Assembly (NCBI GenBank): GCA_016176465.1
Contig: JACOXD010000009.1
Span: 1 to 48,530 of the forward strand
From: Candidatus Daviesbacteria bacterium
GTDB lineage: Bacteria; Patescibacteriota; Microgenomatia; Daviesbacterales; UBA10151
DNA length: 48,530 bases
Direction: 5' to 3'
Shown: positions 1 through 48,530 of the stretch, one piece after another
Numbering within the stretch: the stretch's first letter is position 1
Layout: the number at the start of each line of letters is the position of its first letter
Notes under the pieces: generated by a model
What the model was told of the DNA's origin: nothing
The model's database searches: none
The model's input: the letters and a program-made list of their open reading frames with translations, nothing else
Program-made: the position numbers and the translations under genes

Positions 1-890
1 GAGAACTTAAAAAAATACTGCCTAAATTTTTGGATGTTGTAGATAATTCTCATGGAATAGGATACCAGGATTTTTTGAGAAAAACAGAAAGGAGTTTGGA
101 GTTAAGAGTTAGGAGTTTGGAGTTGAACAAAATTAGGCCTGAGAAGGTAGAAAGAGTTGAGCTGATAGTACTTCCTAAGGATCCAGAGATAACTATTGCT
201 GCAGCTTTGCTTTATCCATATTCCATACTGCCTTTAGGGCAAATTTTAAAATTAGTTTCCAAAATGAGCAAAAGCAAGGTCGGGGAAATTATTCATGATT
301 CCCTCAAATTTAGAACTAATAGGAGGCATAAACCCCCAAGGGCTTTTGAGTTGCCTGGGTATGATTTAGTGTTTGATATTTTGGGAAATTTTGGAATTTA
401 TAGGGATCTTCACAGGCAAAGAATATTAACCCAGCAAAGACAAAACTATACAACTATCCATGGTTTTGATATGCCTTTGGAGTTTAAGGAAAATAATTTA
501 GATAAGGAATTTGAAAGCTTAATGGGAAGGGTAAATAAAGCATATAAAAAAATCTTTGGTAAATTTCCAAAGGAAGCTCAATATGTAACTACAATGGCCA
601 ACTATACACGTTGGTATATGGGGATGAATTTAAGAGAAGCTTTTTGGTTAACAGAGTTAAGAAGTGTCCCTCAAGGCCATTTTTCTTATAGAACTATAGC
701 TCAAGATATGTTTTTAAAAGCCTCCAAAAGGTATCCTTTCTTAAAAAACCTAAAAGCTAACTTTGTAGATATGTCTGACAGATCTAAAAACTTAGAGAGA
801 ATGGAAGCAATGCAGCGAATCCAAGTAAAACTTTCTCAAATGAGCAAAGCTCCTTTCGATAGCTCTCAAGTAGAAGATAAGTACTCATAA
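1..890 (+). CDS. thyX: FAD-dependent thymidylate synthase ThyX-like protein, 5'-partial
   Basis: Frame is open from the window edge; ThyX-like motifs YRDLHRQR, MNLREAFWLTELRS, GHFSYR. Confidence 0.75.
   Translation, partial: ELKKILPKFLDVVDNSHGIGYQDFLRKTERSLELRVRSLELNKIRPEKVERVELIVLPKDPEITIAAALLYPYSILPLGQILKLVSKMSKSKVGEIIHDSLKFRTNRRHKPPRAFELPGYDLVFDILGNFGIYRDLHRQRILTQQRQNYTTIHGFDMPLEFKENNLDKEFESLMGRVNKAYKKIFGKFPKEAQYVTTMANYTRWYMGMNLREAFWLTELRSVPQGHFSYRTIAQDMFLKASKRYPFLKNLKANFVDMSDRSKNLERMEAMQRIQVKLSQMSKAPFDSSQVEDKYS
91..125 (+). repeat. 5x heptamer tandem repeat (GGAGTTT/GGAGTTA/AGAGTTA) inside thyX
   Basis: ggagttt ggagtta agagtta ggagttt ggagttg, encoding RSLELRVRSLEL. Confidence 0.8.
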
Positions 891-958
891 ATCTTTATTG
901 AATTTTCTATAGATAGAAGTGTGCGAAAGATAAAAGATGTGAGAATATAAATGGAAGA

Positions 959-994
959 GGTGACAAATAAGAGCTATAGCAATATATTGTCACC
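959..994. repeat. 36-bp dyad site U1, upstream of PaaX/Cas2-like gene 1
   Basis: ggtgacaa..gctatagc..ttgtcacc; arms and core are centred on 976.5. Confidence 0.85.
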
Positions 995-1035
995 CTATGA
1001 AATTAGTGTTATTTTAAAGGTATGAATTTAAAGTT

Positions 1036-1590
1036 ATGAGCAAACTACTGAATCCAACCGCTAAGGAAACCCTTAAATTGATAGGTCTTGGAAGTTTGGT
1101 CATTGCTTCCTTTGCAGCTCCTGGTTTACCACTTGCCTTTAACTTTGTTTCTAAAGAATGGAAAAAGTATAAGCGAAAGGAATTGGGTAGAATAATAAAA
1201 CGTTTTACTGAACAAGAAGTAGTTAGCTTTAGAGAAGAGAACGGAAAACAAGTTATTGGGTTAACTGAAAAAGGTAGGAGTAGACTATTATCTTATGATT
1301 TTGAGAATCTCCAACTTAAATCTAAAAGAAGAGATGGATTATTTAGAGTGCTGGTTTTTGATATTCCTGAAAATAAGAAAAAGAACAGAGAATTATTTAG
1401 GCAAAAGCTAAAAGAATTAGGTTTTATCAGGATGCAAGATAGTGTGTTTGTATCTGCTTTTCCTTGTAAAGATGAAATAGATTTTATTTGTAACTATCTT
1501 GGAATCTCTCGACACGTCACATTATTTTCCATTAGAAAAATTGAAAGAGGAGAAGAATTAATTTTTAAAAAATCTCATATGAAAGCATAA
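1036..1590 (+). CDS. PaaX-like protein (wHTH plus Cas2-like ferredoxin fold), copy 1
   Basis: LTEKG wing; DGLFRVLVFDIPE, LKELGFIRMQDSVFV; paralog at 19982. Confidence 0.8.
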   Translation: MSKLLNPTAKETLKLIGLGSLVIASFAAPGLPLAFNFVSKEWKKYKRKELGRIIKRFTEQEVVSFREENGKQVIGLTEKGRSRLLSYDFENLQLKSKRRDGLFRVLVFDIPENKKKNRELFRQKLKELGFIRMQDSVFVSAFPCKDEIDFICNYLGISRHVTLFSIRKIERGEELIFKKSHMKA

Positions 1591-1627
1591 CTTGTTGGTG
1601 GATAATTTGATTATTTAATTTTTAAAG

Positions 1628-1663
1628 TGATACAAAGATAAGCTATAGCATTTTTGTGTATCA
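1628..1663. repeat. 36-bp dyad site D1, downstream of PaaX/Cas2-like gene 1
   Basis: tgataca..gctatagc..tgtatca centred on 1645.5; 23/36 identical to U1 with the same core. Confidence 0.85.
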
Positions 1664-1722
1664 TATAGAAATTAGGATGATATAATAAAAATGCCAAAAG
1701 AAAATATGGGCTTTAAAAACTG

Positions 1723-2130
1723 ATGAACTATATTCAAATAATCCTCAATGGTTTTAGCCAAGTTATGTTTCAAAAAAATGCAATGCTTGGAATTTTGATG
1801 ATTTTAGGATTACTAATTGCATCTCCCCAAACCTTCGTCTTAGCTTTACTTGGAAATATTATCACTACATTTACCGGATCTTTATTGGGGGTAGAAAGAA
1901 ATGCTTTGGATGCTGGGTTTGCAGGATATAATGGGGTTTTAATTGGAGCTGGAATATCTTTTTATATTAAAGATTTTAGTATGGCATTTCTACTTACTAT
2001 TTTAGGCTCAATTATCGTCTCTATTTTATTTTATCTACTTTTTAAAAATAATATACCACCTCTTGCAGCCCCCTTTGTTTTAATTACCTGGGGAATTTTA
2101 ATAGCCTTGAAATTTATTAAATTAAATTAA
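1723..2130 (+). CDS. Urea transporter (UT) family protein, single repeat (half size)
   Basis: GFSQVMFQ.N, G..GYNGVLIG, PPLAAPFVL motifs; hydrophobic; 135 aa. Confidence 0.75.
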   Translation: MNYIQIILNGFSQVMFQKNAMLGILMILGLLIASPQTFVLALLGNIITTFTGSLLGVERNALDAGFAGYNGVLIGAGISFYIKDFSMAFLLTILGSIIVSILFYLLFKNNIPPLAAPFVLITWGILIALKFIKLN

Positions 2131-2132
2131 TT

Positions 2133-2633
2133 ATGTCAGCAATTGAGGGTCAACCAAAATTAATGAAAGATGTCCAAAGAATAGATGGACCTCGGGAACA
2201 AGTTATACAAACTGATGAAGATTTAGACAGAATAGTAGAGGAGCCTTTAAGACCAATAATTAGGGCGCTGTTAGATAAAGGAATAGATGGAGTTATAGAA
2301 ACAAGTGCTAATCCAGAGAGAGCTGATGCTGCCTGGATTTATCTAGACCCAGATAAATTATCACCAGAAAATGATGAAGTCCTAACAGATATACAATATG
2401 ACCCTGACTATGGATTACATGAAGATCAAACAGGAGTGTTGGTTGAACATAAGGAGATGAAAGGACATGATAGTTATTATGGAAGGTTTGTATGGAGCAT
2501 ATACACAGACTTCTTACCTACTGAGCCAGTTGGTGCAGTTACATCCAGAATTGCTAAAGTAACAAACCAACTAAAACCTCAAGGTTCTTCCTTACTTAGC
2601 GCGCCAGCGGCGCCCCACCCCGAACAAACATAG
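2133..2633 (+). CDS. Hypothetical acidic protein
   Basis: 166-aa ORF 2 nt after the previous stop; no motif recognised. Confidence 0.6.
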   Translation: MSAIEGQPKLMKDVQRIDGPREQVIQTDEDLDRIVEEPLRPIIRALLDKGIDGVIETSANPERADAAWIYLDPDKLSPENDEVLTDIQYDPDYGLHEDQTGVLVEHKEMKGHDSYYGRFVWSIYTDFLPTEPVGAVTSRIAKVTNQLKPQGSSLLSAPAAPHPEQT

Positions 2634-3837
2634 TTAATCTTAGATCAGCCATAAGCTTATTTAATAAACCCCTGTATAATTCTTGATCATAGGGAGTAGA
2701 GTACCACCCACTATCAAACTTTCTTACGACTGCAGTTTTTCCAAGTAGCCTCTCTATCCCTTCTCTTTCTACAGGATCATCAGGAAGTTTGGTTGTTATA
2801 ATATTTATTAGAGCAAAAATAGGATATTCCTTTTGCCAACCTGATGAGAGTTGAGCAATATTGTGATATTTTCGCGTAGAATAAGGATCATCCAGCGAAT
2901 GCACTAATACTGAGATGGCATCATCATCAACAGTAACAATGGCTGGAGAATAATTTTCTGAAGGACTAAGTCCGATAATTTCGGGAATATAATGATAAAG
3001 CCTGTACCAATTTGTAGATGGAACAATTTTTAAAACATCTGAATCTGATGGGACCTGCATTTTCTCAAAGATATCCGCTATGGAAGTTGGATGAACTCCC
3101 ACTGGGAAAAATCCGGCAAATCTAGAGGCTTGTGCTGGAATTTCAAATCTATCAGGAGTAGTTATTATCACATTTAGCCTTGCAGTTCTTTCAACATCAA
3201 ACCCTTGCTGTCCTTCAGGAAATGCATTTCTAACTTTATCTGCTACTTCTTTTTTCTTGGCTTTAGCTTTTTGAGAAGTTCTTTTAACAAAAGATTCTAC
3301 GGTCTCACTGGGATCAATAGGTGCCTCATTCAACCAAAGTTGAAGTTGTCCCAGATATATATTCCAAGGAGCAATCTCTTCTTGTTCTCCTTCCTGAGTT
3401 TCTTCTGCTTCTTCAACTACCTCCACAACTGATGGAGGCATATTAAATTCATTAGGACCAACCACTACAGGTGTGTAAGTTCCCATCCTTGAAAACCTTA
3501 CTTCTGAAGTAGATAAAGTAAATTTGGGTTTACCTTCCTCATCAAGCTCCACAATAGAGGCAAATAATCCATACTTATCTGGAGTTTTGCCTTCACCCCT
3601 ATCTTCTCTTTTACTGATACATATTAAACGTCTTGTGTCTGGGTCTAGTATGTAGATTGGATGCTCAGGCATTAAAGTTTCAGGGGGAGTTTCTAATCTT
3701 TCTCTGGTAATTCTTTCAATTGCAGCCCCTGCCACTAATTTTAGTGAGGTTCTGATTGGGGACTGTGCAGCCACAACAAGAGGACCAGGAGTAAACCCTG
3801 GTCTTCTTTGTAAAGCGTTTTCATCATCTCGATTCAT
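2596..3837 (-). CDS. Hypothetical protein
   Basis: 413-aa ORF; no motif recognised. Confidence 0.7.
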   Translation of the reverse strand: MNRDDENALQRRPGFTPGPLVVAAQSPIRTSLKLVAGAAIERITRERLETPPETLMPEHPIYILDPDTRRLICISKREDRGEGKTPDKYGLFASIVELDEEGKPKFTLSTSEVRFSRMGTYTPVVVGPNEFNMPPSVVEVVEEAEETQEGEQEEIAPWNIYLGQLQLWLNEAPIDPSETVESFVKRTSQKAKAKKKEVADKVRNAFPEGQQGFDVERTARLNVIITTPDRFEIPAQASRFAGFFPVGVHPTSIADIFEKMQVPSDSDVLKIVPSTNWYRLYHYIPEIIGLSPSENYSPAIVTVDDDAISVLVHSLDDPYSTRKYHNIAQLSSGWQKEYPIFALINIITTKLPDDPVEREGIERLLGKTAVVRKFDSGWYSTPYDQELYRGLLNKLMADLRLTMFVRGGAPLAR

Positions 3838-4001
3838 AGAGAACGATCATACCTCAACTATAGGATTAAATCAATAGTTTCTGAATTGATTAATAATTAT
3901 TCTTAAGCTAATCTGTTAAAAATGGATATCCAAATTAGAGAGTATAAAAACTTGGATAAAAAGATTTTACTTAAATTAATTGATGGAAAAACTAAATAGA
4001 G

Positions 4002-4379
4002 ATGGCTATTGAATATTATCTAGGCTTGCCAGAAGGCGAGATATTAGTATTACTTAAGGATGGCAAGCCAGTTTATAGAAGTAGAAAACTTAGGTTATTT
4101 GAAAACTCATGGGGGTGTGAATATCCAGAAGGATGTGGTGTTGTAGATATAAAGAGTTTAACTATTGACCATTTTACTCCAAAAAGTATAGCCAAGTTTT
4201 TGGGATGGAATCGCAAGAAAATAGGAGCAGATGAGAATTGCCAACTACTTTGTGAGGCGCATCATAGGCAAAAAGATGTGGATAGTGCGTGGAGAAAACA
4301 AATAGTAACAGAAAATGGTGGAGCTATTCCAATGGAGGTATTTTTAAACTCCAAGCTTGCTAAAGTTGAGGCAGCCTGA
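4002..4379 (+). CDS. HNH endonuclease-like protein
   Basis: CEYPEGC, LTIDHFTP, ENCQLLCEAHH.KD. Confidence 0.7.
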   Translation: MAIEYYLGLPEGEILVLLKDGKPVYRSRKLRLFENSWGCEYPEGCGVVDIKSLTIDHFTPKSIAKFLGWNRKKIGADENCQLLCEAHHRQKDVDSAWRKQIVTENGGAIPMEVFLNSKLAKVEAA

Positions 4380-4505
4380 TAAAATAGGCACATCAAACAT
4401 CTATTAGCTTAGTTTTCCTAATGCTTACTTGCTAATAAGCGAAAGCTTGATTCGCTAAAAGCGAATTAGAGGTGGATAAGGAAAATAGTTGCATTCTTTT
4501 GAAAA

Positions 4506-4590
4506 TGTCATCCTGAGGCTCGGGCCCCTTTAGGGAAGAAGGATCTTTAGATTAGGTCTTTAGATTCTTCACTTTCAGTTCAGAATGACA
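4506..4590. repeat. Palindromic element family A (TGTCATCCTGA...TCAGAATGACA), intergenic in rpsB leader
   Basis: Terminal inverted repeats plus inner gaaggatct/agattcttc stem; other copies at 13032, 15563, 25627, 27501. Confidence 0.9.
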
Positions 4591-4600
4591 AGTTGCACTT

Positions 4601-5482
4601 ATGGCATTAAACGTACCTAGTATGCAAGATTTATTAACTGCAGGTGTTCATTTTGGACACCAAGTTCGCCGTGGACATCCCAGGATGTCTCAATTTGTTT
4701 ATGGAGCTAGGGATGGAGTCCAAATTATTGATTTGGCAAAAACTGAAAGCAAATTAAAAGAGGCTGCTGAGTTTGTTTATAATTTAGGAAAATCTGGTGG
4801 AGTATTACTTGTAGTTGGTACAAAAAAACAATCCAGAGAAATAGTAGAACAATTATCCAAAGAAGCGGATACTCCTTTTATGAATGATCATTGGGTAGGA
4901 GGCTTGCTAACTAATTTTGATGAGATTAAAAAAAATCTAAAGAGATTAAATGATTTAAAGGAGGAACAAGCAACAGGGTCACTTTCCAGGTATACCAAAA
5001 GAGAGCAACTCTTAATTGCCAGAAAATTGCAAAAATATGAGCGTGATTTTGGAGGAGTTGCTAACTTAGTCAAACTTCCAGATGCTTTATTTGTAATAGA
5101 TACTGTTTCAGATAATATTGCTGTTAAGGAGGCATCTGTCTTGGGGATTAAAGTTGTGGGTTTTGCTGATTCTAATTCTAATCCTGATTTGCTAGATTAC
5201 CCTATCCCTGCTAATGATGATGGAATTAAATCAATTAAAATAATTTCTGAAACTATTATTAAATCCTATGGGGAAGGCAAAAAGGTAGGAGGAGTAACTG
5301 TTGCTAAAGTAGAGGAAGCTAAATCTGAGAATGAGGCAACAAAAAAGGAGAAAAGTCCTTCGACTCAAAACGCTCAGGATAAAGAAGAAGCAAAATTAGA
5401 TGAGGCGGTAGCTGAGGAGGCAGCAGCAATAGAGGAAGTGGTGGAGAAAAAAGCAGTAGAGGAATCTGAGAGGAAAGTTTAA
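4601..5482 (+). CDS. rpsB: 30S ribosomal protein S2
   Basis: LLTAGVHFGH, IPANDD motifs; followed by tsf. Confidence 0.98.
   Translation: MALNVPSMQDLLTAGVHFGHQVRRGHPRMSQFVYGARDGVQIIDLAKTESKLKEAAEFVYNLGKSGGVLLVVGTKKQSREIVEQLSKEADTPFMNDHWVGGLLTNFDEIKKNLKRLNDLKEEQATGSLSRYTKREQLLIARKLQKYERDFGGVANLVKLPDALFVIDTVSDNIAVKEASVLGIKVVGFADSNSNPDLLDYPIPANDDGIKSIKIISETIIKSYGEGKKVGGVTVAKVEEAKSENEATKKEKSPSTQNAQDKEEAKLDEAVAEEAAAIEEVVEKKAVEESERKV
5356..5379 (+). repeat. Family B short palindrome in the rpsB C-terminal tail
   Basis: tccttcgactcaaaacgctcagga matches TCCTTCGAC..GCTCAGGA. Confidence 0.7.
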
Positions 5483-5487
5483 GGTAA

Positions 5488-5537
5488 GTTCTCGGCTACG
5501 CTCGAACAAAAAATTATCTTCGACCGAAGTGGAGAAG
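5488..5537. repeat. Inverted pair of 20-bp REP-like units between rpsB and tsf
   Basis: gttctcggctacgctcgaac versus the reverse complement of 5518-5537 (cttctccacttcggtcgaag), 14/20. Confidence 0.55.
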
Positions 5538-5548
5538 TACAAAATATT

Positions 5549-6007
5549 ATGGCAATAAGTATTGGTGACATTAAAAAATTAAGAGGAGAAACAGGGGCAG
5601 GAATTGCCAACTGTCGGGCTGCACTAAATGATAGTAATGGGGATTTTAATAAAGCAAAAGAGATTTTGAAACAAAAAGGGCTAGATAAAGCAGCAGAAAA
5701 ATTTGATAGGGAAGTCAAAGCAGGAGTGGTGGAAACATATTCTCATGGAGGCAAAGTAGGAGTTATAGTTGAAGTTTTATGCGAGAGCGATTTTGTCGCT
5801 AAAACAGATGAATTTAAAAACTTGGCTCATGAATTAGCGCTCCAGGTAGCTTCTATGAAACCAGAAAGTGTTTCTGATTTATTAGCCCAAGAATATATCA
5901 GGGATAACTCTTTAACTGTAGATGGCCTAATTAAAGGAGTCGTTAGTAAACTGGGAGAAAATATTCAAGTTGGCAGATTTGAAAGAGTAGAATTAGGAGG
6001 AAAATAA
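5549..6007 (+). CDS. tsf: Elongation factor Ts, short form
   Basis: IKKLRGETGAG, CESDFVAK, GENIQVGRF. Confidence 0.95.
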   Translation: MAISIGDIKKLRGETGAGIANCRAALNDSNGDFNKAKEILKQKGLDKAAEKFDREVKAGVVETYSHGGKVGVIVEVLCESDFVAKTDEFKNLAHELALQVASMKPESVSDLLAQEYIRDNSLTVDGLIKGVVSKLGENIQVGRFERVELGGK

Positions 6008-6345
6008 TGCCAGGAAGAATAGAAAGCGCAGAACAATCATTAAGAAATGTTCCTCAAACAGATGGTGTGAGAAGAGTGGCAGAGGTTACAATTGATGGGA
6101 ACGCCCATTGTGTACACTATGAAAATACAGAGCTTGGAAGAGCGATTGTAGTTGATGGTGATGGAGTCTCATTTGCTGGTTGGGATAGAGATAATCCCAG
6201 AGTCTCATTGAATGATTTAAATCGTCAAATTGATCTGAGAGAAGTTATGGCCAGTCAGGAGAAGTTATTTCCTGATTTACTTTCACCTGATATCAGAGCT
6301 AAAGTTGAGGCACTAAAACATGGACCCGGTACTAAACGAAGCTAA
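6007..6345 (+). CDS. Hypothetical protein at the usual pyrH position
   Basis: TAATG coupling to tsf, AGGAGG upstream, overlaps the frr start. Confidence 0.6.
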   Translation: MPGRIESAEQSLRNVPQTDGVRRVAEVTIDGNAHCVHYENTELGRAIVVDGDGVSFAGWDRDNPRVSLNDLNRQIDLREVMASQEKLFPDLLSPDIRAKVEALKHGPGTKRS

Positions 6346-6874
6346 TCAGCGAATTCAAAATGCTCTTAACCACTTAAAAAAAGAGCTCTCAACTATTAGG
6401 GCGGGAAGAGCTAATCCCACCTTAATTGAAGAGATCCCGGTTAATGCATACGGTGCCAAAATGAAGCTGTTGGAAGTAGGAACAATTACAACTCCCCAAC
6501 CCTCACTTTTAACAGTCCAGGTTTGGGATCCCTCTTTAGTTAAGGATGTAGAAAAAGCTATCTTAGAAGCAAACATTGGTTTGATGCCATCAGTTGATGG
6601 ACAAGTTGTTAGACTGCCTATTCCTCCTTTAACGCAGGAGCGCAGGGAAGAGTATGTTAAGCAAACCCATCAAAAAGGGGAAGTAACCAGAGTGGAGATG
6701 CGCCAAATCAGAGCAGATATAAGAGGAGCTTGGGAAAAAGCTAAAGATGCAGGAGATTTTGGTGAAGATGAACTATTTAGAAGAGAAAAACTGCTCCAAG
6801 AGTTAATAAACAAGATGAGTGTTTTAATAGATGAATTAGTTAAAGCCAAAGAAGAAGAACTTAAGCAAATTTAA
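6320..6874 (+). CDS. frr: Ribosome recycling factor
   Basis: IRAGRANP, IPPLTQERR. Confidence 0.97.
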   Translation: MDPVLNEANQRIQNALNHLKKELSTIRAGRANPTLIEEIPVNAYGAKMKLLEVGTITTPQPSLLTVQVWDPSLVKDVEKAILEANIGLMPSVDGQVVRLPIPPLTQERREEYVKQTHQKGEVTRVEMRQIRADIRGAWEKAKDAGDFGEDELFRREKLLQELINKMSVLIDELVKAKEEELKQI

Positions 6875-6878
6875 AATC

Positions 6879-8030
6879 ATGTTTTTTTCTATTGCATTTA
6901 CAGTTATTTTAATAATTGTTACTTTACTTATTTTAGTTGTGATCCATGAGATGGGTCACTATTTAGCTGCTAAAAAATTTAATATTAAAGTTTTAGAGTT
7001 TGGGTTTGGAATTCCGCCCAGAGCCTGGGGTAAAAAAATTGGGGAAACAATTTATTCCCTAAATTGGTTACCTTTGGGAGGTTTTGTTAGGTTATTGGGT
7101 GAGGATGAGGTGGATAAAGCGGTTTTGGAAAATGAGAGAAGTTTTGCAGCTGCATCTGTTTCAAAAAGGATAGTGGTTGCGCTAGCAGGTGTAGTAATGA
7201 ATTTATTTTTAGCTTGGGTATTGTTTTATTTGGTACTAGTTTCATCTGGTTTTAAAACGCAATTTCCTAAACTATTTGATCATCAATTTATAGGCGCTAA
7301 GTACTCAACTGAGAAAATGGTGATTATAAATGATGTGGCAAAAAATTCACCCGCTAAGAGCGCAGGATTAAAAGTAGGAGAAAGAATAATTGCAATAAAT
7401 GATAAATTTATAAAAGATGATTTGGATTTTATTAAAAAAGTTAAAGAAAATGCTGGTAAAAAAATTACTTTAACAACTTCCGATATTAAACAAACAAAGT
7501 TTAAAAGATTGGATTTAACCCCCAGAGTAAATCCCCCTAAAGATGAGGGGGCACTGGGAGTAGGCATAGGATATTTAGAAGCATACAATTTGGAATATAG
7601 AGAAGACTGGCAAAAAACTTTGGCAGGTCCAATTCACAGTGTGAATATTGCAACTTATACATTTAATATTTTAAGTAAAACAATTTCCATGTCTTTGGTA
7701 AAAAAAGATATTGCCCCTCTTTCCCAAAGTGTGGGAAGTCCGATTGCCATTGGTTTTATCTCCTATGAAATTTTGCAGGAATCTAACCCCATAATCCCTT
7801 ATTTAGAACTGGTAGCACTCATTTCTTTAAGCTTGGCAATTTTTAATATCTTACCCATTCCTGCTTTGGATGGAGGAAGGTTATTTTTCTTATTTGTAGA
7901 AGCACTAACTAGAAAAAAAATAAATCCTTCTTTTGAGAGAGTGGTTCACAACATTGGTATGATTGTATTACTTATATTATTTTTCCTGGTTATTCAAAAA
8001 GATATCAACCAATTTATCCTCAGGCGCTAG
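6879..8030 (+). CDS. rseP: Site-2 intramembrane metalloprotease (M50) with PDZ domain
   Basis: HEMGH, PLGGFV, NILPIPALDGG. Confidence 0.93.
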   Translation: MFFSIAFTVILIIVTLLILVVIHEMGHYLAAKKFNIKVLEFGFGIPPRAWGKKIGETIYSLNWLPLGGFVRLLGEDEVDKAVLENERSFAAASVSKRIVVALAGVVMNLFLAWVLFYLVLVSSGFKTQFPKLFDHQFIGAKYSTEKMVIINDVAKNSPAKSAGLKVGERIIAINDKFIKDDLDFIKKVKENAGKKITLTTSDIKQTKFKRLDLTPRVNPPKDEGALGVGIGYLEAYNLEYREDWQKTLAGPIHSVNIATYTFNILSKTISMSLVKKDIAPLSQSVGSPIAIGFISYEILQESNPIIPYLELVALISLSLAIFNILPIPALDGGRLFFLFVEALTRKKINPSFERVVHNIGMIVLLILFFLVIQKDINQFILRR

Positions 8031-8063
8031 ACATTTTGTTTTACTTCTTGTAACAATTAACTA

Positions 8064-8804
8064 ATGGGTAAAATATTAAGCATTATCTTTCTGATAATTG
8101 CTATTTTTCTTTTTCCTCCAGCAGTTTTGGCAGGAATTTCTCAAAATGCTATTCCAGGTGACTCGCTTTATCCCATTAAAAGAGCGATGGAGAAGGGGGT
8201 CCTAACTTTAGTTTCAATCCATCCTACCACTAAAGCTTGGTTTTCCATAGATTATTCAGGTAGAAGATTCTCTGAAGCAACTAGGCTTATTACTAAAGGG
8301 GAAAATATTCAGGCAAAAAAGTCTCTTAATGAGCTTGTTTCTCAAACTAGTGAGGTAGCTAGTGCCATAACAACTATTAAAAACCAAGCTCAAAAAAGAA
8401 AGTTATTAGCAGAGCTTAATAGGTCTATAAATGAGTACCAAGAGGGTTTAACACAAGCAAAACAGCAGGCTATAGTAACAAGTGGTGCTGGTACTACTTC
8501 CACAACAAGTCCACCACTTGCAACCCAACCCACCCAGCCGGATGCTACCCTAGAGCCCGCTTCAACTCCTCAACAATCCCCAACAACCACTTCTAGTTTA
8601 TCAGATCAAAGCATAGGAGATAATATTGAAGAAACGATCAAAGAGTTAGATGAGATAGAAGAAACACTCAAAGAGGAAGAGGGTAATCTGGATTTTTTAG
8701 AGGATGATGAGGGGGATGACAGAGTAAATAGAGGGAGAGGAGATGGAGATGAAAGAGGTAGAGGTGATAAGATTGAGGGTAAAGGTAAAGGAAGAGATGA
8801 TTAA
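8064..8804 (+). CDS. DUF5667-like exported protein
   Basis: Signal-like N-terminus, PGDSLYPIKR, Thr/Pro/Ser linker, charged tail. Confidence 0.65.
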   Translation: MGKILSIIFLIIAIFLFPPAVLAGISQNAIPGDSLYPIKRAMEKGVLTLVSIHPTTKAWFSIDYSGRRFSEATRLITKGENIQAKKSLNELVSQTSEVASAITTIKNQAQKRKLLAELNRSINEYQEGLTQAKQQAIVTSGAGTTSTTSPPLATQPTQPDATLEPASTPQQSPTTTSSLSDQSIGDNIEETIKELDEIEETLKEEEGNLDFLEDDEGDDRVNRGRGDGDERGRGDKIEGKGKGRDD

Positions 8805-8862
8805 TTTTAGGATTTGTGATATTATATGTTAAAGTCATTGATGGAGTTTCCCGCTCCATCAA

Positions 8863-8887
8863 TCCTCCGAAGCAATGCGTAGGAGGA
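8863..8887 (-). repeat. Family C palindrome inside the T-box leader
   Basis: tcctccgaagcaatgcgtaggagga; its reverse complement starts tcctcctacg, identical to dnaX 15639-15648. Confidence 0.6.
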
Positions 8888-8982
8888 GGGCTGAGTACGA
8901 AAACCTTTTAAGGATTAAGTACATCCGTTGATAACGTAATAATCTAAAATCAAGAAGCAAGCCAGGTGGTACCACGAAGTTA

Positions 8983-9016
8983 GACCTTCGTCCTAGCAAA
9001 GGATGGAGGTTTTTTT
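8983..9016 (+). terminator. Intrinsic terminator of the T-box attenuator
   Basis: gaccttcgtcct / aggatggaggtt stem followed by a T run. Confidence 0.85.
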
Positions 9017-10786
9017 GTGATGAAATACTCGAAACTTTTTCCTAAAACAATAAAGCAAACACCTCAAGATGCAAAGCTAATATCTCATAAGCTACTTTAC
9101 AGAGCAGGCTTTATACGAGAAAGTACTGCGGGTAGGTATTATTTTTTACCCCTTGGAATGAAGGTTCATCAAAAAATCCAAAAAATAGTTAAAGAGGAAA
9201 TGGATAAAGCAGGGGCTCAAGAGATGGTTTCTCCAGTACTTCATCCTAAAGCCTTATGGGAAGAAACCAATAGAACAACCTCAGTGGGGTTTGAATTAAT
9301 GTCTATTAAAGATAGATCTGATATGGAATTTGTACTGGGGGGAACTGCAGAGGAGATGTTTGTAGATTTAGTGAGAAAATTCCAATTAAGTTATAAAGAT
9401 TTACCCTTAAATTTATACCAATTCTCAATGAAGTTTAGGGATGAGATGAGAGCAAGGGGAGGCTTACTACGGGTAAGGGAGTTTGTAATGAAAGATGCAT
9501 ATTCTTTTGACATTAATGAGGAAGAATTTTTAAAAGAATATGAAAATATGAAGCAAACTTATACAAAAATCTTTAAAAGAATGGGTTTGGAAACGATTAT
9601 AGTTGAATCAGATAATGGCTATATTGGCGGAGATTATTGTCATGAGTTTGTGGTGGAATCAGAAATAGGAGAATCTAAATTTTTATTAAATTCAGATGGA
9701 ACTTACGCTGCGCATGAAGATGTAGCTAAATTTATTCCTGATCGCAAAAATTTGGATGAAGGGGAAAAACCCTTGGAAGAAGTTAAAGCTGTCAGGGGGA
9801 CAACTATGGAGGATGGGGTTAAGCTACATGGATTACCTTTGTGGCAGCAAATTAAAGATGTTTTATTTGTAGACGAAAAGGGGAGGTTTATTCTAGCTTT
9901 GATCAGAGGAGATTTTGATGTCAATGAAATTAAATTACTACATATAATAAAAGGGTATCACTTGCGCCATGCAACAGATAAAGAAATAAGGGAAAAAATT
10001 CACTCTGAGCCTGGGTTTATTTCCCCTGTTGGGATTAAGAAAATAATAGATAAAGATGTAAAGCTCCTGGTGGTAGCAGATGAATCACTCAGAACAGTTA
10101 AAAATGCTTATGGTGGAGCTAATAAGAAAAATAAAGACTTACTTAATATGAATATAGATAGGGATTTTACGGTAGATTACGAAGGAGATATTGCTTTAGC
10201 TAAAGAAGAATATCTGTCTCCTGATGGGAGTGGAAAATTAACTACCAAAAAAGGAATTGAAGTGGGGAATATTTTTCAACTTGGGTTTACCTATACTTCT
10301 AAACTAAAAGGAGCAGAGTTTGTAGATAAAGATGGTAAAAAGAAGCCTTATTATATGGGTTGTTATGGAATTGGGATAGGAAGAAGCTTAGCTTCTATTG
10401 TGGAAGTGTATAATGATGAAAAAGGAATAATTTGGCCAGATGTGGTCGCTCCATATCAAGTTCACTTGCTAGGATTAGACTTAGAGGAGGAAAGCGTCAA
10501 AGGTGAAGCGGAAAGGGTATATGAACTGCTTAAGGCAGAGGGAGTAGAGGTATTATTTGATGATAGGGAGGATTTAAGAGCAGGAGAAAAGTTTGCAGAC
10601 GCAGATTTAATAGGTATACCATATCGTGTGGTGATCTCAAAAAAAACCCATTCGGCAGGTTCGGCAAGCCCTTCGGCCACGAGTTCAGGGCAGGCACGAG
10701 GCAAGCTAGAAGTTAAAAGAAGAGATCAAAAGCAAACAGAGTTTTTAAGTTTTGAGGAACTATTAAAAAGGTTAAAGGCAAGCTAA
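9017..10786 (+). CDS. proS: Proline--tRNA ligase (bacterial type with insertion/editing domain); start probably ATG 9020
   Basis: FRDEMRARGGLLRVREF, GIEVGNIFQLG, MGCYGIG, DADLIGIP. Confidence 0.97.
   Translation: MMKYSKLFPKTIKQTPQDAKLISHKLLYRAGFIRESTAGRYYFLPLGMKVHQKIQKIVKEEMDKAGAQEMVSPVLHPKALWEETNRTTSVGFELMSIKDRSDMEFVLGGTAEEMFVDLVRKFQLSYKDLPLNLYQFSMKFRDEMRARGGLLRVREFVMKDAYSFDINEEEFLKEYENMKQTYTKIFKRMGLETIIVESDNGYIGGDYCHEFVVESEIGESKFLLNSDGTYAAHEDVAKFIPDRKNLDEGEKPLEEVKAVRGTTMEDGVKLHGLPLWQQIKDVLFVDEKGRFILALIRGDFDVNEIKLLHIIKGYHLRHATDKEIREKIHSEPGFISPVGIKKIIDKDVKLLVVADESLRTVKNAYGGANKKNKDLLNMNIDRDFTVDYEGDIALAKEEYLSPDGSGKLTTKKGIEVGNIFQLGFTYTSKLKGAEFVDKDGKKKPYYMGCYGIGIGRSLASIVEVYNDEKGIIWPDVVAPYQVHLLGLDLEEESVKGEAERVYELLKAEGVEVLFDDREDLRAGEKFADADLIGIPYRVVISKKTHSAGSASPSATSSGQARGKLEVKRRDQKQTEFLSFEELLKRLKAS
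10647..10700 (+). repeat. Nested family B palindromes in frame in the proS anticodon-binding domain
   Basis: GC-rich ttcggcaggttcggcaagc (18/19 with tig 11644-11662) plus gccct..agggc; encodes HSAGSASPSATSSGQARG. Confidence 0.8.
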
Positions 10787-10829
10787 GCTATTTACATGTA
10801 ATAACTTACTTGTTATACTATGAGTCTTT

Positions 10830-11135
10830 ATGATTGTTGAAGGAAGACCAGCGGTTATTGAAGCACTTGAGAAGGTTTTATTTGAACTTAATGATGATCC
10901 AATAGAGGTGGCAGTAATTAGAGTTCAACCCATAATAATGGCTAACTTTCCTCTAAAGACAGGTGAACAAGATTTAGTAGATGAAATATTATGGGAAGCA
11001 ATTCAGGTTTCCTCACATAGGCTGCCTGTTCCTCAAGCAGTTCTTAAATGGGCAGAAGAAGGCAGTGATGCGGCCATAAGAGCAAGACAGATTCACCTAA
11101 AGAATAGATTAGTTTTAGAGGAATTAATGAGATAA
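10830..11135 (+). CDS. Hypothetical protein
   Basis: 101-aa ORF preceded by TGtTATACT. Confidence 0.6.
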   Translation: MIVEGRPAVIEALEKVLFELNDDPIEVAVIRVQPIIMANFPLKTGEQDLVDEILWEAIQVSSHRLPVPQAVLKWAEEGSDAAIRARQIHLKNRLVLEELMR

Positions 11136-11179
11136 TAAGATTGAATTAATATCTTTTTTCTGTTAAATTTGGAGTTTAT

Positions 11180-12304
11180 ATGGTGACAAAAAATATAGTT
11201 AAACTTCCTAAAGCAATGGTTGAGGTACAAATATCGCTGCCTTGGCCTGATATGGAGTCACGCTGGAATGAGGTTTTAAATAAATTAGCTTCAGATGTTG
11301 AGATCCCAGGTTTTAGAAAAGGCCAAGCACCCATGGATATGATTGAGCCCAAAATTGCCCAACAAGCGCAACAAGAGCTCCTACGGGTTTCTATGCCCCA
11401 AGCTTTAATTGAAGCTTTGCAGGGAACCAATATTGTTCCAATAGATTACCCAAGATATGAAGTCCAATCCTTTCAAAAAGGAGTTGGTGTAACTTTTAAA
11501 GCTTTGGTTACAGAACGTCCTCAAGTTAAAGTAGGTAGCTATAAAACTATTAAAGTTACCAGGCCTCCTCTAAAACAAATTACTGATAGCGATATTGATA
11601 AGGTTGTTGAGGATTTATATAGAAGATGGAAGGTGAGGAATCCTTCGACAGGTTCGGCAAGCTCACTGCAAGCAGGCTCAGGACCAGTAGGCCCTCAAGC
11701 TCAAGCATCTACCCAAAGTAGTGGAGCCAGTGGAAGTTTACAATTTGGCAAAACCGATACTCCCCCAACCACTACCTCTAATGTTCCTGATGATATTTTT
11801 GCCAAAGGAGTGGGTGCTACAGATTTAGCTGATCTTAAGAAAAAAATTAGAGGAGATTTAGAAGCTGAGGCTAAATATAATAATGAGTTAGATTATGAGG
11901 AAGCTATATTGCAATCTGTTGAGAAAATGACTGAGGTGGATATTCCGGATATTTTAATTGAGGATGAGTTAAATAGGATGTTGGTTTCACTGCAGCGAAA
12001 TGTAACAGATAGAGGGATGTTGCTTGATGAATATTTAAGAGCTCAAAATAAAACTGTAGATCAGTTAAAAAATGAATGGAGAAGGCAAGCAGAACAAAAT
12101 GTTAGGATGGAACTAGGACTCGCGCAAATAGCCTCAAGTGAAAATGTTGTTATTTCCGATGAAGAACTGCAGGCAGAAATAGATAAGATTCAAGATAAAA
12201 GAATTAAAGCTCAATTTGAAGCCCAAGAACCAAGGTTGCATTTACGCCACGCGCTGCGCCAAACCAAAACTCTCAATATTCTTAAAAACTTAGTTGGCTC
12301 CTAA
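11180..12304 (+). CDS. tig: Trigger factor, apparently lacking the FKBP PPIase domain
   Basis: IPGFRKGQAP ribosome-binding motif; SurA-like C-domain; Ser/Gly/Thr linker in the middle. Confidence 0.9.
   Translation: MVTKNIVKLPKAMVEVQISLPWPDMESRWNEVLNKLASDVEIPGFRKGQAPMDMIEPKIAQQAQQELLRVSMPQALIEALQGTNIVPIDYPRYEVQSFQKGVGVTFKALVTERPQVKVGSYKTIKVTRPPLKQITDSDIDKVVEDLYRRWKVRNPSTGSASSLQAGSGPVGPQAQASTQSSGASGSLQFGKTDTPPTTTSNVPDDIFAKGVGATDLADLKKKIRGDLEAEAKYNNELDYEEAILQSVEKMTEVDIPDILIEDELNRMLVSLQRNVTDRGMLLDEYLRAQNKTVDQLKNEWRRQAEQNVRMELGLAQIASSENVVISDEELQAEIDKIQDKRIKAQFEAQEPRLHLRHALRQTKTLNILKNLVGS
11641..11683 (+). repeat. Nested family B palindrome in frame in tig
   Basis: tccttcgacag[gttcggcaagctcactgcaagcag]gctcagga; encodes PSTGSASSLQAGSG. 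Confidence 0.8.
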
Positions 12305-12340
12305 AACCTTTTGTAGTACAATAGTTTCTAATTATTTTGA

Positions 12341-12397
12341 AAAGGAGGTGCAAGCATTACTTTCTTTCTCTATTTAGAATAGACAAAGATTGTAATG
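12341..12397 (+). promoter_or_regulatory. rpsU leader: strong SD followed by a 43-nt hairpin
   Basis: AAAGGAGGTG at 12341-12350; stems cattac/gtaatg, tcttt/aaaga, tctatt/aataga. Confidence 0.6.
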
Positions 12398-12613
12398 ATC
12401 AAAAAATATATGTCAATTATCATTAAAGCTGGGCCAAATGATACATCTGATTCAGTAATTAGAAAATTCCAAAAAAGGGTTGCTTTGGAAGGAGTCATTC
12501 AAGAGTATCGTGAGATGGAGTTCCATAAAAAGAATTCGCTAAAGCGACAAGAACGTTTAGCAGAAAAAAGACGCAAAATTATGCGAGCCAAGCGCTACTT
12601 AGATGCAAAATAA
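12395..12613 (+). CDS. rpsU: 30S ribosomal protein bS21; start probably 12410
   Basis: DSVIRKFQKRV, EYREMEFHKK; followed by a YqeY-family gene. Confidence 0.85.
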   Translation: MIKKYMSIIIKAGPNDTSDSVIRKFQKRVALEGVIQEYREMEFHKKNSLKRQERLAEKRRKIMRAKRYLDAK

Positions 12614-13043
12614 AATCCAAGAAGATCTAAAACAAGCTCAACTAGATAGAAACGAACTTAAGGTTTCTACCTTAAGACTTTTATTATCTGAGGTTAATAA
12701 TGCTAAAATCCAAAAAGGTCAAGAGTTATCTGATGAGGAAATTACAGGAGTTATCCAGAAAGAGATTAAAAAAAGAAAAGAATCTATTGAAAGTTTTAGA
12801 AAAGGAGCAAGGGAAGATTTAGCTTTAAAAGAAGAAGCAGAGGCAAAAGTCTTGGAAAGCTACCTGCCAACTCAATTATCAGATGAGGAGTTGACTAAAA
12901 TAATAGATTTAGCTATAAATGAAGTAGGCGCAAATTCTATAGCAGATATGGGTAAAGTAATAGGCAAGGTCATGAGTCAAGTTTCAGGTAAGGCAGATGG
13001 TGGAAGAGTAAGTAATTTAGTAAAACAGAAGTTGTCATCCTGA
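12603..13043 (+). CDS. GatB/YqeY domain protein
   Basis: KEIKKRKESIESF, YLPTQLS, DMGKVIG, GKADG. Confidence 0.92.
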   Translation: MQNKIQEDLKQAQLDRNELKVSTLRLLLSEVNNAKIQKGQELSDEEITGVIQKEIKKRKESIESFRKGAREDLALKEEAEAKVLESYLPTQLSDEELTKIIDLAINEVGANSIADMGKVIGKVMSQVSGKADGGRVSNLVKQKLSS

Positions 13044-13110
13044 ACGCAAGTGAAGGATCTCAAGATCTAGATTCTTCCTCCCCTTTGGGGGCCCGGTTTC
13101 AGAATGACAA
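13032..13110. repeat. Family A palindromic element that supplies the yqeY stop codon
   Basis: ttgtcatcctgaa...ttcagaatgacaa; near-identical to the cysS copy at 25627. Confidence 0.9.
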
Positions 13111-13124
13111 TAATATTTATAAAA

Positions 13125-13541
13125 ATGATTAATATTATTGTAAATTGCGATCCAAGATACCCGGTCAATAAATTAGCTATTCAAGCAACTGTTGTTGAGA
13201 TTTTAAACCAGCAGAGAATCTCTGGTAATGTAGAGATTGGGATAAATATTGTGGGTGATCGCAAGATGCATGAGTTTAACAAAAAATATCGTGGCATTGA
13301 TGCAACCACCAATATTTTATCTTTTGCGCTGGAAGATCCAGCCTCCAGCAACCAGCTACAACATATACCCAGGATAGGTTTTGTTAAAGCTCCTGATAAA
13401 GTTTTAAGATTAGGAGATATTTTAATTTCTTACCCTCAAGTTATTAAGGATGCTTCTCAATCAGGTTCTTCAGTAGAGGAGGAAGTTAGATTTTTAGTTG
13501 AGCATGGGATGAAGCATCTTCTAGGAGTGCACCACGATTAA
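13125..13541 (+). CDS. ybeY: rRNA maturation RNase YbeY
   Basis: NKKYRGID.TTNILSF, LGDI, HGMKHLLGVHH; the 13104 ATG lies inside the repeat. Confidence 0.92.
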   Translation: MINIIVNCDPRYPVNKLAIQATVVEILNQQRISGNVEIGINIVGDRKMHEFNKKYRGIDATTNILSFALEDPASSNQLQHIPRIGFVKAPDKVLRLGDILISYPQVIKDASQSGSSVEEEVRFLVEHGMKHLLGVHHD

Positions 13542-13542
13542 G

Positions 13543-14088
13543 TTATTCTTCCAAAAGTTGCTTAACTTTTTGCCTATTGGCTCTATCTTGCTGCAAACGT
13601 GAAATAGCATTGGGAATAACTACTTCTTCAACGCCCCTTTTTAAAAATCTTAACAGGTCACTAATTTCATCTGGTTGGCTTAGTTCTTCTATTGCTTGTG
13701 ATGTAGTAGGTACAACTTCAATGGTTAAATGGACGCCTTGGGCATTCGCATCGATTAATGCAAAGGGTGGATGTAAGAGAAGCATACGTTCTCTCCTAAT
13801 TTCTTTAAACCACTCTGGTGCCCCATCAGAATCTAACATCGCTTGAACATAAAGCGTAGAAATTCCAGGTAAGTTATATAATTTCTCATAAAAGTCTTGC
13901 TCTAAAGGAGGGTTCCTTTGACCACTTTCTAAACGAGCAATTGTAGACTCAGTCATACCAAGTGTAGCAGCTACTTTTCTTTGACTTAAGCCTGCTACTT
14001 CGCGATAAAATCTAAGCATTCCACCAAATGCTTTTGCTCCGGGTGATACAAATTCATATTCTTGAGAAGGTTCTTTTCTTGGTCTCAT
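13543..14088 (-). CDS. XRE-family HTH transcriptional regulator
   Basis: LRFYREVAGLSQRKVAATLGMTESTIARLESGQRNP; TGcTATAAT 7 nt before ATG 14088. Confidence 0.8.
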   Translation of the reverse strand: MRPRKEPSQEYEFVSPGAKAFGGMLRFYREVAGLSQRKVAATLGMTESTIARLESGQRNPPLEQDFYEKLYNLPGISTLYVQAMLDSDGAPEWFKEIRRERMLLLHPPFALIDANAQGVHLTIEVVPTTSQAIEELSQPDEISDLLRFLKRGVEEVVIPNAISRLQQDRANRQKVKQLLEE

Positions 14089-14148
14089 GCTCTGAATTAT
14101 AGCAGGAGGATTTCCCATAGTAAACTATGATATTTCAATCTATCCTTC

Positions 14149-14348
14149 CAATCCCGGATTGTCAAGGTAATTCCAAACCGGGATTGTAGGTTCAGTCGTA
14201 TCTTGCATATTTTGATATCCCGATGTGTCATCTCACTTCCAACTCCGAGTTGTCAAGCTAAAGCAACAAGGTGACGATCCTATTACACCTTCCAGGTGAA
14301 ACAAGCTCGCGACCTGTTTAGCTGTCTAGCTAACCCACACCGGGTGTG
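14149..14348. repeat. Cluster of 13-bp palindromes, family D (CAnnn-NNN-nnnTG)
   Basis: caatcccggattg 14149, caaaccgggattg 14174, caactccgagttg 14240, caccttccaggtg 14286, cacaccgggtgtg 14336. Confidence 0.8.
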
Positions 14349-14456
14349 TGGTGCCACCGCATAACCACTATCTCTGCGATCATAATTCCTACATAATATA
14401 AGTTGGCATCTTCCCTAACTTTCATAATTTTGTTAATCTAAATTTACATCTTTGTT

Positions 14457-16124
14457 ATGGTTTTTTATAGAAAATACCGCCCTCAATCACTTAATGAACT
14501 AATTGGCCAAGAGCAGGTCAAGCTAACCCTCCAAAAAGCCTTTGATTCTCAAAAACTCTCTCATGCTTATTTATTTACTGGTCCTAAAGGAACTGGTAAA
14601 ACTTCTACAGCCAGGATTCTAGCTAAAATGGTTAATTGTGAGGGAGAAAAAATTGTTCCCTGTAATAAATGCTCCAGCTGTATTTCCATAACAGATGGAT
14701 CCAATTTGGACGTAATAGAAATTGATGCGGCTTCAAATAGAGGAATAGATGATATTAGGGACCTAAGAGAAAAAATTAAGCTTGCTCCAAGCTCTGCTAA
14801 TAAAAAAGTTTACATTATAGATGAAGTTCATATGTTATCTCCCGAAGCTTTTAATGCCCTACTTAAGACTTTAGAGGAACCCCCTTCCCATGTATTATTT
14901 ATATTAGCAACTACTGAATTGCATAAAATTCCTCCAACTATTTTATCCCGAGCACAAAAAATAGACTTTAAACAAGCAAGTACTCCAGAGCTTGTTGAAG
15001 CGTTAAAAAAAGTAGCAAATGGAGAAAAACTAAAGATAGAAGATAAAGCTTTGGAGCTTTTAGCTAAAAAAAGCGATGGATCTTTTAGGGATGGATTAAA
15101 ACTGCTAGATCAGCTTGCTTCAGGAGGCACTGATATTACCTCACTACAAGTTGAGGAAACTCTAAAAAGTTCTAATTTTGAAAGTATGGTGGAGCTTTTA
15201 TATGCAATTTCAAACAAGAGAAGCTCCAATGCTTTAAATATATGTTTGGAACAAATTGAGAAAGGAATAAATATTAGAGAATATACACTTGGAATTTTAG
15301 ATTTAATCCATGCCTTATTACTTATTAAAAATGACCTTAAAAATAAAGTATTAGAAGAATTTGGCTCTGAAAAGTTGGAAAAAATTAGTAAACTATCTGA
15401 TGGGTTTGAGATAAGGGATTTAATTAAATTGGCTGATAATTTTCAAAAAAGCTTAGAAAAAATGAAAGCTGTCAGTATCACTTCACTGCCTTTAGAAATT
15501 GCGGTGATTGAGAGCTCTCAAGCAGAAGTAGTAACTCCTGTCACAGTGAACACAGCCCCTCATGTCATTCTGAGCGAAAGCGAAGAATCTAGATTAGATC
15601 CTTCTGGTCCGGTGGACACTCAGGATGACAAAAGAAAGTCCTCCTACGTCAAGGTCATCGACTCTGAGGCCGAGCCTCAGGTCTTCGATTCCGAGGTCTC
15701 TCAGACTCGAGGAGCTCACACCCGAAGGGATTACAAACAAAAACCTTCCATATCCGCTATGAAAGCCTCTTCGGGAGATTTGGCAACTTTATATGATAAG
15801 TGGAATTATATTTTGGAAACAGTTAAACCTTATAATTATTCTTTGGAGGCAATGTTAAGGTTGGTAAAAATTTTAGAATGTAATCAAGAAGAGGTCATAT
15901 TTGAGGTTCCTTATTCTTTTCACCAAAGGATATTAGAAGCACCAAAAAGTAGAACTTTACTTGAATCTGTTCTAACAGAGGTTTTGGGAAGATCTATGAA
16001 GGTATCAACTGTTTTAGGTAAACGCGAAGTTCAAACTGAGGATATTGCCAACATTGAAGTCGCAGCTGATGATGAAATAATTAAAATTGCTGCAGAAATT
16101 TTTAACTCAGAATCGGTTAATTAA
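14457..16124 (+). CDS. dnaX: DNA polymerase III subunit gamma/tau
   Basis: YRKYRP, GPKGTGKT, EIDAASNRG, IIDEVHML, LLKTLEEPP. Confidence 0.97.
   Translation: MVFYRKYRPQSLNELIGQEQVKLTLQKAFDSQKLSHAYLFTGPKGTGKTSTARILAKMVNCEGEKIVPCNKCSSCISITDGSNLDVIEIDAASNRGIDDIRDLREKIKLAPSSANKKVYIIDEVHMLSPEAFNALLKTLEEPPSHVLFILATTELHKIPPTILSRAQKIDFKQASTPELVEALKKVANGEKLKIEDKALELLAKKSDGSFRDGLKLLDQLASGGTDITSLQVEETLKSSNFESMVELLYAISNKRSSNALNICLEQIEKGINIREYTLGILDLIHALLLIKNDLKNKVLEEFGSEKLEKISKLSDGFEIRDLIKLADNFQKSLEKMKAVSITSLPLEIAVIESSQAEVVTPVTVNTAPHVILSESEESRLDPSGPVDTQDDKRKSSYVKVIDSEAEPQVFDSEVSQTRGAHTRRDYKQKPSISAMKASSGDLATLYDKWNYILETVKPYNYSLEAMLRLVKILECNQEEVIFEVPYSFHQRILEAPKSRTLLESVLTEVLGRSMKVSTVLGKREVQTEDIANIEVAADDEIIKIAAEIFNSESVN
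15563..15630. repeat. Family A element in frame in the dnaX linker
   Basis: tgtcattctgag...ctcaggatgaca; encodes VILSESEESRLDPSGPVDTQDD. Confidence 0.9.
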
Positions 16125-16179
16125 CTTTAAAATCCTCCTTGACACAAATTAATCCTTTTAGTTAAAGTGATCTCTGTTT

Positions 16180-17499
16180 ATGGCAGACTTAAAGAAAGTA
16201 GACCCTCAAGTTTTTGAATTAATCAAAGAAGAGGAAAAAAGACAAAGAGAAGTTTTAGAGATGATAGCATCTGAAAACTATGCTTCAAAAGCAGTAATGG
16301 AGGCATTAGGTTCTGTTTTTACCAATAAATACTCAGAAGGCTTCCCTAAAAAAAGATACTACCAAGGCAACGCTGTTGCAGATAAAATAGAAATTTTAGC
16401 TACTGAGAGAGCCCAAAAATTATTTGGGGTTCCATACGTTAATGTTCAACCTCTATCAGGTTCTCCTGCTAACTCAATAGTTTATCTTAGTTTGCTGGAA
16501 TATAAAGATAAATTAATGGGACTATCCAGAGATTTTGGAGGACACATTACTCATGGAGGCCCACTTTCTTTATCAGCTAGATTTTTTACCCCTATCCATT
16601 ATGAATTAGGTAAAGATAATATGTTAGATTTTGAGGCAATTGAAAAATTAGCTATAAAAGAAAAGCCAAAATTAATTATTTGTGGATTTACAGCTTATCC
16701 AAGGATTATAGATTTTAAAAAATTTGCAAGCATAGCTGATAAAGTTGGGGCTTATTTAATGGCTGATATTGCCCATATTGCAGGGTTAATTGTAGCAGGG
16801 GTACATCCATCACCCATTCTTTATGCCCATATTATTACCACTACCACCCATAAAACTTTAAGAGGACCAAGGGGGGCAATGATTATGGTAACTAAAAAAG
16901 GTCTTAAAAAAGATCCTGATTTACCTAAAAAAATAGAAACAGCAGTAATCCCGGGAATGCAAGGAGGCCCTCATGATAACCAAACAGCAGCAATTGCAGT
17001 TGCATTAAAAGAAGCTGCAACCCCTGCGTTTAAAAAATACTCAGCCCAAATTGTTAAAAATGCTAAAAAATTAGCTAGTGAGTTAATAAAATTTAAGTTT
17101 AATTTAGTCTCAGGTGGGACAGACAATCATTTAATATTAATAGATTTAAGAAATAAAAAAGCTAATGGGGCAGCAGCAGCGCTAGCGCTAGAGCTAGCAG
17201 GAATTGTTTTAAATAAAAATGGTGTGCCATTTGACAGCTTACCTCCTTATTGGACATCAGGTATAAGGCTTGGAACTCCTGCAATAACTACTAGAGGAAT
17301 GAAGGAAAAAGAAATGGTAAAAATTGCTAAATGGATTAATGAGGCGGTTGATGAGGTATCAGGTGAAGAGATGCCTGAAGATAAAGAGTCAAGATCTGCT
17401 TATTGGAAAGAGTTTAGAAATAAAATAAAAAGTAATAAAAAATTAGCCAGTATAGCTAAAGAAGTAAAAGCGTTATGCGCTAAATTTCCTGTACCTTAA
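16180..17499 (+). CDS. glyA: Serine hydroxymethyltransferase
   Basis: IASENY, NKYSEG, TTTTHKTLRGPRG, GIRLGTPA. Confidence 0.98.
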   Translation: MADLKKVDPQVFELIKEEEKRQREVLEMIASENYASKAVMEALGSVFTNKYSEGFPKKRYYQGNAVADKIEILATERAQKLFGVPYVNVQPLSGSPANSIVYLSLLEYKDKLMGLSRDFGGHITHGGPLSLSARFFTPIHYELGKDNMLDFEAIEKLAIKEKPKLIICGFTAYPRIIDFKKFASIADKVGAYLMADIAHIAGLIVAGVHPSPILYAHIITTTTHKTLRGPRGAMIMVTKKGLKKDPDLPKKIETAVIPGMQGGPHDNQTAAIAVALKEAATPAFKKYSAQIVKNAKKLASELIKFKFNLVSGGTDNHLILIDLRNKKANGAAAALALELAGIVLNKNGVPFDSLPPYWTSGIRLGTPAITTRGMKEKEMVKIAKWINEAVDEVSGEEMPEDKESRSAYWKEFRNKIKSNKKLASIAKEVKALCAKFPVP

Positions 17500-17768
17500 A
17501 GTTTTGGAGGATTTGGGGCCGGCAAGACTACATCTACTGTTGAGCCTTCAGGTCTATGATTAACAATAATAGCTGTGGCTGGGATACCTCTTCTTGAAAG
17601 TTCTTGAAGAATAGCTGCATTTCTATCTGCTCTATTAAGAGAATCTTGGGCGTCTCCTTCAGATCTTGCCCCATGAACAATTCCCGTAACTGCATCCCTT
17701 GGTAAGGATTCATCGGATCGAGCTATGTGAACTATTGGTCCAGCGCGCTCTGCTTCTATTCTTTCCAT
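17496..17768 (-). CDS. Hypothetical protein
   Basis: ORF fills the glyA-folD gap; TGtTATACT precedes ATG 17768. Confidence 0.5.
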   Translation of the reverse strand: MERIEAERAGPIVHIARSDESLPRDAVTGIVHGARSEGDAQDSLNRADRNAAILQELSRRGIPATAIIVNHRPEGSTVDVVLPAPNPPKL

Positions 17769-17842
17769 AGATTCGAAGAAGTATAACATCTAAATATACT
17801 ATGTCAAATCGATTTAGTTTAGTTGTATTATAAAAACTAGTT

Positions 17843-18724
17843 ATGAAAGTATCAGGTAGAGATTTGGCAGATAAAATTTTAGAAAAATTAAAGCTAGAGA
17901 TTAAAGGTAAAAATCTAACTCTCTGTTTGGCGATAATTTTAGCAAGTAATGATCCAGCTCCTAAAATGTATACCCAAAGAAAAATAAATGTGGCGGGAGA
18001 AATAGGGATTAAAGCAACTTTATATGAATTTTCAGAAAACCAAGGACAAGATTGTTTTGAAACTATCCAACAGTTAAATGAAGATCAAAATATTCATGGG
18101 ATAATTGTTCAGCAACCAATGCATACTGGTTGGGATTTCCAAAAATATATTCAAGTAGTTTCTTCAAAAAAAGATGTAGATGGTTTTAAAGAGGATTCTC
18201 CATATAAGGAAGCAACAGCACTGGGGGTTTGGGAGATGTTATCTGAGTTTGGGAGAATTGAGGGTTTCAAATCAACTGATGAATTTTTAGAGGGGAAAAA
18301 AATAGTAGTTTTAGGAAAGGGTTTAACAGCAGGAAAACCCACAATTAATTTACTAACAGAAAAAGGTTTTCCACCTGAAGTAATAGATTCTAAAACTGAA
18401 AATCCAAATCAGATTATTAAAAATGCAGATGTAGTAATTTCTGCAACAGGCAAAAAAAATATTATTAATGGGGGAAATATAAAAAAGGGAAGCTTTGTAA
18501 TAGGGATAGGAGTTGGGAAGGAAGAAAAAGATGGAGAGGAAAGGATTTTTGGGGATATTAATGAGGAGGAAATAAAAGATATTGCTAAGTTATATTGTCC
18601 GACAATAGGAGGAATTGGACCACTAACTATAGCTTGTTTACTAAAGAACGTAATGGAAGCAAGCTTCACGGCTCAGGGTCCTGTCAGCTCGGTATCTCAA
18701 AGCCGTTCCTCAACTCAAGCTTGA
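17843..18724 (+). CDS. folD: Methylenetetrahydrofolate dehydrogenase/cyclohydrolase
   Basis: HGIIVQQP, KDVDGF, GGIGPLTIA. Confidence 0.92.
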   Translation: MKVSGRDLADKILEKLKLEIKGKNLTLCLAIILASNDPAPKMYTQRKINVAGEIGIKATLYEFSENQGQDCFETIQQLNEDQNIHGIIVQQPMHTGWDFQKYIQVVSSKKDVDGFKEDSPYKEATALGVWEMLSEFGRIEGFKSTDEFLEGKKIVVLGKGLTAGKPTINLLTEKGFPPEVIDSKTENPNQIIKNADVVISATGKKNIINGGNIKKGSFVIGIGVGKEEKDGEERIFGDINEEEIKDIAKLYCPTIGGIGPLTIACLLKNVMEASFTAQGPVSSVSQSRSSTQA

Positions 18725-18791
18725 TTTTCTAAAAATCAATGCAAGTCTGTGGTACGTTTTGAGACCTCTCCTCCCTGCCACCCACCTCGCC
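18670..18791. repeat. About 120-nt GC-rich imperfect hairpin across the folD stop
   Basis: ttgatttt/aaaatcaa inner stem, tctcaaa/tttgaga middle stem, gggt/accc outer stem. Confidence 0.6.
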
Positions 18792-18794
18792 TAC

Positions 18795-18830
18795 TTGACT
18801 CTAGACTCTAGCGACTAGTCACTATATAAT
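18795..18830 (+). promoter_or_regulatory. Sigma70-like promoter with heptamer repeats in the spacer
   Basis: TTGACT 18795, TAGACT 18802, TATAAT 18825; ATG 7 nt later. Confidence 0.6.
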
Positions 18831-18837
18831 ACCAACC

Positions 18838-19110
18838 ATGGGTTTAATGGATACATTTAAACAGCTTGGGGATCTCAAAAAGATGAGAGATCAAGCTATG
18901 GAAGTGCAAAAAAAATTATCAGGAATAAAAATAACTGTAGAGCATAGAGGGGTAACAGTTATAATGACTGCAGATCAAAAAGTTGTTTCTATTTCAGGTG
19001 AGTTAGATCATGAGAAAATTGCAGAAGCTGTTAATGAAGGATTAAAACAATCTCAAAAAGTTGCAGCTGAAGAAATGAAATCTTTAATGGGTGGCGTGCC
19101 AGGAATGTAG
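18838..19110 (+). CDS. ybaB: YbaB/EbfC nucleoid-associated protein
   Basis: QAMEVQKKL, IAEAVNEGL; lies between dnaX and recR. Confidence 0.85.
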   Translation: MGLMDTFKQLGDLKKMRDQAMEVQKKLSGIKITVEHRGVTVIMTADQKVVSISGELDHEKIAEAVNEGLKQSQKVAAEEMKSLMGGVPGM

Positions 19111-19833
19111 CTACCACTGGCAGTCTGCTGCAAAATTTACATTTCCTAATAAATTATTTAAAGTAGGAGTCCCATTGGTAAATGGTGCTGAGTAAAATCT
19201 CATTTCATAATTTGAGCCTAGTGTGCTACTAAGTTGTAAATTTCCCTGGCCTCTAATTCCTCCAACATGATCATTATATGCTCCTCCCACATCTACTGAG
19301 TTGGGATAATTACCTGACTGATAAAGGAAATAAAATGGTGAAGGATTTCCTCCTGATATGATTCCCCAAACCCCATCATCATATGCTTTAGTTTTAACAG
19401 AACCATGGAATTCAATATCAAAAGTACTTTCTCCGTGATAACAGCTAACGGTTAGGGTCACATGATCTCCGTTATAAGCATAAAAAGGTGCTGAACTTGG
19501 AGTAGGAGTGGGGGTGGGAGAAGGAGAGGGTGCAGGGGTTGAATTAGTCGAGTTATTATTTTGGCTCGTAGAAGAATTATTGTTAGCTGATGGGGAGGGA
19601 CTTGGATTAGACTTAGAAGTTGCGCTGGGTGAAGGGGAAGTTTTTAGAGATAAATTATTTGTAGGTGATGGAGAAGGTGAGGATTTTTGTTTAGTAGATG
19701 AAGTTGCTTGAAAACCTTTGTCAGGAGTTGGCTGCCCTCCATTGAGAGGTATTTTATTTAATATAAAAAACCCACTTCCCAATAGCAATAAGCATAACAA
19801 CAATTGGAGCAACACCCTTTTGATTGTTATCAA
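19111..19833 (-). CDS. Membrane-anchored Ser/Pro/Thr-rich hypothetical protein
   Basis: N-terminal hydrophobic helix, SPSP linker, beta-rich C-terminus. Confidence 0.65.
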   Translation of the reverse strand: MITIKRVLLQLLLCLLLLGSGFFILNKIPLNGGQPTPDKGFQATSSTKQKSSPSPSPTNNLSLKTSPSPSATSKSNPSPSPSANNNSSTSQNNNSTNSTPAPSPSPTPTPTPSSAPFYAYNGDHVTLTVSCYHGESTFDIEFHGSVKTKAYDDGVWGIISGGNPSPFYFLYQSGNYPNSVDVGGAYNDHVGGIRGQGNLQLSSTLGSNYEMRFYSAPFTNGTPTLNNLLGNVNFAADCQW

Positions 19834-19916
19834 GACTGAGTGTAGTCGAATTGGGCATTAAATTAAGAATAGGTTAGTGTTTAAATAATATCAACAATAA
19901 TAATCGATATTACCCC

Positions 19917-19952
19917 GGTAACAAATTAATCTACGTGGTTTAAATTGTTACA
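19917..19952. repeat. 36-bp dyad site U2, upstream of PaaX/Cas2-like gene 2
   Basis: ggtaacaaattaatctacgtggtttaaattgttaca. Confidence 0.88.
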
Positions 19953-19981
19953 TAGGATGGTAAAATGAATTACAAATAATT

Positions 19982-20563
19982 GTGACTGAGAAACAAAAAG
20001 ATATAGCTAAAAATATTATATTGGCTCTTGGGATAGTTGGAGCAGTATCTATGATAATGATAGCCCCTGGACTAGCTAAAGCGATACCCTTACTTGCAAA
20101 AATTGATGTTAGACGAATCAACCAAGAAATAAAAAGGCTAAATAAACGAGGACTTGTGGAGATTATTAAAAGAAAAAATAAGGTACCTTTAATTAAACTG
20201 ACTAAAGAAGGAGAAAAGAAATTATCAAGATACCAAATCGATAAGTTAGAAATTGAGAGGCCAAAAAAATGGGATGGAAAATGGAGACTGGTGGTGTTTG
20301 ATATCCCTATAACTAAAAACTATTCCAGAGCAGTACTTCGCAAAAAGATGAAAAATCTTGGGTTTTATAAATTACAGTCGAGTGTGTTTGTCCACCCCTT
20401 TCCATGTTTTGAAGTATTGAAATTTATAAGGGATTATTTTGGAGTTAGCAAAGAGGTGGAGTATATGGAAGTTAATAGTTTGGAAAGTCAAGACATGTTA
20501 ATATCTTACTTTTTTACGAAACAAATTAATCTACGTAGAACAAATTGTCACAATTTCAGATAA
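19982..20563 (+). CDS. PaaX-like protein (wHTH plus Cas2-like fold), copy 2
   Basis: LTKEG; WDGKWRLVVFDIP, LGFYKLQSSVFVHPFPC. Confidence 0.82.
   Translation: MTEKQKDIAKNIILALGIVGAVSMIMIAPGLAKAIPLLAKIDVRRINQEIKRLNKRGLVEIIKRKNKVPLIKLTKEGEKKLSRYQIDKLEIERPKKWDGKWRLVVFDIPITKNYSRAVLRKKMKNLGFYKLQSSVFVHPFPCFEVLKFIRDYFGVSKEVEYMEVNSLESQDMLISYFFTKQINLRRTNCHNFR
20517..20552. repeat. 36-bp dyad site D2, overlapping the 3' end of gene 2
   Basis: cgaaacaaattaatctacgtagaacaaattgtcaca; 29/36 identical to U2, direct orientation. Confidence 0.88.
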
Positions 20564-20611
20564 CATATATTTGTATAGTGCATAATAAGAAGAATTTGAT
20601 AGAATGCTACC

Positions 20612-21208
20612 ATGGCCACTATCCCCAAAGTTGTTAGAGATTTAATAGAAAGTTTTGAAAGGTTACCGGGTATAGGGCCTAAAACTGCGCAAAGATTAAC
20701 TTACTATTTACTCCATGCTCCAAAAGAAGAAGCAAAAGCGCTAGCTGAGGCTGCAGTTGCTTTAAAAGAAAAAACTGTGATTTGTTCAATTTGTTTTAAT
20801 ATCTCTGAGAAAGATCCTTGTGAAATAGATACAGATCCAAGTAGGGATAAATCTATTATAGCAGTGGTGGAAGATCCATTAGATGTTTTGGCTTTAGAGA
20901 AAGCAAATTTTAAAGGGCTTTATCATGTATTACACGGTGCAATTTCTCCTTTAGAAAATATTGGGCCAGAAGAATTAAAAATTAGGGAGTTATTACCTAG
21001 GTTAAAAGATAGAGCAGTTAAAGAAATTATTTTAGCAACAAACCCTACAATGGAGGGTGAGGCAACTGCAATGTATATAGATAGATTAATTAGACCCTTA
21101 GGAATAAAAGTAACCAGAATTGCCAGAGGCTTACCTGTTGGGGGAGATTTAGAATATGCGGATGAAACCACTTTATCAAGAGCCCTAGAAGGTCGTAAAG
21201 AATATTAA
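20612..21208 (+). CDS. recR: Recombination mediator RecR
   Basis: [36 protein letters not shown]. Confidence 0.98.
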
Positions 21209-21706
21209 ATGGATGAAGAAATTGATATTGTAGATGAGCTGGGAAATATTCTATATTCCATCTCCAAAATAGAGGCTCATAAAAAAGGATTACTTCATAA
21301 AACTGTTATTGCAGAAGTAATAGATTCAAAGGGTAATATTTATTTAGTAAAACAATCCTCAGATAGGCAAGATGCAGGGCAATATGTATCCCCAGTGGGT
21401 GGACATGTTAAAAAGGGAGAAACTGAGGAGGAAGCACTAGTAAGGGAGGTTTTAGAGGAAATAGGTTTAACTGATTTTGAATATGAGTTACTTGGAAGAG
21501 AAATTTTTAATAGGGAAGTTTTAGGTAGAATTGAAAACCACTTTTTTATTGTTTTTAAAATTACAACAGATAAAGAATTTATTTTAGGAGATGAGGCAGA
21601 TGATTTTGAAAAATTTAACAAAGAACAACTAATAAAAGAAGTAATGATAAATCCCAAGAAATTTGGTAATGTCTTTCACTTTGTCTTTGAAAAATTTTAC
21701 AAATAA
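21209..21706 (+). CDS. NUDIX hydrolase (IPP isomerase-like)
   Basis: GGHVKKGETEEEALVREVLEEIG Nudix box; AHKKGLLH. Confidence 0.88.
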   Translation: MDEEIDIVDELGNILYSISKIEAHKKGLLHKTVIAEVIDSKGNIYLVKQSSDRQDAGQYVSPVGGHVKKGETEEEALVREVLEEIGLTDFEYELLGREIFNREVLGRIENHFFIVFKITTDKEFILGDEADDFEKFNKEQLIKEVMINPKKFGNVFHFVFEKFYK

Positions 21707-21709
21707 TAA

Positions 21710-23005
21710 ATGCTAAAAACTTTTACTCTAAAAAATGGGATCAAGGTTGCTACTTATAACCTTCCTAATGTCAAATCTATTCACATTAGAATAAGTTCTA
21801 AAGGTGGATCTATTGTTGAGAGTAAAGTAAATAATGGTGTTGCTCATTTTATGGAACATATTTTAGTTCAAGGTACTCCTTCTTATCCTACAGTTGAGGA
21901 TTTATCTTTATTTATAGAAAGTTTAGCAGGTAACTATAATGCTCAAACTGAAAAACTTTTAATTAGTTTCTTTATAACAACTCCTGCAACTCATATTGAG
22001 GATGCTATCAAAATAACCAAGGAAGTATTTTTTGATCCTTTATTTGCCAAAGATGCAATTGAGCGGGAGCGGGGAGCGCTACTTAATGAAATAAAACAAA
22101 ACATGGATTCTCACTATTTTGAATTAAATAGATATTTTTGGGAGACAAGAGTCAAGAAGGAACACCCCCTAACGCTTTTTACAGGCGGGGCATTAGATGT
22201 AGTTTCAAAATTAACAAGAGATGACTTAGTAAATTATTGGCAAAAGTATTTTCTATCTAAAAATAGCTATCTTTTAATTTCTGGTAATTTTGAAGAGAAA
22301 AAATTAATCAAACTTTTGGAAAAATACTTTGAAAGTATAGATTCTAAAAAGGTCTTTAGTGGATTTCCTAAAATGTCTGATTTAGATTTATCTGAAAAAG
22401 AAGTTTTTATCAGGTTTGATCAAAAGCTTGGGATTAATTATATAGATATAACTTGGCCCTCCATAAAAATGGAAGACACTTTAAAATTAAGGTTGATTCA
22501 AAATTTGGCTCTAACTATTTTAGGTGGTTTAAGAAACTCCAGATTGTTTAAACTACTACGCTCTCAGAGAGGTTTGGTTTACTCCATTGGATCTAGTGCT
22601 TCAATTTTGCCTGGCTTGGGACTAGGGTATATCTCCTCACAGGTGACTAGTGAGAACTTAGTTGAAGTATTAGATCTTACTTTTAAAGAACTTTTTACTT
22701 TTGTTCATAATGGACCAACTGATGAAGAATTAAGTTTTGCTAAGAATTATTTATCAAACCAATGGTTTATGGCATTTGATCACCCATCAGTTATAGCTGA
22801 GTGGATTGAGAATGATTTGCACTGGAATGACAAAATAAGGTTGCCTGAGCAGTATTTAGAGATACTGAAAGAAATTAAAAAAGAAGATCTACTTAAGTTA
22901 ATGCAAAAATACTGGGATTTTGCTAAGCTCAATTTAGTAATCCAAGGACAAATTGAAGATTCTAAAGAAAATAGAGAAAAATATATGGAGTATTTAAATT
23001 TGTAA
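21710..23005 (+). CDS. M16 (pitrilysin/insulinase) zinc peptidase
   Basis: GVAHFMEH (HxxEH), SRLF.LR..RGLVY. Confidence 0.92.
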   Translation: MLKTFTLKNGIKVATYNLPNVKSIHIRISSKGGSIVESKVNNGVAHFMEHILVQGTPSYPTVEDLSLFIESLAGNYNAQTEKLLISFFITTPATHIEDAIKITKEVFFDPLFAKDAIERERGALLNEIKQNMDSHYFELNRYFWETRVKKEHPLTLFTGGALDVVSKLTRDDLVNYWQKYFLSKNSYLLISGNFEEKKLIKLLEKYFESIDSKKVFSGFPKMSDLDLSEKEVFIRFDQKLGINYIDITWPSIKMEDTLKLRLIQNLALTILGGLRNSRLFKLLRSQRGLVYSIGSSASILPGLGLGYISSQVTSENLVEVLDLTFKELFTFVHNGPTDEELSFAKNYLSNQWFMAFDHPSVIAEWIENDLHWNDKIRLPEQYLEILKEIKKEDLLKLMQKYWDFAKLNLVIQGQIEDSKENREKYMEYLNL

Positions 23006-23008
23006 ATT

Positions 23009-23434
23009 ATGGGAGATGGAGCAAAGGGTGCGATAAAAGGAGTAATGAAAGATTTGGGAGAGGCTGTTGTTAAACCTGTGGCTAATGAGGCATCCACCAT
23101 AATTAATGAAACCATCCAGTCAATTTCTGGTGGTGGAAGTACTCAAAATCCTCAGGACGAACATAAGAAAAAAGAGGAAGAACAAAAATTAAAAGTTGAA
23201 GAAGCAAATAAAAAAAGAAACATTGAGATGTTTTTAAGGCAACTGCAAGAACAAGAACAAAAATTAAAAGCTACCCGCCAAAAGGAAGCTCAAGAAAAAC
23301 AAGCAAAAGAACAAGAGGAGCAACAAAAAAAACAAGTTAAACAATTTAAAGTATTTGAACAACAAAAGAAAAAACAAGATATTAATTTAGCAACTAAACA
23401 GCGAAAGACAGAAATAAAAAGAGGAAGTGCCTAA
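23009..23434 (+). CDS. Lys/Gln/Glu-rich coiled-coil hypothetical protein
   Basis: 141-aa ORF in operon spacing. Confidence 0.6.
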   Translation: MGDGAKGAIKGVMKDLGEAVVKPVANEASTIINETIQSISGGGSTQNPQDEHKKKEEEQKLKVEEANKKRNIEMFLRQLQEQEQKLKATRQKEAQEKQAKEQEEQQKKQVKQFKVFEQQKKKQDINLATKQRKTEIKRGSA

Positions 23435-23470
23435 TTGGCTTATTAATCCCTTATTTGATAAAATCCTAAC

Positions 23471-23740
23471 ATGGAAAAGGCAGATGATCCAGAACTTGAA
23501 CTATATAAAGAAATAGGGGCTTTACCTTCAAATCAACAAAGGCTTATTAGTGCTTTATCAAGCCATCTATTAGAACGAGATGTACATGAAAGTTTTGCAA
23601 CTGATCCTTTAAAATATCAGGCATTAAAAAAACTTCTAATTTCCAGAGGGTTTGATGAGAAAGGTTTAGTGCTGGCAATGCGAGTTTTTGGGCTAGAAGA
23701 AATTTCTGCGGAACCACCTGATAGACCAAATTTGCCCTAA
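23471..23740 (+). CDS. Small hypothetical protein, possible Fic antitoxin
   Basis: Own TGaTAAAAT promoter; ends 3 nt before the fic gene; SHLLER. Confidence 0.55.
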   Translation: MEKADDPELELYKEIGALPSNQQRLISALSSHLLERDVHESFATDPLKYQALKKLLISRGFDEKGLVLAMRVFGLEEISAEPPDRPNLP

Positions 23741-23743
23741 AAT

Positions 23744-24598
23744 ATGGTTAAAGCTCCTGAAGAAATATTGTCTGGTGCGCTACGAGCAAATGAATTTGAT
23801 CCTGATATATTTCATTCCTTCCAGGAAATAGGCAATGTTTACCGATGTGTTACTATTGAAGACTCTTGGCTAAAAGATAGAGTTACGCCCGGCATCCTTT
23901 ATATTTCCGAACTTCACGCTAAATTATTTGATAGAGTTCCAACCTATTACAAAAAAGGTCTACTCCCCCTTCCTCCGGGAACTTTTAGAAGAGAAGATAT
24001 CTATCTATCCAGCCAACCCCCAAACTTTTACTCTCGGGGACTGGATGTATCTCCGTTAATGGACGAATATGCCCGAGAGCTTGATAAAATAATAGAATCT
24101 CTACCACGAAGCCCCCTGGATAAAATTGAAGATATAATCCATCAAGGTGCTTGGAGTTATTATGTCTTTGAAAGGATCCACCCGTTTTTGGATGGGAATG
24201 GGAGAATTGGCAGAATGATTCTAAGAAGAATTCTAAGGGGAACCGGGTTAAAAGATATTATCTTTAGTGCTGCTTCAACTCCCAAAGGCTCCAAAAGGAG
24301 TGAAGAAGAACGGAACAAACATTTAGATGCAATGAGTAGGGTTAGCTCAACTGGCAATTTAGCTCATTTAGAATTATATATTGCTAGACAACTACTCAAA
24401 GTATATCCAAATTCAGGTGAAAACAAAGGGGTTGTGGCCGAATTACAAGGTTTGATAGATAAAAAAACAATGGAGGTGGAAACTCAGACAGCAAGATTGC
24501 CTTTGGAGAAGATTTGGCCAAAATTTGGAGATATTGATATTCATGGCAGCGAGGATGATTTAAAAACTCCAGCTGAAACAAGCTCTATTAGTAATTAA
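23744..24598 (+). CDS. Fic-domain protein
   Basis: HPFLDGNGRIGR canonical Fic motif. Confidence 0.92.
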   Translation: MVKAPEEILSGALRANEFDPDIFHSFQEIGNVYRCVTIEDSWLKDRVTPGILYISELHAKLFDRVPTYYKKGLLPLPPGTFRREDIYLSSQPPNFYSRGLDVSPLMDEYARELDKIIESLPRSPLDKIEDIIHQGAWSYYVFERIHPFLDGNGRIGRMILRRILRGTGLKDIIFSAASTPKGSKRSEEERNKHLDAMSRVSSTGNLAHLELYIARQLLKVYPNSGENKGVVAELQGLIDKKTMEVETQTARLPLEKIWPKFGDIDIHGSEDDLKTPAETSSISN

Positions 24599-24607
24599 AC
24601 TTGATTA

Positions 24608-26029
24608 ATGCTCAAATTATTTAACACTCTTTCTAAAAAAATAGAAGACTTTAATCCTCTAACTTCTGAGCAAGTGGGTCTTTATACTTGTGGCCCCACT
24701 GTGTATGATTTTATGCACATTGGCAACTTAAGGACTTTTTTATTTTCTGATACTTTATATCGGGTCTTAAGCGCTAATGGATATAAAGTAAAGTTTATCC
24801 AAAATATTACTGATATTGATGACAAAATTATTAAAAAAGCAAAAGAAGAAAACATACCATTAAGCGAAATAACTAATAAATACACAAAATTTTATTTTGA
24901 AGATTTAAAAAAACTAAATATCACTCCAGCAGATGTTTACCCAAAAGCAACTGAGCACGTTGGGAAGATGGCCAAGTATATTGAGAAATTAGTAGAAAAA
25001 GGGCTAGCTTATGTAGAAGAGGATGGATCAGTTTATTTTGATATTTCTAAATTTGAAGATTATGGAAAACTATCAGGAGTAGAGGGTCGGACCCTCAAAA
25101 CCGGAACAAGGATTTTATCTCGCGCAGCGAGAGAGCTTCGCTCATCTGATGAGTACAATAAAGATAATATTCAAGATTTTGCGCTTTGGAAGGCTGTTGA
25201 AGCAGATGAGAAAGTAGGCTATGATTCTCCGTGGGGAAGAGGAAGACCAGGATGGCATATTGAGTGTTCAGTTATGAGTCAGGAATATTTAGGGGATACT
25301 TTTGATATTCACGCAGGAGGAGTGGATTTAATTTTTCCCCATCATGAAAATGAGATTGCTCAGTCCGAAGGTTATACTGGTAAAAAATTTGTAAATTTCT
25401 TTTTACATGGTGAACATATTTTGGTTAATGGAGCCAAGATGAGCAAATCTTTAAAAAACTTTTACACACTAAAAGATTTAGAAAAGAAAGGGTCGGACCC
25501 TATGGCCTATAGGTACTTAGTTTTAACTGCTCACTATAGAGATAAACTAAATTTTACTTGGGAAAGTTTGCAAGCTGCAAGCAATGCTTTAAATAAACTA
25601 AGGGAGGAGATAAGGGGGTGGCCTAATGTCATCCTGAATGCAAATAAAGGATCTCAAGATTTAGATTCTTCTCCCCTCTGGGGGCCTTCGGCTCAGAATG
25701 ACAATTATTATCAAAGATTCCTAGATGTTTTAAATAATGATTTAAATACACCCCAAGCTTTAGCAGTTCTCCATGAGATGATTTCATCAAATAGTCCAAT
25801 ATCTAACAAAGCTAAATCACTTCTAGAGATGGATAAAGTTTTAGGGTTAAAGTTAGATGAATATTTAGGAAAGAAATTAGAAATCCCTGAGAGGGTTAAA
25901 AAGTTAGTTGAGGAAAGAGAAGATGCAAGAAAGCAAGGCAATTTTGAAAAATCTGATGAACTTAGAAAAAAAATTATAGAGTTGGGTTTTGAAATAAAAG
26001 ATACCCCAAAGGGCCCCAAAATTACATAG
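24608..26029 (+). CDS. cysS: Cysteine--tRNA ligase
   Basis: CGPTVYD, HIGN, GRPGWHIECS, KMSKS. Confidence 0.98.
   Translation: MLKLFNTLSKKIEDFNPLTSEQVGLYTCGPTVYDFMHIGNLRTFLFSDTLYRVLSANGYKVKFIQNITDIDDKIIKKAKEENIPLSEITNKYTKFYFEDLKKLNITPADVYPKATEHVGKMAKYIEKLVEKGLAYVEEDGSVYFDISKFEDYGKLSGVEGRTLKTGTRILSRAARELRSSDEYNKDNIQDFALWKAVEADEKVGYDSPWGRGRPGWHIECSVMSQEYLGDTFDIHAGGVDLIFPHHENEIAQSEGYTGKKFVNFFLHGEHILVNGAKMSKSLKNFYTLKDLEKKGSDPMAYRYLVLTAHYRDKLNFTWESLQAASNALNKLREEIRGWPNVILNANKGSQDLDSSPLWGPSAQNDNYYQRFLDVLNNDLNTPQALAVLHEMISSNSPISNKAKSLLEMDKVLGLKLDEYLGKKLEIPERVKKLVEEREDARKQGNFEKSDELRKKIIELGFEIKDTPKGPKIT
25082..25096. repeat. Family E palindrome AGGGTCGGACCCT (copy 1, in cysS)
   Basis: gagggtcggaccctc; the same 13-mer occurs at 25489 and, reverse-complemented, at 36144. 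Confidence 0.75.
25489..25501. repeat. Family E palindrome (copy 2, in cysS)
   Basis: agggtcggaccct. Confidence 0.75.
25627..25703. repeat. Family A element in frame in cysS
   Basis: tgtcatcctgaa...tcagaatgaca; encodes VILNANKGSQDLDSSPLWGPSAQND. Confidence 0.9.
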
Positions 26030-26038
26030 GTCCGAGAA

Positions 26039-26773
26039 TTGATTGACTTAGCTATGTCGGATTTGTTATTTGAGATTAAATTCAGAAGTGATTATAGACA
26101 CCCTCGTACACCGGAAGATAATGTTTGGTTGGAAAAAGTAAATAACCAACTGAAAAGAGGTAGGACTTACACATATAGCTCTCCTACAGAAAGAACAGCT
26201 GATCAAGGTGCAATGGTTGCGGCGGCAAAAGCAATGATGTTACATAGGAGAGAATTAAAAATTCCAGAGTGGGCAGCGACCGATGCCCGAAGGTTACTTG
26301 TTGCCGACTATGGCATTACCGGTGCAATTCCTCAGGGAGGAGTAGGCTCGATTATCTTTGATGAGGAATTAGGGAGGTGTGTTGACCTTGAGCATAAAGG
26401 GATCAGCATTCAAGGTACAGTAGAAGAGTATTATTCAAGGAATTGGGATAATGATCTGGCAAAATTTCAACCCCCAAAATTAAAAGGAAAAAGACACATA
26501 AGGTTAGGAGATTTTATTGATATAATCCAAGCTGCAATTATTTATCAATATTCCAATGGGCAGGAAGAGTCAGCAAAGATTGAGGAGATTTGCATGCAAC
26601 CATTACTTTTGGCCGGGTTAGATGTTGAAAAAGTACCTTTAATATTTGGTTTTGTTAGAGAACTTAAAACATGGCAGGCAATAGCTTCCTCTACCGAAGT
26701 GGTTATTCCTCAGACTCGACCACTCTCAATGCTTAGAGTGGAAAATTTTATATTAGCAAAAAGGGTGAGTTGA
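26039..26773 (+). CDS. Hypothetical protein, start uncertain
   Basis: 244-aa ORF; no motif recognised. Confidence 0.6.
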   Translation: MIDLAMSDLLFEIKFRSDYRHPRTPEDNVWLEKVNNQLKRGRTYTYSSPTERTADQGAMVAAAKAMMLHRRELKIPEWAATDARRLLVADYGITGAIPQGGVGSIIFDEELGRCVDLEHKGISIQGTVEEYYSRNWDNDLAKFQPPKLKGKRHIRLGDFIDIIQAAIIYQYSNGQEESAKIEEICMQPLLLAGLDVEKVPLIFGFVRELKTWQAIASSTEVVIPQTRPLSMLRVENFILAKRVS

Positions 26774-26838
26774 TCTTCGTCTAAATTTCGGCTAAGATTT
26801 TAATCTAGAGATTCTTTGCTAGAATGCTCAGAATGAAA

Positions 26839-28143
26839 ATGAATAATTCTCCTTTAGCAGATAGGATTAGACCCAAAAGTTTAGATCAATTAGTTGGCCA
26901 AAGACACATTCTTTCTCCTGATAAATTACTTTACAAAGCTATAAAATCAGGCAATATTTTCTCAATGATTTTTTGGGGACCACCAGGGGTTGGAAAGACA
27001 ACTTTGGCAAGAATAATAGCGAACGAGCTAAAAACAGAATTTTATGAATACTCCGCAGTAACAACTGGAATTGTGGAACTTAAAAAATTATTCGAATCTC
27101 TAAAAAATTCCATCCTCTTAAATCCACCCGTAGTTTTTATAGATGAAATCCACAGATTTAATAAAGCACAGCAAGATGCATTTTTGCCGTATGTAGAAAA
27201 CGGGACAATTATTTTAATAGGAGCAACAACAGAAAACCCTTCCTTTGAAGTTATTGGCCCACTCTTATCCAGAACAAGAGTATTTGTTTTAAATCAATTA
27301 TCAAATAAAGAGTTGGAAGAAATAATAAACAAAGCGCTTAAAGATAAGCGAAGCTTTCCTTCACTTAGCAGTGAACGTAAAGAATCTGGTTTAGGAAAAC
27401 TAAAAATAAAACTTAATAAAGATGCAAAAGATTTTTTAATTGAAGGGTCTAATGGAGATTCAAGAATTTTGTTAAATGCTTTGGAGGTAGCAGTTAATTC
27501 TGTCATCCTGAGGGCACGGGCCCCTTTTAGGGAGGAAGGATCTCAAAATTTAGATTCTTCTGGTCCACTGGACCATCAGAATGACAAGGTTGTGGTAATC
27601 AAAGAATTAATTGAAGAAGCTTTGCAGAAGCGCTCATTACTTTATGATAAAGCAGGAGATGAGCACTACAATACAATTTCAGCATTTATAAAATCTATGA
27701 GAGCATCACAAGTAGATTCTGCACTATATTATTTAGCCAGGATGGTAAATGCAGGAGAGGATCCTTTGTTTATTGCCAGAAGAATGGTTATTTTTGCCAG
27801 TGAGGATATTGGACAGGCAGCGCCTACAGCTTTGGTTGTAGCTAATGAAGTTTTTAGAGCTGTAGAGACAATTGGATATCCTGAGTGTCAAATTAATTTA
27901 GCCGCAGGTGTCGTTTATTTATGCAGCGCTAAAAAAGATAGAAGTTCATATGATGCATATTTTAAAGCGCTAGAAGATGTACAAAAATTTGGCAATTTAG
28001 AAATTCCCCTTAATATTAGAAACGCTCCTACAAAATTAATGAAAGATTTGGGTTACGGCAAAGGTTATGAAAAATATTCCAAAGAAGACTTACTTCCTGA
28101 AAAATTAAAAGGGAAAAAATATTATGCAAGCAAAAAGGAATAG
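26839..28143 (+). CDS. rarA: Replication-associated recombination protein A (MgsA/RarA AAA+ ATPase)
   Basis: PLADRIRP, GPPGVGKTT, DEIHRFNKAQQD, ISAFIKSMR, SEDIG. Confidence 0.96.
   Translation: MNNSPLADRIRPKSLDQLVGQRHILSPDKLLYKAIKSGNIFSMIFWGPPGVGKTTLARIIANELKTEFYEYSAVTTGIVELKKLFESLKNSILLNPPVVFIDEIHRFNKAQQDAFLPYVENGTIILIGATTENPSFEVIGPLLSRTRVFVLNQLSNKELEEIINKALKDKRSFPSLSSERKESGLGKLKIKLNKDAKDFLIEGSNGDSRILLNALEVAVNSVILRARAPFREEGSQNLDSSGPLDHQNDKVVVIKELIEEALQKRSLLYDKAGDEHYNTISAFIKSMRASQVDSALYYLARMVNAGEDPLFIARRMVIFASEDIGQAAPTALVVANEVFRAVETIGYPECQINLAAGVVYLCSAKKDRSSYDAYFKALEDVQKFGNLEIPLNIRNAPTKLMKDLGYGKGYEKYSKEDLLPEKLKGKKYYASKKE
27501..27586. repeat. Family A element in frame in rarA
   Basis: tgtcatcctgag...tcagaatgaca; encodes VILRARAPFREEGSQNLDSSGPLDHQND. 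Confidence 0.9.
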
Positions 28144-28366
28144 TTTTAAGCTCAACTTTTAGATATTTTTCTTTATATGAGACAAATCAAGATCTATTAC
28201 TGGACTATTTATTTTGTCTATTTGGTTTGTAATGAGGAGAAGAGGAATTAGTTTAAAAACACTATTTAGAAGGAAGAATAATTTGCAGGAATAAATAATA
28301 AATAAAAACTATTTTTTATAAACTCCTTTACTTTTTTAAAAAAACTTCGTAGACTAGCTAAGCGTT

Positions 28367-29632
28367 ATGTATCAGACTAAACTTCTAAAAAGTGGTTTAA
28401 CTTTAATTACTATTAATCTCCCCCATTTAGATTCTGTTACCTCCCTAGTATCTGTTGCAGCAGGCTCTAGATATGAAACAAAAAAAGTTAATGGGATTTC
28501 TCACTTTTTAGAGCACATGTTTTTTAAAGGATCCAGAAAATATCCAACTGCTGAGGAAATTGCTAATTTAGTAGATGGAATTGGAGCTATTAATAACGCT
28601 GCCACAGATAAAGAAGTTACTTTTTACTGGATTAAGTCAGCAAGCAAACATCTTAAATTATCTTCAGATATTTTATCCTCAATGCTCAAGGAATCACTTC
28701 TAGGAGAGGAAGAAATTGAGCGGGAAAAAGGGGTAATAGTTGAGGAGCTGCGGATGTATCGGGACAACCCTGCCCGCTATGTTTGGGATCTTTATGAACA
28801 GTTGCAATTTGGCAATCAACCTCTAGGCTGGGATATTGGTGGGGAGGAAAAAATAATAACATCTGTAAACAGAGATGATTTTATTAATTATATGGATTCA
28901 CTATATTCACCCAAAAATATGGCGCTGGTTTATGTGGGAAAATTACCTAGCAATATAGAAAAAATTGCCAATGATTTATTCTTGGATCTGCCGCAAAGAT
29001 CCCACCAGGCTTTTAAATCTTATAAAAAAACTAAACAAACTAAACCAAGGGTAAGGATCCATTATAAGAAAACAGATCAAGCCAATTTGATACTCGGAGT
29101 TGAAGCTTACAAAAGAAAAGACCCCAAAAGATATGCGGCTAGGTTGTTAGGAGTTATTTTGGGTGAGGGAATGTCTTCTCGGCTTTTTATCCAAATTAGA
29201 GAAAGAAGAGGTTTGGCTTACCATGTTAGTGCCTCTCATAATAGTTATATTGATGCCGGAAGTTTTACATCTTATGCAGGTTTAAAATTGGAAAAAGTAT
29301 TGGAAGGGTTGGAAGTAATTAAAGCGGAACTGGAGCGAATGGTAGCGGAGAAAGTTACCCCTGATGAATTAAAAAAAGCAAAGGAAATGGAACGGGGAAG
29401 AATTGCACTAAGGTCTGAATCAACTAATTTTTTAGCAGAACATTTTGGGATTAAATATATTTTAGATAATGAATTGGAAACATTTGAGGAATACTTAAAA
29501 AAGATTGATAGTGTAACGCCGGAGGAAATTCAAGATGTTGCCAGAGATCTATTCAAAAATGAAAAGTATAATTTACAAATTATTGGGCCCTTTAAAGAAA
29601 CACAAAAGTTTGAGAAAATACTAAAAAGTTAA
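28367..29632 (+). CDS. M16 zinc peptidase
   Basis: GISHFLEHMFFKG, SSRLF.IRERRGLAY. Confidence 0.94.
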   Translation: MYQTKLLKSGLTLITINLPHLDSVTSLVSVAAGSRYETKKVNGISHFLEHMFFKGSRKYPTAEEIANLVDGIGAINNAATDKEVTFYWIKSASKHLKLSSDILSSMLKESLLGEEEIEREKGVIVEELRMYRDNPARYVWDLYEQLQFGNQPLGWDIGGEEKIITSVNRDDFINYMDSLYSPKNMALVYVGKLPSNIEKIANDLFLDLPQRSHQAFKSYKKTKQTKPRVRIHYKKTDQANLILGVEAYKRKDPKRYAARLLGVILGEGMSSRLFIQIRERRGLAYHVSASHNSYIDAGSFTSYAGLKLEKVLEGLEVIKAELERMVAEKVTPDELKKAKEMERGRIALRSESTNFLAEHFGIKYILDNELETFEEYLKKIDSVTPEEIQDVARDLFKNEKYNLQIIGPFKETQKFEKILKS

Positions 29633-29634
29633 AA

Positions 29635-30909
29635 ATGGTTGCCCAAAATCCATTTGATAATGCGCTGATCCAGCTTAAAAATGCATCCAAGTATTTAAAT
29701 TTAGATGAGTCTTTCTGGACTGTAATCTCAACCCCTAAGCGAACTATACAGTTAAGCATTCCTTTAAAAAAAGACACCGGTGATTTAGAAGTTTTTAAAG
29801 GGTATAGAGTTCAATACAATAACTTTTTAGGTCCATATAAAGGTGGGCTTCGCTACCATCCTCAAGTTAATATAGATGAGGTAAAAGCCCTGTCTTTTTG
29901 GATGATGATTAAAAATGCAGTCTTGGATGTACCTTTTGGTGGAGGAAAAGGAGGAATTGAGGTAGATCCAAAAAAATTATCCAAAAAAGAATTAGAGAAC
30001 TTAACAAGGAATTTTGCCAAATTGCTTTCTCCAAATATTGGAGAAGATATAGATGTTCCTGCACCTGATGTTAATACCAACTCACAAATCATGGATTGGT
30101 TTGAAGATGAGTTTTCAAAAGTAGCGGGAAAAGATTCACCGGCAGTTGTTACTGGAAAATCCCTGGAAAATGGTGGTTCAAAAGGTCGTGAAGAAGCTAC
30201 CGGAATGGGGGGATTTTTTGTTCTAGAAAATTTGCTTAATACATTGAATCTTAAAAAACCTTTAAGAGTAGCAATTCAGGGTTTTGGCAACGTAGGATCT
30301 CACATAGCTGAGCTTTTATCCAAAAATGATTATCTAGTTGTTGCTTTGTCTGATTCTAAGGGAGGAATTTTTGATCAATCTGGAAGTGGGTTTAACATAG
30401 ACTTAGTTAAAGATTGTAAAGAAAAAAAGGGGAGAATTTCTGATTGTTATTGTATTGGATCAGTATGTGATTTAGCAGCAAAGCAAAAGGGAGATATAAG
30501 TAATGAAAAGTTATTAGAGTTGGATGTAGATATTTTAATACCTGCTGCTTTGGAAAATGTAATTAATGAAAGAAATGCTAATAATATAAAAGCAAAAATT
30601 ATTTTAGAAATGGCAAATGGCCCAACAACCCCCAAGGCAGATAAAATTTTACAGGAAAAGGAAATATTGGTAGTTCCGGATGTTTTAGCAAATGCAGGTG
30701 GGGTAACTGTATCTTATTTTGAATGGTTGCAAAATAGAAATAAAGAAAGTTGGGAATTAGAAGAGGTAATAAATAAGTTAAAAGAAAAAATGGAGAAGGC
30801 TTTTAATGAAGTTTGGCAAAAATCTCAGGAAAAAAATACTAATTTAAGAACAGCAGCCTATATATTAGCTTTAGAAAGATTAAGCGAGAAGTTTAAACTA
30901 TCCAGTTGA
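29635..30909 (+). CDS. gdhA: Glutamate dehydrogenase (Glu/Leu/Phe/Val family)
   Basis: GPYKGGLRYHP, GGGKGG, QGFGNVG, NAGGVTVSYFEW. Confidence 0.93.
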   Translation: MVAQNPFDNALIQLKNASKYLNLDESFWTVISTPKRTIQLSIPLKKDTGDLEVFKGYRVQYNNFLGPYKGGLRYHPQVNIDEVKALSFWMMIKNAVLDVPFGGGKGGIEVDPKKLSKKELENLTRNFAKLLSPNIGEDIDVPAPDVNTNSQIMDWFEDEFSKVAGKDSPAVVTGKSLENGGSKGREEATGMGGFFVLENLLNTLNLKKPLRVAIQGFGNVGSHIAELLSKNDYLVVALSDSKGGIFDQSGSGFNIDLVKDCKEKKGRISDCYCIGSVCDLAAKQKGDISNEKLLELDVDILIPAALENVINERNANNIKAKIILEMANGPTTPKADKILQEKEILVVPDVLANAGGVTVSYFEWLQNRNKESWELEEVINKLKEKMEKAFNEVWQKSQEKNTNLRTAAYILALERLSEKFKLSS

Positions 30910-30959
30910 CAATTTGCACCCCATAAGAAAAGATGGTTAACTATTTGTGTTAAAATTTT

Positions 30960-31595
30960 TTGATGAGGGGTAATCTTTTTACTATTTTTGTAATAATTGC
31001 ATTTTTTTTATTTGTAACTTTAGCCATATTCGCCAAACAATATCAATATTTCTGGTTTGATTTGATTTTGACTCGCAATATTCAAGATTTTAATCCCTTT
31101 TGGTTTGATCTTTTAATGAAACTTCTTACAAATTTAGGATTTTTGCCTTGGAGCTTCGCAATTATTGGCTTAGTCTGTTTAATTATTTTCTTTATAGGAA
31201 GAAAAATAGAGTCCTTGATATTAGTATTTTCTGTCTTGGGAGCAAGTATTTTAAGTGAGACTCTTAAAAATATTATTTCTCGTCCGAGGCCCACTCCCGA
31301 TTTAGTAAATCAAATCACAATGCACACTCAATCAGATAGTTTTCCATCAGGCCATGTTCTTATTTTTATTAGTTTTTTTGGAGTACTTGTATATTACACT
31401 TATACTCTATTTAAAAAAAATTTCTACAGAGATTTTTTAATTTTTATTCTATCTATGCTCATTTTATTAATCGGAATATCCCGAATTTATTTGGGGGATC
31501 ACTGGTTTTCTGATGTTTTGGGTTCTTATTTAATTGGTTTTATTTGGTTAAATTTTATTGTCTTTTTATACAAAATTTCAAAAAAAAGATTTTGA
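30960..31595 (+). CDS. PAP2-family membrane phosphatase
   Basis: K....RPRP, FPSGH, SRIYLGDHWFSD. Confidence 0.92.
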   Translation: MMRGNLFTIFVIIAFFLFVTLAIFAKQYQYFWFDLILTRNIQDFNPFWFDLLMKLLTNLGFLPWSFAIIGLVCLIIFFIGRKIESLILVFSVLGASILSETLKNIISRPRPTPDLVNQITMHTQSDSFPSGHVLIFISFFGVLVYYTYTLFKKNFYRDFLIFILSMLILLIGISRIYLGDHWFSDVLGSYLIGFIWLNFIVFLYKISKKRF

Positions 31596-31639
31596 AACTA
31601 CTACTGGAATCCAAAAGATTAGAATGTTAATATTGCAAA

Positions 31640-32371
31640 ATGCCAAGGAAAAAAAGTACCTCAAGAAAAAAAGAGACTCAAGCAGAGAATCTTTCAGAGC
31701 TAGATTCATCTGAAAAAAATTTTAGTTTTTTTAAAAATAAAAAATTTCTTATTCGTAGAAAAGCTCTGCTTATTCATAGAAAATTCTTTGTTTTAGGATT
31801 TTTGATTCTGATTCTTTTAGTAGTTTTTTATTTTTTGTATAAAGTTTTAGTTTTTGCCTTTGTTGATGGTAAGCCTTTAACTAATATCCAGTACTTTCAA
31901 AAATTAAAAAGCTTAGAAACACAGTCTGGTTTAAATGTACGCGAACAAATGATAGTTGAGAGAATTATTGAAAGTGAAAAGCAAAAACAAAATATATCAA
32001 TAAGCGATGAAGATTTAAATAAAGCTTTGGCTAAAGAAGAAGAGTTAGGTGGCGGAAAAGAAGCATTTGAACAATCGCTGAGTATTCAAGGCATAGATAA
32101 AGATTTATTTAGAGAATATATTTTAAAACCTCAACTTCTTAAAGAGAAATTATTCGGAAAAGATGCTGCTGTTTCTGAAAAGCAAGTTGATGATTACATT
32201 ACATCAATACAAAAACAGCAAGAGGAAGCAGGTCAGGAAGTTAGCGAAGTAGATGAAAAAATGAAGTCTCAAATAAGGATAAGTTTAAGAAAACAAAAAA
32301 TTGATCAAAAATATAATGATTGGTTAAAACAAATTTTAGAAAGTAATAGAATTATTTATCTGTACAAATAA
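31640..32371 (+). CDS. SurA/PrsA N-terminal domain-like membrane-anchored chaperone
   Basis: TM helix, then AFVDGKPLT, ISISDEDL; no parvulin domain visible. Confidence 0.65.
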   Translation: MPRKKSTSRKKETQAENLSELDSSEKNFSFFKNKKFLIRRKALLIHRKFFVLGFLILILLVVFYFLYKVLVFAFVDGKPLTNIQYFQKLKSLETQSGLNVREQMIVERIIESEKQKQNISISDEDLNKALAKEEELGGGKEAFEQSLSIQGIDKDLFREYILKPQLLKEKLFGKDAAVSEKQVDDYITSIQKQQEEAGQEVSEVDEKMKSQIRISLRKQKIDQKYNDWLKQILESNRIIYLYK

Positions 32372-32403
32372 ATAATTTTTTGATATAAACTAAATGCTAT
32401 TTT

Positions 32404-33246
32404 ATGAATTCAGCTCCAAAGATTAATCTATCCACTCCGGTTGCAATAGTAATAGGAGCCGTTTTAATTTCTATTGCAATTTTATTTAGCAATGGAACTT
32501 TAAAATTTAACTTACTAAGTAATGCTCCTAAAGTTACAACTAATACCACGTCACCTTCTTACTCTGAAAAATTAATAGCTTTGGCTAAGGAAGCTGGGTT
32601 GAATGAATCAAGGTTTGAAAGCTGCTTAGAAGATGGGAAACAAAAAGAAGAGGTAGGAAAAGATCAGCAAGCTGCTTTATCAGCCGGAATAAGTGGTACT
32701 CCTGGGTTTATCGTTGGAGCTACAAACAGTAGTGGAGAAATAGAAGGCGTCAGAATTGGCGGAGCTTTCCCTTATGAAACTTTTCAAATAGTATTTGACT
32801 CGCTCGCTAGTAAAACTTTGGCGGAAAAAATAGTAGAAGATGTCGTGTTGAATTTATACCCTGATGATGAAGTGCAAAGGGAACAAGTTAAAAAAGATAG
32901 CTTAGGGGTTGGTAAGGCAAATGTTGATGATGATCCTGTTTTGGGCAGTAAAGATGCTCCAATCACGATGATTGAATTTTCTGATTATGAGTGTCCATTT
33001 TGTAAGCGACACTTCATCCAAACGTTACCTAATTTAATAAAAAATTATATTGATACAGGTAAAGTAAAATTAGTTTATAGAGATTTTATAGCAGTAGATG
33101 GAGTTTATCCTCAGGGCCATAACCCTGCTGCAACAAATAATGCTGTTGCTGCTAACTGTGCAATGGAACAAGGAGGAGATAGTGCTTACTTTAAAGTTCA
33201 TGATTTAATATTTAACAAAACTCAATCTAATGGAGTTGGAATTTAG
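32404..33246 (+). CDS. DsbA-family oxidoreductase, circularly permuted
   Basis: GISGTPGF segment precedes the EFSDYECPFC segment. Confidence 0.8.
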   Translation: MNSAPKINLSTPVAIVIGAVLISIAILFSNGTLKFNLLSNAPKVTTNTTSPSYSEKLIALAKEAGLNESRFESCLEDGKQKEEVGKDQQAALSAGISGTPGFIVGATNSSGEIEGVRIGGAFPYETFQIVFDSLASKTLAEKIVEDVVLNLYPDDEVQREQVKKDSLGVGKANVDDDPVLGSKDAPITMIEFSDYECPFCKRHFIQTLPNLIKNYIDTGKVKLVYRDFIAVDGVYPQGHNPAATNNAVAANCAMEQGGDSAYFKVHDLIFNKTQSNGVGI

Positions 33247-33247
33247 T

Positions 33248-33709
33248 ATGGTTAATCAAGCCTTGGATGATTTTCTAAAAACCTTAGATAAAGGAAACTT
33301 TACTAATGCTCCATACATTAAGAAAGTGGAAAAGCCATGGGGTTATGAGTTGATTTTTACTCCAGATAATCTTCCCTACACTGGCAAAATAATCCATATC
33401 AACAGCGGAAAGAGATTAAGCTTGCAGGTTCATGATAAAAAGCAAGAAAGTTACTTTTTAGCAAATGGTGAGTGTAACTTAATTATTGAGAACTCAAAAG
33501 GGAACTTAGAAACAATTAAAATGGAAAAAGGTGTAGGTTATACTATGTTGGTTGGACAAAAACATCGTCACCAGGCAGTAACAGACTGTGACGTTTTTGA
33601 AGTCTCAACTCCTGAGAGCGGAAATACTTATAGATTGGAAGATGACTTCGCCCGCTCAACTGAAACTGAGGAGATAAGAAAAGATCCAAATAGAGGTTGG
33701 AGTACTTAA
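33248..33709 (+). CDS. Cupin (mannose-6-phosphate isomerase type II-like)
   Basis: EKPWGYE, LSLQVH..KQE, EVSTPE, RLEDDF. Confidence 0.85.
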   Translation: MVNQALDDFLKTLDKGNFTNAPYIKKVEKPWGYELIFTPDNLPYTGKIIHINSGKRLSLQVHDKKQESYFLANGECNLIIENSKGNLETIKMEKGVGYTMLVGQKHRHQAVTDCDVFEVSTPESGNTYRLEDDFARSTETEEIRKDPNRGWST

Positions 33710-33733
33710 AGAGTGTGTTAAAATAATTAAGTT

Positions 33734-33988
33734 ATGGCAAAGATTAAAATTTATACTACTACTACGTGTCCTTACTGCAAAATGGAAAAACAGTATTTAG
33801 ATTCTAAAGGAATTAGCTATGATAGTGTTTTTGTTGATGAAGATGAAAATGAAGCAAAAAAAATGATGGAGGAGTCACATCAACTAGGGGTTCCCTTTAC
33901 TGTTATTACTCAAGATGATGGAAGTAAAGTAACCATTTTAGGTTTTGATAGGAATAAATTAAATGAGGTTTTAGGGCTTACCGGTTAG
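33734..33988 (+). CDS. Glutaredoxin/NrdH-like redoxin
   Basis: CPYC, GVPF, GFD. Confidence 0.9.
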   Translation: MAKIKIYTTTTCPYCKMEKQYLDSKGISYDSVFVDEDENEAKKMMEESHQLGVPFTVITQDDGSKVTILGFDRNKLNEVLGLTG

Positions 33989-33996
33989 CTTCTCGC

Positions 33997-34545
33997 ATGG
34001 ATGAAGAGTCTAAAAATAAAAAAAAAGAAATAGTAATAGACCTAAATTCGCAGTTTAATTTAGATAAAACTTCAATTTTTAATAAAGAATTTTCTTCAGT
34101 TTTACTTGCACCAATTTTAATAGCTGTTGTTTTATTAATTTATGGTGCTTATTATTATTTTGAAGGAAAACCTTTTAGTAACTCACAACCAACTAATCAG
34201 ACTACTGATTCAGCTCCTTCACCAAGTATCAATATCAGCTTACCAAATGCCAGCTCCTCTGCAGTAAGAAAAGAGGAAATAAAGATTAAGATTTTAAATG
34301 GCTCAGGAGTAGCCGGTCAAGCGGGAAGAGTTAGGAATTCTTTATTAAAGTTAGGATTTAAAAATATTGAAATAGGCAATGATCCAAATGCTGATGGGGA
34401 GAAAACTGTAGTTGAGTATATCTCTCAAGTAAATTCTGATATTTTGGATGAAATATTAAGTGAGTTGAAAAGAAGTTTTAAAAATATATCTACTGAAAAA
34501 TCTAAAATAGATGATTTTGATGTTGTTATAATAACTGGCAAGTAA
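33997..34545 (+). CDS. LytR C-terminal domain membrane protein
   Basis: TM helix; ILNGSGVAGQA, IGN, DVVIITG. Confidence 0.8.
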   Translation: MDEESKNKKKEIVIDLNSQFNLDKTSIFNKEFSSVLLAPILIAVVLLIYGAYYYFEGKPFSNSQPTNQTTDSAPSPSINISLPNASSSAVRKEEIKIKILNGSGVAGQAGRVRNSLLKLGFKNIEIGNDPNADGEKTVVEYISQVNSDILDEILSELKRSFKNISTEKSKIDDFDVVIITGK

Positions 34546-34561
34546 CAGTTGATAGAAATCA

Positions 34562-34876
34562 ATGAAATATATTCTGGTAATTACGACAACTCCCACTAAA
34601 AAAGATGCGCAAAATATTACTCAAGTAATATTAGATAAAAAACTAGCAGCTTGTATTCAATTTTTGGGTCCAATAAGTAGTAGTTATTTCTGGCAGGGAA
34701 AAATCAAGATCACTAAAGAGTGGCTTTGTCTAATTAAAACCAAACAAAGCTTATATACTAGGCTGGAAAGTGCAATCCACGCAAAACATCCTTATAAAAT
34801 ACCTGAAGTTTTGGCACTCCCTATAATAAAAGGTAGTGATAAGTACTTAAGTTGGCTAAATGGCGAGTTGAAATAA
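34562..34876 (+). CDS. cutA: Divalent cation tolerance protein CutA
   Basis: LAAC, S.YFWQG, HPYKIPE, YLSW. Confidence 0.93.
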   Translation: MKYILVITTTPTKKDAQNITQVILDKKLAACIQFLGPISSSYFWQGKIKITKEWLCLIKTKQSLYTRLESAIHAKHPYKIPEVLALPIIKGSDKYLSWLNGELK

Positions 34877-34906
34877 ATAGGTAATTATTTTAATATCTAT
34901 TCTCTT

Positions 34907-35236
34907 ATGGCTGAGTCTAAATTCAGGACTGAAGATACCAAAATAGGCGAGGGGAATGAAGTCCAAAGTGGAGACTATATTGTAATTCACTATAATGGGA
35001 CTTTAGAAAATGGGACTAAATTTGACTCATCTTATGATAGAGATACTCCTTTAAGAGTCAGAATTGGAGTTGGGGAAGTTATAGCAGGCTGGGATATGGG
35101 AGTAATCGGGATGAAGGTAGGAGGAAAAAGAAAATTGACTATCCCGCCACAGCTTGGATATGGTGCAAATGCAATTGGCTTAATTCCACCAAATTCTACT
35201 TTAATTTTTGAGGTAGAACTTTTGGAAATAGGGTAA
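34907..35236 (+). CDS. FKBP-type peptidyl-prolyl isomerase
   Basis: HYNGTL, FDSSYDR, VIAGWD, IPPNSTLIFEVEL. Confidence 0.96.
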   Translation: MAESKFRTEDTKIGEGNEVQSGDYIVIHYNGTLENGTKFDSSYDRDTPLRVRIGVGEVIAGWDMGVIGMKVGGKRKLTIPPQLGYGANAIGLIPPNSTLIFEVELLEIG

Positions 35237-35238
35237 AT

Positions 35239-35727
35239 TTAAACTCTTAGGAAATGACCCACAATAACTCCAATTAAAGTGGCCACTCCTCCAATTATAA
35301 ACATCTCAACAGCAGATCTTAGTGGTTTGTGTTCTACCAAATGACCCTTTAAAAAGCCAATAGTAAATAGTCCAAAAAATGCAGCGAAGATGGAAATATA
35401 GGAGGCAGTTGGTAGTGGAAGGAAGATGATAGGAATAATAGGAATTAATCCTGCAAGTAAGTAACTAAAAAACATTATTAAAGCTCCAAAAATTAAATTA
35501 TCAGTATGTTTTCCTTCTTTATCCATTTGGTGAACAGCTTTTTCAGATGAATATTGTCCTGCAGCCATAGAAGTTGCCTCAACACTAACAGCTACAAAAC
35601 TAGCTAAAATAATTATTGCCCTATCTTGCACGCCTGTTGTAATTCCAACAACCACCCCTGTTGTTGAAACTAATCCATCTTGAAGCCCAAATAAAAAAGA
35701 CCTTAGGTAATCCTCATTAATCTTCAT
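35239..35727 (-). CDS. VIT1/CCC1 Fe/Mn transporter family protein
   Basis: FGLQDGLVST, SMAAGQYSS. Confidence 0.88.
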   Translation of the reverse strand: MKINEDYLRSFLFGLQDGLVSTTGVVVGITTGVQDRAIIILASFVAVSVEATSMAAGQYSSEKAVHQMDKEGKHTDNLIFGALIMFFSYLLAGLIPIIPIIFLPLPTASYISIFAAFFGLFTIGFLKGHLVEHKPLRSAVEMFIIGGVATLIGVIVGHFLRV

Positions 35728-35736
35728 TAACTTATT

Positions 35737-36561
35737 TTACAATATTGGCAGATTAAGTTCAGAGATCATTCTTTCTTCATCGTAGAATTCATTTAGAGCA
35801 GTCTTTTTGTAAAATTCTAAATCATAAAAAGATAAGCTTCTATGTGCTTTAAATTTATATTTATTTCTATAAAGCCTCATTTGTTTCCAAAGCATTGAAA
35901 TTAAAGAGGGAGAGCCAGTATGGGTATAACTTAATGCCTTAAATCCTGAGACAGTTTTTCTTTTAACTAACTCTTTTGCTTTACTTTTTAACTTCATTCC
36001 TTTATTTATAACAACGCCGATTATTAAGTTATCTTTTTTTGGAAGATATTCATTAGCGCTGAAAATTGTTAAATAAACTGCAGTTTTAGGGATTTTAGAA
36101 AAGTATGATTTTAACTCCAAGCCATACTCATAAATCTTTGCATAGGGTCCGACCCTCTCAATATAGTAGATGTCAAATGGTTTTAAAATCTTAATGGAAG
36201 GTTTTACTAAGATACCTTCTGAATCCAAGTTTGCATAATATTTATTAATATTTTCTAGACTAATTTGTAAATGGGCAATCTCGTCTTTAACAATTTGTTG
36301 TTTTAGTTTAAAAAGTTGTTTTAAAGAAGCTCCATGTTTTAAAAAGCTTTTAATTTCATTTAATGAAAAGTTAAGCCTCCTTAAAAGCATTATTACTTGG
36401 AAATCTATTATTTGTTCGCTCTTATAAAACCTATATCCTTTGGAATTAACTTTAAAAGGCCTTAAAAGACCTTTACCGCTATACCAATGAACAGTCCTTT
36501 TTGTAGACTGAGATAATCTTCCAAATTCTCCAGATGTTAGCAAATTTTGATTGTTTTGCAT
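35737..36561 (-). CDS. MerR-family regulator with GyrI-like effector domain
   Basis: SGEFGRL, GLLRP, GYRFY, FSLNEIK; GPY and HTGS motifs. Confidence 0.88.
   Translation of the reverse strand: MQNNQNLLTSGEFGRLSQSTKRTVHWYSGKGLLRPFKVNSKGYRFYKSEQIIDFQVIMLLRRLNFSLNEIKSFLKHGASLKQLFKLKQQIVKDEIAHLQISLENINKYYANLDSEGILVKPSIKILKPFDIYYIERVGPYAKIYEYGLELKSYFSKIPKTAVYLTIFSANEYLPKKDNLIIGVVINKGMKLKSKAKELVKRKTVSGFKALSYTHTGSPSLISMLWKQMRLYRNKYKFKAHRSLSFYDLEFYKKTALNEFYDEERMISELNLPIL
36144..36156. repeat. Family E palindrome (copy 3, in the merR-family gene)
   Basis: agggtccgaccct is the reverse complement of the cysS copies. Confidence 0.7.
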
Positions 36562-36565
36562 AAAT

Positions 36566-36596
36566 TTGACAATAACGTAACGTTATAGATTATTAT
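36566..36596 (+). promoter_or_regulatory. MerR-type promoter/operator
   Basis: TTGACA, 19-bp spacer containing the ATAACGT-A-ACGTTAT dyad, TATTAT; divergent from the merR-family gene. Confidence 0.85.
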
Positions 36597-36638
36597 ACCC
36601 CATAGTTGATTATTATGTCAACAAAGGAGGTGTTAAAT

Positions 36639-37448
36639 ATGGCTACAGCAGAACAAGGACCTAACTATTTTGGTTTGGCACCGTTAGAGAGTTTTAAACT
36701 ATTTAGAGGAAAATATGACTCTCTAGTACCAACAAGAGATATGAGAGAACACTCTAGAGTGATGCGCTTGTATTGGCAAAAAGCTTTCCCTCCTATTAGG
36801 AAAGGAAAGTTCTCTACAGAAGATATAAGAGATTTTTATGCAAAGCAAGATAGAGCTGAAGTTGATGCACTAAGAGTACAAGAGCGGGAACTGCAAGAAT
36901 TAGTTAACAAACAAGAAGATGAAAGAGCTACTTCGCCTGAGAGAGAAGTTTTTTTAGCAGACACCCGAGAGCTACTTTATGCGGCACCAATAAGACACAC
37001 TGATGAGTTTTACCAAGAAGTACTTCAGGTATTAGATGAACAATTTATTAGGAGATGGCGAAGATCAAATCTTTTTTTAACAGAGGAGGCAATTCTTACA
37101 GATCCCTATAGAGTGGGTGGATTTTTTCATACAGCATTTGCTGCAGGAATTGAAAGGGTTGTTTTCTCTTATAACTATATTAGTGCACATAATGAATGTC
37201 CCATGCCAGATTTAGAAAAGCTTGGCAGGCAGGTGAGAGATGAAGTTAGACAAAACCTGGGATTACCTTACAAAGATGAAAAGAAATCTATATGCTCAAT
37301 TTTTGGTCATGATGAAGCACAGTGCCAATTAGATAAACAGGCCCTTCAAAGTAGAGTAGTAGTTTGGAGAGAACAGTTCTTAGGGTTATTTGGAGAGGAA
37401 CCACTTTTGGAAGTCTCACATAATTCTAAATCCTGGAAAGAGAGCTAA
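36639..37448 (+). CDS. Hypothetical protein downstream of the MerR-type promoter
   Basis: AAAGGAGGTG at 36623-36632 before ATG 36639. Confidence 0.7.
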   Translation: MATAEQGPNYFGLAPLESFKLFRGKYDSLVPTRDMREHSRVMRLYWQKAFPPIRKGKFSTEDIRDFYAKQDRAEVDALRVQERELQELVNKQEDERATSPEREVFLADTRELLYAAPIRHTDEFYQEVLQVLDEQFIRRWRRSNLFLTEEAILTDPYRVGGFFHTAFAAGIERVVFSYNYISAHNECPMPDLEKLGRQVRDEVRQNLGLPYKDEKKSICSIFGHDEAQCQLDKQALQSRVVVWREQFLGLFGEEPLLEVSHNSKSWKES

Positions 37449-37452
37449 GGGG

Positions 37453-38541
37453 TTATAAGTTTTCTAAGGCAGATCTAGCGGCCTGCAGGTTTTGATTGTA
37501 AAAAACAGCTTTTTCAAATTCTGCCCTGGCTAAATCCTTTTGGTCCATATTTAAGTAACTCTCTCCTCTTAAAAGATAGAGTTCTGAGAAAGCTCTATTG
37601 TGGTAATTTAAGATTTGATCTGTTATTTCAAATACTTTTGTATAATCGCCTACTGCAAAGTAAGCTTGGACTGGTTCTATTTGGTACCAAAGAGTTCTAA
37701 AAGGTAAATCATTTTTTACTTTCTCAAATTCCTGGATAGATCCTTGGTAATCTCCTATGTGATAGAGGGCAATTGATAGATTAAAGCGGGCGTATAGATC
37801 ACTTGGATTATTTTCTAAATCCTTTTGAGAATTTTCAACAGCTTTTTGCCAAGAAATTTTTGGATCAATATCTTCTCCCAATATAGCCTCTGCAATTTCC
37901 ACCATATCACCTGGAACTAAGACTAAATATTCGTAATTAAATTTCTTCCAAAGGGAGTTAAAATTAGTAAAAGAATACCTTAAATTTTTCCCTTGCATGG
38001 AATCATCTTGGATTAATTCATTAGTTAAATCATCATAACCTCTAATAACTCTATAATGTCCAATGTCCTCATTTTCTTTTAGCAGTGTTCTGGTAATTAT
38101 TGGAAGGTCATAAGTTATAAACATTTTCATTAACTCTATATTTCCATTAGGTCGATGAAAGGGGATAAACCCATACTCTTTTGACTTTTCAGCTAATTCT
38201 TCCAAAGTTACTGATTTATCATCATTATCTCCTCCCGGAACTTGAAAAGGCCTTAACTGCAAACCTAATTCTTCTTGAGTAATATTTTTATCATAGTAAG
38301 AAAGCGCCATCGACAGGGCTGCTGGTCCACAATTGTTAAAGGTTTGAAAAACATGAGTTCTCCCTGGGATTACTTTGCTAATTTCTGGTTGTACTAATAT
38401 GATTTTAGGAGAGGGTGAAGGAAGCAGATTGGAAATCTGGGCTGGACTGGGAACTATCTTCTTAACCTGATTAGCCCTCAGATATTGAAAACTAAGAAAA
38501 CTACCCACTAATATAATCACTAAAAGAATTAACCTTATCAT
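37453..38541 (-). CDS. Peptidase C39-like protein with C-terminal TPRs
   Basis: QTFNNCGPA, GHYRVIRGYD, TPR-like helices; N-terminal anchor. Confidence 0.82.
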   Translation of the reverse strand: MIRLILLVIILVGSFLSFQYLRANQVKKIVPSPAQISNLLPSPSPKIILVQPEISKVIPGRTHVFQTFNNCGPAALSMALSYYDKNITQEELGLQLRPFQVPGGDNDDKSVTLEELAEKSKEYGFIPFHRPNGNIELMKMFITYDLPIITRTLLKENEDIGHYRVIRGYDDLTNELIQDDSMQGKNLRYSFTNFNSLWKKFNYEYLVLVPGDMVEIAEAILGEDIDPKISWQKAVENSQKDLENNPSDLYARFNLSIALYHIGDYQGSIQEFEKVKNDLPFRTLWYQIEPVQAYFAVGDYTKVFEITDQILNYHNRAFSELYLLRGESYLNMDQKDLARAEFEKAVFYNQNLQAARSALENL

Positions 38542-38584
38542 AGGGCCATATTTTAACAAGTTTATGGTATACTGGCGAAACCTC

Positions 38585-39667
38585 ATGCCAAAATCCCTTT
38601 TAATTGTTGGAGTTTTAATATTTTTAGTGTTTGTAGGATTAGTACTTTTTAAAGATCAAATCCCAGTAAAAGAAGTTGTAACAAAACCAGAAAACCAAGG
38701 AGGTCCAGGTTTAACTTCACCTCACCCTTTATCTATAGAATCATTAAGAAAAGGTGAATTTCCTGGTTCAGAGATATTAATTGAGCAAACTTTAGATCCT
38801 GGTTCTAACTATAATCGTTATATTGCTTCCTATAAATCAGATGGATTAAAAATCTATGCTCTTTTAACTATTCCTTTTGGCGATCCTTCGACGGGCTCAG
38901 GACTGGAGAAACCTGAAGGTGGCTGGCCAGTTATTATTTTTAATCACGGGTTTATTCCCCCAAGAGAATATAGAACTACTGAAAGGTATGTTGCTTACAC
39001 AGATGCGTTTTCTCGCAATGGTTATGTTCTTTTTAAACCTGATTATAGGGGCCATGGTAATTCAGAGGGTCAAGTAGCAGGAGGATATGGGTCAAATGCT
39101 TATACTATAGATGTATTAAATGCGCTTGCCTCAATTAAAAAATTGCGAGATCCTTCGATAGACTCAGGACGATTTGTGGTGGACCCAAATCGAATTGGAA
39201 TGTGGGGACATTCAATGGGTGGATATATTACCTTACGAAATATGGTGGTAAATAAAGATATTAAAGCTGGGGTAATTTGGGCGGGCGTAGTGGCTTCTTA
39301 TCCTGATTTAATTAATACATGGAGACGGAGAAGCCCTCTTCCTTCAACAAACCTCCCGGGTGCTATCAGAGGATGGAGGCAGAGCTTAATTGAGCAATTC
39401 GGAACACCAGAGAAAAATCCCACTTTTTGGAATTCAATATCTTCTAATGCATATTTAAAAGACATTTCAGGGCCTTTGCAGTTGCATCATGGAAGCGCAG
39501 ATGTATCTGTCCCAGTGGAATTTTCTCAAAAATTGGAACAACAAATGAAAAGTGTAGGAAAAGAGGTAGAGCTTTTCATTTATCCTGGAGATGATCATAA
39601 TTTAGCTGCTAATTTAGGAGTGGCACTTAACCGATCAGTTGATTTTTTTGATAAATATCTTAAATAA
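38585..39667 (+). CDS. Alpha/beta hydrolase (S9 peptidase-like), exported
   Basis: GHSMGG, HGSAD, DH catalytic triad. Confidence 0.9.
   Translation: MPKSLLIVGVLIFLVFVGLVLFKDQIPVKEVVTKPENQGGPGLTSPHPLSIESLRKGEFPGSEILIEQTLDPGSNYNRYIASYKSDGLKIYALLTIPFGDPSTGSGLEKPEGGWPVIIFNHGFIPPREYRTTERYVAYTDAFSRNGYVLFKPDYRGHGNSEGQVAGGYGSNAYTIDVLNALASIKKLRDPSIDSGRFVVDPNRIGMWGHSMGGYITLRNMVVNKDIKAGVIWAGVVASYPDLINTWRRRSPLPSTNLPGAIRGWRQSLIEQFGTPEKNPTFWNSISSNAYLKDISGPLQLHHGSADVSVPVEFSQKLEQQMKSVGKEVELFIYPGDDHNLAANLGVALNRSVDFFDKYLK
38882..38903 (+). repeat. Family B palindrome in frame (DPSTGSG)
   Basis: gatccttcgacgggctcaggac. Confidence 0.8.
39149..39170 (+). repeat. Family B palindrome in frame (DPSIDSG)
   Basis: gatccttcgatagactcaggac; 19/22 with the 38882 copy. 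Confidence 0.8.
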
Positions 39668-39676
39668 TTTAAATAT

Positions 39677-39901
39677 ATGTCTAAAGAGCAAGCAAAACTT
39701 TTTAAAGAAGAGATTTTTCAAATAATCTATAATAATTTTGGCGCTAAAATGGCCAGTATCTACAGAGAGTTTTATCAAGATGAGGATCCTAAGGTAGTAG
39801 CATCAATTGCCAAAGATATGCTCGCCGAGTTAATTGGTAATGAAAAAGCTGAAGAAAAAATGAAACAGATAATAAATAAGTTTAATTTGGAAATAAGTTA
39901 A
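39677..39901 (+). CDS. Small hypothetical protein
   Basis: 74-aa ORF in operon spacing. Confidence 0.6.
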   Translation: MSKEQAKLFKEEIFQIIYNNFGAKMASIYREFYQDEDPKVVASIAKDMLAELIGNEKAEEKMKQIINKFNLEIS

Positions 39902-39902
39902 A

Positions 39903-40712
39903 ATGAATAAATGGGCTTTTGTAAACATTATAATTTTTTTATTTTTTGTTGTTATTTATTGGTTTGGAGGGAAGGGAGATTATAATGAACTTGGACAAAA
40001 TATTATTTACCTAGCTACCCCTTTGATGTCTTTAATATCTGGGGTTTATGCTCTTTTTGTTTTGGGTTTAAAGGGGATGCGAGCGAGCTCGATTTTTCTT
40101 ATTATTTTGGGATTAGCCAGTTGGTTTGTAGGTGAGGTAATTTGGGTATTGTATGATTTTATTTTGCAAATTGATCCTTTCCCTTCTCATGCTGACCTTT
40201 TTTATATACTAGGTTATCCATTAATATTTGCCGGATTAATTAAAGAGGTTACTCATGCAAATATTTCCCTTAAGAAATTTAATCTGGGAGTATTATTTTT
40301 ACTGGGATTAGTATCCGTTTTACTGGGATCTCTGGTTTTATATTTCGGTGTTTATTTACCACTTCTAAGACAAATAAGCTTACTGGAGAGCTTGGTTGCG
40401 ATAAGTTATGGAATGGGAGATTTAATATTACTGTTTCTTAGCATATTAGTATTAATTGTAGCTAGGGAATATAAGGAGGGTAAATTATCCTTACCTTGGT
40501 TTTATTTCTTCTTAGGTCTTGTTGCCACCTTAGTCGCTGATATTTCATTTGCCATATTTACAAAGGAATATGAACTAAAGATACCGCTTTTTAAAAATTT
40601 ATTGGATAGCTTATGGGCTCTAGGATATCTATTTTTTGGGTATTCTCTTTATAAAATGGGTTCAGTCGTTAGGGAAACACAAAAAAAATTATTAGAGAGA
40701 GTGAAAAATTAA
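39903..40712 (+). CDS. Polytopic membrane protein resembling a stand-alone membrane sensor domain
   Basis: About 8 hydrophobic segments; PFPSHADLFY, YGMGDL. Confidence 0.65.
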   Translation: MNKWAFVNIIIFLFFVVIYWFGGKGDYNELGQNIIYLATPLMSLISGVYALFVLGLKGMRASSIFLIILGLASWFVGEVIWVLYDFILQIDPFPSHADLFYILGYPLIFAGLIKEVTHANISLKKFNLGVLFLLGLVSVLLGSLVLYFGVYLPLLRQISLLESLVAISYGMGDLILLFLSILVLIVAREYKEGKLSLPWFYFFLGLVATLVADISFAIFTKEYELKIPLFKNLLDSLWALGYLFFGYSLYKMGSVVRETQKKLLERVKN

Positions 40713-40716
40713 AAAA

Positions 40717-41070
40717 TTGAGACCTGATGAATTTCAAGAAATTGTTAACGAAACAATAAATAGTCTTCCTTATGAGTTTAAGTCTAAGATGGAAAATGTT
40801 GATATAGTTGTTGAAGATTGGCCAGGGGATGAAGAAGTAAAGGGTAAAGGTTTACTTTATGGTTTATATAGGGGAGTGCCTAAAACCAAAAGGGGAAATT
40901 ATTACTCAGGAGTATTACCAGATAAAATTACTATTTTTGCAGGACCAATACTTACTACCTCTAAAGATTTAAAAGAAGCAAGAGAAAAAATTAAAGATAC
41001 AGTTTTACATGAAATAGGTCATCATTTTGGGTTATCAGATAAACAAATTTATAGGGCAATTAAAAGCTAG
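40717..41070 (+). CDS. Zincin-like metallopeptidase family protein
   Basis: GLYRGVP, LPDKITIF, HEIGHHFG. Confidence 0.88.
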   Translation: MRPDEFQEIVNETINSLPYEFKSKMENVDIVVEDWPGDEEVKGKGLLYGLYRGVPKTKRGNYYSGVLPDKITIFAGPILTTSKDLKEAREKIKDTVLHEIGHHFGLSDKQIYRAIKS

Positions 41071-41074
41071 ACTT

Positions 41075-41557
41075 TTAACCATTACTTTTAAAGATTACTA
41101 ACAACTTATCCCCATTTTTTATCTCTTTATCCAATAAATCTGGATCTTCTCTATCATTTAAATAAAATTTTAATGAAGAAGCCTCATTCCTACATAATGT
41201 TTCGCCATCTCCGGTTACCAAACAATCCTTAGTTAATTTCATGGGTAAGGTATTAAAAAAGTCCGCCCAAGTTATACCTGTCTTTTTAACATTTACTCTT
41301 GATGGATTATCGGGTGTAATATAAACGTCTTCTGATTGGTTATGGTATTTAGAATTTGTAAAAATTCTGATTATATTATCGGTTTTTATAGTAAAAGATG
41401 CCTGCAAGTTGGTAGTTGTAGGTTGAGCGCTAGGAGAGCTTATTGTATTTGGTAGAGACTCATTATTAAACTTTCTATTTTTTGGGAAGTGGAAAAAGAT
41501 AAGGGCAATTGCAGCAAGCACTAAAATGGATGCTATTGAAATAATTAGTACTTTCAT
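41075..41557 (-). CDS. Membrane-anchored hypothetical protein
   Basis: N-terminal TM helix; 160-aa ORF. Confidence 0.65.
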   Translation of the reverse strand: MKVLIISIASILVLAAIALIFFHFPKNRKFNNESLPNTISSPSAQPTTTNLQASFTIKTDNIIRIFTNSKYHNQSEDVYITPDNPSRVNVKKTGITWADFFNTLPMKLTKDCLVTGDGETLCRNEASSLKFYLNDREDPDLLDKEIKNGDKLLVIFKSNG

Positions 41558-41586
41558 CTAATTTATACTAACATATAGTTACTGCC

Positions 41587-42081
41587 ATGAATAACTCTAA
41601 ACTAATTTTAGGTTTAGTAGGTTTAATTATATTTTGCTTATTACTAATTGGTGGGGCTATTTACTTTAAAATACAAACAGCTAGTAAATCTCAAAATTTA
41701 GCCACAAGTGCCCCAGCTACTTCTTCTCCTGAAAAGGTTACTCAAGATTTTTATAAGTGGTATATAGAAGAATGTTTATTAATAGATTCAGACTTAAGAA
41801 CTGGAAAAGAGTGGCAAAAATGCAATTTAGAAAAACATGGTGCAATAAGTGAGGAGTTCATTAAGAAATTAAATGATACGCCAGTAAAACCATTTGATCC
41901 TATTTTATGTGGAGTAGAAATTCCAGAGAGTTTTACTGCATCTGTTGATAGTAGACAGGATAAAGGATTGGAAGTTAATGTTTCTAAATTAGGATTAGAG
42001 GAAATCTCAAGTCATAATGTGATTTTAAAAAAATTTAATAATAATTATAAAATTACCAACATAATTTGCTCAGATTTATAA
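41587..42081 (+). CDS. Membrane-anchored DUF3828/YbjP-like protein
   Basis: PEKVTQDFYKWY, FDPILCG, YKITNI.C. Confidence 0.55.
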   Translation: MNNSKLILGLVGLIIFCLLLIGGAIYFKIQTASKSQNLATSAPATSSPEKVTQDFYKWYIEECLLIDSDLRTGKEWQKCNLEKHGAISEEFIKKLNDTPVKPFDPILCGVEIPESFTASVDSRQDKGLEVNVSKLGLEEISSHNVILKKFNNNYKITNIICSDL

Positions 42082-42125
42082 CCCCATAGTTTGATTTTTA
42101 CCCTCAAAATTTATATAATTTCTAG

Positions 42126-42947
42126 ATGGAAATTTTTGAACCCAGACTAGCATCATTACGATTTAGTCCATCAGACGTAGATCCTTCTGCAAATAAAGAA
42201 TTTCTTAGGGCCAGATATGGAGTCATGGTTGAGACCGGAGCTAAAGATGAAGCAGATCAAGAAACTGCTATTTTTGAACCATTGGATTTGATCTCCTCAA
42301 TTGATGCAATCATGTTACTAAGAGAGGAACTGATAAAATATCCACCATCATATGTGTTGGCGTTGGGTGTTGCCAGTATTCGATTAGTTGCAGATTTACA
42401 AATCACCAAGAGTGAATATTATGAGGGTTTGCACAGGGTAGGAGGAGCAGCTTATTCTAACGGTCAATTATATGTAGTGTATTATGAGCGCCACCGCGTC
42501 CATACCAGAGAGACTATCCATCACGAATTAGAGCACTTAGCCCAAGACAGGGATGAGGCGTGGAAGAATAAAATAGCAGTTTTAAGGTGGATTTGCGAAG
42601 AATGGAGAGAGGGTCAGTGGGATGGGTTAAATAGGAGCTCAGGGTTGCCATTTTTGGGAGAAAAATATTGGCGATTATCAAACGCTGAAAGACAAAGACT
42701 AGACCATAGTGGTTTTGTTAAGCCACATAGCAGGTTAAGCAGAAGAGAGGACGGCGCAACTGTTGCAGGTAGATTAATGACAAATCCGCAGAAGTTATTA
42801 ATTCAAAGAAGGTGTGATGACCAAATACTTTATCAAAAAGCACTACATATGGTAGGTATGTTTAATGGTAGAACATCAGGAAAAATGGGAGGAAGATTTT
42901 TCAGAGAATTGGAATTTGGATTTGTCAGGGAAAGTTATTGGAGGTAA
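42126..42947 (+). CDS. Putative zinc metallopeptidase
   Basis: IHHELEH (HExxH), downstream REDGA; TTGATT-17-TATAAT promoter. Confidence 0.6.
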   Translation: MEIFEPRLASLRFSPSDVDPSANKEFLRARYGVMVETGAKDEADQETAIFEPLDLISSIDAIMLLREELIKYPPSYVLALGVASIRLVADLQITKSEYYEGLHRVGGAAYSNGQLYVVYYERHRVHTRETIHHELEHLAQDRDEAWKNKIAVLRWICEEWREGQWDGLNRSSGLPFLGEKYWRLSNAERQRLDHSGFVKPHSRLSRREDGATVAGRLMTNPQKLLIQRRCDDQILYQKALHMVGMFNGRTSGKMGGRFFRELEFGFVRESYWR

Positions 42948-42961
42948 CTAGATTTTTATAT

Positions 42962-43410
42962 TTAACCCGAAAATCCAAAAAACATTTGGGATAAATCTAT
43001 ATTGGCAAAGTGCAAATACCACTCATTCCAGATCTTATAAATAATTACTATAGTCCAAATTAGTAAAAAATTAAAGGCTCTAAAAAGTTTTGAAAGTAAA
43101 AAAATACTAATTCGTTTCCAGTGATAAAGAATAAGACTTGGCCTATGATTCTATAAATAAAAAGTATTACTATAATTTTTTTAATTTGCCATCTTAAACC
43201 TAAAATCAGCATAAAAATATAAGAGATAAAGTCTGCGAACTTATCTATTACTTGGTAAGTTACAGCACTCATCCCTAAAGAAAGCAGAATATCTCCATCA
43301 ACTACATCCAAAAAATAATTTCCCCAAAGAGAGTAAAAGGGAAAGATTAGCATTAAAGGAGGGATTAAAAATTTAAGGGATATAACTATAATTTCTAAAA
43401 TAGTATTCAT
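42962..43410 (-). pseudogene. Frameshifted membrane protein gene
   Basis: ORF stops at 43060; another frame continues LLIWTIVIIYKIWNEWYLHFANIDLSQMFFGFSG to a stop at 42962. Confidence 0.55.
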
Positions 43411-43474
43411 AATTCCACATTAACAAACTATCCTTAGAAAATAAGAGGATAAGGAGACTTTTATTTACTAACTT

Positions 43475-43777
43475 TTAAAGATTTGCTATTCCTTCAAACC
43501 CACCATGTTCTTTGATGGCCCTGAATGTTTCTTTAATTTTATTCTTTACCTTATCTTTCCCTTCTGAAGTAGAAATTTTAGTTAGATGTTTTTTGTAAGT
43601 ATGCCATTCTTTTGGAGTGATTTTATTCTCCGACTTGATAGAAGCTCCATCCATTAATCCTGATTTCCAACTAATAATCTTGGTGACCAGTTTAAAAACT
43701 TTCTCATTTTCCTTTTGAGTCTTCAAAAGCGCAATCTTACGCTCATCTTTGGTTTGTTTAACTTTTAGAGATGGCAT
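43475..43777 (-). CDS. Basic hypothetical protein
   Basis: 100-aa ORF. Confidence 0.5.
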   Translation of the reverse strand: MPSLKVKQTKDERKIALLKTQKENEKVFKLVTKIISWKSGLMDGASIKSENKITPKEWHTYKKHLTKISTSEGKDKVKNKIKETFRAIKEHGGFEGIANL

Positions 43778-43909
43778 ATAAATTAAGAAATCTCTTTAGT
43801 AATGGGGCAAAAAGCATTCAAAGAGTTAAATATATTATAGCTAATTTGGGGCGCTAAAGCAAGATTTTATTAATTAATTAAAGTGAGTTTTTGAGTTAGA
43901 ATAGAAGGG

Positions 43910-44086
43910 ATGAAAAAAGTTCTTCTTAAAGTTTTTTTACCAACCCTTTTATTATTTGCCTTTCTTTCTTTAACCTCAAAAGTAATTTTTGCAGCAGAAA
44001 TAATCAGGAGTTTTGATGTAAATATAATAGCAAAAAAAGATGGGGTGATGAAGGTGGATGCGGTGGAGGAGGTGGTTGGTAGTTAA
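43910..44086 (+). pseudogene. DUF2207-like gene remnant with internal deletion
   Basis: Signal peptide plus EIIRSFDVNI..KDGVMKV, joined out of frame to GGCGGGGGW-stop. Confidence 0.65.
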
Positions 44087-45156
44087 GAATTTTTTTGCAG
44101 TAGTTTAATTAAGGCAAACTCATCCCAGGAAAGATTTGGTTTTTTAATTTCCAAAGTAGAAAATCTTAAAAAGTGAGGGGGTAAAATATTATTTTTGTAG
44201 GTTTTTAAGACAGTTGGATGAATGTAATAATTCCTGCAAACAGCAATTGTATTATTTAGATGAGCTGCTACTTTTTTAACAGTATCAACAATATTTTGCT
44301 TAATAATTTTTGCATCACTTACCCATCCTAATTTATAAAGATGATTAGCTGAAAGGTTTGTTGCACCCCAAGTTCTAAAATCTTTTGCTGTAAAATTTCC
44401 TTTGGTTAAATCTTTTAAAAACTCATTTACATCGGAGGAATCTATAACATGACGCTCATCCTTTTCATCTATAAATTGAAAAAGTTCATACCCAGGTAAT
44501 TCCACACATTTTTTAATAGTTTTTGCAATTAATTTATTAGTAATAACTAAAGTTTGAGGAACCCCACTTTTACCCCTAAATTGAAAATAAATCTCAGAGC
44601 CTTTTACATTAACATGTTTATTTCTTAAAGTAGTTAAACCAAAAGAATTATTTTCTTTAGAATATTCTTCATTGCCAATTCTTATAAATGTATGCTCCAG
44701 TAGCCAAATTACTGTGGCAATAATTTTTCGCTTTTCCATTTTTTTAAGCGCTAAATCATGAGAAATTTGCGATCTTATTTTAGGAAGACTTAATCCAAAA
44801 TCTACCAAACTTAAGAATTTATTTTCCTGGCAAATTTTAGTCCACTCAGAATGATAGATATATTGCTTGCGCCCCTTTTTATCTATCCCAGTTGCCTGAA
44901 GGTGAGCATTGGCTAAAGGAGCGATCCAGACATTTTTCCAGGCGGGAGGAATAATTAATTTATTTATTCTTTCAAGCACATTTTTATCTTTGATTGTTTC
45001 TCCATCTAAATCATAAAACTTAAATTTTTTGCCCAATTTTTGGCGGAAAAGACCCGGAGATTGATCTGAAACATACCTTAAGTTTTCTTCCTTAAGTTGT
45101 TGTTGGATGTAAGGATCAATTGAATAATTCATACCCTTAAATTTAGAGTAGCGCAT
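44083..45156 (-). CDS. DNA topoisomerase IB (bacterial type); start probably 45132
   Basis: IPPAW, GRKQY.YH, RIGNEEY, FRGKSG, KDFRTW, LNNT.AVCRNYY. Confidence 0.93.
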   Translation of the reverse strand: MRYSKFKGMNYSIDPYIQQQLKEENLRYVSDQSPGLFRQKLGKKFKFYDLDGETIKDKNVLERINKLIIPPAWKNVWIAPLANAHLQATGIDKKGRKQYIYHSEWTKICQENKFLSLVDFGLSLPKIRSQISHDLALKKMEKRKIIATVIWLLEHTFIRIGNEEYSKENNSFGLTTLRNKHVNVKGSEIYFQFRGKSGVPQTLVITNKLIAKTIKKCVELPGYELFQFIDEKDERHVIDSSDVNEFLKDLTKGNFTAKDFRTWGATNLSANHLYKLGWVSDAKIIKQNIVDTVKKVAAHLNNTIAVCRNYYIHPTVLKTYKNNILPPHFLRFSTLEIKKPNLSWDEFALIKLLQKNS

Positions 45157-45204
45157 TTTAGACCTTCCTACAACTTATAAGGTTGGCTTTGTTATACTCA
45201 AGCT

Positions 45205-46227
45205 ATGGATACAACTAAATTAAAGCTCTTCTTAGATGAGAAAGCCAAAGAGGATAAATTTTCAGGGGTTGTTTTAATTGCCAAAGATTTTGAGCCCATT
45301 TTTGAATATGTAGCTGGTTTTGCCAATCAAGAATTGCAAATTAAAAATAATCTGGATACCAAATTTAATATAGCCTCAATTGGTAAAATGTTTACAGGAG
45401 TGGCTATTGCAAAATTAGTTGAGGAAAAGCTCCTTAATTTTGATGATAAGGTGGGAAAATATTTACCTGATTATCCAAATAAATCCATTAAAGAAAAAGC
45501 AACAATTCATAATCTTTTAACCCATACCTCAGGATTAGGCACAATTTTTAATAAAAAATACATTGAACTTGAAAATAGTTTAAAAGAGGTAAAAGATTAT
45601 TTGGAAGTTTTTCAAGACGAACCATTACTCTTTGAACCGGGGGAGGGTTACCAATATTCTTCGGCAGCTTATATACTGCTGGGAAGAATAATCGAAGTTA
45701 TAACTAATAAAAATTACTTTGATTATATAAAGAAAAATATTTTTAATGTAGCTGGGATGGAAGATATAGGATATTTTGAGATAGATAAAAGTTTACCTAA
45801 TTTAGCAAATCCTTATACTCATAGAAAAGTTTTTTCTAAGGAGATGGATTTAAAATCACCTCGAAGAAATAATTTATCCGAACTGCCTTTTAAAGGAGTG
45901 CCCGGGGGAGGAGAATTTTCCACCGTTTATGATTTATTAAAATTTGCAAAAAGTTTATGGGAATTTAAATTTTTAAGTAAGGATATGACAGAATTTATTA
46001 CCTCCCCAAGACAAGATACACCTAAATCTCAGTTTAAAAATGGATACGGGTTTTATATTTTAGAGATGGAAGGCCATAAAATTATAGGCAGAGAAGGAGG
46101 GCTGGGAGGAATTAGTACTATCTTTCATATGTATCAGGACGTTCCCTTTATAGTGATAGTACTTTGTAATTTTGATGAGCCAATCGCTAAAGATATAGCA
46201 ATTTTTACTGCCAAACTAATTTCTTAA
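45205..46227 (+). CDS. Serine hydrolase, beta-lactamase class C-like fold
   Basis: SIGK (SxxK), LLTHTSGL, YSS. Confidence 0.88.
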   Translation: MDTTKLKLFLDEKAKEDKFSGVVLIAKDFEPIFEYVAGFANQELQIKNNLDTKFNIASIGKMFTGVAIAKLVEEKLLNFDDKVGKYLPDYPNKSIKEKATIHNLLTHTSGLGTIFNKKYIELENSLKEVKDYLEVFQDEPLLFEPGEGYQYSSAAYILLGRIIEVITNKNYFDYIKKNIFNVAGMEDIGYFEIDKSLPNLANPYTHRKVFSKEMDLKSPRRNNLSELPFKGVPGGGEFSTVYDLLKFAKSLWEFKFLSKDMTEFITSPRQDTPKSQFKNGYGFYILEMEGHKIIGREGGLGGISTIFHMYQDVPFIVIVLCNFDEPIAKDIAIFTAKLIS

Positions 46228-46251
46228 TAATTAAAATCCTAGTAAATCCTG

Positions 46252-46280
46252 AGGTGTCAAGCTATTCCACCTCCCAGGTG
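46252..46280 (+). repeat. 29-bp direct repeat, left copy (family D)
   Basis: aggtgtcaagctattccacctcccaggtg, identical to 47099-47127. Confidence 0.92.
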
Positions 46281-46289
46281 GGTAAATTG

Positions 46290-46694
46290 TTATTCACCCT
46301 TGCCCCACCTATTATCCACGTAATCTGAAATTTCTTGAACTGTTTTACCCTCAGCTAACATTTGACTTGAAACAATTGATGTTTTGACACATAACCCGCA
46401 ATTTAGACCCATTAAATTAAAACTTCCATCATCATTTATAAAACAATGTCTATTATTTTTATGACCATTATTTTTAATACACCCACAGTAACATTTTACT
46501 TTTGATAAAACTCCTTGGGGGTTTTGATAAGCTATTTTGTATGCTTCGGCTATCTCTCCTGCAGCCTTATGATCTTTTAAAAATTGTTCTAATTTTTGGT
46601 TATTTGGACTTAAATTTGACTGCTTATAAAGGTATGCAAAACAGATACTTATTAGTAAAATTATAACACCTAAAGTAATTAATATTTTGCGCAT
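46290..46694 (-). CDS. PCYCGC-motif-like membrane-anchored Cys-rich protein
   Basis: KCYCGC, GHKNNRHCF, CGLC. Confidence 0.78.
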   Translation of the reverse strand: MRKILITLGVIILLISICFAYLYKQSNLSPNNQKLEQFLKDHKAAGEIAEAYKIAYQNPQGVLSKVKCYCGCIKNNGHKNNRHCFINDDGSFNLMGLNCGLCVKTSIVSSQMLAEGKTVQEISDYVDNRWGKGE

Positions 46695-46794
46695 AGCTTT
46701 TATATTTTTATGTATTGTGATTAAATAAGATGTGATTTCAGTCACATATATTTTTTAACTTAAATAGCTAAGTTAAAAAGGAGGTGGTTTTAAA

Positions 46795-46932
46795 ATGATG
46801 GGTTGGGGATATGGAAATATGGTGGGTGGCTATAGTGTTTTTGGATTAATAGGACTTATATTTTATGCGGTATTATTTATAGATGCTATATTACTGGGGA
46901 TTTGGCTTTGGAAACAAATACAGAAAAAATGA
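46795..46932 (+). CDS. 45-aa membrane peptide, not in the ORF track
   Basis: AAAGGAGGTG SD; MMGWGYGNMVGG...LLGIWLWKQIQKK. Confidence 0.7.
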   Translation: MMGWGYGNMVGGYSVFGLIGLIFYAVLFIDAILLGIWLWKQIQKK

Positions 46933-47168
46933 AAATTAATGCTATTTGGCACAAATCTCATATAATGCCAAAAAATGCAACATTAAAGCAAAGATTAAAA
47001 TGGCACAAAGCACATGCTAAACATTGTGCTTGTAGAGAAATTCCTGAAAACTTAAGAAAACTTCGTCCTAAGTTTGTCGAAGTGGTAAAAAAATCCCTAG
47101 GTGTCAAGCTATTCCACCTCCCAGGTGAAATTAGCTTCACATCTTCCAAAAAATTGGAATTTTGCTAA
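46929..47168 (+). CDS. Small His/Cys-rich protein whose C-terminus reads through the repeat
   Basis: ATGA coupling to the previous stop; WHKSH..WHKAHAKHCAC. Confidence 0.6.
   Translation: MKINAIWHKSHIMPKNATLKQRLKWHKAHAKHCACREIPENLRKLRPKFVEVVKKSLGVKLFHLPGEISFTSSKKLEFC
47099..47127 (+). repeat. 29-bp direct repeat, right copy (family D)
   Basis: Identical to 46252-46280. Confidence 0.92.
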
Positions 47169-47299
47169 CTTTGGTTTCCCTATTTATTTCTTAATAATTA
47201 ATATCGTAGTTTTTGTTATTATTCAGTTTAAACTTGGTAAGCGCGGTTTTAGATTAAGTATATGAGAAAAATATTTTTGCTTATGTTAATCTTGGGGCA

Positions 47300-48108
47300 A
47301 TGAAAGCAATTTACGTAGCCGTGGCTTAGTAATTATTTTAGCTGCAGGTGTTTATTTTGTCTTTCGCTCTCAGCAACAACCAACTCCTCAGGTTCCTTCT
47401 CCAGCACCCTCTGTTGCTTCCCAAGAGCAAACAAGTCATCTAAACTCTGTTTTTGATAATCCCAAAAAAAGTGCTCATTATGAGACTAATACTCCCTCAC
47501 ATGGTGCAATTCTTGCTGGTGTACCTGTTAATGTAGTAGTAGATTTTAATTTTGATTTAGCCAAACCCTCTAAAATTCAAATTATTAAAGATGGTGTGGG
47601 TGGGTTAGACTTTGGTTTAGGTGAAACAGTTATTGATGCAGGGAAATTATCTATGAGGCGTCAGATGGATCCAGAAGCACTTGATGGGAGATATACAGTT
47701 TTTTATAATGCATGCTGGCCAGATGGAAGTTGCCATGATGGTAGTTTTCAGTTTGCAATAGATAGAAGTTTAAGTGCAGGTTTTACTGATTTGACAAATC
47801 AAAAGGAAATAGAGATTAAAATGTCAGAAATTATGTTTAAACCTAAAAATATAAAAGTTAGCAAAGGAACAAAAATTACATGGGTTAATGACGATAGTAC
47901 TCTGCATTATGTAAATACTGATTCACATCCAGCACACACTTATTATATAGAGCAAAATTCCAAAGCACTTAAAAAAGGAGATAGCTATTCTCTTACTCTT
48001 AATATAGCTGGGATTTATCCCTATCACTCTATAATACTAACAGTAGCTTTGGTACATCTTTTGGCAGTGATGTTTCCACACATTCCCACATCCGATGTGG
48101 GAAGCTAG
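47300..48108 (+). pseudogene. CopC-like plus cupredoxin fusion gene, frameshifted and 3'-truncated
   Basis: ATG 47300 is out of frame near 47322; AHYETNTPSHG, ACWPDGSCHDG; cupredoxin FKP..WVNDD..H; YPYH lacks the following Cys/His/Met. Confidence 0.7.
48083..48103. repeat. Family D palindrome
   Basis: ttcccacatc-c-gatgtgggaa; core cacat-ccg-atgtg. Confidence 0.7.
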
Positions 48109-48182
48109 CTCATGAGGAGCTTGCAGTATTAACTTAGCTTATTGTAATTGCTAGCTTTGTTTGTTATATTCGCCTCAAAGTT

Positions 48183-48530
48183 ATGGAAGTAGTAGGAACA
48201 CCACCTGCTCAGGAAAAATTTGAGGCAAAGAGAGCTCAAGCAATCGCAGCTTTTAATCAATTTTTCTTAGATCAATACCTAAGAAGTCTGGAGGGGGGAG
48301 AATATCGTAGGAGTTTTAATAAACTTGAATCTGGAGTGAGACTGGCAACAGGCGTAGAAGTTGTAGATCCTGAGGGAGCAATACCAATTTGGTACAAAGG
48401 AGATGGCTCATTTCAGACTACTTTCCCTCTGCAAGCTGGGGGAGAGGTAACTCAAACAGAACATATTCCTTGGATTTTTCCCGATGACTCTGAAGGAAAG
48501 CCTTATTTCTCTGTTTTAATGCTACATAGC
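48183..48530 (+). CDS. Hypothetical protein, 3'-partial
   Basis: Frame MEVVGTPPAQEKF is open to the window end; TGtTATATT upstream. Confidence 0.6.
   Translation, partial: MEVVGTPPAQEKFEAKRAQAIAAFNQFFLDQYLRSLEGGEYRRSFNKLESGVRLATGVEVVDPEGAIPIWYKGDGSFQTTFPLQAGGEVTQTEHIPWIFPDDSEGKPYFSVLMLHS

Follow-up and report, generated by a model that had tools for sequence, protein, structure and literature searches.

What do two 36-bp dyads that bracket a single small gene do, and is it the product of that gene which reads them? The question arises near the beginning of a 48,530-nucleotide contig from a Candidatus Daviesbacteria bacterium (the whole stretch analysed here, referred to as the window), and it arises in a group, the Patescibacteria (CPR), whose genomes are tiny and whose recognised regulators are very few. 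An earlier note on this DNA had read the locus as a single-gene cassette whose product binds, and perhaps cuts or recombines, its own flanking sites, and had offered a looping autorepressor as the alternative.

Architecture of the locus

The upstream dyad, U1, occupies positions 959 to 994 and reads GGTGACA-N7-GCTATAGC-N7-TGTCACC (ggtgacaaataagaGCTATAGCaatatattgtcacc in full). It has no strand, 13 of its 18 pairs are matched, and its centre lies 59 nt ahead of the start codon of the gene at 1036 to 1590 on the plus strand; we propose it as an autoregulatory operator on the promoter of that gene. The downstream dyad, D1, likewise strandless, spans 1628 to 1663 with the sequence TGATACA-N7-GCTATAGC-N7-TGTATCA (tgatacaaagataaGCTATAGCatttttgtgtatca in full) and is a proposed second operator, centred 55 nt past the stop codon of the same gene and 78 nt ahead of the next start codon. 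Both sites carry ACA at positions 5-7, TGT at positions 30-32, and GCTATAGC in the centre. Their outer arms are ggtgaca/tgtcacc in U1 and tgataca/tgtatca in D1, each pair self-complementary; U1 and D1 agree at 23 of 36 positions, with 669 bp from centre to centre. The shared core, the ACA and TGT positions, the arms, the identity, and the spacing had been described in the earlier note and were found again on re-reading, as was the presence of one gene in the interval: the sole open reading frame of at least 40 aa that fills it is 1036-1590, with a 41-aa minus-strand frame nested inside.

The neighbours of the gene are thyX and a urea transporter (UT)-like gene, as identified by Pfam. The latter, at 1723 to 2130 on the plus strand, encodes a 135-aa membrane protein (Pfam UT, E 3.4e-31) that aligns to the N-terminal half of the profile, positions 1-130 of 292; this gene is a candidate for control by D1. 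The pattern ACA-N7-GCTATAGC-N7-TGT, with at most two mismatches, occurs twice in the window against an expectation of 0.08, a count that 1 of 100 shuffles reached. For GCTATAGC by itself, two occurrences compare with 0.52 expected, and 12 of 100 shuffles reached two.

Two overlapping sigma-70-like candidate promoters, which are consensus matches only, lie at 960 to 1015 on the plus strand. One, GTGACA-17-TATATT at 960-988, falls fully within U1; the other, TTGTCA-17-TATTTT at 987-1015, has a TG ahead of the second hexamer. The latter had been cited in favour of an autorepressor and is indeed present, but such matches are no commoner than in shuffled sequence (4 between 850 and 1800 versus a shuffle mean of 4.1), which we counted against the autorepressor reading. 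Between D1 and the next gene, an extended -10-like box, TGATATAAT (1678 to 1686, plus strand), was read by eye; it was not listed by the promoter scan because it is without a -35 match. A sequence scan of the locus gave no terminator-like sites.

The encoded protein

The 184-aa product of 1036-1590, a short PaaX-like protein, was analysed with Pfam, AF2, Foldseek, and homodimer prediction. Residues 98-171 match PaaX_M (PF20803; E 1.2e-17, 64.2 bits versus a cut-off of 24), in agreement with the Cas2-like PaaX domain recognised in the earlier note. The Cas2 profile PF09827 matches as well (E 2.5e-6), the NCBIfam cas2 model TIGR01573 is passed with 32.2 bits against a cut-off of 24.5, PADLOC Cas2 models also match, and the chain contains the Cas2-type sequence pattern FDIP...R...GF..Q.SVF. 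The NCBIfam PaaX model TIGR02277 scores 16.6 bits, far short of its cut-off of 264.55. Neither the Pfam PaaX N-terminal domain (at E ≤1) nor PaaX_C matches the protein, whose chain ends at residue 184. Pfam and NCBIfam searches of the protein found PaaX_M/Cas2 only and no tyrosine or serine recombinase, HUH/Y1, or transposase domain.

The predicted layout comprises a hydrophobic N-terminal helix at about residues 9-31 (Kyte-Doolittle 19-residue window of 1.81), a winged helix at about residues 32-90, and PaaX_M at residues 98-171. In the AF2 model (pLDDT 85.6), the winged helix is composed of helices 32-43 and 47-59 and a beta-hairpin wing at 63-76. A profile search gave no better than E 0.03-0.06 for the MarR/SlyA winged helix, and a sequence search of the PDB returned only weak winged-helix and Cas2 matches (E 0.03-0.6). 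The best PDB match by Foldseek is E. coli PaaX (8A39; 180 columns, E 8.5e-4), a weak one with a TMq of 0.36, followed by Cas2 chains at E ~1e-2; no transposase folds are among the matches listed at ranks 1-50.

The protein is predicted to form a homodimer through its Cas2-like domain, with an ipSAE of 0.48 versus 0.01 for the best control, contacts that agree to at least 91% between runs, and a partner pLDDT of at least 82, although this result may reflect likeness to known structures because solved Cas2 and PaaX dimers exist. Among proteins of solved structure, 20 of 30 pairs and 1 of 23 single chains reach the mark used for this call. Across 52 family sequences, D109 of the Cas2-type FDIP motif is invariant, as are D100, R104, Q134, S136, and E170; the protein may thus be capable of catalysis.

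Paired dyads across the family

Members of the family are present in 46 of 201 sampled Patescibacteria genomes, with at most seven matches per genome (at most eight among close relatives), and the public names of homologues are largely 'CRISPR-associated endonuclease Cas2' or 'hypothetical'. The hydrophobic N-terminal helix occurs in about half of the members. Paralogues in the source genome are only 28-33% identical to the 184-aa protein, which argues against recent spread. The other three paralogues of this genome have dyads of their own, different in sequence, and the number of sites per paralogue ranges from 1 to 11. A paralogous cassette also lies within the window. Its upstream dyad, U2 (19917 to 19952), has the form ACA-N22-TGT with the core CTACGTGG; the gene (19982 to 20563, plus strand) is a 193-aa reading frame with 33% identity to the 184-aa protein; and the downstream dyad, D2 (20517 to 20552, core CTACGTAG), overlaps the 3' tail of the frame and lies 77 nt ahead of recR.

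We examined the flanks of homologues, a check that the earlier note had proposed. Among relatives, the best 30-nt match between upstream and downstream flanks was at least 22 in 22 of 30 loci, compared with a mean of 18.9 and a 99th percentile of 22 for 870 mismatched pairs. Across Patescibacteria, 22 of 35 loci were paired versus 3.5% of 1190 controls, and 5 of the 35 had a perfect 30/30 window; over both locus sets, 1-3.5% of mismatched controls were paired. The spacing between upstream (U) and downstream (D) sites within the family is ~520-700 bp. Beyond the sites themselves, the flanks hold no direct repeat family-wide (observed mean 15.2 versus 15.3 for the control, n = 36).

Core sequences in the family include GCTATAGC, GCGATCGC, and GCGGCCGC, and a palindromic centre is kept in much of it. 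Identity between U and D and palindromy are both highest at the core (positions 1-4) and in the arms (positions 11-15). At core positions 1-4, U-D identity is 0.81-0.97 family-wide; the central four positions are palindromic in 83-93% of sites, and the two central ones in 86% and 83%. Wobble-type mismatches show no strand bias (61 versus 47). Sites are more alike where the proteins are: 13.5-15.4 of 36 positions agree when protein identity is under 60%, and 21.2 of 36 when it exceeds that value. Sites of the same locus are more alike than those of orthologues, with a mean of 28.0/36 for U versus D against 21.2/36 between orthologue sites at 60-73% protein identity. Direct orientation gave the better match of D to U in 23 loci, made no difference in 9, and did worse in 4; direct alignment was also the means by which the pairs had been found, which biases this count.

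Twelve of the 36 well-paired loci have a convergent gene downstream, which leaves their D site without a promoter to act on. In the subclass that lacks the hydrophobic helix, U is centred 17-19 nt ahead of the ATG in 10 of 11 loci; an exact TTGACA stands 5' of the palindrome in 7 of 10, with a TAnnnT-like box after it, as read by eye.

D1-type sites in the genome and in relatives

The D1-type pattern ATACA-N7-GCTATAGC-N7-TGTAT, with at most one mismatch, was searched in the source genome (G000; 1.07 Mb, 93.8% complete), in a genome of the sister genus (G001; 95% complete), and in 29 other relatives. It occurs 9 times in the source genome, 12 times in the sister-genus genome, and in none of the 29 others; the reversed-pattern control gave 0. 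The total for the source genome rises to 11 once U1 and a 35-bp variant, 64 nt ahead of recO, are counted. The earlier note had implied that the sites are peculiar to the gene at 1036-1590; this does not hold, as D1-type sites stand at nine further places in the genome besides U1 and D1. A sequence-blind dyad scan of the same genome returned 31 matches versus 16, 15, and 9 in shuffled genomes, and the D1 type was the only multi-copy family that it recovered. In three genomes with orthologues at 56-58% identity, ACA-N7-GCTATAGC-N7-TGT was matched 6, 3, and 5 times versus 0, 0, and 1 for the control.

Five of the 12 sister-genus sites occupy positions orthologous to sites of the source genome, beside housekeeping genes: ahead of a MOSC-like gene (by 117 and 116 nt), between a methyltransferase gene and tatD, between pyrF and pyrD, after murB, and at D1. 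Five of the 11 sites in the source genome lie 60-78 nt ahead of a start codon. One other site is within a Mur-ligase reading frame, and the one after murB is between convergent genes.

One pair of sites in the source genome is identical over exactly 38 bp and not beyond, and encloses an HTH_17-PIN module. Three pairs in the sister-genus genome are duplications that reach past the site, and one of them, L042, shares terminator, site, and ribosome-binding site. Exact duplication of the site alone was considered as the rule for local pairs and rejected, given that these three pairs share more than the site.

The only family member in the sister-genus genome is a derivative with a 300-bp deletion that lacks the first ~85 residues, winged helix included. 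No other member was returned from this 95%-complete genome by a single query with the N-terminal 100 residues; gpsA was not found in it either, and neither empty answer implies absence at this completeness. Its 12 intact sites without an intact protein point either to a very recent loss or to another factor that reads the sites.

Excision, mobility, and CRISPR context

The earlier note had suggested looking in relatives for an empty locus with a single site, and none came to light: the 17 relatives that lack the cassette showed no solo site ahead of recR, and the one testable relative showed none after thyX. The recR loci were scored on core and arms together, which picks up both of the true sites; true D2 sites have 12 of 18 dyad pairs. 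An excision joint across the 669 bp, connecting 976 to 1645, was absent from the Logan contigs of four runs from one study, one of them possibly the source, although this is a weak test because rare excised forms would escape a search of contigs only. An apparent joint that skips 61 nt (894 to 956), seen in one 172-nt contig, with one side of 22 nt and three other differing letters, was discarded as coming from another locus or organism.

The second cassette is found between ybaB and recR only in the source genome and in one relative (G003); by RecR identity the source genome is nearer to the sister-genus genome (93%) than to this relative (79%). In the sister-genus genome, a relic of the 3' end of thyX (39 nt, 82%) lies directly past D1; within 11 kb of D1 in the source genome there is no such relic. 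Cas1 (PF01867) gave no match in the source genome, and the same search was positive in 7 of 14 named control genomes. A crude scan with exact 20-mers revealed no CRISPR-like array in the genome.

Comparison with known systems

Comparing the locus with recombination systems, the dyads resemble loxP/FRT pairs and integron cassettes in having 34-36-bp sites, inverted arms around an 8-bp centre, and two copies around a short segment. However, the loxP spacer is asymmetric, whereas the centre here is palindromic and, across much of the family, conserved rather than free; no recombinase is encoded by the cassette or its neighbours, the searches for solo sites and joints came back empty, and the same site also stands singly at promoter-proximal positions. 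RAYT genes are flanked by cognate REP palindromes that are also dispersed and paralogue-specific, in tens to hundreds. The single gene studied here shares flanking cognate palindromes, dispersal, and paralogue specificity with them, but it has no HUH/Y1 motif or fold, there are 1-11 sites per paralogue, and the palindromic centre favours duplex DNA. The gene for lambda cI sits between OL and OR, operators that resemble one another but vary among heteroimmune relatives. Likewise, a probable regulator gene here lies between its own putative operators, which match each other; unlike lambda, there is one dyad per side, ~520-700 bp apart, on a chromosome and with many paralogues, and looping is only proposed.

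With Cas2 of CRISPR adaptation the protein shares the ferredoxin-like fold, the sequence pattern, and a predicted dimer on the same edge. It differs in being fused to a winged helix, in occurring at most eight times per genome with its own palindromes around each gene, and in a genome without Cas1 and, by the crude scan, without a CRISPR-like array. With PaaX, the repressor of phenylacetate catabolism in E. coli and Pseudomonas, it shares a predicted winged helix followed by the Cas2-like PaaX_M and a predicted dimer. According to a review, TGATTC-N27-GAATCA is the sequence bound by PaaX of E. coli, which also represses the promoter of its own gene (PMC9493321); the TGATACA-N22-TGTATCA of D1 is a similarly long-spaced inverted repeat with a similar half-site. 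However, at 184 aa the protein has ~60% of the length of the matched 305-residue chain and lacks the C-terminal, phenylacetyl-CoA-binding PaaX_C, and no paa genes adjoin it. Further differences are the palindromic core of the proposed operator, the second site behind the gene, and the hydrophobic helix in about half of the family. In titles and abstract openings of the literature, no paper joining PaaX with Cas2 or describing this family was found.

Discussion

The gene at 1036-1590 probably encodes a PaaX-like repressor that acts as a dimer, regulates itself, and controls a few other genes, a reading closest to the possibly looping autorepressor that the earlier note had held as its alternative. 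The architecture of the sequence, the domain and fold assignment, the distribution of sites within the genome and across genera, and the family-wide pairing are observed, and from them we infer binding, the sign of regulation, and looping or a roadblock. Recognition by the product of its own flanking sites is supported by the locus-specific dyad pairs, the rise of site similarity with protein similarity, the predicted PaaX-type dimer, and the operator of E. coli PaaX. This part of the original cassette proposal stands, by inference; the cutting or recombining of the sites is unsupported.

In the proposed mechanism, the winged helix of the short PaaX-type protein would read DNA and the Cas2-fold domain would form a symmetric homodimer, which would bind ~36 bp of dyad-symmetric double-stranded DNA. 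The two winged helices would read the outer arms (..ACA / TGT..), with the central GCTA.TAGC core beneath the dimer axis. U1 overlaps the candidate promoter of the gene, which leads us to propose that the protein represses itself from this site. The position of D1, 78 nt ahead of the next gene, likewise leads us to propose control of a small regulon, in which D1 would be one of at least 11 like sites in the 1.07-Mb genome and the candidate targets include the UT-like gene, tatD, recO, pyrF/pyrD, the MOSC-like gene, and others. An operator for a downstream promoter is a plausible role for D1 itself; as the sole role of D it is ruled out as a general rule by the 12 of 36 loci with convergent neighbours. 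A second site just past the stop codon of the regulator is a family-wide habit, and its role is most likely cooperative binding through a loop between U and D, a roadblock that insulates the small gene from adjacent genes, or both. Several observations weigh against the repressor reading. Binding alone does not call for the concerted evolution of U and D or for the exact 38-bp pair; the sister-genus genome keeps 12 sites without an intact protein; D sites lie between convergent genes; the Cas2-type acidic residue is invariant; and the likeness to PaaX is weak by Foldseek and far under the NCBIfam cut-off.

The dyads might instead be read by another regulator or by a special promoter class, the gene being merely a member of that regulon. 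The 12 perfect sites of the sister-genus genome without an intact family member are consistent with this, and many sites, read by eye, have a left arm and a right spacer that look like -35/-10 hexamers. However, across 65 loci each family gene has its own locus-specific pair, and site sequence tracks protein sequence; the remaining three paralogues of the source genome have different dyads; sites with GCTATAGC and the ATACA arm occur only in the two genomes that carry the orthologue, among 31; and dyad symmetry through the centre suits a symmetric dimer. We therefore consider another reader unlikely. It is less likely still that the dyads act as RNA hairpins at both ends of the mRNA, bound or cleaved by a Cas2-fold domain that is annotated as an endoribonuclease, and we give this very little credence. 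The arms do show compensatory changes, the NCBIfam cas2 model is passed, and D would lie within the 3' untranslated region. Against it, a hairpin loop has no need of palindromy at the central four positions, G-U-type mismatches are in no excess over A-C-type ones (61 versus 47), and the locus has no terminator-like sites. Moreover, U of the helix-less subclass is unlikely to be transcribed whole because it lies between TTGACA and the -10-like box, 17-19 nt from the ATG. The palindromic centre and the unbiased wobble-type mismatches suggest that the dyads are read as double-stranded DNA.

Recombination or excision would have the protein or a partner cut and rejoin U1 and D1 within the shared GCTATAGC, so that the gene leaves as a circle and re-enters, and the site pairs would be products of insertion. 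Several observations fit: sites of one locus evolve in concert (28.0/36 versus 21.2/36 between orthologues), five of 35 loci have a 30/30 match, the pair around the HTH_17-PIN module ends at exactly 38 bp, the cassette at ybaB-recR is shared by two genomes that are not closest by RecR, a thyX relic lies past D1 in the sister genus, and the Cas2-type acidic residue is invariant; the tendency of D to be a direct copy of U (23:9:4) is a biased count of little weight. Against these stand a protein without tyrosine or serine recombinase, HUH, or transposase domain in a genome without Cas1, solo sites in 0 of 17 relatives at recR and 0 of 1 at thyX, and the absence of direct repeats outside U and D. 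The missing 976-to-1645 joint adds to this weakly, coming from contigs only. The three sister-genus pairs were duplicated past the site, in L042 together with terminator and ribosome-binding site, two genera keep sites at orthologous positions next to housekeeping genes, and the low identity of the paralogues speaks against recent spread. Taken together, we regard an excising cassette as very unlikely. The broader idea that winged-helix-Cas2-fold proteins nick, pair, or duplicate DNA at 36-bp palindromes is similarly a long shot. If true, U1/D1 and the 38-bp pair around HTH_17-PIN would have been made and kept alike by repeat-duplicating or site-specific exchange, and the family would be related to the Cas2 half of the CRISPR integrase but free-living, recognising repeat-sized palindromes unaided.

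Reading the gene as a short PaaX-type regulator would correct a systematic misannotation as Cas2 and would make the operators and small regulons of uncultured bacteria predictable from flanking dyads. The family would also offer compact pairs of a protein and a 36-bp site with many orthogonal specificities. The second site between convergent genes and the concerted evolution of U and D are real features of these loci, tied to the move of the Cas2 fold onto palindromic repeats.

Paired dyads around a gene for a short PaaX-like protein

The locus is best read as that of an autoregulated short PaaX-type repressor, whose putative operators flank its own gene and whose regulon would be small and conserved. 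The 36-bp dyads of cassette 1, U1 upstream (959-994) and D1 downstream (1628-1663), are both centred on GCTATAGC, with 22 nt between ACA and TGT. Within each site the 7-nt outer arms are self-complementary, but their sequence is not the same in U1 and D1; the two sites are identical at 23 of 36 positions and lie 669 bp apart, centre to centre. In the 48.5-kb window, ACA-N7-GCTATAGC-N7-TGT occurs twice against 0.08 expected, a count of two being reached in 1 of 100 shuffles, and the only real gene between the sites is that at 1036-1590 (+). The sequence and the motif count thus bear out the earlier note, which had described paired dyads enclosing a single gene.

The 184-aa product matches the Pfam domain PaaX_M ('PaaX central Cas2-like domain') at residues 98-171 (E 1.2e-17) and, within the same residues, the Cas2 domain (E 2.5e-6), so the Cas2 likeness of the PaaX central domain that the note had cited is present here. 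The NCBIfam cas2 equivalog cut-off is passed (32.2 versus 24.5 bits), whereas the score for the PaaX equivalog falls far short (16.6 versus 264.55 bits), which explains why homologues are publicly named 'CRISPR-associated endonuclease Cas2' or 'PaaX'. No Cas1 was found in the source genome, G000, nor any CRISPR-like array in a crude scan of it. Because such fusion proteins pass the cas2 cut-off where the genome has neither Cas1 nor an array, the Cas2 labels in CPR genomes are probably systematic misnomers. The top PDB fold match is E. coli PaaX (8A39; 180 columns, E 8.5e-4, TMq only 0.36), followed by a series of Cas2 structures. Structure prediction gave a homodimer via the Cas2-like domain, with a score of 0.48 versus 0.01 for the best control, a contact agreement between runs of at least 91%, and a partner pLDDT of at least 82. 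Among solved proteins, 20 of 30 pairs and 1 of 23 single chains attained the score mark; as solved Cas2 and PaaX dimers exist, this pass may reflect resemblance to them. A strongly hydrophobic stretch makes up the N-terminal ~30 residues (Kyte-Doolittle 1.81 in a 19-residue window), a feature seen in 30 of the 57 family members examined; it may form a membrane anchor or just helix 1 of the winged helix.

Tiny ORFs of 5 and 10 codons (1022-1039 and 1691-1723) precede the regulator gene and the gene adjoining D1 (1723-2130, +), respectively. Their stops overlap the main start codons (ATGA and TGATG), an arrangement that suggests translational coupling but may be due to chance. The second gene encodes a 135-aa 'urea transporter' homologue that matches only positions 1-130 of the 292 in the profile and may be a half-size transporter.

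Flanking site pairs across the family

The family occurs in 16 of 31 related genomes, with up to 8 matches each, and in 46 of 201 genomes across the phylum Patescibacteria, where it is widespread, uncharacterised, and largely mis-named; no earlier description was found in the titles and abstract openings of the papers retrieved. To score pairing, the 250 nt upstream of each gene were compared without gaps against the region around the gene's stop, and the best match over 30 nt was taken. Matches of at least 22 were obtained in 22 of 30 loci from relatives (870 mismatched-locus controls: mean 18.9, 99th percentile 22) and, in an independent collection of genomes labelled Levy-, Curtiss-, Nomura-, Sungii-, Pacei-, and Saccharibacteria, in 22 of 35 loci versus 3.5% of 1190 controls, five of the 35 matching at 30/30. 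Homologues in CPR genomes carry flanking site pairs far above control levels. U1 and D1 themselves match at 21/30, the 95th percentile of mismatched-locus controls, and support for this pair rests instead on the motif test in the window. Two regions have the highest palindromy and U-D identity: positions 11-15 of the arms and the core, whose consensus is GC[T/G]A.T[A/C]GC.

The family members that lack the hydrophobic helix form a subclass, and in 10 of 11 such loci the ATG follows the centre of U by 17-19 nt. Reading the sequences by eye, we found TTGACA, then the U palindrome, then a TAnnnT-like box, which places the putative operator within what looks like a leaderless promoter; the D copies keep the dyad and have mostly lost TTGACA.

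Among the four G000 paralogues, a U/D pair of its own sequence is clear in three; in the fourth, only the upstream dyad is clear. Two of the four adjoin opposite-strand tRNA genes on the upstream side (tRNA-Gln, L002:2175-2246; tRNA-Leu, L004:2140-2223). The third (C13:55178-55732) has two more candidate own-type sites, at C13:135002 and C13:95844, with 23-24 of the 28 informative positions in agreement; one is 39 nt upstream of the gene for a 276-aa secreted or membrane protein, with a TGGTAAAT box after the site.

Recombination or regulation

The proposal that U1 and D1 form a single-gene recombining cassette is not supported. The joint of 976 to 1645 expected of a 669-bp excision was absent from the contigs of four runs of one study, and no direct repeats lie outside U and D. 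Cassette 2, the paralogous gene at 19982-20563 (+) with its dyads U2 (19917-19952) and D2 (20517-20552), interrupts the otherwise adjacent ybaB and recR only in G000 and its relative G003. In the window, a Ser/Pro/Thr-rich 240-aa ORF (19111-19833, minus strand) and the cassette separate ybaB (18838-19110) from recR (20612-21208), whereas in at least 10 of 17 cassette-less family-level relatives the 130 nt before recR include the ybaB 3' end. The empty single-site locus that the note had proposed to seek in relatives was found in none of these 17, at a score recovering both true sites, nor after thyX in G004, which alone among the other family-level genomes has this thyX. In favour of recombination, the Cas2-type Asp of the FDIP motif is invariant in the family, and two D1-type copies between fusA and gpsA in G000 (C1:22941-24352; L035:2941-4352), 1380 bp apart, are identical over exactly 38 bp and not beyond, enclosing a minus-strand module of HTH_17 (87 aa), PIN (140 aa), and unknown (122 aa) proteins. 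In G001, a sister-genus genome, a relic matching 39 nt of the end of thyX (3'; 82% identical; ..IQVKLAEIEDKYS..) points the same way; it lies ~45 nt beyond D1. However, three nearby G001 site pairs share sequence beyond the site, and at one (L042) the duplication takes in a whole intergenic module (terminator, site, and ribosome-binding site), a pattern better matched by the copying of regulatory regions than by site-exact events.

The gene after D in 36 well-paired loci is co-directional in 20, as at D1, convergent in 12, and lacking in 4; given the convergent neighbours, D is not simply the operator of the next gene. Within a locus, U and D are alike at 28.0 of 36 positions, versus 21.2 for sites of orthologues (60-73% protein identity), in which U and D keep their arms and have changed in parallel across the inner 22 nt. 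This concert could reflect co-evolution with protein specificity, as in phage immunity regions; it could equally reflect DNA-level copying. Most economically, D would serve cooperative looping and/or roadblock insulation.

D1-type sites in G000 and its relatives

The D1 consensus, TGATACA-N7-GCTATAGC-N7-TGTATCA, has 8 exact sites in the 1.07-Mb G000 and a ninth with one mismatch; the total rises to 11 with U1, whose arms are GGTGACA/TGTCACC, and with a variant of 35 bp located 64 nt upstream of recO. A sequence-blind scan for dyads of the same geometry returned 31 in G000 versus 9-16 in shuffles, and the D1 type was the sole multi-copy family found. The sites lie beside tatD, recO, pyrF/pyrD, a MOSC-like gene, an M24 peptidase gene, gpsA, the urea-transporter-like gene, and two toxin-antitoxin-like modules, and one falls between convergent genes after murB; a start codon follows 60-78 nt after the site in 5 of 11 cases. 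Among the 31 related genomes, only G000 (9 matches) and G001 (12) have the pattern, and the same two alone have the thyX-adjacent orthologue; the reversed pattern gave 0 matches in every genome. Five G001 sites are at positions orthologous to G000 sites, the one upstream of the MOSC-like gene, for example, at distances of 117 and 116 nt in the two. Three further genomes with 56-58% orthologues had 6, 3, and 5 matches versus 0, 0, and 1 in the control. A transcription factor that controls a small regulon would be expected to show such a distribution. A review describes E. coli PaaX as binding TGATTC-N27-GAATCA and repressing its own promoter (PMC9493321); the D1-type site is much like this operator in half-site and long spacing.

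A caveat to the repressor reading comes from G001, where the thyX-adjacent orthologue (L015, contig C60, 560-1100) has an N-terminal deletion of ~300 bp: the U1 core GCTATAGC runs directly into ATG and then codon ~85, so that the winged helix is lost and a 102-aa Cas2-like ORF remains. No other family member was found in G001, although every one of its 12 sites is intact. Either the loss happened very recently or the assembly caught a variant; otherwise, the sites may be read by another factor.

One of the D1-type sites of G000 (C2:72550-72581; L038:2050-2081), a perfect dyad with an arm run of 11 pairs, lies inside a coding sequence, a Mur-ligase ORF of 480 aa, in the part for its Mur_ligase_M domain.

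Follow-up and report, generated by a model that had tools for sequence, protein, structure and literature searches.

Short palindromic sequences that recur between and inside the core genes of a groundwater bacterium raise two questions; namely, what kind of element they are, and what moves them. We investigated this in a 48,530-nucleotide stretch of Candidatus Daviesbacteria bacterium (contig JACOXD010000009.1 of assembly GCA_016176465.1; hereafter the window), in the host genome (G000; 1.07 Mb, 93.8% complete) and in related genomes. The palindromes, referred to here as family A, are a known kind of element, found in this case in a groundwater bacterium with a tiny genome. The copies in the window are most probably ORF-less, MITE-like derivatives of a unit that consists of a tagged hairpin, an Ssn-type GIY-YIG nuclease gene and a second, inverted tagged hairpin; we read them in this way because the same halves flank a GIY-YIG gene of about 95 codons in relatives.

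An earlier note on this DNA had described five palindromic copies, and all of them exist, with starts within 1–2 nt of those it gave (Table 1). The pattern GTCATYCTGA-N40-70-TCAGRATGAC, with which we searched for full copies, matches the window five times and matches none of 100 dinucleotide shuffles. A degenerate right half that the note had placed near 26809–26837 is also present and proves to be a solo half on the minus strand. No Rfam family matches the window at gathering score, or the region 25500–27700 at E values up to 1, and a tRNA scan of the window found none.

Table 1. Family-A elements in the window, with their gene context.
Feature	Position	Length (bp)	Strand	Context
Full element	4507..4589	83		Intergenic, 12 nt upstream of rpsB start (4601)
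Full element	13034..13108	75		Between YqeY/GatB-like ORF and ybeY
Full element	15564..15629	66	+	In frame in dnaX, residues 370-391
Full element	25628..25702	75	+	In frame in cysS, residues 341-365
Full element	27502..27585	84	+	In frame in RarA-type ATPase gene, residues 227-254
Degenerate solo half	26811..26837		-	TTCATTCTGA, mini-hairpin, AAAGAAT; 2 mismatches to search motifs

The repeat unit is a half, which reads (T)GTCATYCTGA, variable mini-hairpin, GAAGRATC; that is, a 5′ tag (T)GTC followed by a stem ATYCTGA/GAAGRAT around the mini-hairpin. This stem has five Watson–Crick pairs and two G·A pairs, encloses a hairpin of 7–31 nt and is followed by a tail C-T-A/C. A full copy is a head-to-head pair of such halves, and each DNA strand has one tagged hairpin at its 5′ end. 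The stem starts with AT in all halves; however, GTCAT is part of the search motif, and neither the tag nor the AT start is independent evidence. At 88 of 96 ends the base before GTCAT, which lies outside the motif, is T. The Y–R pair inside the half is Watson–Crick in 94 of the 96 halves in G000, whereas the same position across the ‘terminal stem’ is T·G or C·A in 46 of 48 copies; likewise, 46 of 48 copies join one T/A half to one C/G half. This covariation points to a pair of separate hairpins, one in each half, as the conserved fold. The constant terminal stem that the earlier note proposed belongs to the cloverleaf that energy minimisation alone draws; given the covariation, we do not take the cloverleaf to be the fold that is conserved. 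As single-stranded DNA (+ strand), the five window copies fold 0.4 to 2.6 standard deviations better than shuffles.

On the + strand, the copy at 4507 has its C/G-type half first and the dnaX copy its T/A-type half. The rarA copy combines the left mini-hairpin of the 4507 copy with the right mini-hairpin of the dnaX copy, bearing out the exchange of modules that had been proposed, and is 94% identical to a copy elsewhere in the genome (G000:C5:74136-74215). Such shuffled mini-hairpins are consistent with recombination between copies.

The three in-frame copies of the window lie in genes that NCBIfam names dnaX, cysS and RarA-type AAA ATPase, and translate as VILSESEESRLDPSGPVDTQDD, VILNANKGSQDLDSSPLWGPSAQND and VILRARAPFREEGSQNLDSSGPLDHQND, respectively, in agreement with the VIL...Q(N/D)D reading of the earlier note. 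Genome-wide, full copies number 48; a further 38 matches are to unpaired halves, some of them at chance level. Nineteen of the 48 full copies are inside long ORFs (frame 1 for 12 of them, frame 3 for 7), and all 19 read in a frame without the terminal TGA for their length class. The earlier comparison with Rickettsia palindromic elements, in frame in core genes, extends from the window to the whole genome; the claim that the frame is always the same is true of the three window copies but not genome-wide. Their common frame is what the TGA in both termini leaves open, not a property of insertion, and the shared VIL...Q(N/D)D reading follows if only stop-free, in-frame copies in permissive loops persist. 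Outside the window, the Pfam domains of genuine genes extend on both sides of the insert in 14 of 15 host ORFs, and the host genes include those for UvrD, ATP synthase beta and gamma, Mur ligase, Pol I, PurH, YchF and TatD. Overall, copies occur in at least 15 unrelated core proteins, at unrelated places, and in spacers. No two copies in G000 are identical (best pair, 94% identity; median, 71%), which does not indicate recent movement in this genome. Nor is there the target duplication for which the earlier note had suggested looking: none is consistent, and 37 of the 48 copies have none at all.

Alignment to orthologs, another suggested check, supports insertion. The closest CysRS ortholog (76% identity) does not have the 25 inserted residues, and the AlphaFold2 model of CysRS (mean pLDDT, 87.6) falls below 50 at residues 344–360, between two confident helices; the insert is thus modelled as a disordered loop. 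In RarA orthologs, the insert site is occupied by short and unrelated linkers. Two other genera carry a different copy at the same rarA site, which gives related inserts in three genera; the inserts differ between genera in length, mini-hairpins and reading frame, and that of G024 reads CHSERSEES...PQDD from a 56-nt copy. The dnaX copy is within a linker (residues ~355 to 430) where the alignment of DnaX orthologs breaks off. Some copies sit harmlessly in frame inside essential genes. Among groundwater DNA contigs from four runs of two studies (covering 12500–28200), single contigs run through the copies at 13034, 15564 and 25628 and show no differences; this is not independent support, as the best-matching run may be the sample of origin. 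Among the 15 listed of 70 joints in these contigs, none skips exactly one element, and no empty-site allele was seen.

The window copies have no ORF, in line with the non-autonomous element that the earlier note had envisaged, mobilised in trans by an enzyme encoded outside the window. A candidate gene is present in G000: an ORF for a 97-amino-acid GIY-YIG protein (G000:C13:128141-128431) is located between two variant halves, the stems of which (ATTTCGA/GAGAAAT and ATCTCGA) are not canonical family A. By analogy, we infer that a nuclease of the Ssn type mobilises the elements. Single-domain GIY-YIG genes of about 95 codons between two halves occur at this locus, in G018, G020 and G027 and in an Omnitrophota metagenome-assembled genome. 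When we took the best Ssn-like locus in each of 20 genomes (G000 and 19 relatives), 19 of the 20 genes were flanked on either side by a hairpin with a GTCAT tag, the two hairpins being inverted relative to each other, which favours the GIY-YIG option among the enzymes that the earlier note had named. Family-A-type halves flank five of the 20 (L217, L220, L229, L233 and L234); at L233 and L234 these are the exact family-A types, with the C/G half upstream and the T/A half downstream. In relatives, 3 of 38 strict copies are within 100 nt of a small GIY-YIG gene, compared with a rough chance expectation of ~0.1.

The 97-amino-acid protein scores above the Pfam GIY-YIG cut-off, has no further domain and is 57% identical to a protein of G001, the gene of which has a flank that matches 27 of the 28 positions of the NTS consensus published for Neisseria. 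Its best matches in the PDB are UPF0213 proteins (E = 6e-8); NCBIfam gives only a weak, sub-threshold match to group-I-intron endonucleases, and PADLOC gives none. An Ssn-like gene with canonical family-A flanks was not found in G000 at its 93.8% completeness, and none of the seven small GIY-YIG genes of this genome is within 200 nt of a canonical terminus. In other phyla, within the short flanks covered, a GIY-YIG gene was found within 300 nt of a copy at 1 of 127 loci (L042). Across 41 genomes searched, of which 15 bear the element, neither GIY-YIG (40 of 41) nor Y1_Tnp genes (34 of 41) track its presence.

To what extent do these elements resemble published ones? The Rickettsia repeat RPE-1 (Ogata et al. 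2000) is reportedly a palindrome of about 100–150 bp that lies in frame and stop-free in essential genes and is tolerated in surface regions of the proteins. Rickettsia palindromic elements and family A have in common an in-frame, stop-free palindromic insert in genes that stay intact; RPE-1 is longer, its likeness is one of description, and the link to Rickettsia elements rests on PMC3733652 (Di Nocera, De Gregorio and Rocco 2013). That paper describes a superfamily of CGTC/TGTC-tagged REPs that form head-to-head dimers, also inside genes, and ‘lack a dedicated transposase’; the superfamily includes Neisseria dRS3 and Rickettsia RPE-4 and RPE-6, and RPE-6 and RPE-4 are equated with CGTC-1 and CGTC-4, respectively. 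Family A shares the TGTC tag, the AT-starting stem and the mostly head-to-head arrangement, and the intragenic dimers, as in family A, encode 20–30 residues, often in replication and repair genes (PMC3733652). CGTC-1 to CGTC-4, as described there, have stems of 8–9 bp, loops of 4–5 nt and CCA tails and occur in 5 phyla; the family-A stem, by contrast, is interrupted and holds a nested hairpin, and fits none of these four families.

A close counterpart is the NTS-ssnA-NTS architecture of PMC11893778 (Chenal et al. 2025, Nat Commun). According to that paper, the Neisseria and Wolbachia Ssn nucleases bind their folded motif only if the DNA is single-stranded, and the cut falls a few bases upstream of the motif. 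The SRM/NTS motif described there is, like the family-A half, a directional hairpin whose (C/T)GTC tag is unpaired and whose stem starts with AT and ends in ...GAATCYRG; in both, repeats stand inverted on either side of a GIY-YIG gene of about 95 codons, with many copies per genome in many phyla. Compared with these published motifs, family A has a CTGA/GAAG extension of the stem and a second, variable mini-hairpin, consists nearly entirely of doublets in which a T/A half meets a C/G half head to head, places 19 of 48 copies inside genes (2% in N. meningitidis) and resides in a small-genome groundwater bacterium. The SRM search string given in the paper, HGTCWYN(0-2)YYVSBRHN(0-5)WNVSBRGN(0-2)RNCYNB, matches none of the 96 family-A halves; in the whole of G000 it has five matches, compared with one or two in each of five mononucleotide shuffles. 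As the string was built from 29 genomes of 4 phyla, its failure shows a subtype outside that sample, not a different kind of element. The word ‘Patescibacteria’ is absent from the main text and the 10 text supplements of PMC11893778, and neither GTCATTCTGAG nor GTCATCCTGAG occurs in those supplements.

We found no paper that links Rickettsia palindromic elements or in-gene copies to Ssn, in a search that subscription journals lay outside. Full texts that contain the four terminal 10-mers were, among the matches listed, unrelated papers on primers and vectors, a search for GIY-YIG with miniature inverted elements gave none on bacteria, and one for SsnA, GIY-YIG and single-stranded DNA since 2024 gave only Chenal et al.

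The selfish unit would thus comprise a tagged DNA hairpin, a single-domain GIY-YIG gene of about 95 codons and a second, inverted tagged hairpin. Whenever the DNA is single-stranded, for example during replication, repair or uptake, the nuclease would introduce a nick in either strand immediately outside the element (on the model of PMC11893778). Repair or copying after the nicks could then spread and mix the hairpins, and copies in genes would persist only if they are a multiple of three bases in length, offer a TGA-free frame and fall in a permissive loop. To our knowledge, GIY-YIG nucleases have no strand-transfer activity, which counts against this explanation, as it offers no route for the insertion of new copies. 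A tentative and rather doubtful extension is that the ~0.4 kb unit of hairpin, ssn and hairpin is itself an autonomous element, and that the ORF-less doublets are its MITEs, colonising coding sequence on a large scale in ultra-small bacteria. If so, a 95-residue hydrolytic nuclease specific for single-stranded DNA would drive insertion by an undescribed route, such as nick-primed copying or fork repair, and the element would owe its polarity to the single base, T or C, by which its ends differ.

Inverted hairpin pairs with many non-autonomous copies and a gene for a single-strand-specific enzyme between two units are also typical of REPs and REPINs, in which the tag is GTAG and the enzyme a RAYT of the Y1/HUH type. 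The window copies could accordingly be doublets of the REPIN kind that a REP-associated tyrosine (Y1/HUH) transposase mobilises: the inverted-doublet layout is similar, G000 has 12 matches to Y1_Tnp (all but one of these, 11, are diverged paralogs of full length, 209–252 amino acids, with HUH and Y motifs), and Y1 genes are present in 14 of the 15 genomes that bear the element (41 searched). We consider this improbable. The family-A tag is TGTC rather than GTAG, the gene between the halves encodes a GIY-YIG protein rather than Y1, and the 12 Y1 genes lie away from the copies: none has a terminal 10-mer (up to one mismatch) within 1.7 kb, contrary to the HUH/RAYT option of the earlier note, and one has it within 2.5 kb. 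Moreover, 20 of the 26 element-free genomes also have Y1 genes, and G033, at 81% completeness, has three copies and no Y1 match.

A role for the host is about as improbable. Under this explanation the sequences are structured elements under selection (terminators, mRNA stabilisers, protein-binding sites or peptide linkers) rather than selfish DNA, which would suit a motif conserved across many phyla, two intergenic window copies, at which a hairpin could affect transcripts, and the opinion, expressed in PMC3733652, that many REPs act as RNA elements. Yet the scatter over unrelated positions in core proteins and spacers, the closest orthologs that manage without the inserts and the predicted disorder of the encoded peptide all argue against it, as do the nuclease gene bracketed by the same halves, the lack of an Rfam family even at E values up to 1 and folding energies just slightly better than those of shuffles (within the range given above). 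The related inserts at the rarA site in three genera might instead suggest that the in-gene segments are ancestral linker peptides with incidental DNA palindromy; the probability of this is very small, as the rarA inserts vary in length, mini-hairpins and frame, the same DNA is also present in spacers and in many phyla, and the ortholog alignments, in which the closest sequences have no insert, already contradict it.

Read as derivatives of a hairpin-flanked Ssn unit, the copies bring together in one set of loci the Rickettsia-type inserts, the enzyme-less CGTC/TGTC REPs of 2013 and the Ssn nucleases of 2025. The hairpin subtype of family A escapes the published SRM string, and surveys that use the string therefore undercount the family. 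About 40% of the copies are within essential genes of a 1-Mb genome, which makes these bacteria a natural test bed for the spread of hairpins by a nuclease of single-stranded DNA and for the shaping of protein linkers by inserts.

The termini of the elements also supply stop and start codons, which may mislead gene callers. As the earlier note had observed, the stop of the YqeY/GatB-like ORF (12603-13043) comes from a copy: it is the TGA at 13041-13043, inside the left terminus of the 13034 copy. The first ATG of the YbeY ORF (13104) is within the right terminus of the same copy, and the true ybeY start may be the ATG at 13125. Similarly, the solo half overlaps the first ATG of the rarA ORF (26824).

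The string GTCATYCTGA-N40-70-TCAGRATGAC matches the window five times versus 0 times in each of 100 dinucleotide-preserving shuffles, and inspection of each sequence confirmed the palindromic copies that an earlier note had described. That observation is real and well described, and its interpretation is largely right except in frame and fold. The source assembly (G000) comprises 1,072,413 bases in 18 contigs at about 35% G+C, the window being contig C12. A strict search of it recovered 39 family A copies; with one mismatch allowed per anchor, the number of full copies rose to 48, alongside 38 half matches without a partner, part of which are at chance level. No two of the 48 copies are identical (median pairwise identity 71%; the top pair, the rarA copy and C5:74136-74215, reaches 94%). 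There is no consistent target duplication, and none at all at 37 of the 48 copies.

Positions of family A copies in the window and of associated features in G000 (contigs C2 to C15) and at locus L190; the five full copies were inspected directly as sequence
Feature	Position	Context
Full copy	4507-4589	neighbour gene rpsB (NCBIfam)
Full copy	13034-13108	between YqeY/GatB-like ORF and ybeY (NCBIfam)
Full copy	15564-15629	in frame in dnaX (NCBIfam)
Full copy	25628-25702	in frame in cysS (NCBIfam)
Full copy	27502-27585	in frame in RarA-type AAA ATPase gene (NCBIfam)
Degenerate half	26811-26837	one of the 38 unpaired half matches; noticed in the earlier note
Tandem terminal 10-mers	C13:122278-122383, C13:140311-140438, C13:140828-140938, C5:154705-154801, C5:52981-53095; L190:448-620, 936-1120	
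Y1/HUH paralogs	C15:5830, C13:86252, C15:55065, C4:28754, C9:18210, C2:37156	
Y1/HUH paralogs, remainder	C13:110915, C15:20662, C13:103409, C9:51888, C9:2568	
tRNA-adjoining GIY-YIG genes (L197-L199)	C13:125118-125324, C10:21223-21429, C7:6604-6804	

The repeat unit is the half, a tagged hairpin, rather than the whole element, in which two halves stand head-to-head. Each half consists of GTCATYCTGA, a variable mini-hairpin of 7-31 nt and then GAAGRAT(C). A T-A or C-G pair links position 6 (Y) to the inner-motif R in 94 of the 96 halves, and 46 of the 48 full copies combine one T/A half with one C/G half. At 88 of the 96 ends, GTCAT is preceded by T, a position that no search motif covered. The fold proposed earlier was a cloverleaf, and energy-only ssDNA folding of the whole element does draw one (beating shuffles by 0.4 to 3.3 sd); however, the mixed pairing of halves leaves its 'terminal stem' and 'inner stem' each with a fixed T.G or C.A mismatch, and the covariation within halves indicates that the conserved fold is two separate hairpins, with ATYCT paired to AGRAT plus two G.A pairs. 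The swapping of side hairpins as modules proved both real and general, because any one of the recurring mini-hairpin types (including GCGAAGC-like, GGGCAAAGCCC, TGGTCCACTGGACCA, a long GGGCCCC...GGGAGG and TCAGGCGAAGCCTGA) is found on T/A and C/G stems alike, in many pairings. Immediately outside some elements are tandem extra terminal 10-mers (left GTCATCCTGA, right TCAGAATGAC), spaced 18-22 nt apart and at most three in a row, which look like end stutter or repeated partial insertion.

Enzyme searches of G000 returned 12 Y1-transposase matches and nine GIY-YIG matches, seven of the latter being small ORFs. None of the 12 Y1 genes lies near a family A copy in this genome. A GIY-YIG ORF of 97 aa (C13:128141-128431) fits exactly into the gap between two halves, GTCATTTCGA...GAGAAATC on the left and ...TCGAGATGAC on the right, the stems of which depart from family A through compensating changes, and the gene is likewise nested in three related genomes (G018, G020 and G027) and in one Omnitrophota MAG. 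A search with this protein gave 32 matches at E <=2e-22, set apart from weaker GIY-YIG matches. When the best locus per genome was taken from 20 genomes, GTCAT-tagged hairpins in inverted orientation were found on both sides of 19 of the 20 Ssn-like genes (for single-domain GIY-YIG ssDNA nucleases). The candidate enzyme lies outside the window and is of the GIY-YIG type, which the earlier note had named as one option. The flanking stems covary among these loci (ATTCCCGCG, ATTGCGA, ATGCTGAA, ATCCCTGG and others). Family-A-type halves occur at five Ssn-like loci, and L233 and L234 have a C/G half upstream and a T/A half downstream, the mixed pair of the G000 copies. Judged from these arrangements, the simplest reading is that ORF-less copies derive from a hairpin-nuclease-hairpin unit through gene loss. 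Of the 12 Y1 matches in this 1.07-Mb genome, eleven are full-length Y1/HUH transposase-like paralogs (209-252 aa) that have diverged from one another, and three of these share the palindrome CACCTGAAAGGTG in their flanks. Three other small GIY-YIG genes, which belong to another subfamily, each adjoin a tRNA gene (tRNA-Glu, tRNA-Gln and tRNA-Ser), with no family A half alongside.

Chenal et al. 2025 describe a system made up of the NTS hairpin of Neisseria, similar 'SRM' hairpins of many bacteria and SsnA, a single-domain GIY-YIG protein (94 aa) whose binding to the folded motif is confined to ssDNA and which cuts upstream of it; the authors liken the NTS-ssnA-NTS architecture to an insertion sequence (PMC11893778). 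In the related genome G001, the flank of the Ssn-like gene shares 27 of 28 bases with the NTS consensus. However, the published SRM search string matches 0 of 96 family A halves, and intragenic copies make up 2% in N. meningitidis (PMC11893778) versus 40% in G000. The word 'Patescibacteria' is absent from the main text and text-format supplements of that paper. The CGTC/TGTC-tagged REPs of Di Nocera et al. 2013 are chiefly head-to-head dimers, also occur within replication and repair genes and have 'apparently no dedicated transposase' (PMC3733652); the stem and loop sizes given for CGTC-1 to CGTC-4 do not fit family A halves. Because these REPs take in, besides dRS3, the Rickettsia palindromic elements RPE-4 and RPE-6 (PMC3733652), the likeness to Rickettsia is, on that grouping, probably one of kinship and not of analogy alone. 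Family A adds a new subtype and a new range of hosts to a system already known. If cutting is ssDNA-specific and upstream of the motif, as described for SsnA (PMC11893778), the nuclease would nick each strand just outside the doublet, and repair would then spread and shuffle halves. The 48 copies might be served by the single Ssn-like gene of G000, with its variant flanks, or by a gene missing from the 93.8%-complete assembly.

Alignment with orthologs, a check proposed in the earlier note, shows the in-gene copies to be insertions. In CysRS, 25 insert residues have no counterpart in the closest ortholog (G001, 76% identity), and most other orthologs have a shorter, unrelated linker. An AlphaFold2 model of CysRS built with 28 orthologs (mean pLDDT 87.6) predicts residues 344-360 at a pLDDT of <50, between confident helices 318-335 and 366-376. 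At four cysS loci (L130, L137, L140 and L141, from G018, G003, G011 and G019, respectively), the protein alignment has a linker of 10-20 residues with ...NLQND or a similar sequence at its end, which could be a decayed element copy. In most RarA orthologs, the stretch from the conserved ...LE(V/I)A... helix to the conserved block that follows is 3-10 residues long. The rarA site is occupied in other genera, by a different 56-nt copy in another frame (CHSERSEESRDPSAKPQDD) in G024 (L160, G024:C1:953802-953857) and by a variant of the family, of GTCATSCTGAACTTGTTTCAGSATC type and translating as ...RHAELVSAS..., in G028 (L164); this points either to a site favoured for insertion or to an ancient insert whose sequence was later overwritten. 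Alignment of DnaX orthologs is lost at about residues 355-430, spanning the copy at 370-391. No empty-site allele was found among the joints listed for contigs of four groundwater DNA runs.

The window copies in dnaX, cysS and rarA translate as VIL...Q(N/D)D, so the claim of a constant frame stands for these three; genome-wide it does not, as frame 3 is also used. Each terminus contains TGA (left G-TCA-TYC-TGA, right TCA-GRA-TGA-C), and in copies with lengths divisible by three these stop codons block two of the three frames, so that VIL...Q(N/D)D is the sole reading possible. Nineteen of the 48 copies lie inside ORFs that reach at least 40 codons on either side. The ten with lengths divisible by three are all in frame 1; of the nine others, seven are in frame 3, translating as (C/R/T)H(S/P/F)E..., and two in frame 1, with exit as ...LRMT in four of the nine. 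The frame used is in every one of the 19 one left open by the TGAs, and lengths divisible by three occur in only 5 of the 29 copies outside ORFs; the common frame therefore reflects which copies survive and not how they insert. Judged by Pfam domains, 14 of the 15 host ORFs outside the window encode ordinary core proteins: UvrD helicase, ATP synthase beta and gamma, Mur ligase, amidohydrolase, glycosyltransferase, three TPR proteins, TatD, DNA polymerase I, an ATP-grasp/citrate-binding enzyme, YchF and PurH. Gene ends are also affected. The YqeY-like ORF stops at the TGA in the left terminus of the adjacent copy, the right terminus of which holds the first in-frame ATG of ybeY (13104-13106; next ATG 13125); the first in-frame ATG of rarA (26824-26826; next ATGs 26833 and 26839) lies within the degenerate half. 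With these first ATGs in element sequence, gene callers may over-extend both genes, and the real starts may be 13125 for ybeY and 26833 or 26839 for rarA.

Fifteen of 41 related genomes carry this element, its 28 conserved bases unchanged. Among the matches listed, it occurs at more than 127 loci in named genomes, from phyla that include Acidobacteriota, Omnitrophota, Patescibacteria, Bacteroidota, Bacillota, Chloroflexota, Planctomycetota and Pseudomonadota, and half types in this multi-phylum sample pair nearly at random (50 of 108 pairs mixed). In four groundwater metagenome runs, summed contig depth was 35-3047 at element cores (window 13047 and 15577) versus roughly 3-40 in flanking 500-base bins, indicating that the same core is present in contigs of many other organisms from those samples.

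Follow-up and report, generated by a model that had tools for sequence, protein, structure and literature searches.

A PaaX-like gene between ybaB and recR in a Daviesbacteria genome is flanked by paired palindromic sites, its candidate private operators

We analysed a 48,530-bp stretch of DNA from a Candidatus Daviesbacteria bacterium (GenBank assembly GCA_016176465.1, contig JACOXD010000009.1, positions 1 to 48,530), referred to here as the window. It is contig C12 of a source genome (G000) of 1.07 Mb in 18 contigs, with 35% G+C and an estimated completeness of 93.8%. The gene of interest, P2, is a plus-strand open reading frame at 19982..20563 that encodes a 193-aa protein made of a winged helix and a Cas2-like (PaaX_M) domain. 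It is bracketed by two 36-bp tripartite palindromes, U2 upstream (19917..19952) and its copy D2 downstream (20517..20552), and the reading frame runs through D2, as had been noticed before. The conserved upstream neighbour is ybaB/ebfC (18838..19110, plus strand, PF02575). The next gene after P2 is recR (20612..21208, plus strand), which carries the RecR Pfam domains and, judged by eye, has its own extended -10-like box about 45 bp past D2. The preliminary description had placed the unit between ybaB and recR. These flanks are correct, but P2 is not alone there: a 240-aa ORF occupies 19111..19833 on the minus strand, between ybaB and U2 and divergent from P2. It is of low complexity with a hydrophobic N-terminus, and it matched no Pfam family. 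The neighbours of family genes in the window are ybaB, recR, NUDIX, thyX and a urea-transporter fragment. As stated earlier, no phenylacetate (paa) genes were seen among the ORFs read in 1-4000 and 15000-26000, and no CRISPR array was present among the 20 largest repeat families of the window.

U2 and D2 differ at 7 of 36 positions (29/36 identical) and start 600 bp apart, exactly as first reported; a repeat search of the window returns them as 33 nt at 85% identity with a spacing of 600. Each site is itself palindromic, and the correct symmetry is 7-7-8-7-7 (arm, spacer, core, spacer, arm). By eye, 16 of the 18 symmetric positions of U2 pair. A second pair flanks paralog 1 (P1; 1036..1590, plus strand; 184 aa, 33-35% identical to P2), with U1 at 959..994 and D1 at 1628..1663. 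The arms of U1 are unlike those of every other copy, and D1 is of a type that is dispersed in the genome. The cores read as claimed: CTACGTGG in U2 and CTACGTAG in D2, against GCTATAGC at paralog 1.

The template proposed in the preliminary description fits all four sites when they are read directly, and the loose pattern ACAAA-N20-TGT has four matches in the window, which are exactly U1, D1, U2 and D2. By itself this pattern is not significant (2.35 matches expected, with four or more in 20 of 100 shuffles). The significance of U2 and D2 comes from their pairing and not from the template: at best, 29 of 36 nt agree between the two flanks of P2, a value reached by 5 of 3000 random genome positions tested with the same geometry (median 21, 99th percentile 25). 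The U1-D1 pair scores only 24/36 because its arms differ. At up to 4 mismatches over the 22 specified positions, the P2-type site was found in the 1.07-Mb genome as U2 and D2 only.

The 14-residue tail with which P2 reads through D2 is the result of a lost stop codon and not a feature of the protein. In alignments of 10 close homologs, 6 have a TAA stop that makes up the opening bases of the D arm. At the corresponding position P2 has an AAA codon (20519..20521, plus strand) within the left arm of D2; a T at 20519, restoring TAA, was present in one contig of sequencing run X5 (depth 2.6). The homologous part of P2 stops at residue 179.

At the other end of the gene there are two divergent promoter-like sites, one on each strand, whose -35 hexamers overlap U2. 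The one assigned to P2 (19939..19966, plus strand) has a TG-extended -10 and its -35 inside U2, and is a consensus match only. The number of promoter-like sites around P2 (6, against 4.3 +/- 2.0 in shuffles) is consistent with chance.

P2 matched PF20803 (PaaX_M) with E 5e-18 (65.4 bits, cut-off 24), and scored just below the cut-off for Pfam CRISPR_Cas2 (23.0 against 23.8 bits). With the NCBIfam Cas2 model TIGR01573 (cut-off 24.5), P1 and P2 were above the threshold (32.2 and 25.8 bits) and the other two paralogs of the genome below it. Cas2 models were the only matches in PADLOC. The earlier view that these are not ordinary PaaX repressors is borne out: no PaaX_C C-terminal domain was found in P2 at E <= 1, and P2 reached 35.3 bits with the PaaX equivalog TIGR02277, whose cut-off is 264.55. 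Domain searches of P2 gave no recombinase or transposase domain.

An AF2 model of P2, built on 68 family sequences, has a mean pLDDT of 86.8. It consists of a winged helix at 3-73 (helices 3-19, 35-39 and 43-55, wing 59-73), a linker helix and a ferredoxin-like domain at 101-179. The fold matches PaaX, MarR and PadR, and the sole Foldseek match at E <= 0.001 was E. coli PaaX 8a39 (E 1.8e-6). In a profile search against solved structures, AspA and TubR, two centromere-binding proteins, were matched weakly (E 0.007-0.09). Homodimer prediction scored 0.18 against a mark of 0.42, which gives no answer either way. PaaX of E. coli and Pseudomonas (PDB 8a39, 3l09) likewise has a winged helix followed by a Cas2-like central domain, and the WDGKW motif is common to P2 and the E. 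coli protein. P2-family proteins differ from PaaX in that they lack the C-terminal ligand domain (about 180 aa against 316), do not stand beside paa genes and retain, in an FDIP motif after WDGKW, the Cas2 hallmark Asp that E. coli PaaX has lost. This Asp is invariant across the 68 family sequences, which leaves room for a catalytic role of the family.

There are four family paralogs in the source genome; identity to P2 is 63%, 35% and 33% for the other three. On contig C9, the paralog's U site is good and its D site has decayed; the sites of the contig C13 paralog were read by eye. A scan of one genome per prokaryotic species gave at least 551 relatives. We analysed the best 80 of these loci, whose record titles are mostly Patescibacteria, with some uncultured Gammaproteobacteria, Nanoarchaeota and Fibrobacteraceae. 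Five were dropped for short flanks, leaving 75 testable loci. As a bracket score we took the best 30-nt match of the gene's upstream flank to its downstream flank. Its median was 24 in the 75 loci, compared with 18 in 532 control comparisons (control 99th percentile 21), and a matched pair (>=21/30) flanks the gene in 64 of the 75. Arms and palindromic core are particular to the pair at each locus. The original observation that sites match within a unit and differ between paralogs thus extends to 64/75 loci with locus-specific arms and cores.

The shape of the element is uniform. Over 122 sites, symmetric pairing was 0.84-0.89 in the four core pairs, fell to about 0.5 over positions 5-10 and rose again to 0.75-0.87 over positions 11-17. 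Within 49 pairs, U-D identity was highest in the core (0.93), followed by the arms (0.87) and the spacers (0.68); between unrelated loci the corresponding values were 0.51, 0.34 and 0.36, with 0.30 outside the site. Beyond +/-18 the U-D identity drops to background (0.35), so the element is exactly 36 bp. U centres lie 10-174 bp ahead of called start codons and D centres 6-113 bp past the stop (median near 27), and the two sites are 594-814 bp apart. These distances showed no 9-12-bp periodicity and no helical phasing, and no -10 box was found at a fixed offset from the sites across loci. In the P2 clade, whose 10 proteins share 60-69% identity with P2, the TAACA/TGTTA arms and a central ACGT are largely retained and the outer core bases vary. 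By crude ORF calls, the next ORF is convergent in 26 of 72 loci; for 10 strong pairs among them, this ORF is >=150 aa long and lies within 125 bp. Since D is kept beside convergent next genes, it belongs to the gene's own unit.

The paralog-1 type behaves differently from the P2 type. Sites with the GCTATAGC core occur at about 11 places in the source genome, namely D1, eight more that share its arms, one upstream of recO whose spacer is 6 bp, and U1 with its different arms. They are mostly intergenic and in all orientations, including one between convergent genes (C1:140988). The proposal that every site pair in the genome would bracket a paralog therefore stands for the P2 type, with U2 and D2 only, and falls for the scattered paralog-1 type. 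Such scatter had been named in advance as pointing to a regulon operator, and it is what we found for this type. For three other family members, we counted 3, 4 and 2 sites of their own type in the respective genomes.

Among 96 family genomes, the paralog-1 pattern was multi-copy only in the source genome (9 places) and in G001, a genome of another genus (12 places). Two further genomes had 1-2 near-matches, and a reversed control pattern gave 0 in the 96 genomes. The two multi-copy genomes are also those with the closest paralog-1 homolog beside thyX. In G001, several sites are found at the same gene borders as in G000; their arms and cores are intact and their spacers have partly diverged. 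Of the 12 sites of G001, 11 have no mismatch at all. The common borders are methyltransferase-tatD, after murB, before a MOSC-like gene, and between pyrF and a pyrD-like gene (all gene names read from translations, not from Pfam). The only family member detected in G001 lacks its winged-helix half through a deletion from the U1 core to about codon 84, and a profile search of this 95% complete genome gave no further member.

Some of the paralog-1-type sites are arranged as doublets 1.4-2.5 kb apart, one in G000 and three in G001. In 3 of the 4 doublets the non-palindromic spacers are identical or one base apart; in the doublet on G001 contig C18 only the left spacers match. The G000 doublet lies between fusA and tuf and encloses a PIN/HTH_17 pair and a 123-aa ORF. 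After murB there is a solo site in G000 and a doublet in G001, with 1.3 kb between the copies.

We consider it rather probable, with only modest confidence, that U2 and D2 are the paired private operators, travelling with the gene, of an autoregulated PaaX-type repressor. Such a self-regulating unit fits the recurring layout better than a jumping gene does. The fold and family match to PaaX argues for this assignment by analogy, together with the known form of the PaaX operator and PaaX autorepression. According to the review PMC9493321, E. coli PaaX binds TGATTC(N27)GAATCA, short inverted arms set far apart, and by hindering RNA polymerase it represses the promoter of its own gene. In this review the operator has 6-bp arms and a 27-bp gap, comparable to the 7-bp arms and 22-bp gap of the predicted P2-family sites, and autorepression is likewise predicted for P2. 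The P2-family sites differ from that operator in their extra palindromic 8-bp core and in having a second matched site after the stop codon. The families also differ in that specificity varies among nearly all P2-family homologs, of which a single 1-Mb genome can hold several paralogs.

Several lines of evidence point to operators. The bracketing of 64/75 loci comes with a sharp, footprint-like identity profile. Site sets track the protein, P2 sites being private and the paralog-1 type being confined in multiple copies to G000 and G001, and paralog-1-type sites stand at the same borders in these two genomes. U2 lies over the -35 of promoter-like sites on both strands, and U sites lie ahead of start codons across the family.

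From these observations we infer binding, dimerisation, repression, and looping or a roadblock along the following lines. By analogy with PaaX, a P2 dimer would contact the two 7-bp arms, whose centres lie about 29 bp apart, with one winged helix each, and the palindromic 8-bp core at the dyad would give each paralog its specificity. As U2 overlaps the predicted promoter, we propose that P2 represses its own gene through U2, and probably the divergent 240-aa gene too. D2, abutting the stop codon, would be a second operator of the P2 gene itself. It may either loop with U2 over about 600 bp or block transcription into or out of the unit, and it may also modulate recR. Gene and both sites would be inherited as a single block. 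Arms and cores change fast, and we propose that paralogs for this reason do not cross-talk.

In lambdoid immunity regions, the repressor gene lies between the operator sets OL and OR, which loop. The P2 unit is alike in having a repressor-like gene with operators of its own specificity on both sides, in units that would not cross-react. It differs in having one site per side, about 600 bp apart, a chromosomal location and an unrelated fold, and looping is only proposed for it.

Other observations weigh against a plain autorepressor. The promoter calls are at chance level, and the lack of a fixed -10 offset and of helical phasing argues against operators and loops. D persists beside convergent genes, where no promoter site for the next gene is possible; 12 sites remain in G001, where no intact family member was detected; and the retained Cas2 Asp leaves room for catalysis. 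Binding alone does not explain doublets with matching non-palindromic spacers.

If the assignment as operators is correct, each protein's presumptive site is written twice beside its gene, which would provide dozens of natural protein-site pairs. They could be used to derive a winged-helix/Cas2-like recognition code and to build orthogonal repressors. To our knowledge gene regulation in Patescibacteria (CPR) is almost unstudied, and the literature searched contained no published link of PaaX-like proteins with this group. With sequence alone, the few regulons of these ultra-small groundwater bacteria could then be predicted. The persistent D sites and the doublets around accessory genes point to looping, a roadblock, insulation or site duplication, none of which we know to have been described for PaaX.

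The preliminary description had favoured a small mobile or excisable unit, with U and D as recombination or insertion sites moved by the Cas2-like protein or by a host recombinase. We regard this as rather unlikely: the P2 locus yielded no positive evidence for it, and the paralog-1-type sites are scattered and conserved in place between genera. The compact unit, sharply bounded at +/-18 bp, would suit a cassette, as would the invariant Cas2-type Asp. There is also a modest bias in orientation: among 61 strong pairs, the direct U/D orientation was better in 36, equal in 7 and worse in 18. On the other side, P2 has no domain of a recombinase or transposase, and Cas1 (PF01867) was not found in the 93.8% complete source genome by a search whose control matched 7 of 14 reference genomes.

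The sites themselves are unlike those of the Cre/Xer type. In lox, FRT and dif pairs and in pdif modules, genes are bracketed by recombinase sites in which conserved binding arms abut an asymmetric centre. The P2-family sites share with these the palindromic form, the size (34-36 bp), the 8-bp centre and the bracketing of a gene, and in both cases matched centres define partners. In the P2 family, by contrast, the centre is symmetric, the positions flanking it, where Cre/Xer recombinases bind, are the least conserved, and no recombinase is linked to the sites. U1 and D1, moreover, are not reciprocal hybrids of two parent sites.

Comparison of relatives bears on mobility in both directions. We located recR in 59 of 61 family genomes and took 30 loci for comparison. 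Of the 29 loci in other genomes, 28 have ybaB upstream of recR, and a P2 homolog lies between the two genes in G029 only. The ybaB-recR gap in these 28 genomes ranges from 0 to 1196 bp; it is <=120 bp in 10, and unrelated small ORFs occupy several of the longer ones. In a wider search, a P2-clade gene was found to end 66 bp before recR in G003 and 1.1 kb before it in G044, so that a P2-clade copy precedes recR in only four family genomes (G000, G029, G003 and G044). This sparse distribution, the different small genes that occupy the ybaB-recR and fusA-tuf intervals in different relatives, and the doublets with identical non-palindromic spacers around accessory genes would all suit a mobile cassette, and so would the solo site after murB in G000 against the doublet in G001. 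Against it, the 27 ybaB-recR intervals without the gene, all from other genera, contain no solo site. The tree of the 10 P2-clade proteins is a star with 0 of 8 inner branches supported, and gains are therefore not separable from losses.

Searches of other sequence collections gave little sign of movement. The 9 loci found in metagenome contigs included no close relative (best 39% identical). No relative was found on viral contigs with the single peptide pattern searched, or on phage records, and plasmid records gave one weak match, to a gene annotated as a PaaX family regulator. Contigs of four sequencing runs held no U2-D2 joint; as contigs drop rare variants, this does not amount to absence of the joint. 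The D sites at convergent genes, the orphan sites of G001, the doublets and the solo/doublet difference after murB keep a duplicative or mobile interpretation alive.

A related idea, which we judge quite unlikely, is that the gene-plus-two-sites units and the doublets are an undescribed class of autonomous DNA elements of ultra-small bacteria, in which the Cas2-like, sequence-specific protein would mark both ends of a segment with palindromes as long as CRISPR repeats and either insulate or silence it or help to duplicate the site on insertion of DNA. If true, the Cas2-repeat relationship would have a free-living relative that works without Cas1. The partial likeness to Cas2 of CRISPR adaptation modules lies in the C-terminal domain, which passes the TIGR01573 cut-off in 2 of the 4 paralogs, and in the flanking repeats, which are 36 bp long and partly palindromic like CRISPR repeats. 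The differences are the lack of a detected Cas1 in the P2 genome, the single repeat pair around a gene in place of an array, and the winged helix fused at the N-terminus.

We give only a slim chance to the possibility that the sites serve another factor or another DNA role (chromosome organisation, a centromere-like function or a boundary), with the PaaX-like gene as a mere frequent resident. The 12 sites that persist in G001 beside a truncated family member speak for it, and sites between convergent genes (C1:140988) and around accessory genes are compatible with it, as are the weak profile matches to AspA and TubR. A common host factor cannot, however, explain why the arms and core of each homolog match its own flanks only. 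Nor does such a factor account for a P2-type site that is present nowhere else in the genome, or for a site type that is multi-copy only in the two genomes with the closest paralog-1 relatives beside thyX.

Hairpins in the transcript (terminators, attenuators or processing sites) are highly improbable, and an RNA role of the sites is unlikely altogether: although U2 and U1 fold as RNA to -8.2 and -10.6 kcal/mol, with 0 of 200 shuffles as good, D2 reaches -0.8 kcal/mol and 147 of 200 shuffles fold as well, the spacers pair in about half of cases, the core is unable to pair without a loop, and no terminator-like site was found within 19700-20750. RNA hairpins or terminators were rejected on the D2 fold, the terminator search and the balance of mismatches. 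Over the 122 sites there was no G:U excess over A:C and thus no strand-specific RNA signal (59 G:T against 62 A:C mismatches at U, 55 against 64 at D), which argues for operators that act as DNA.

At one homologous locus (L031), the PaaX-like gene is accompanied by an upstream and a downstream site (U and D) at 2953-2990 and 3553-3590. The arms are common to both sites and the cores are unlike (GCTATAGC versus GCGGTCGC); a core match within a unit is therefore not universal.

Sites of the type found downstream of paralog 1 (D1) are dispersed in the source genome of the window. Two identical 36-bp copies, 1380 bp apart, were found on contig C1 at 22939-24354 (1440-2855 of locus L177), between fusA and tuf and adjoining gpsA. 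The two copies enclose a 123-aa ORF together with genes for a PIN_3 and an HTH_17 protein. Another site, with a left spacer of 6 bp, is located on contig C11 at 32354-32389, and a putative recO, whose identity was assigned by reading the ORF, starts 46 bp downstream of it. Since D2, the downstream site of the second paralog, precedes recR, the RecFOR pathway would have two of its genes behind sites that belong to different paralogs.

Gene content differs across the family in both the ybaB-recR and the fusA-tuf intervals. In four relatives (L089, L091, L094 and L109), the ybaB-recR gap holds a similar insert of ~400 bp on the reverse strand, edged by short repeated words.

A shortened paralog-1 homolog was found in the second-genus genome G001 (contig C60, locus L152, 671-1141). 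It lacks the first ~83 codons, and a remnant of the U1 core is joined to the remaining part, with an ATG directly after the core. The site downstream of this homolog is intact, as are 11 others in the genome.

Directly after D1, the window encodes a 135-aa ORF (1723-2130) whose match to a urea transporter model is limited to positions 1-130 of 292, and which is a short or truncated form. Finally, an element of ~80 nt recurs within long ORFs of the window, including 14457-16124 and 24608-26029. Copies or pieces of it are located at 13033-13114, 25627-25708, 27536-27587 and 15594-15631; two copies are 80% identical, with shorter pieces at other places, and the element looks like a repeated in-frame insert.
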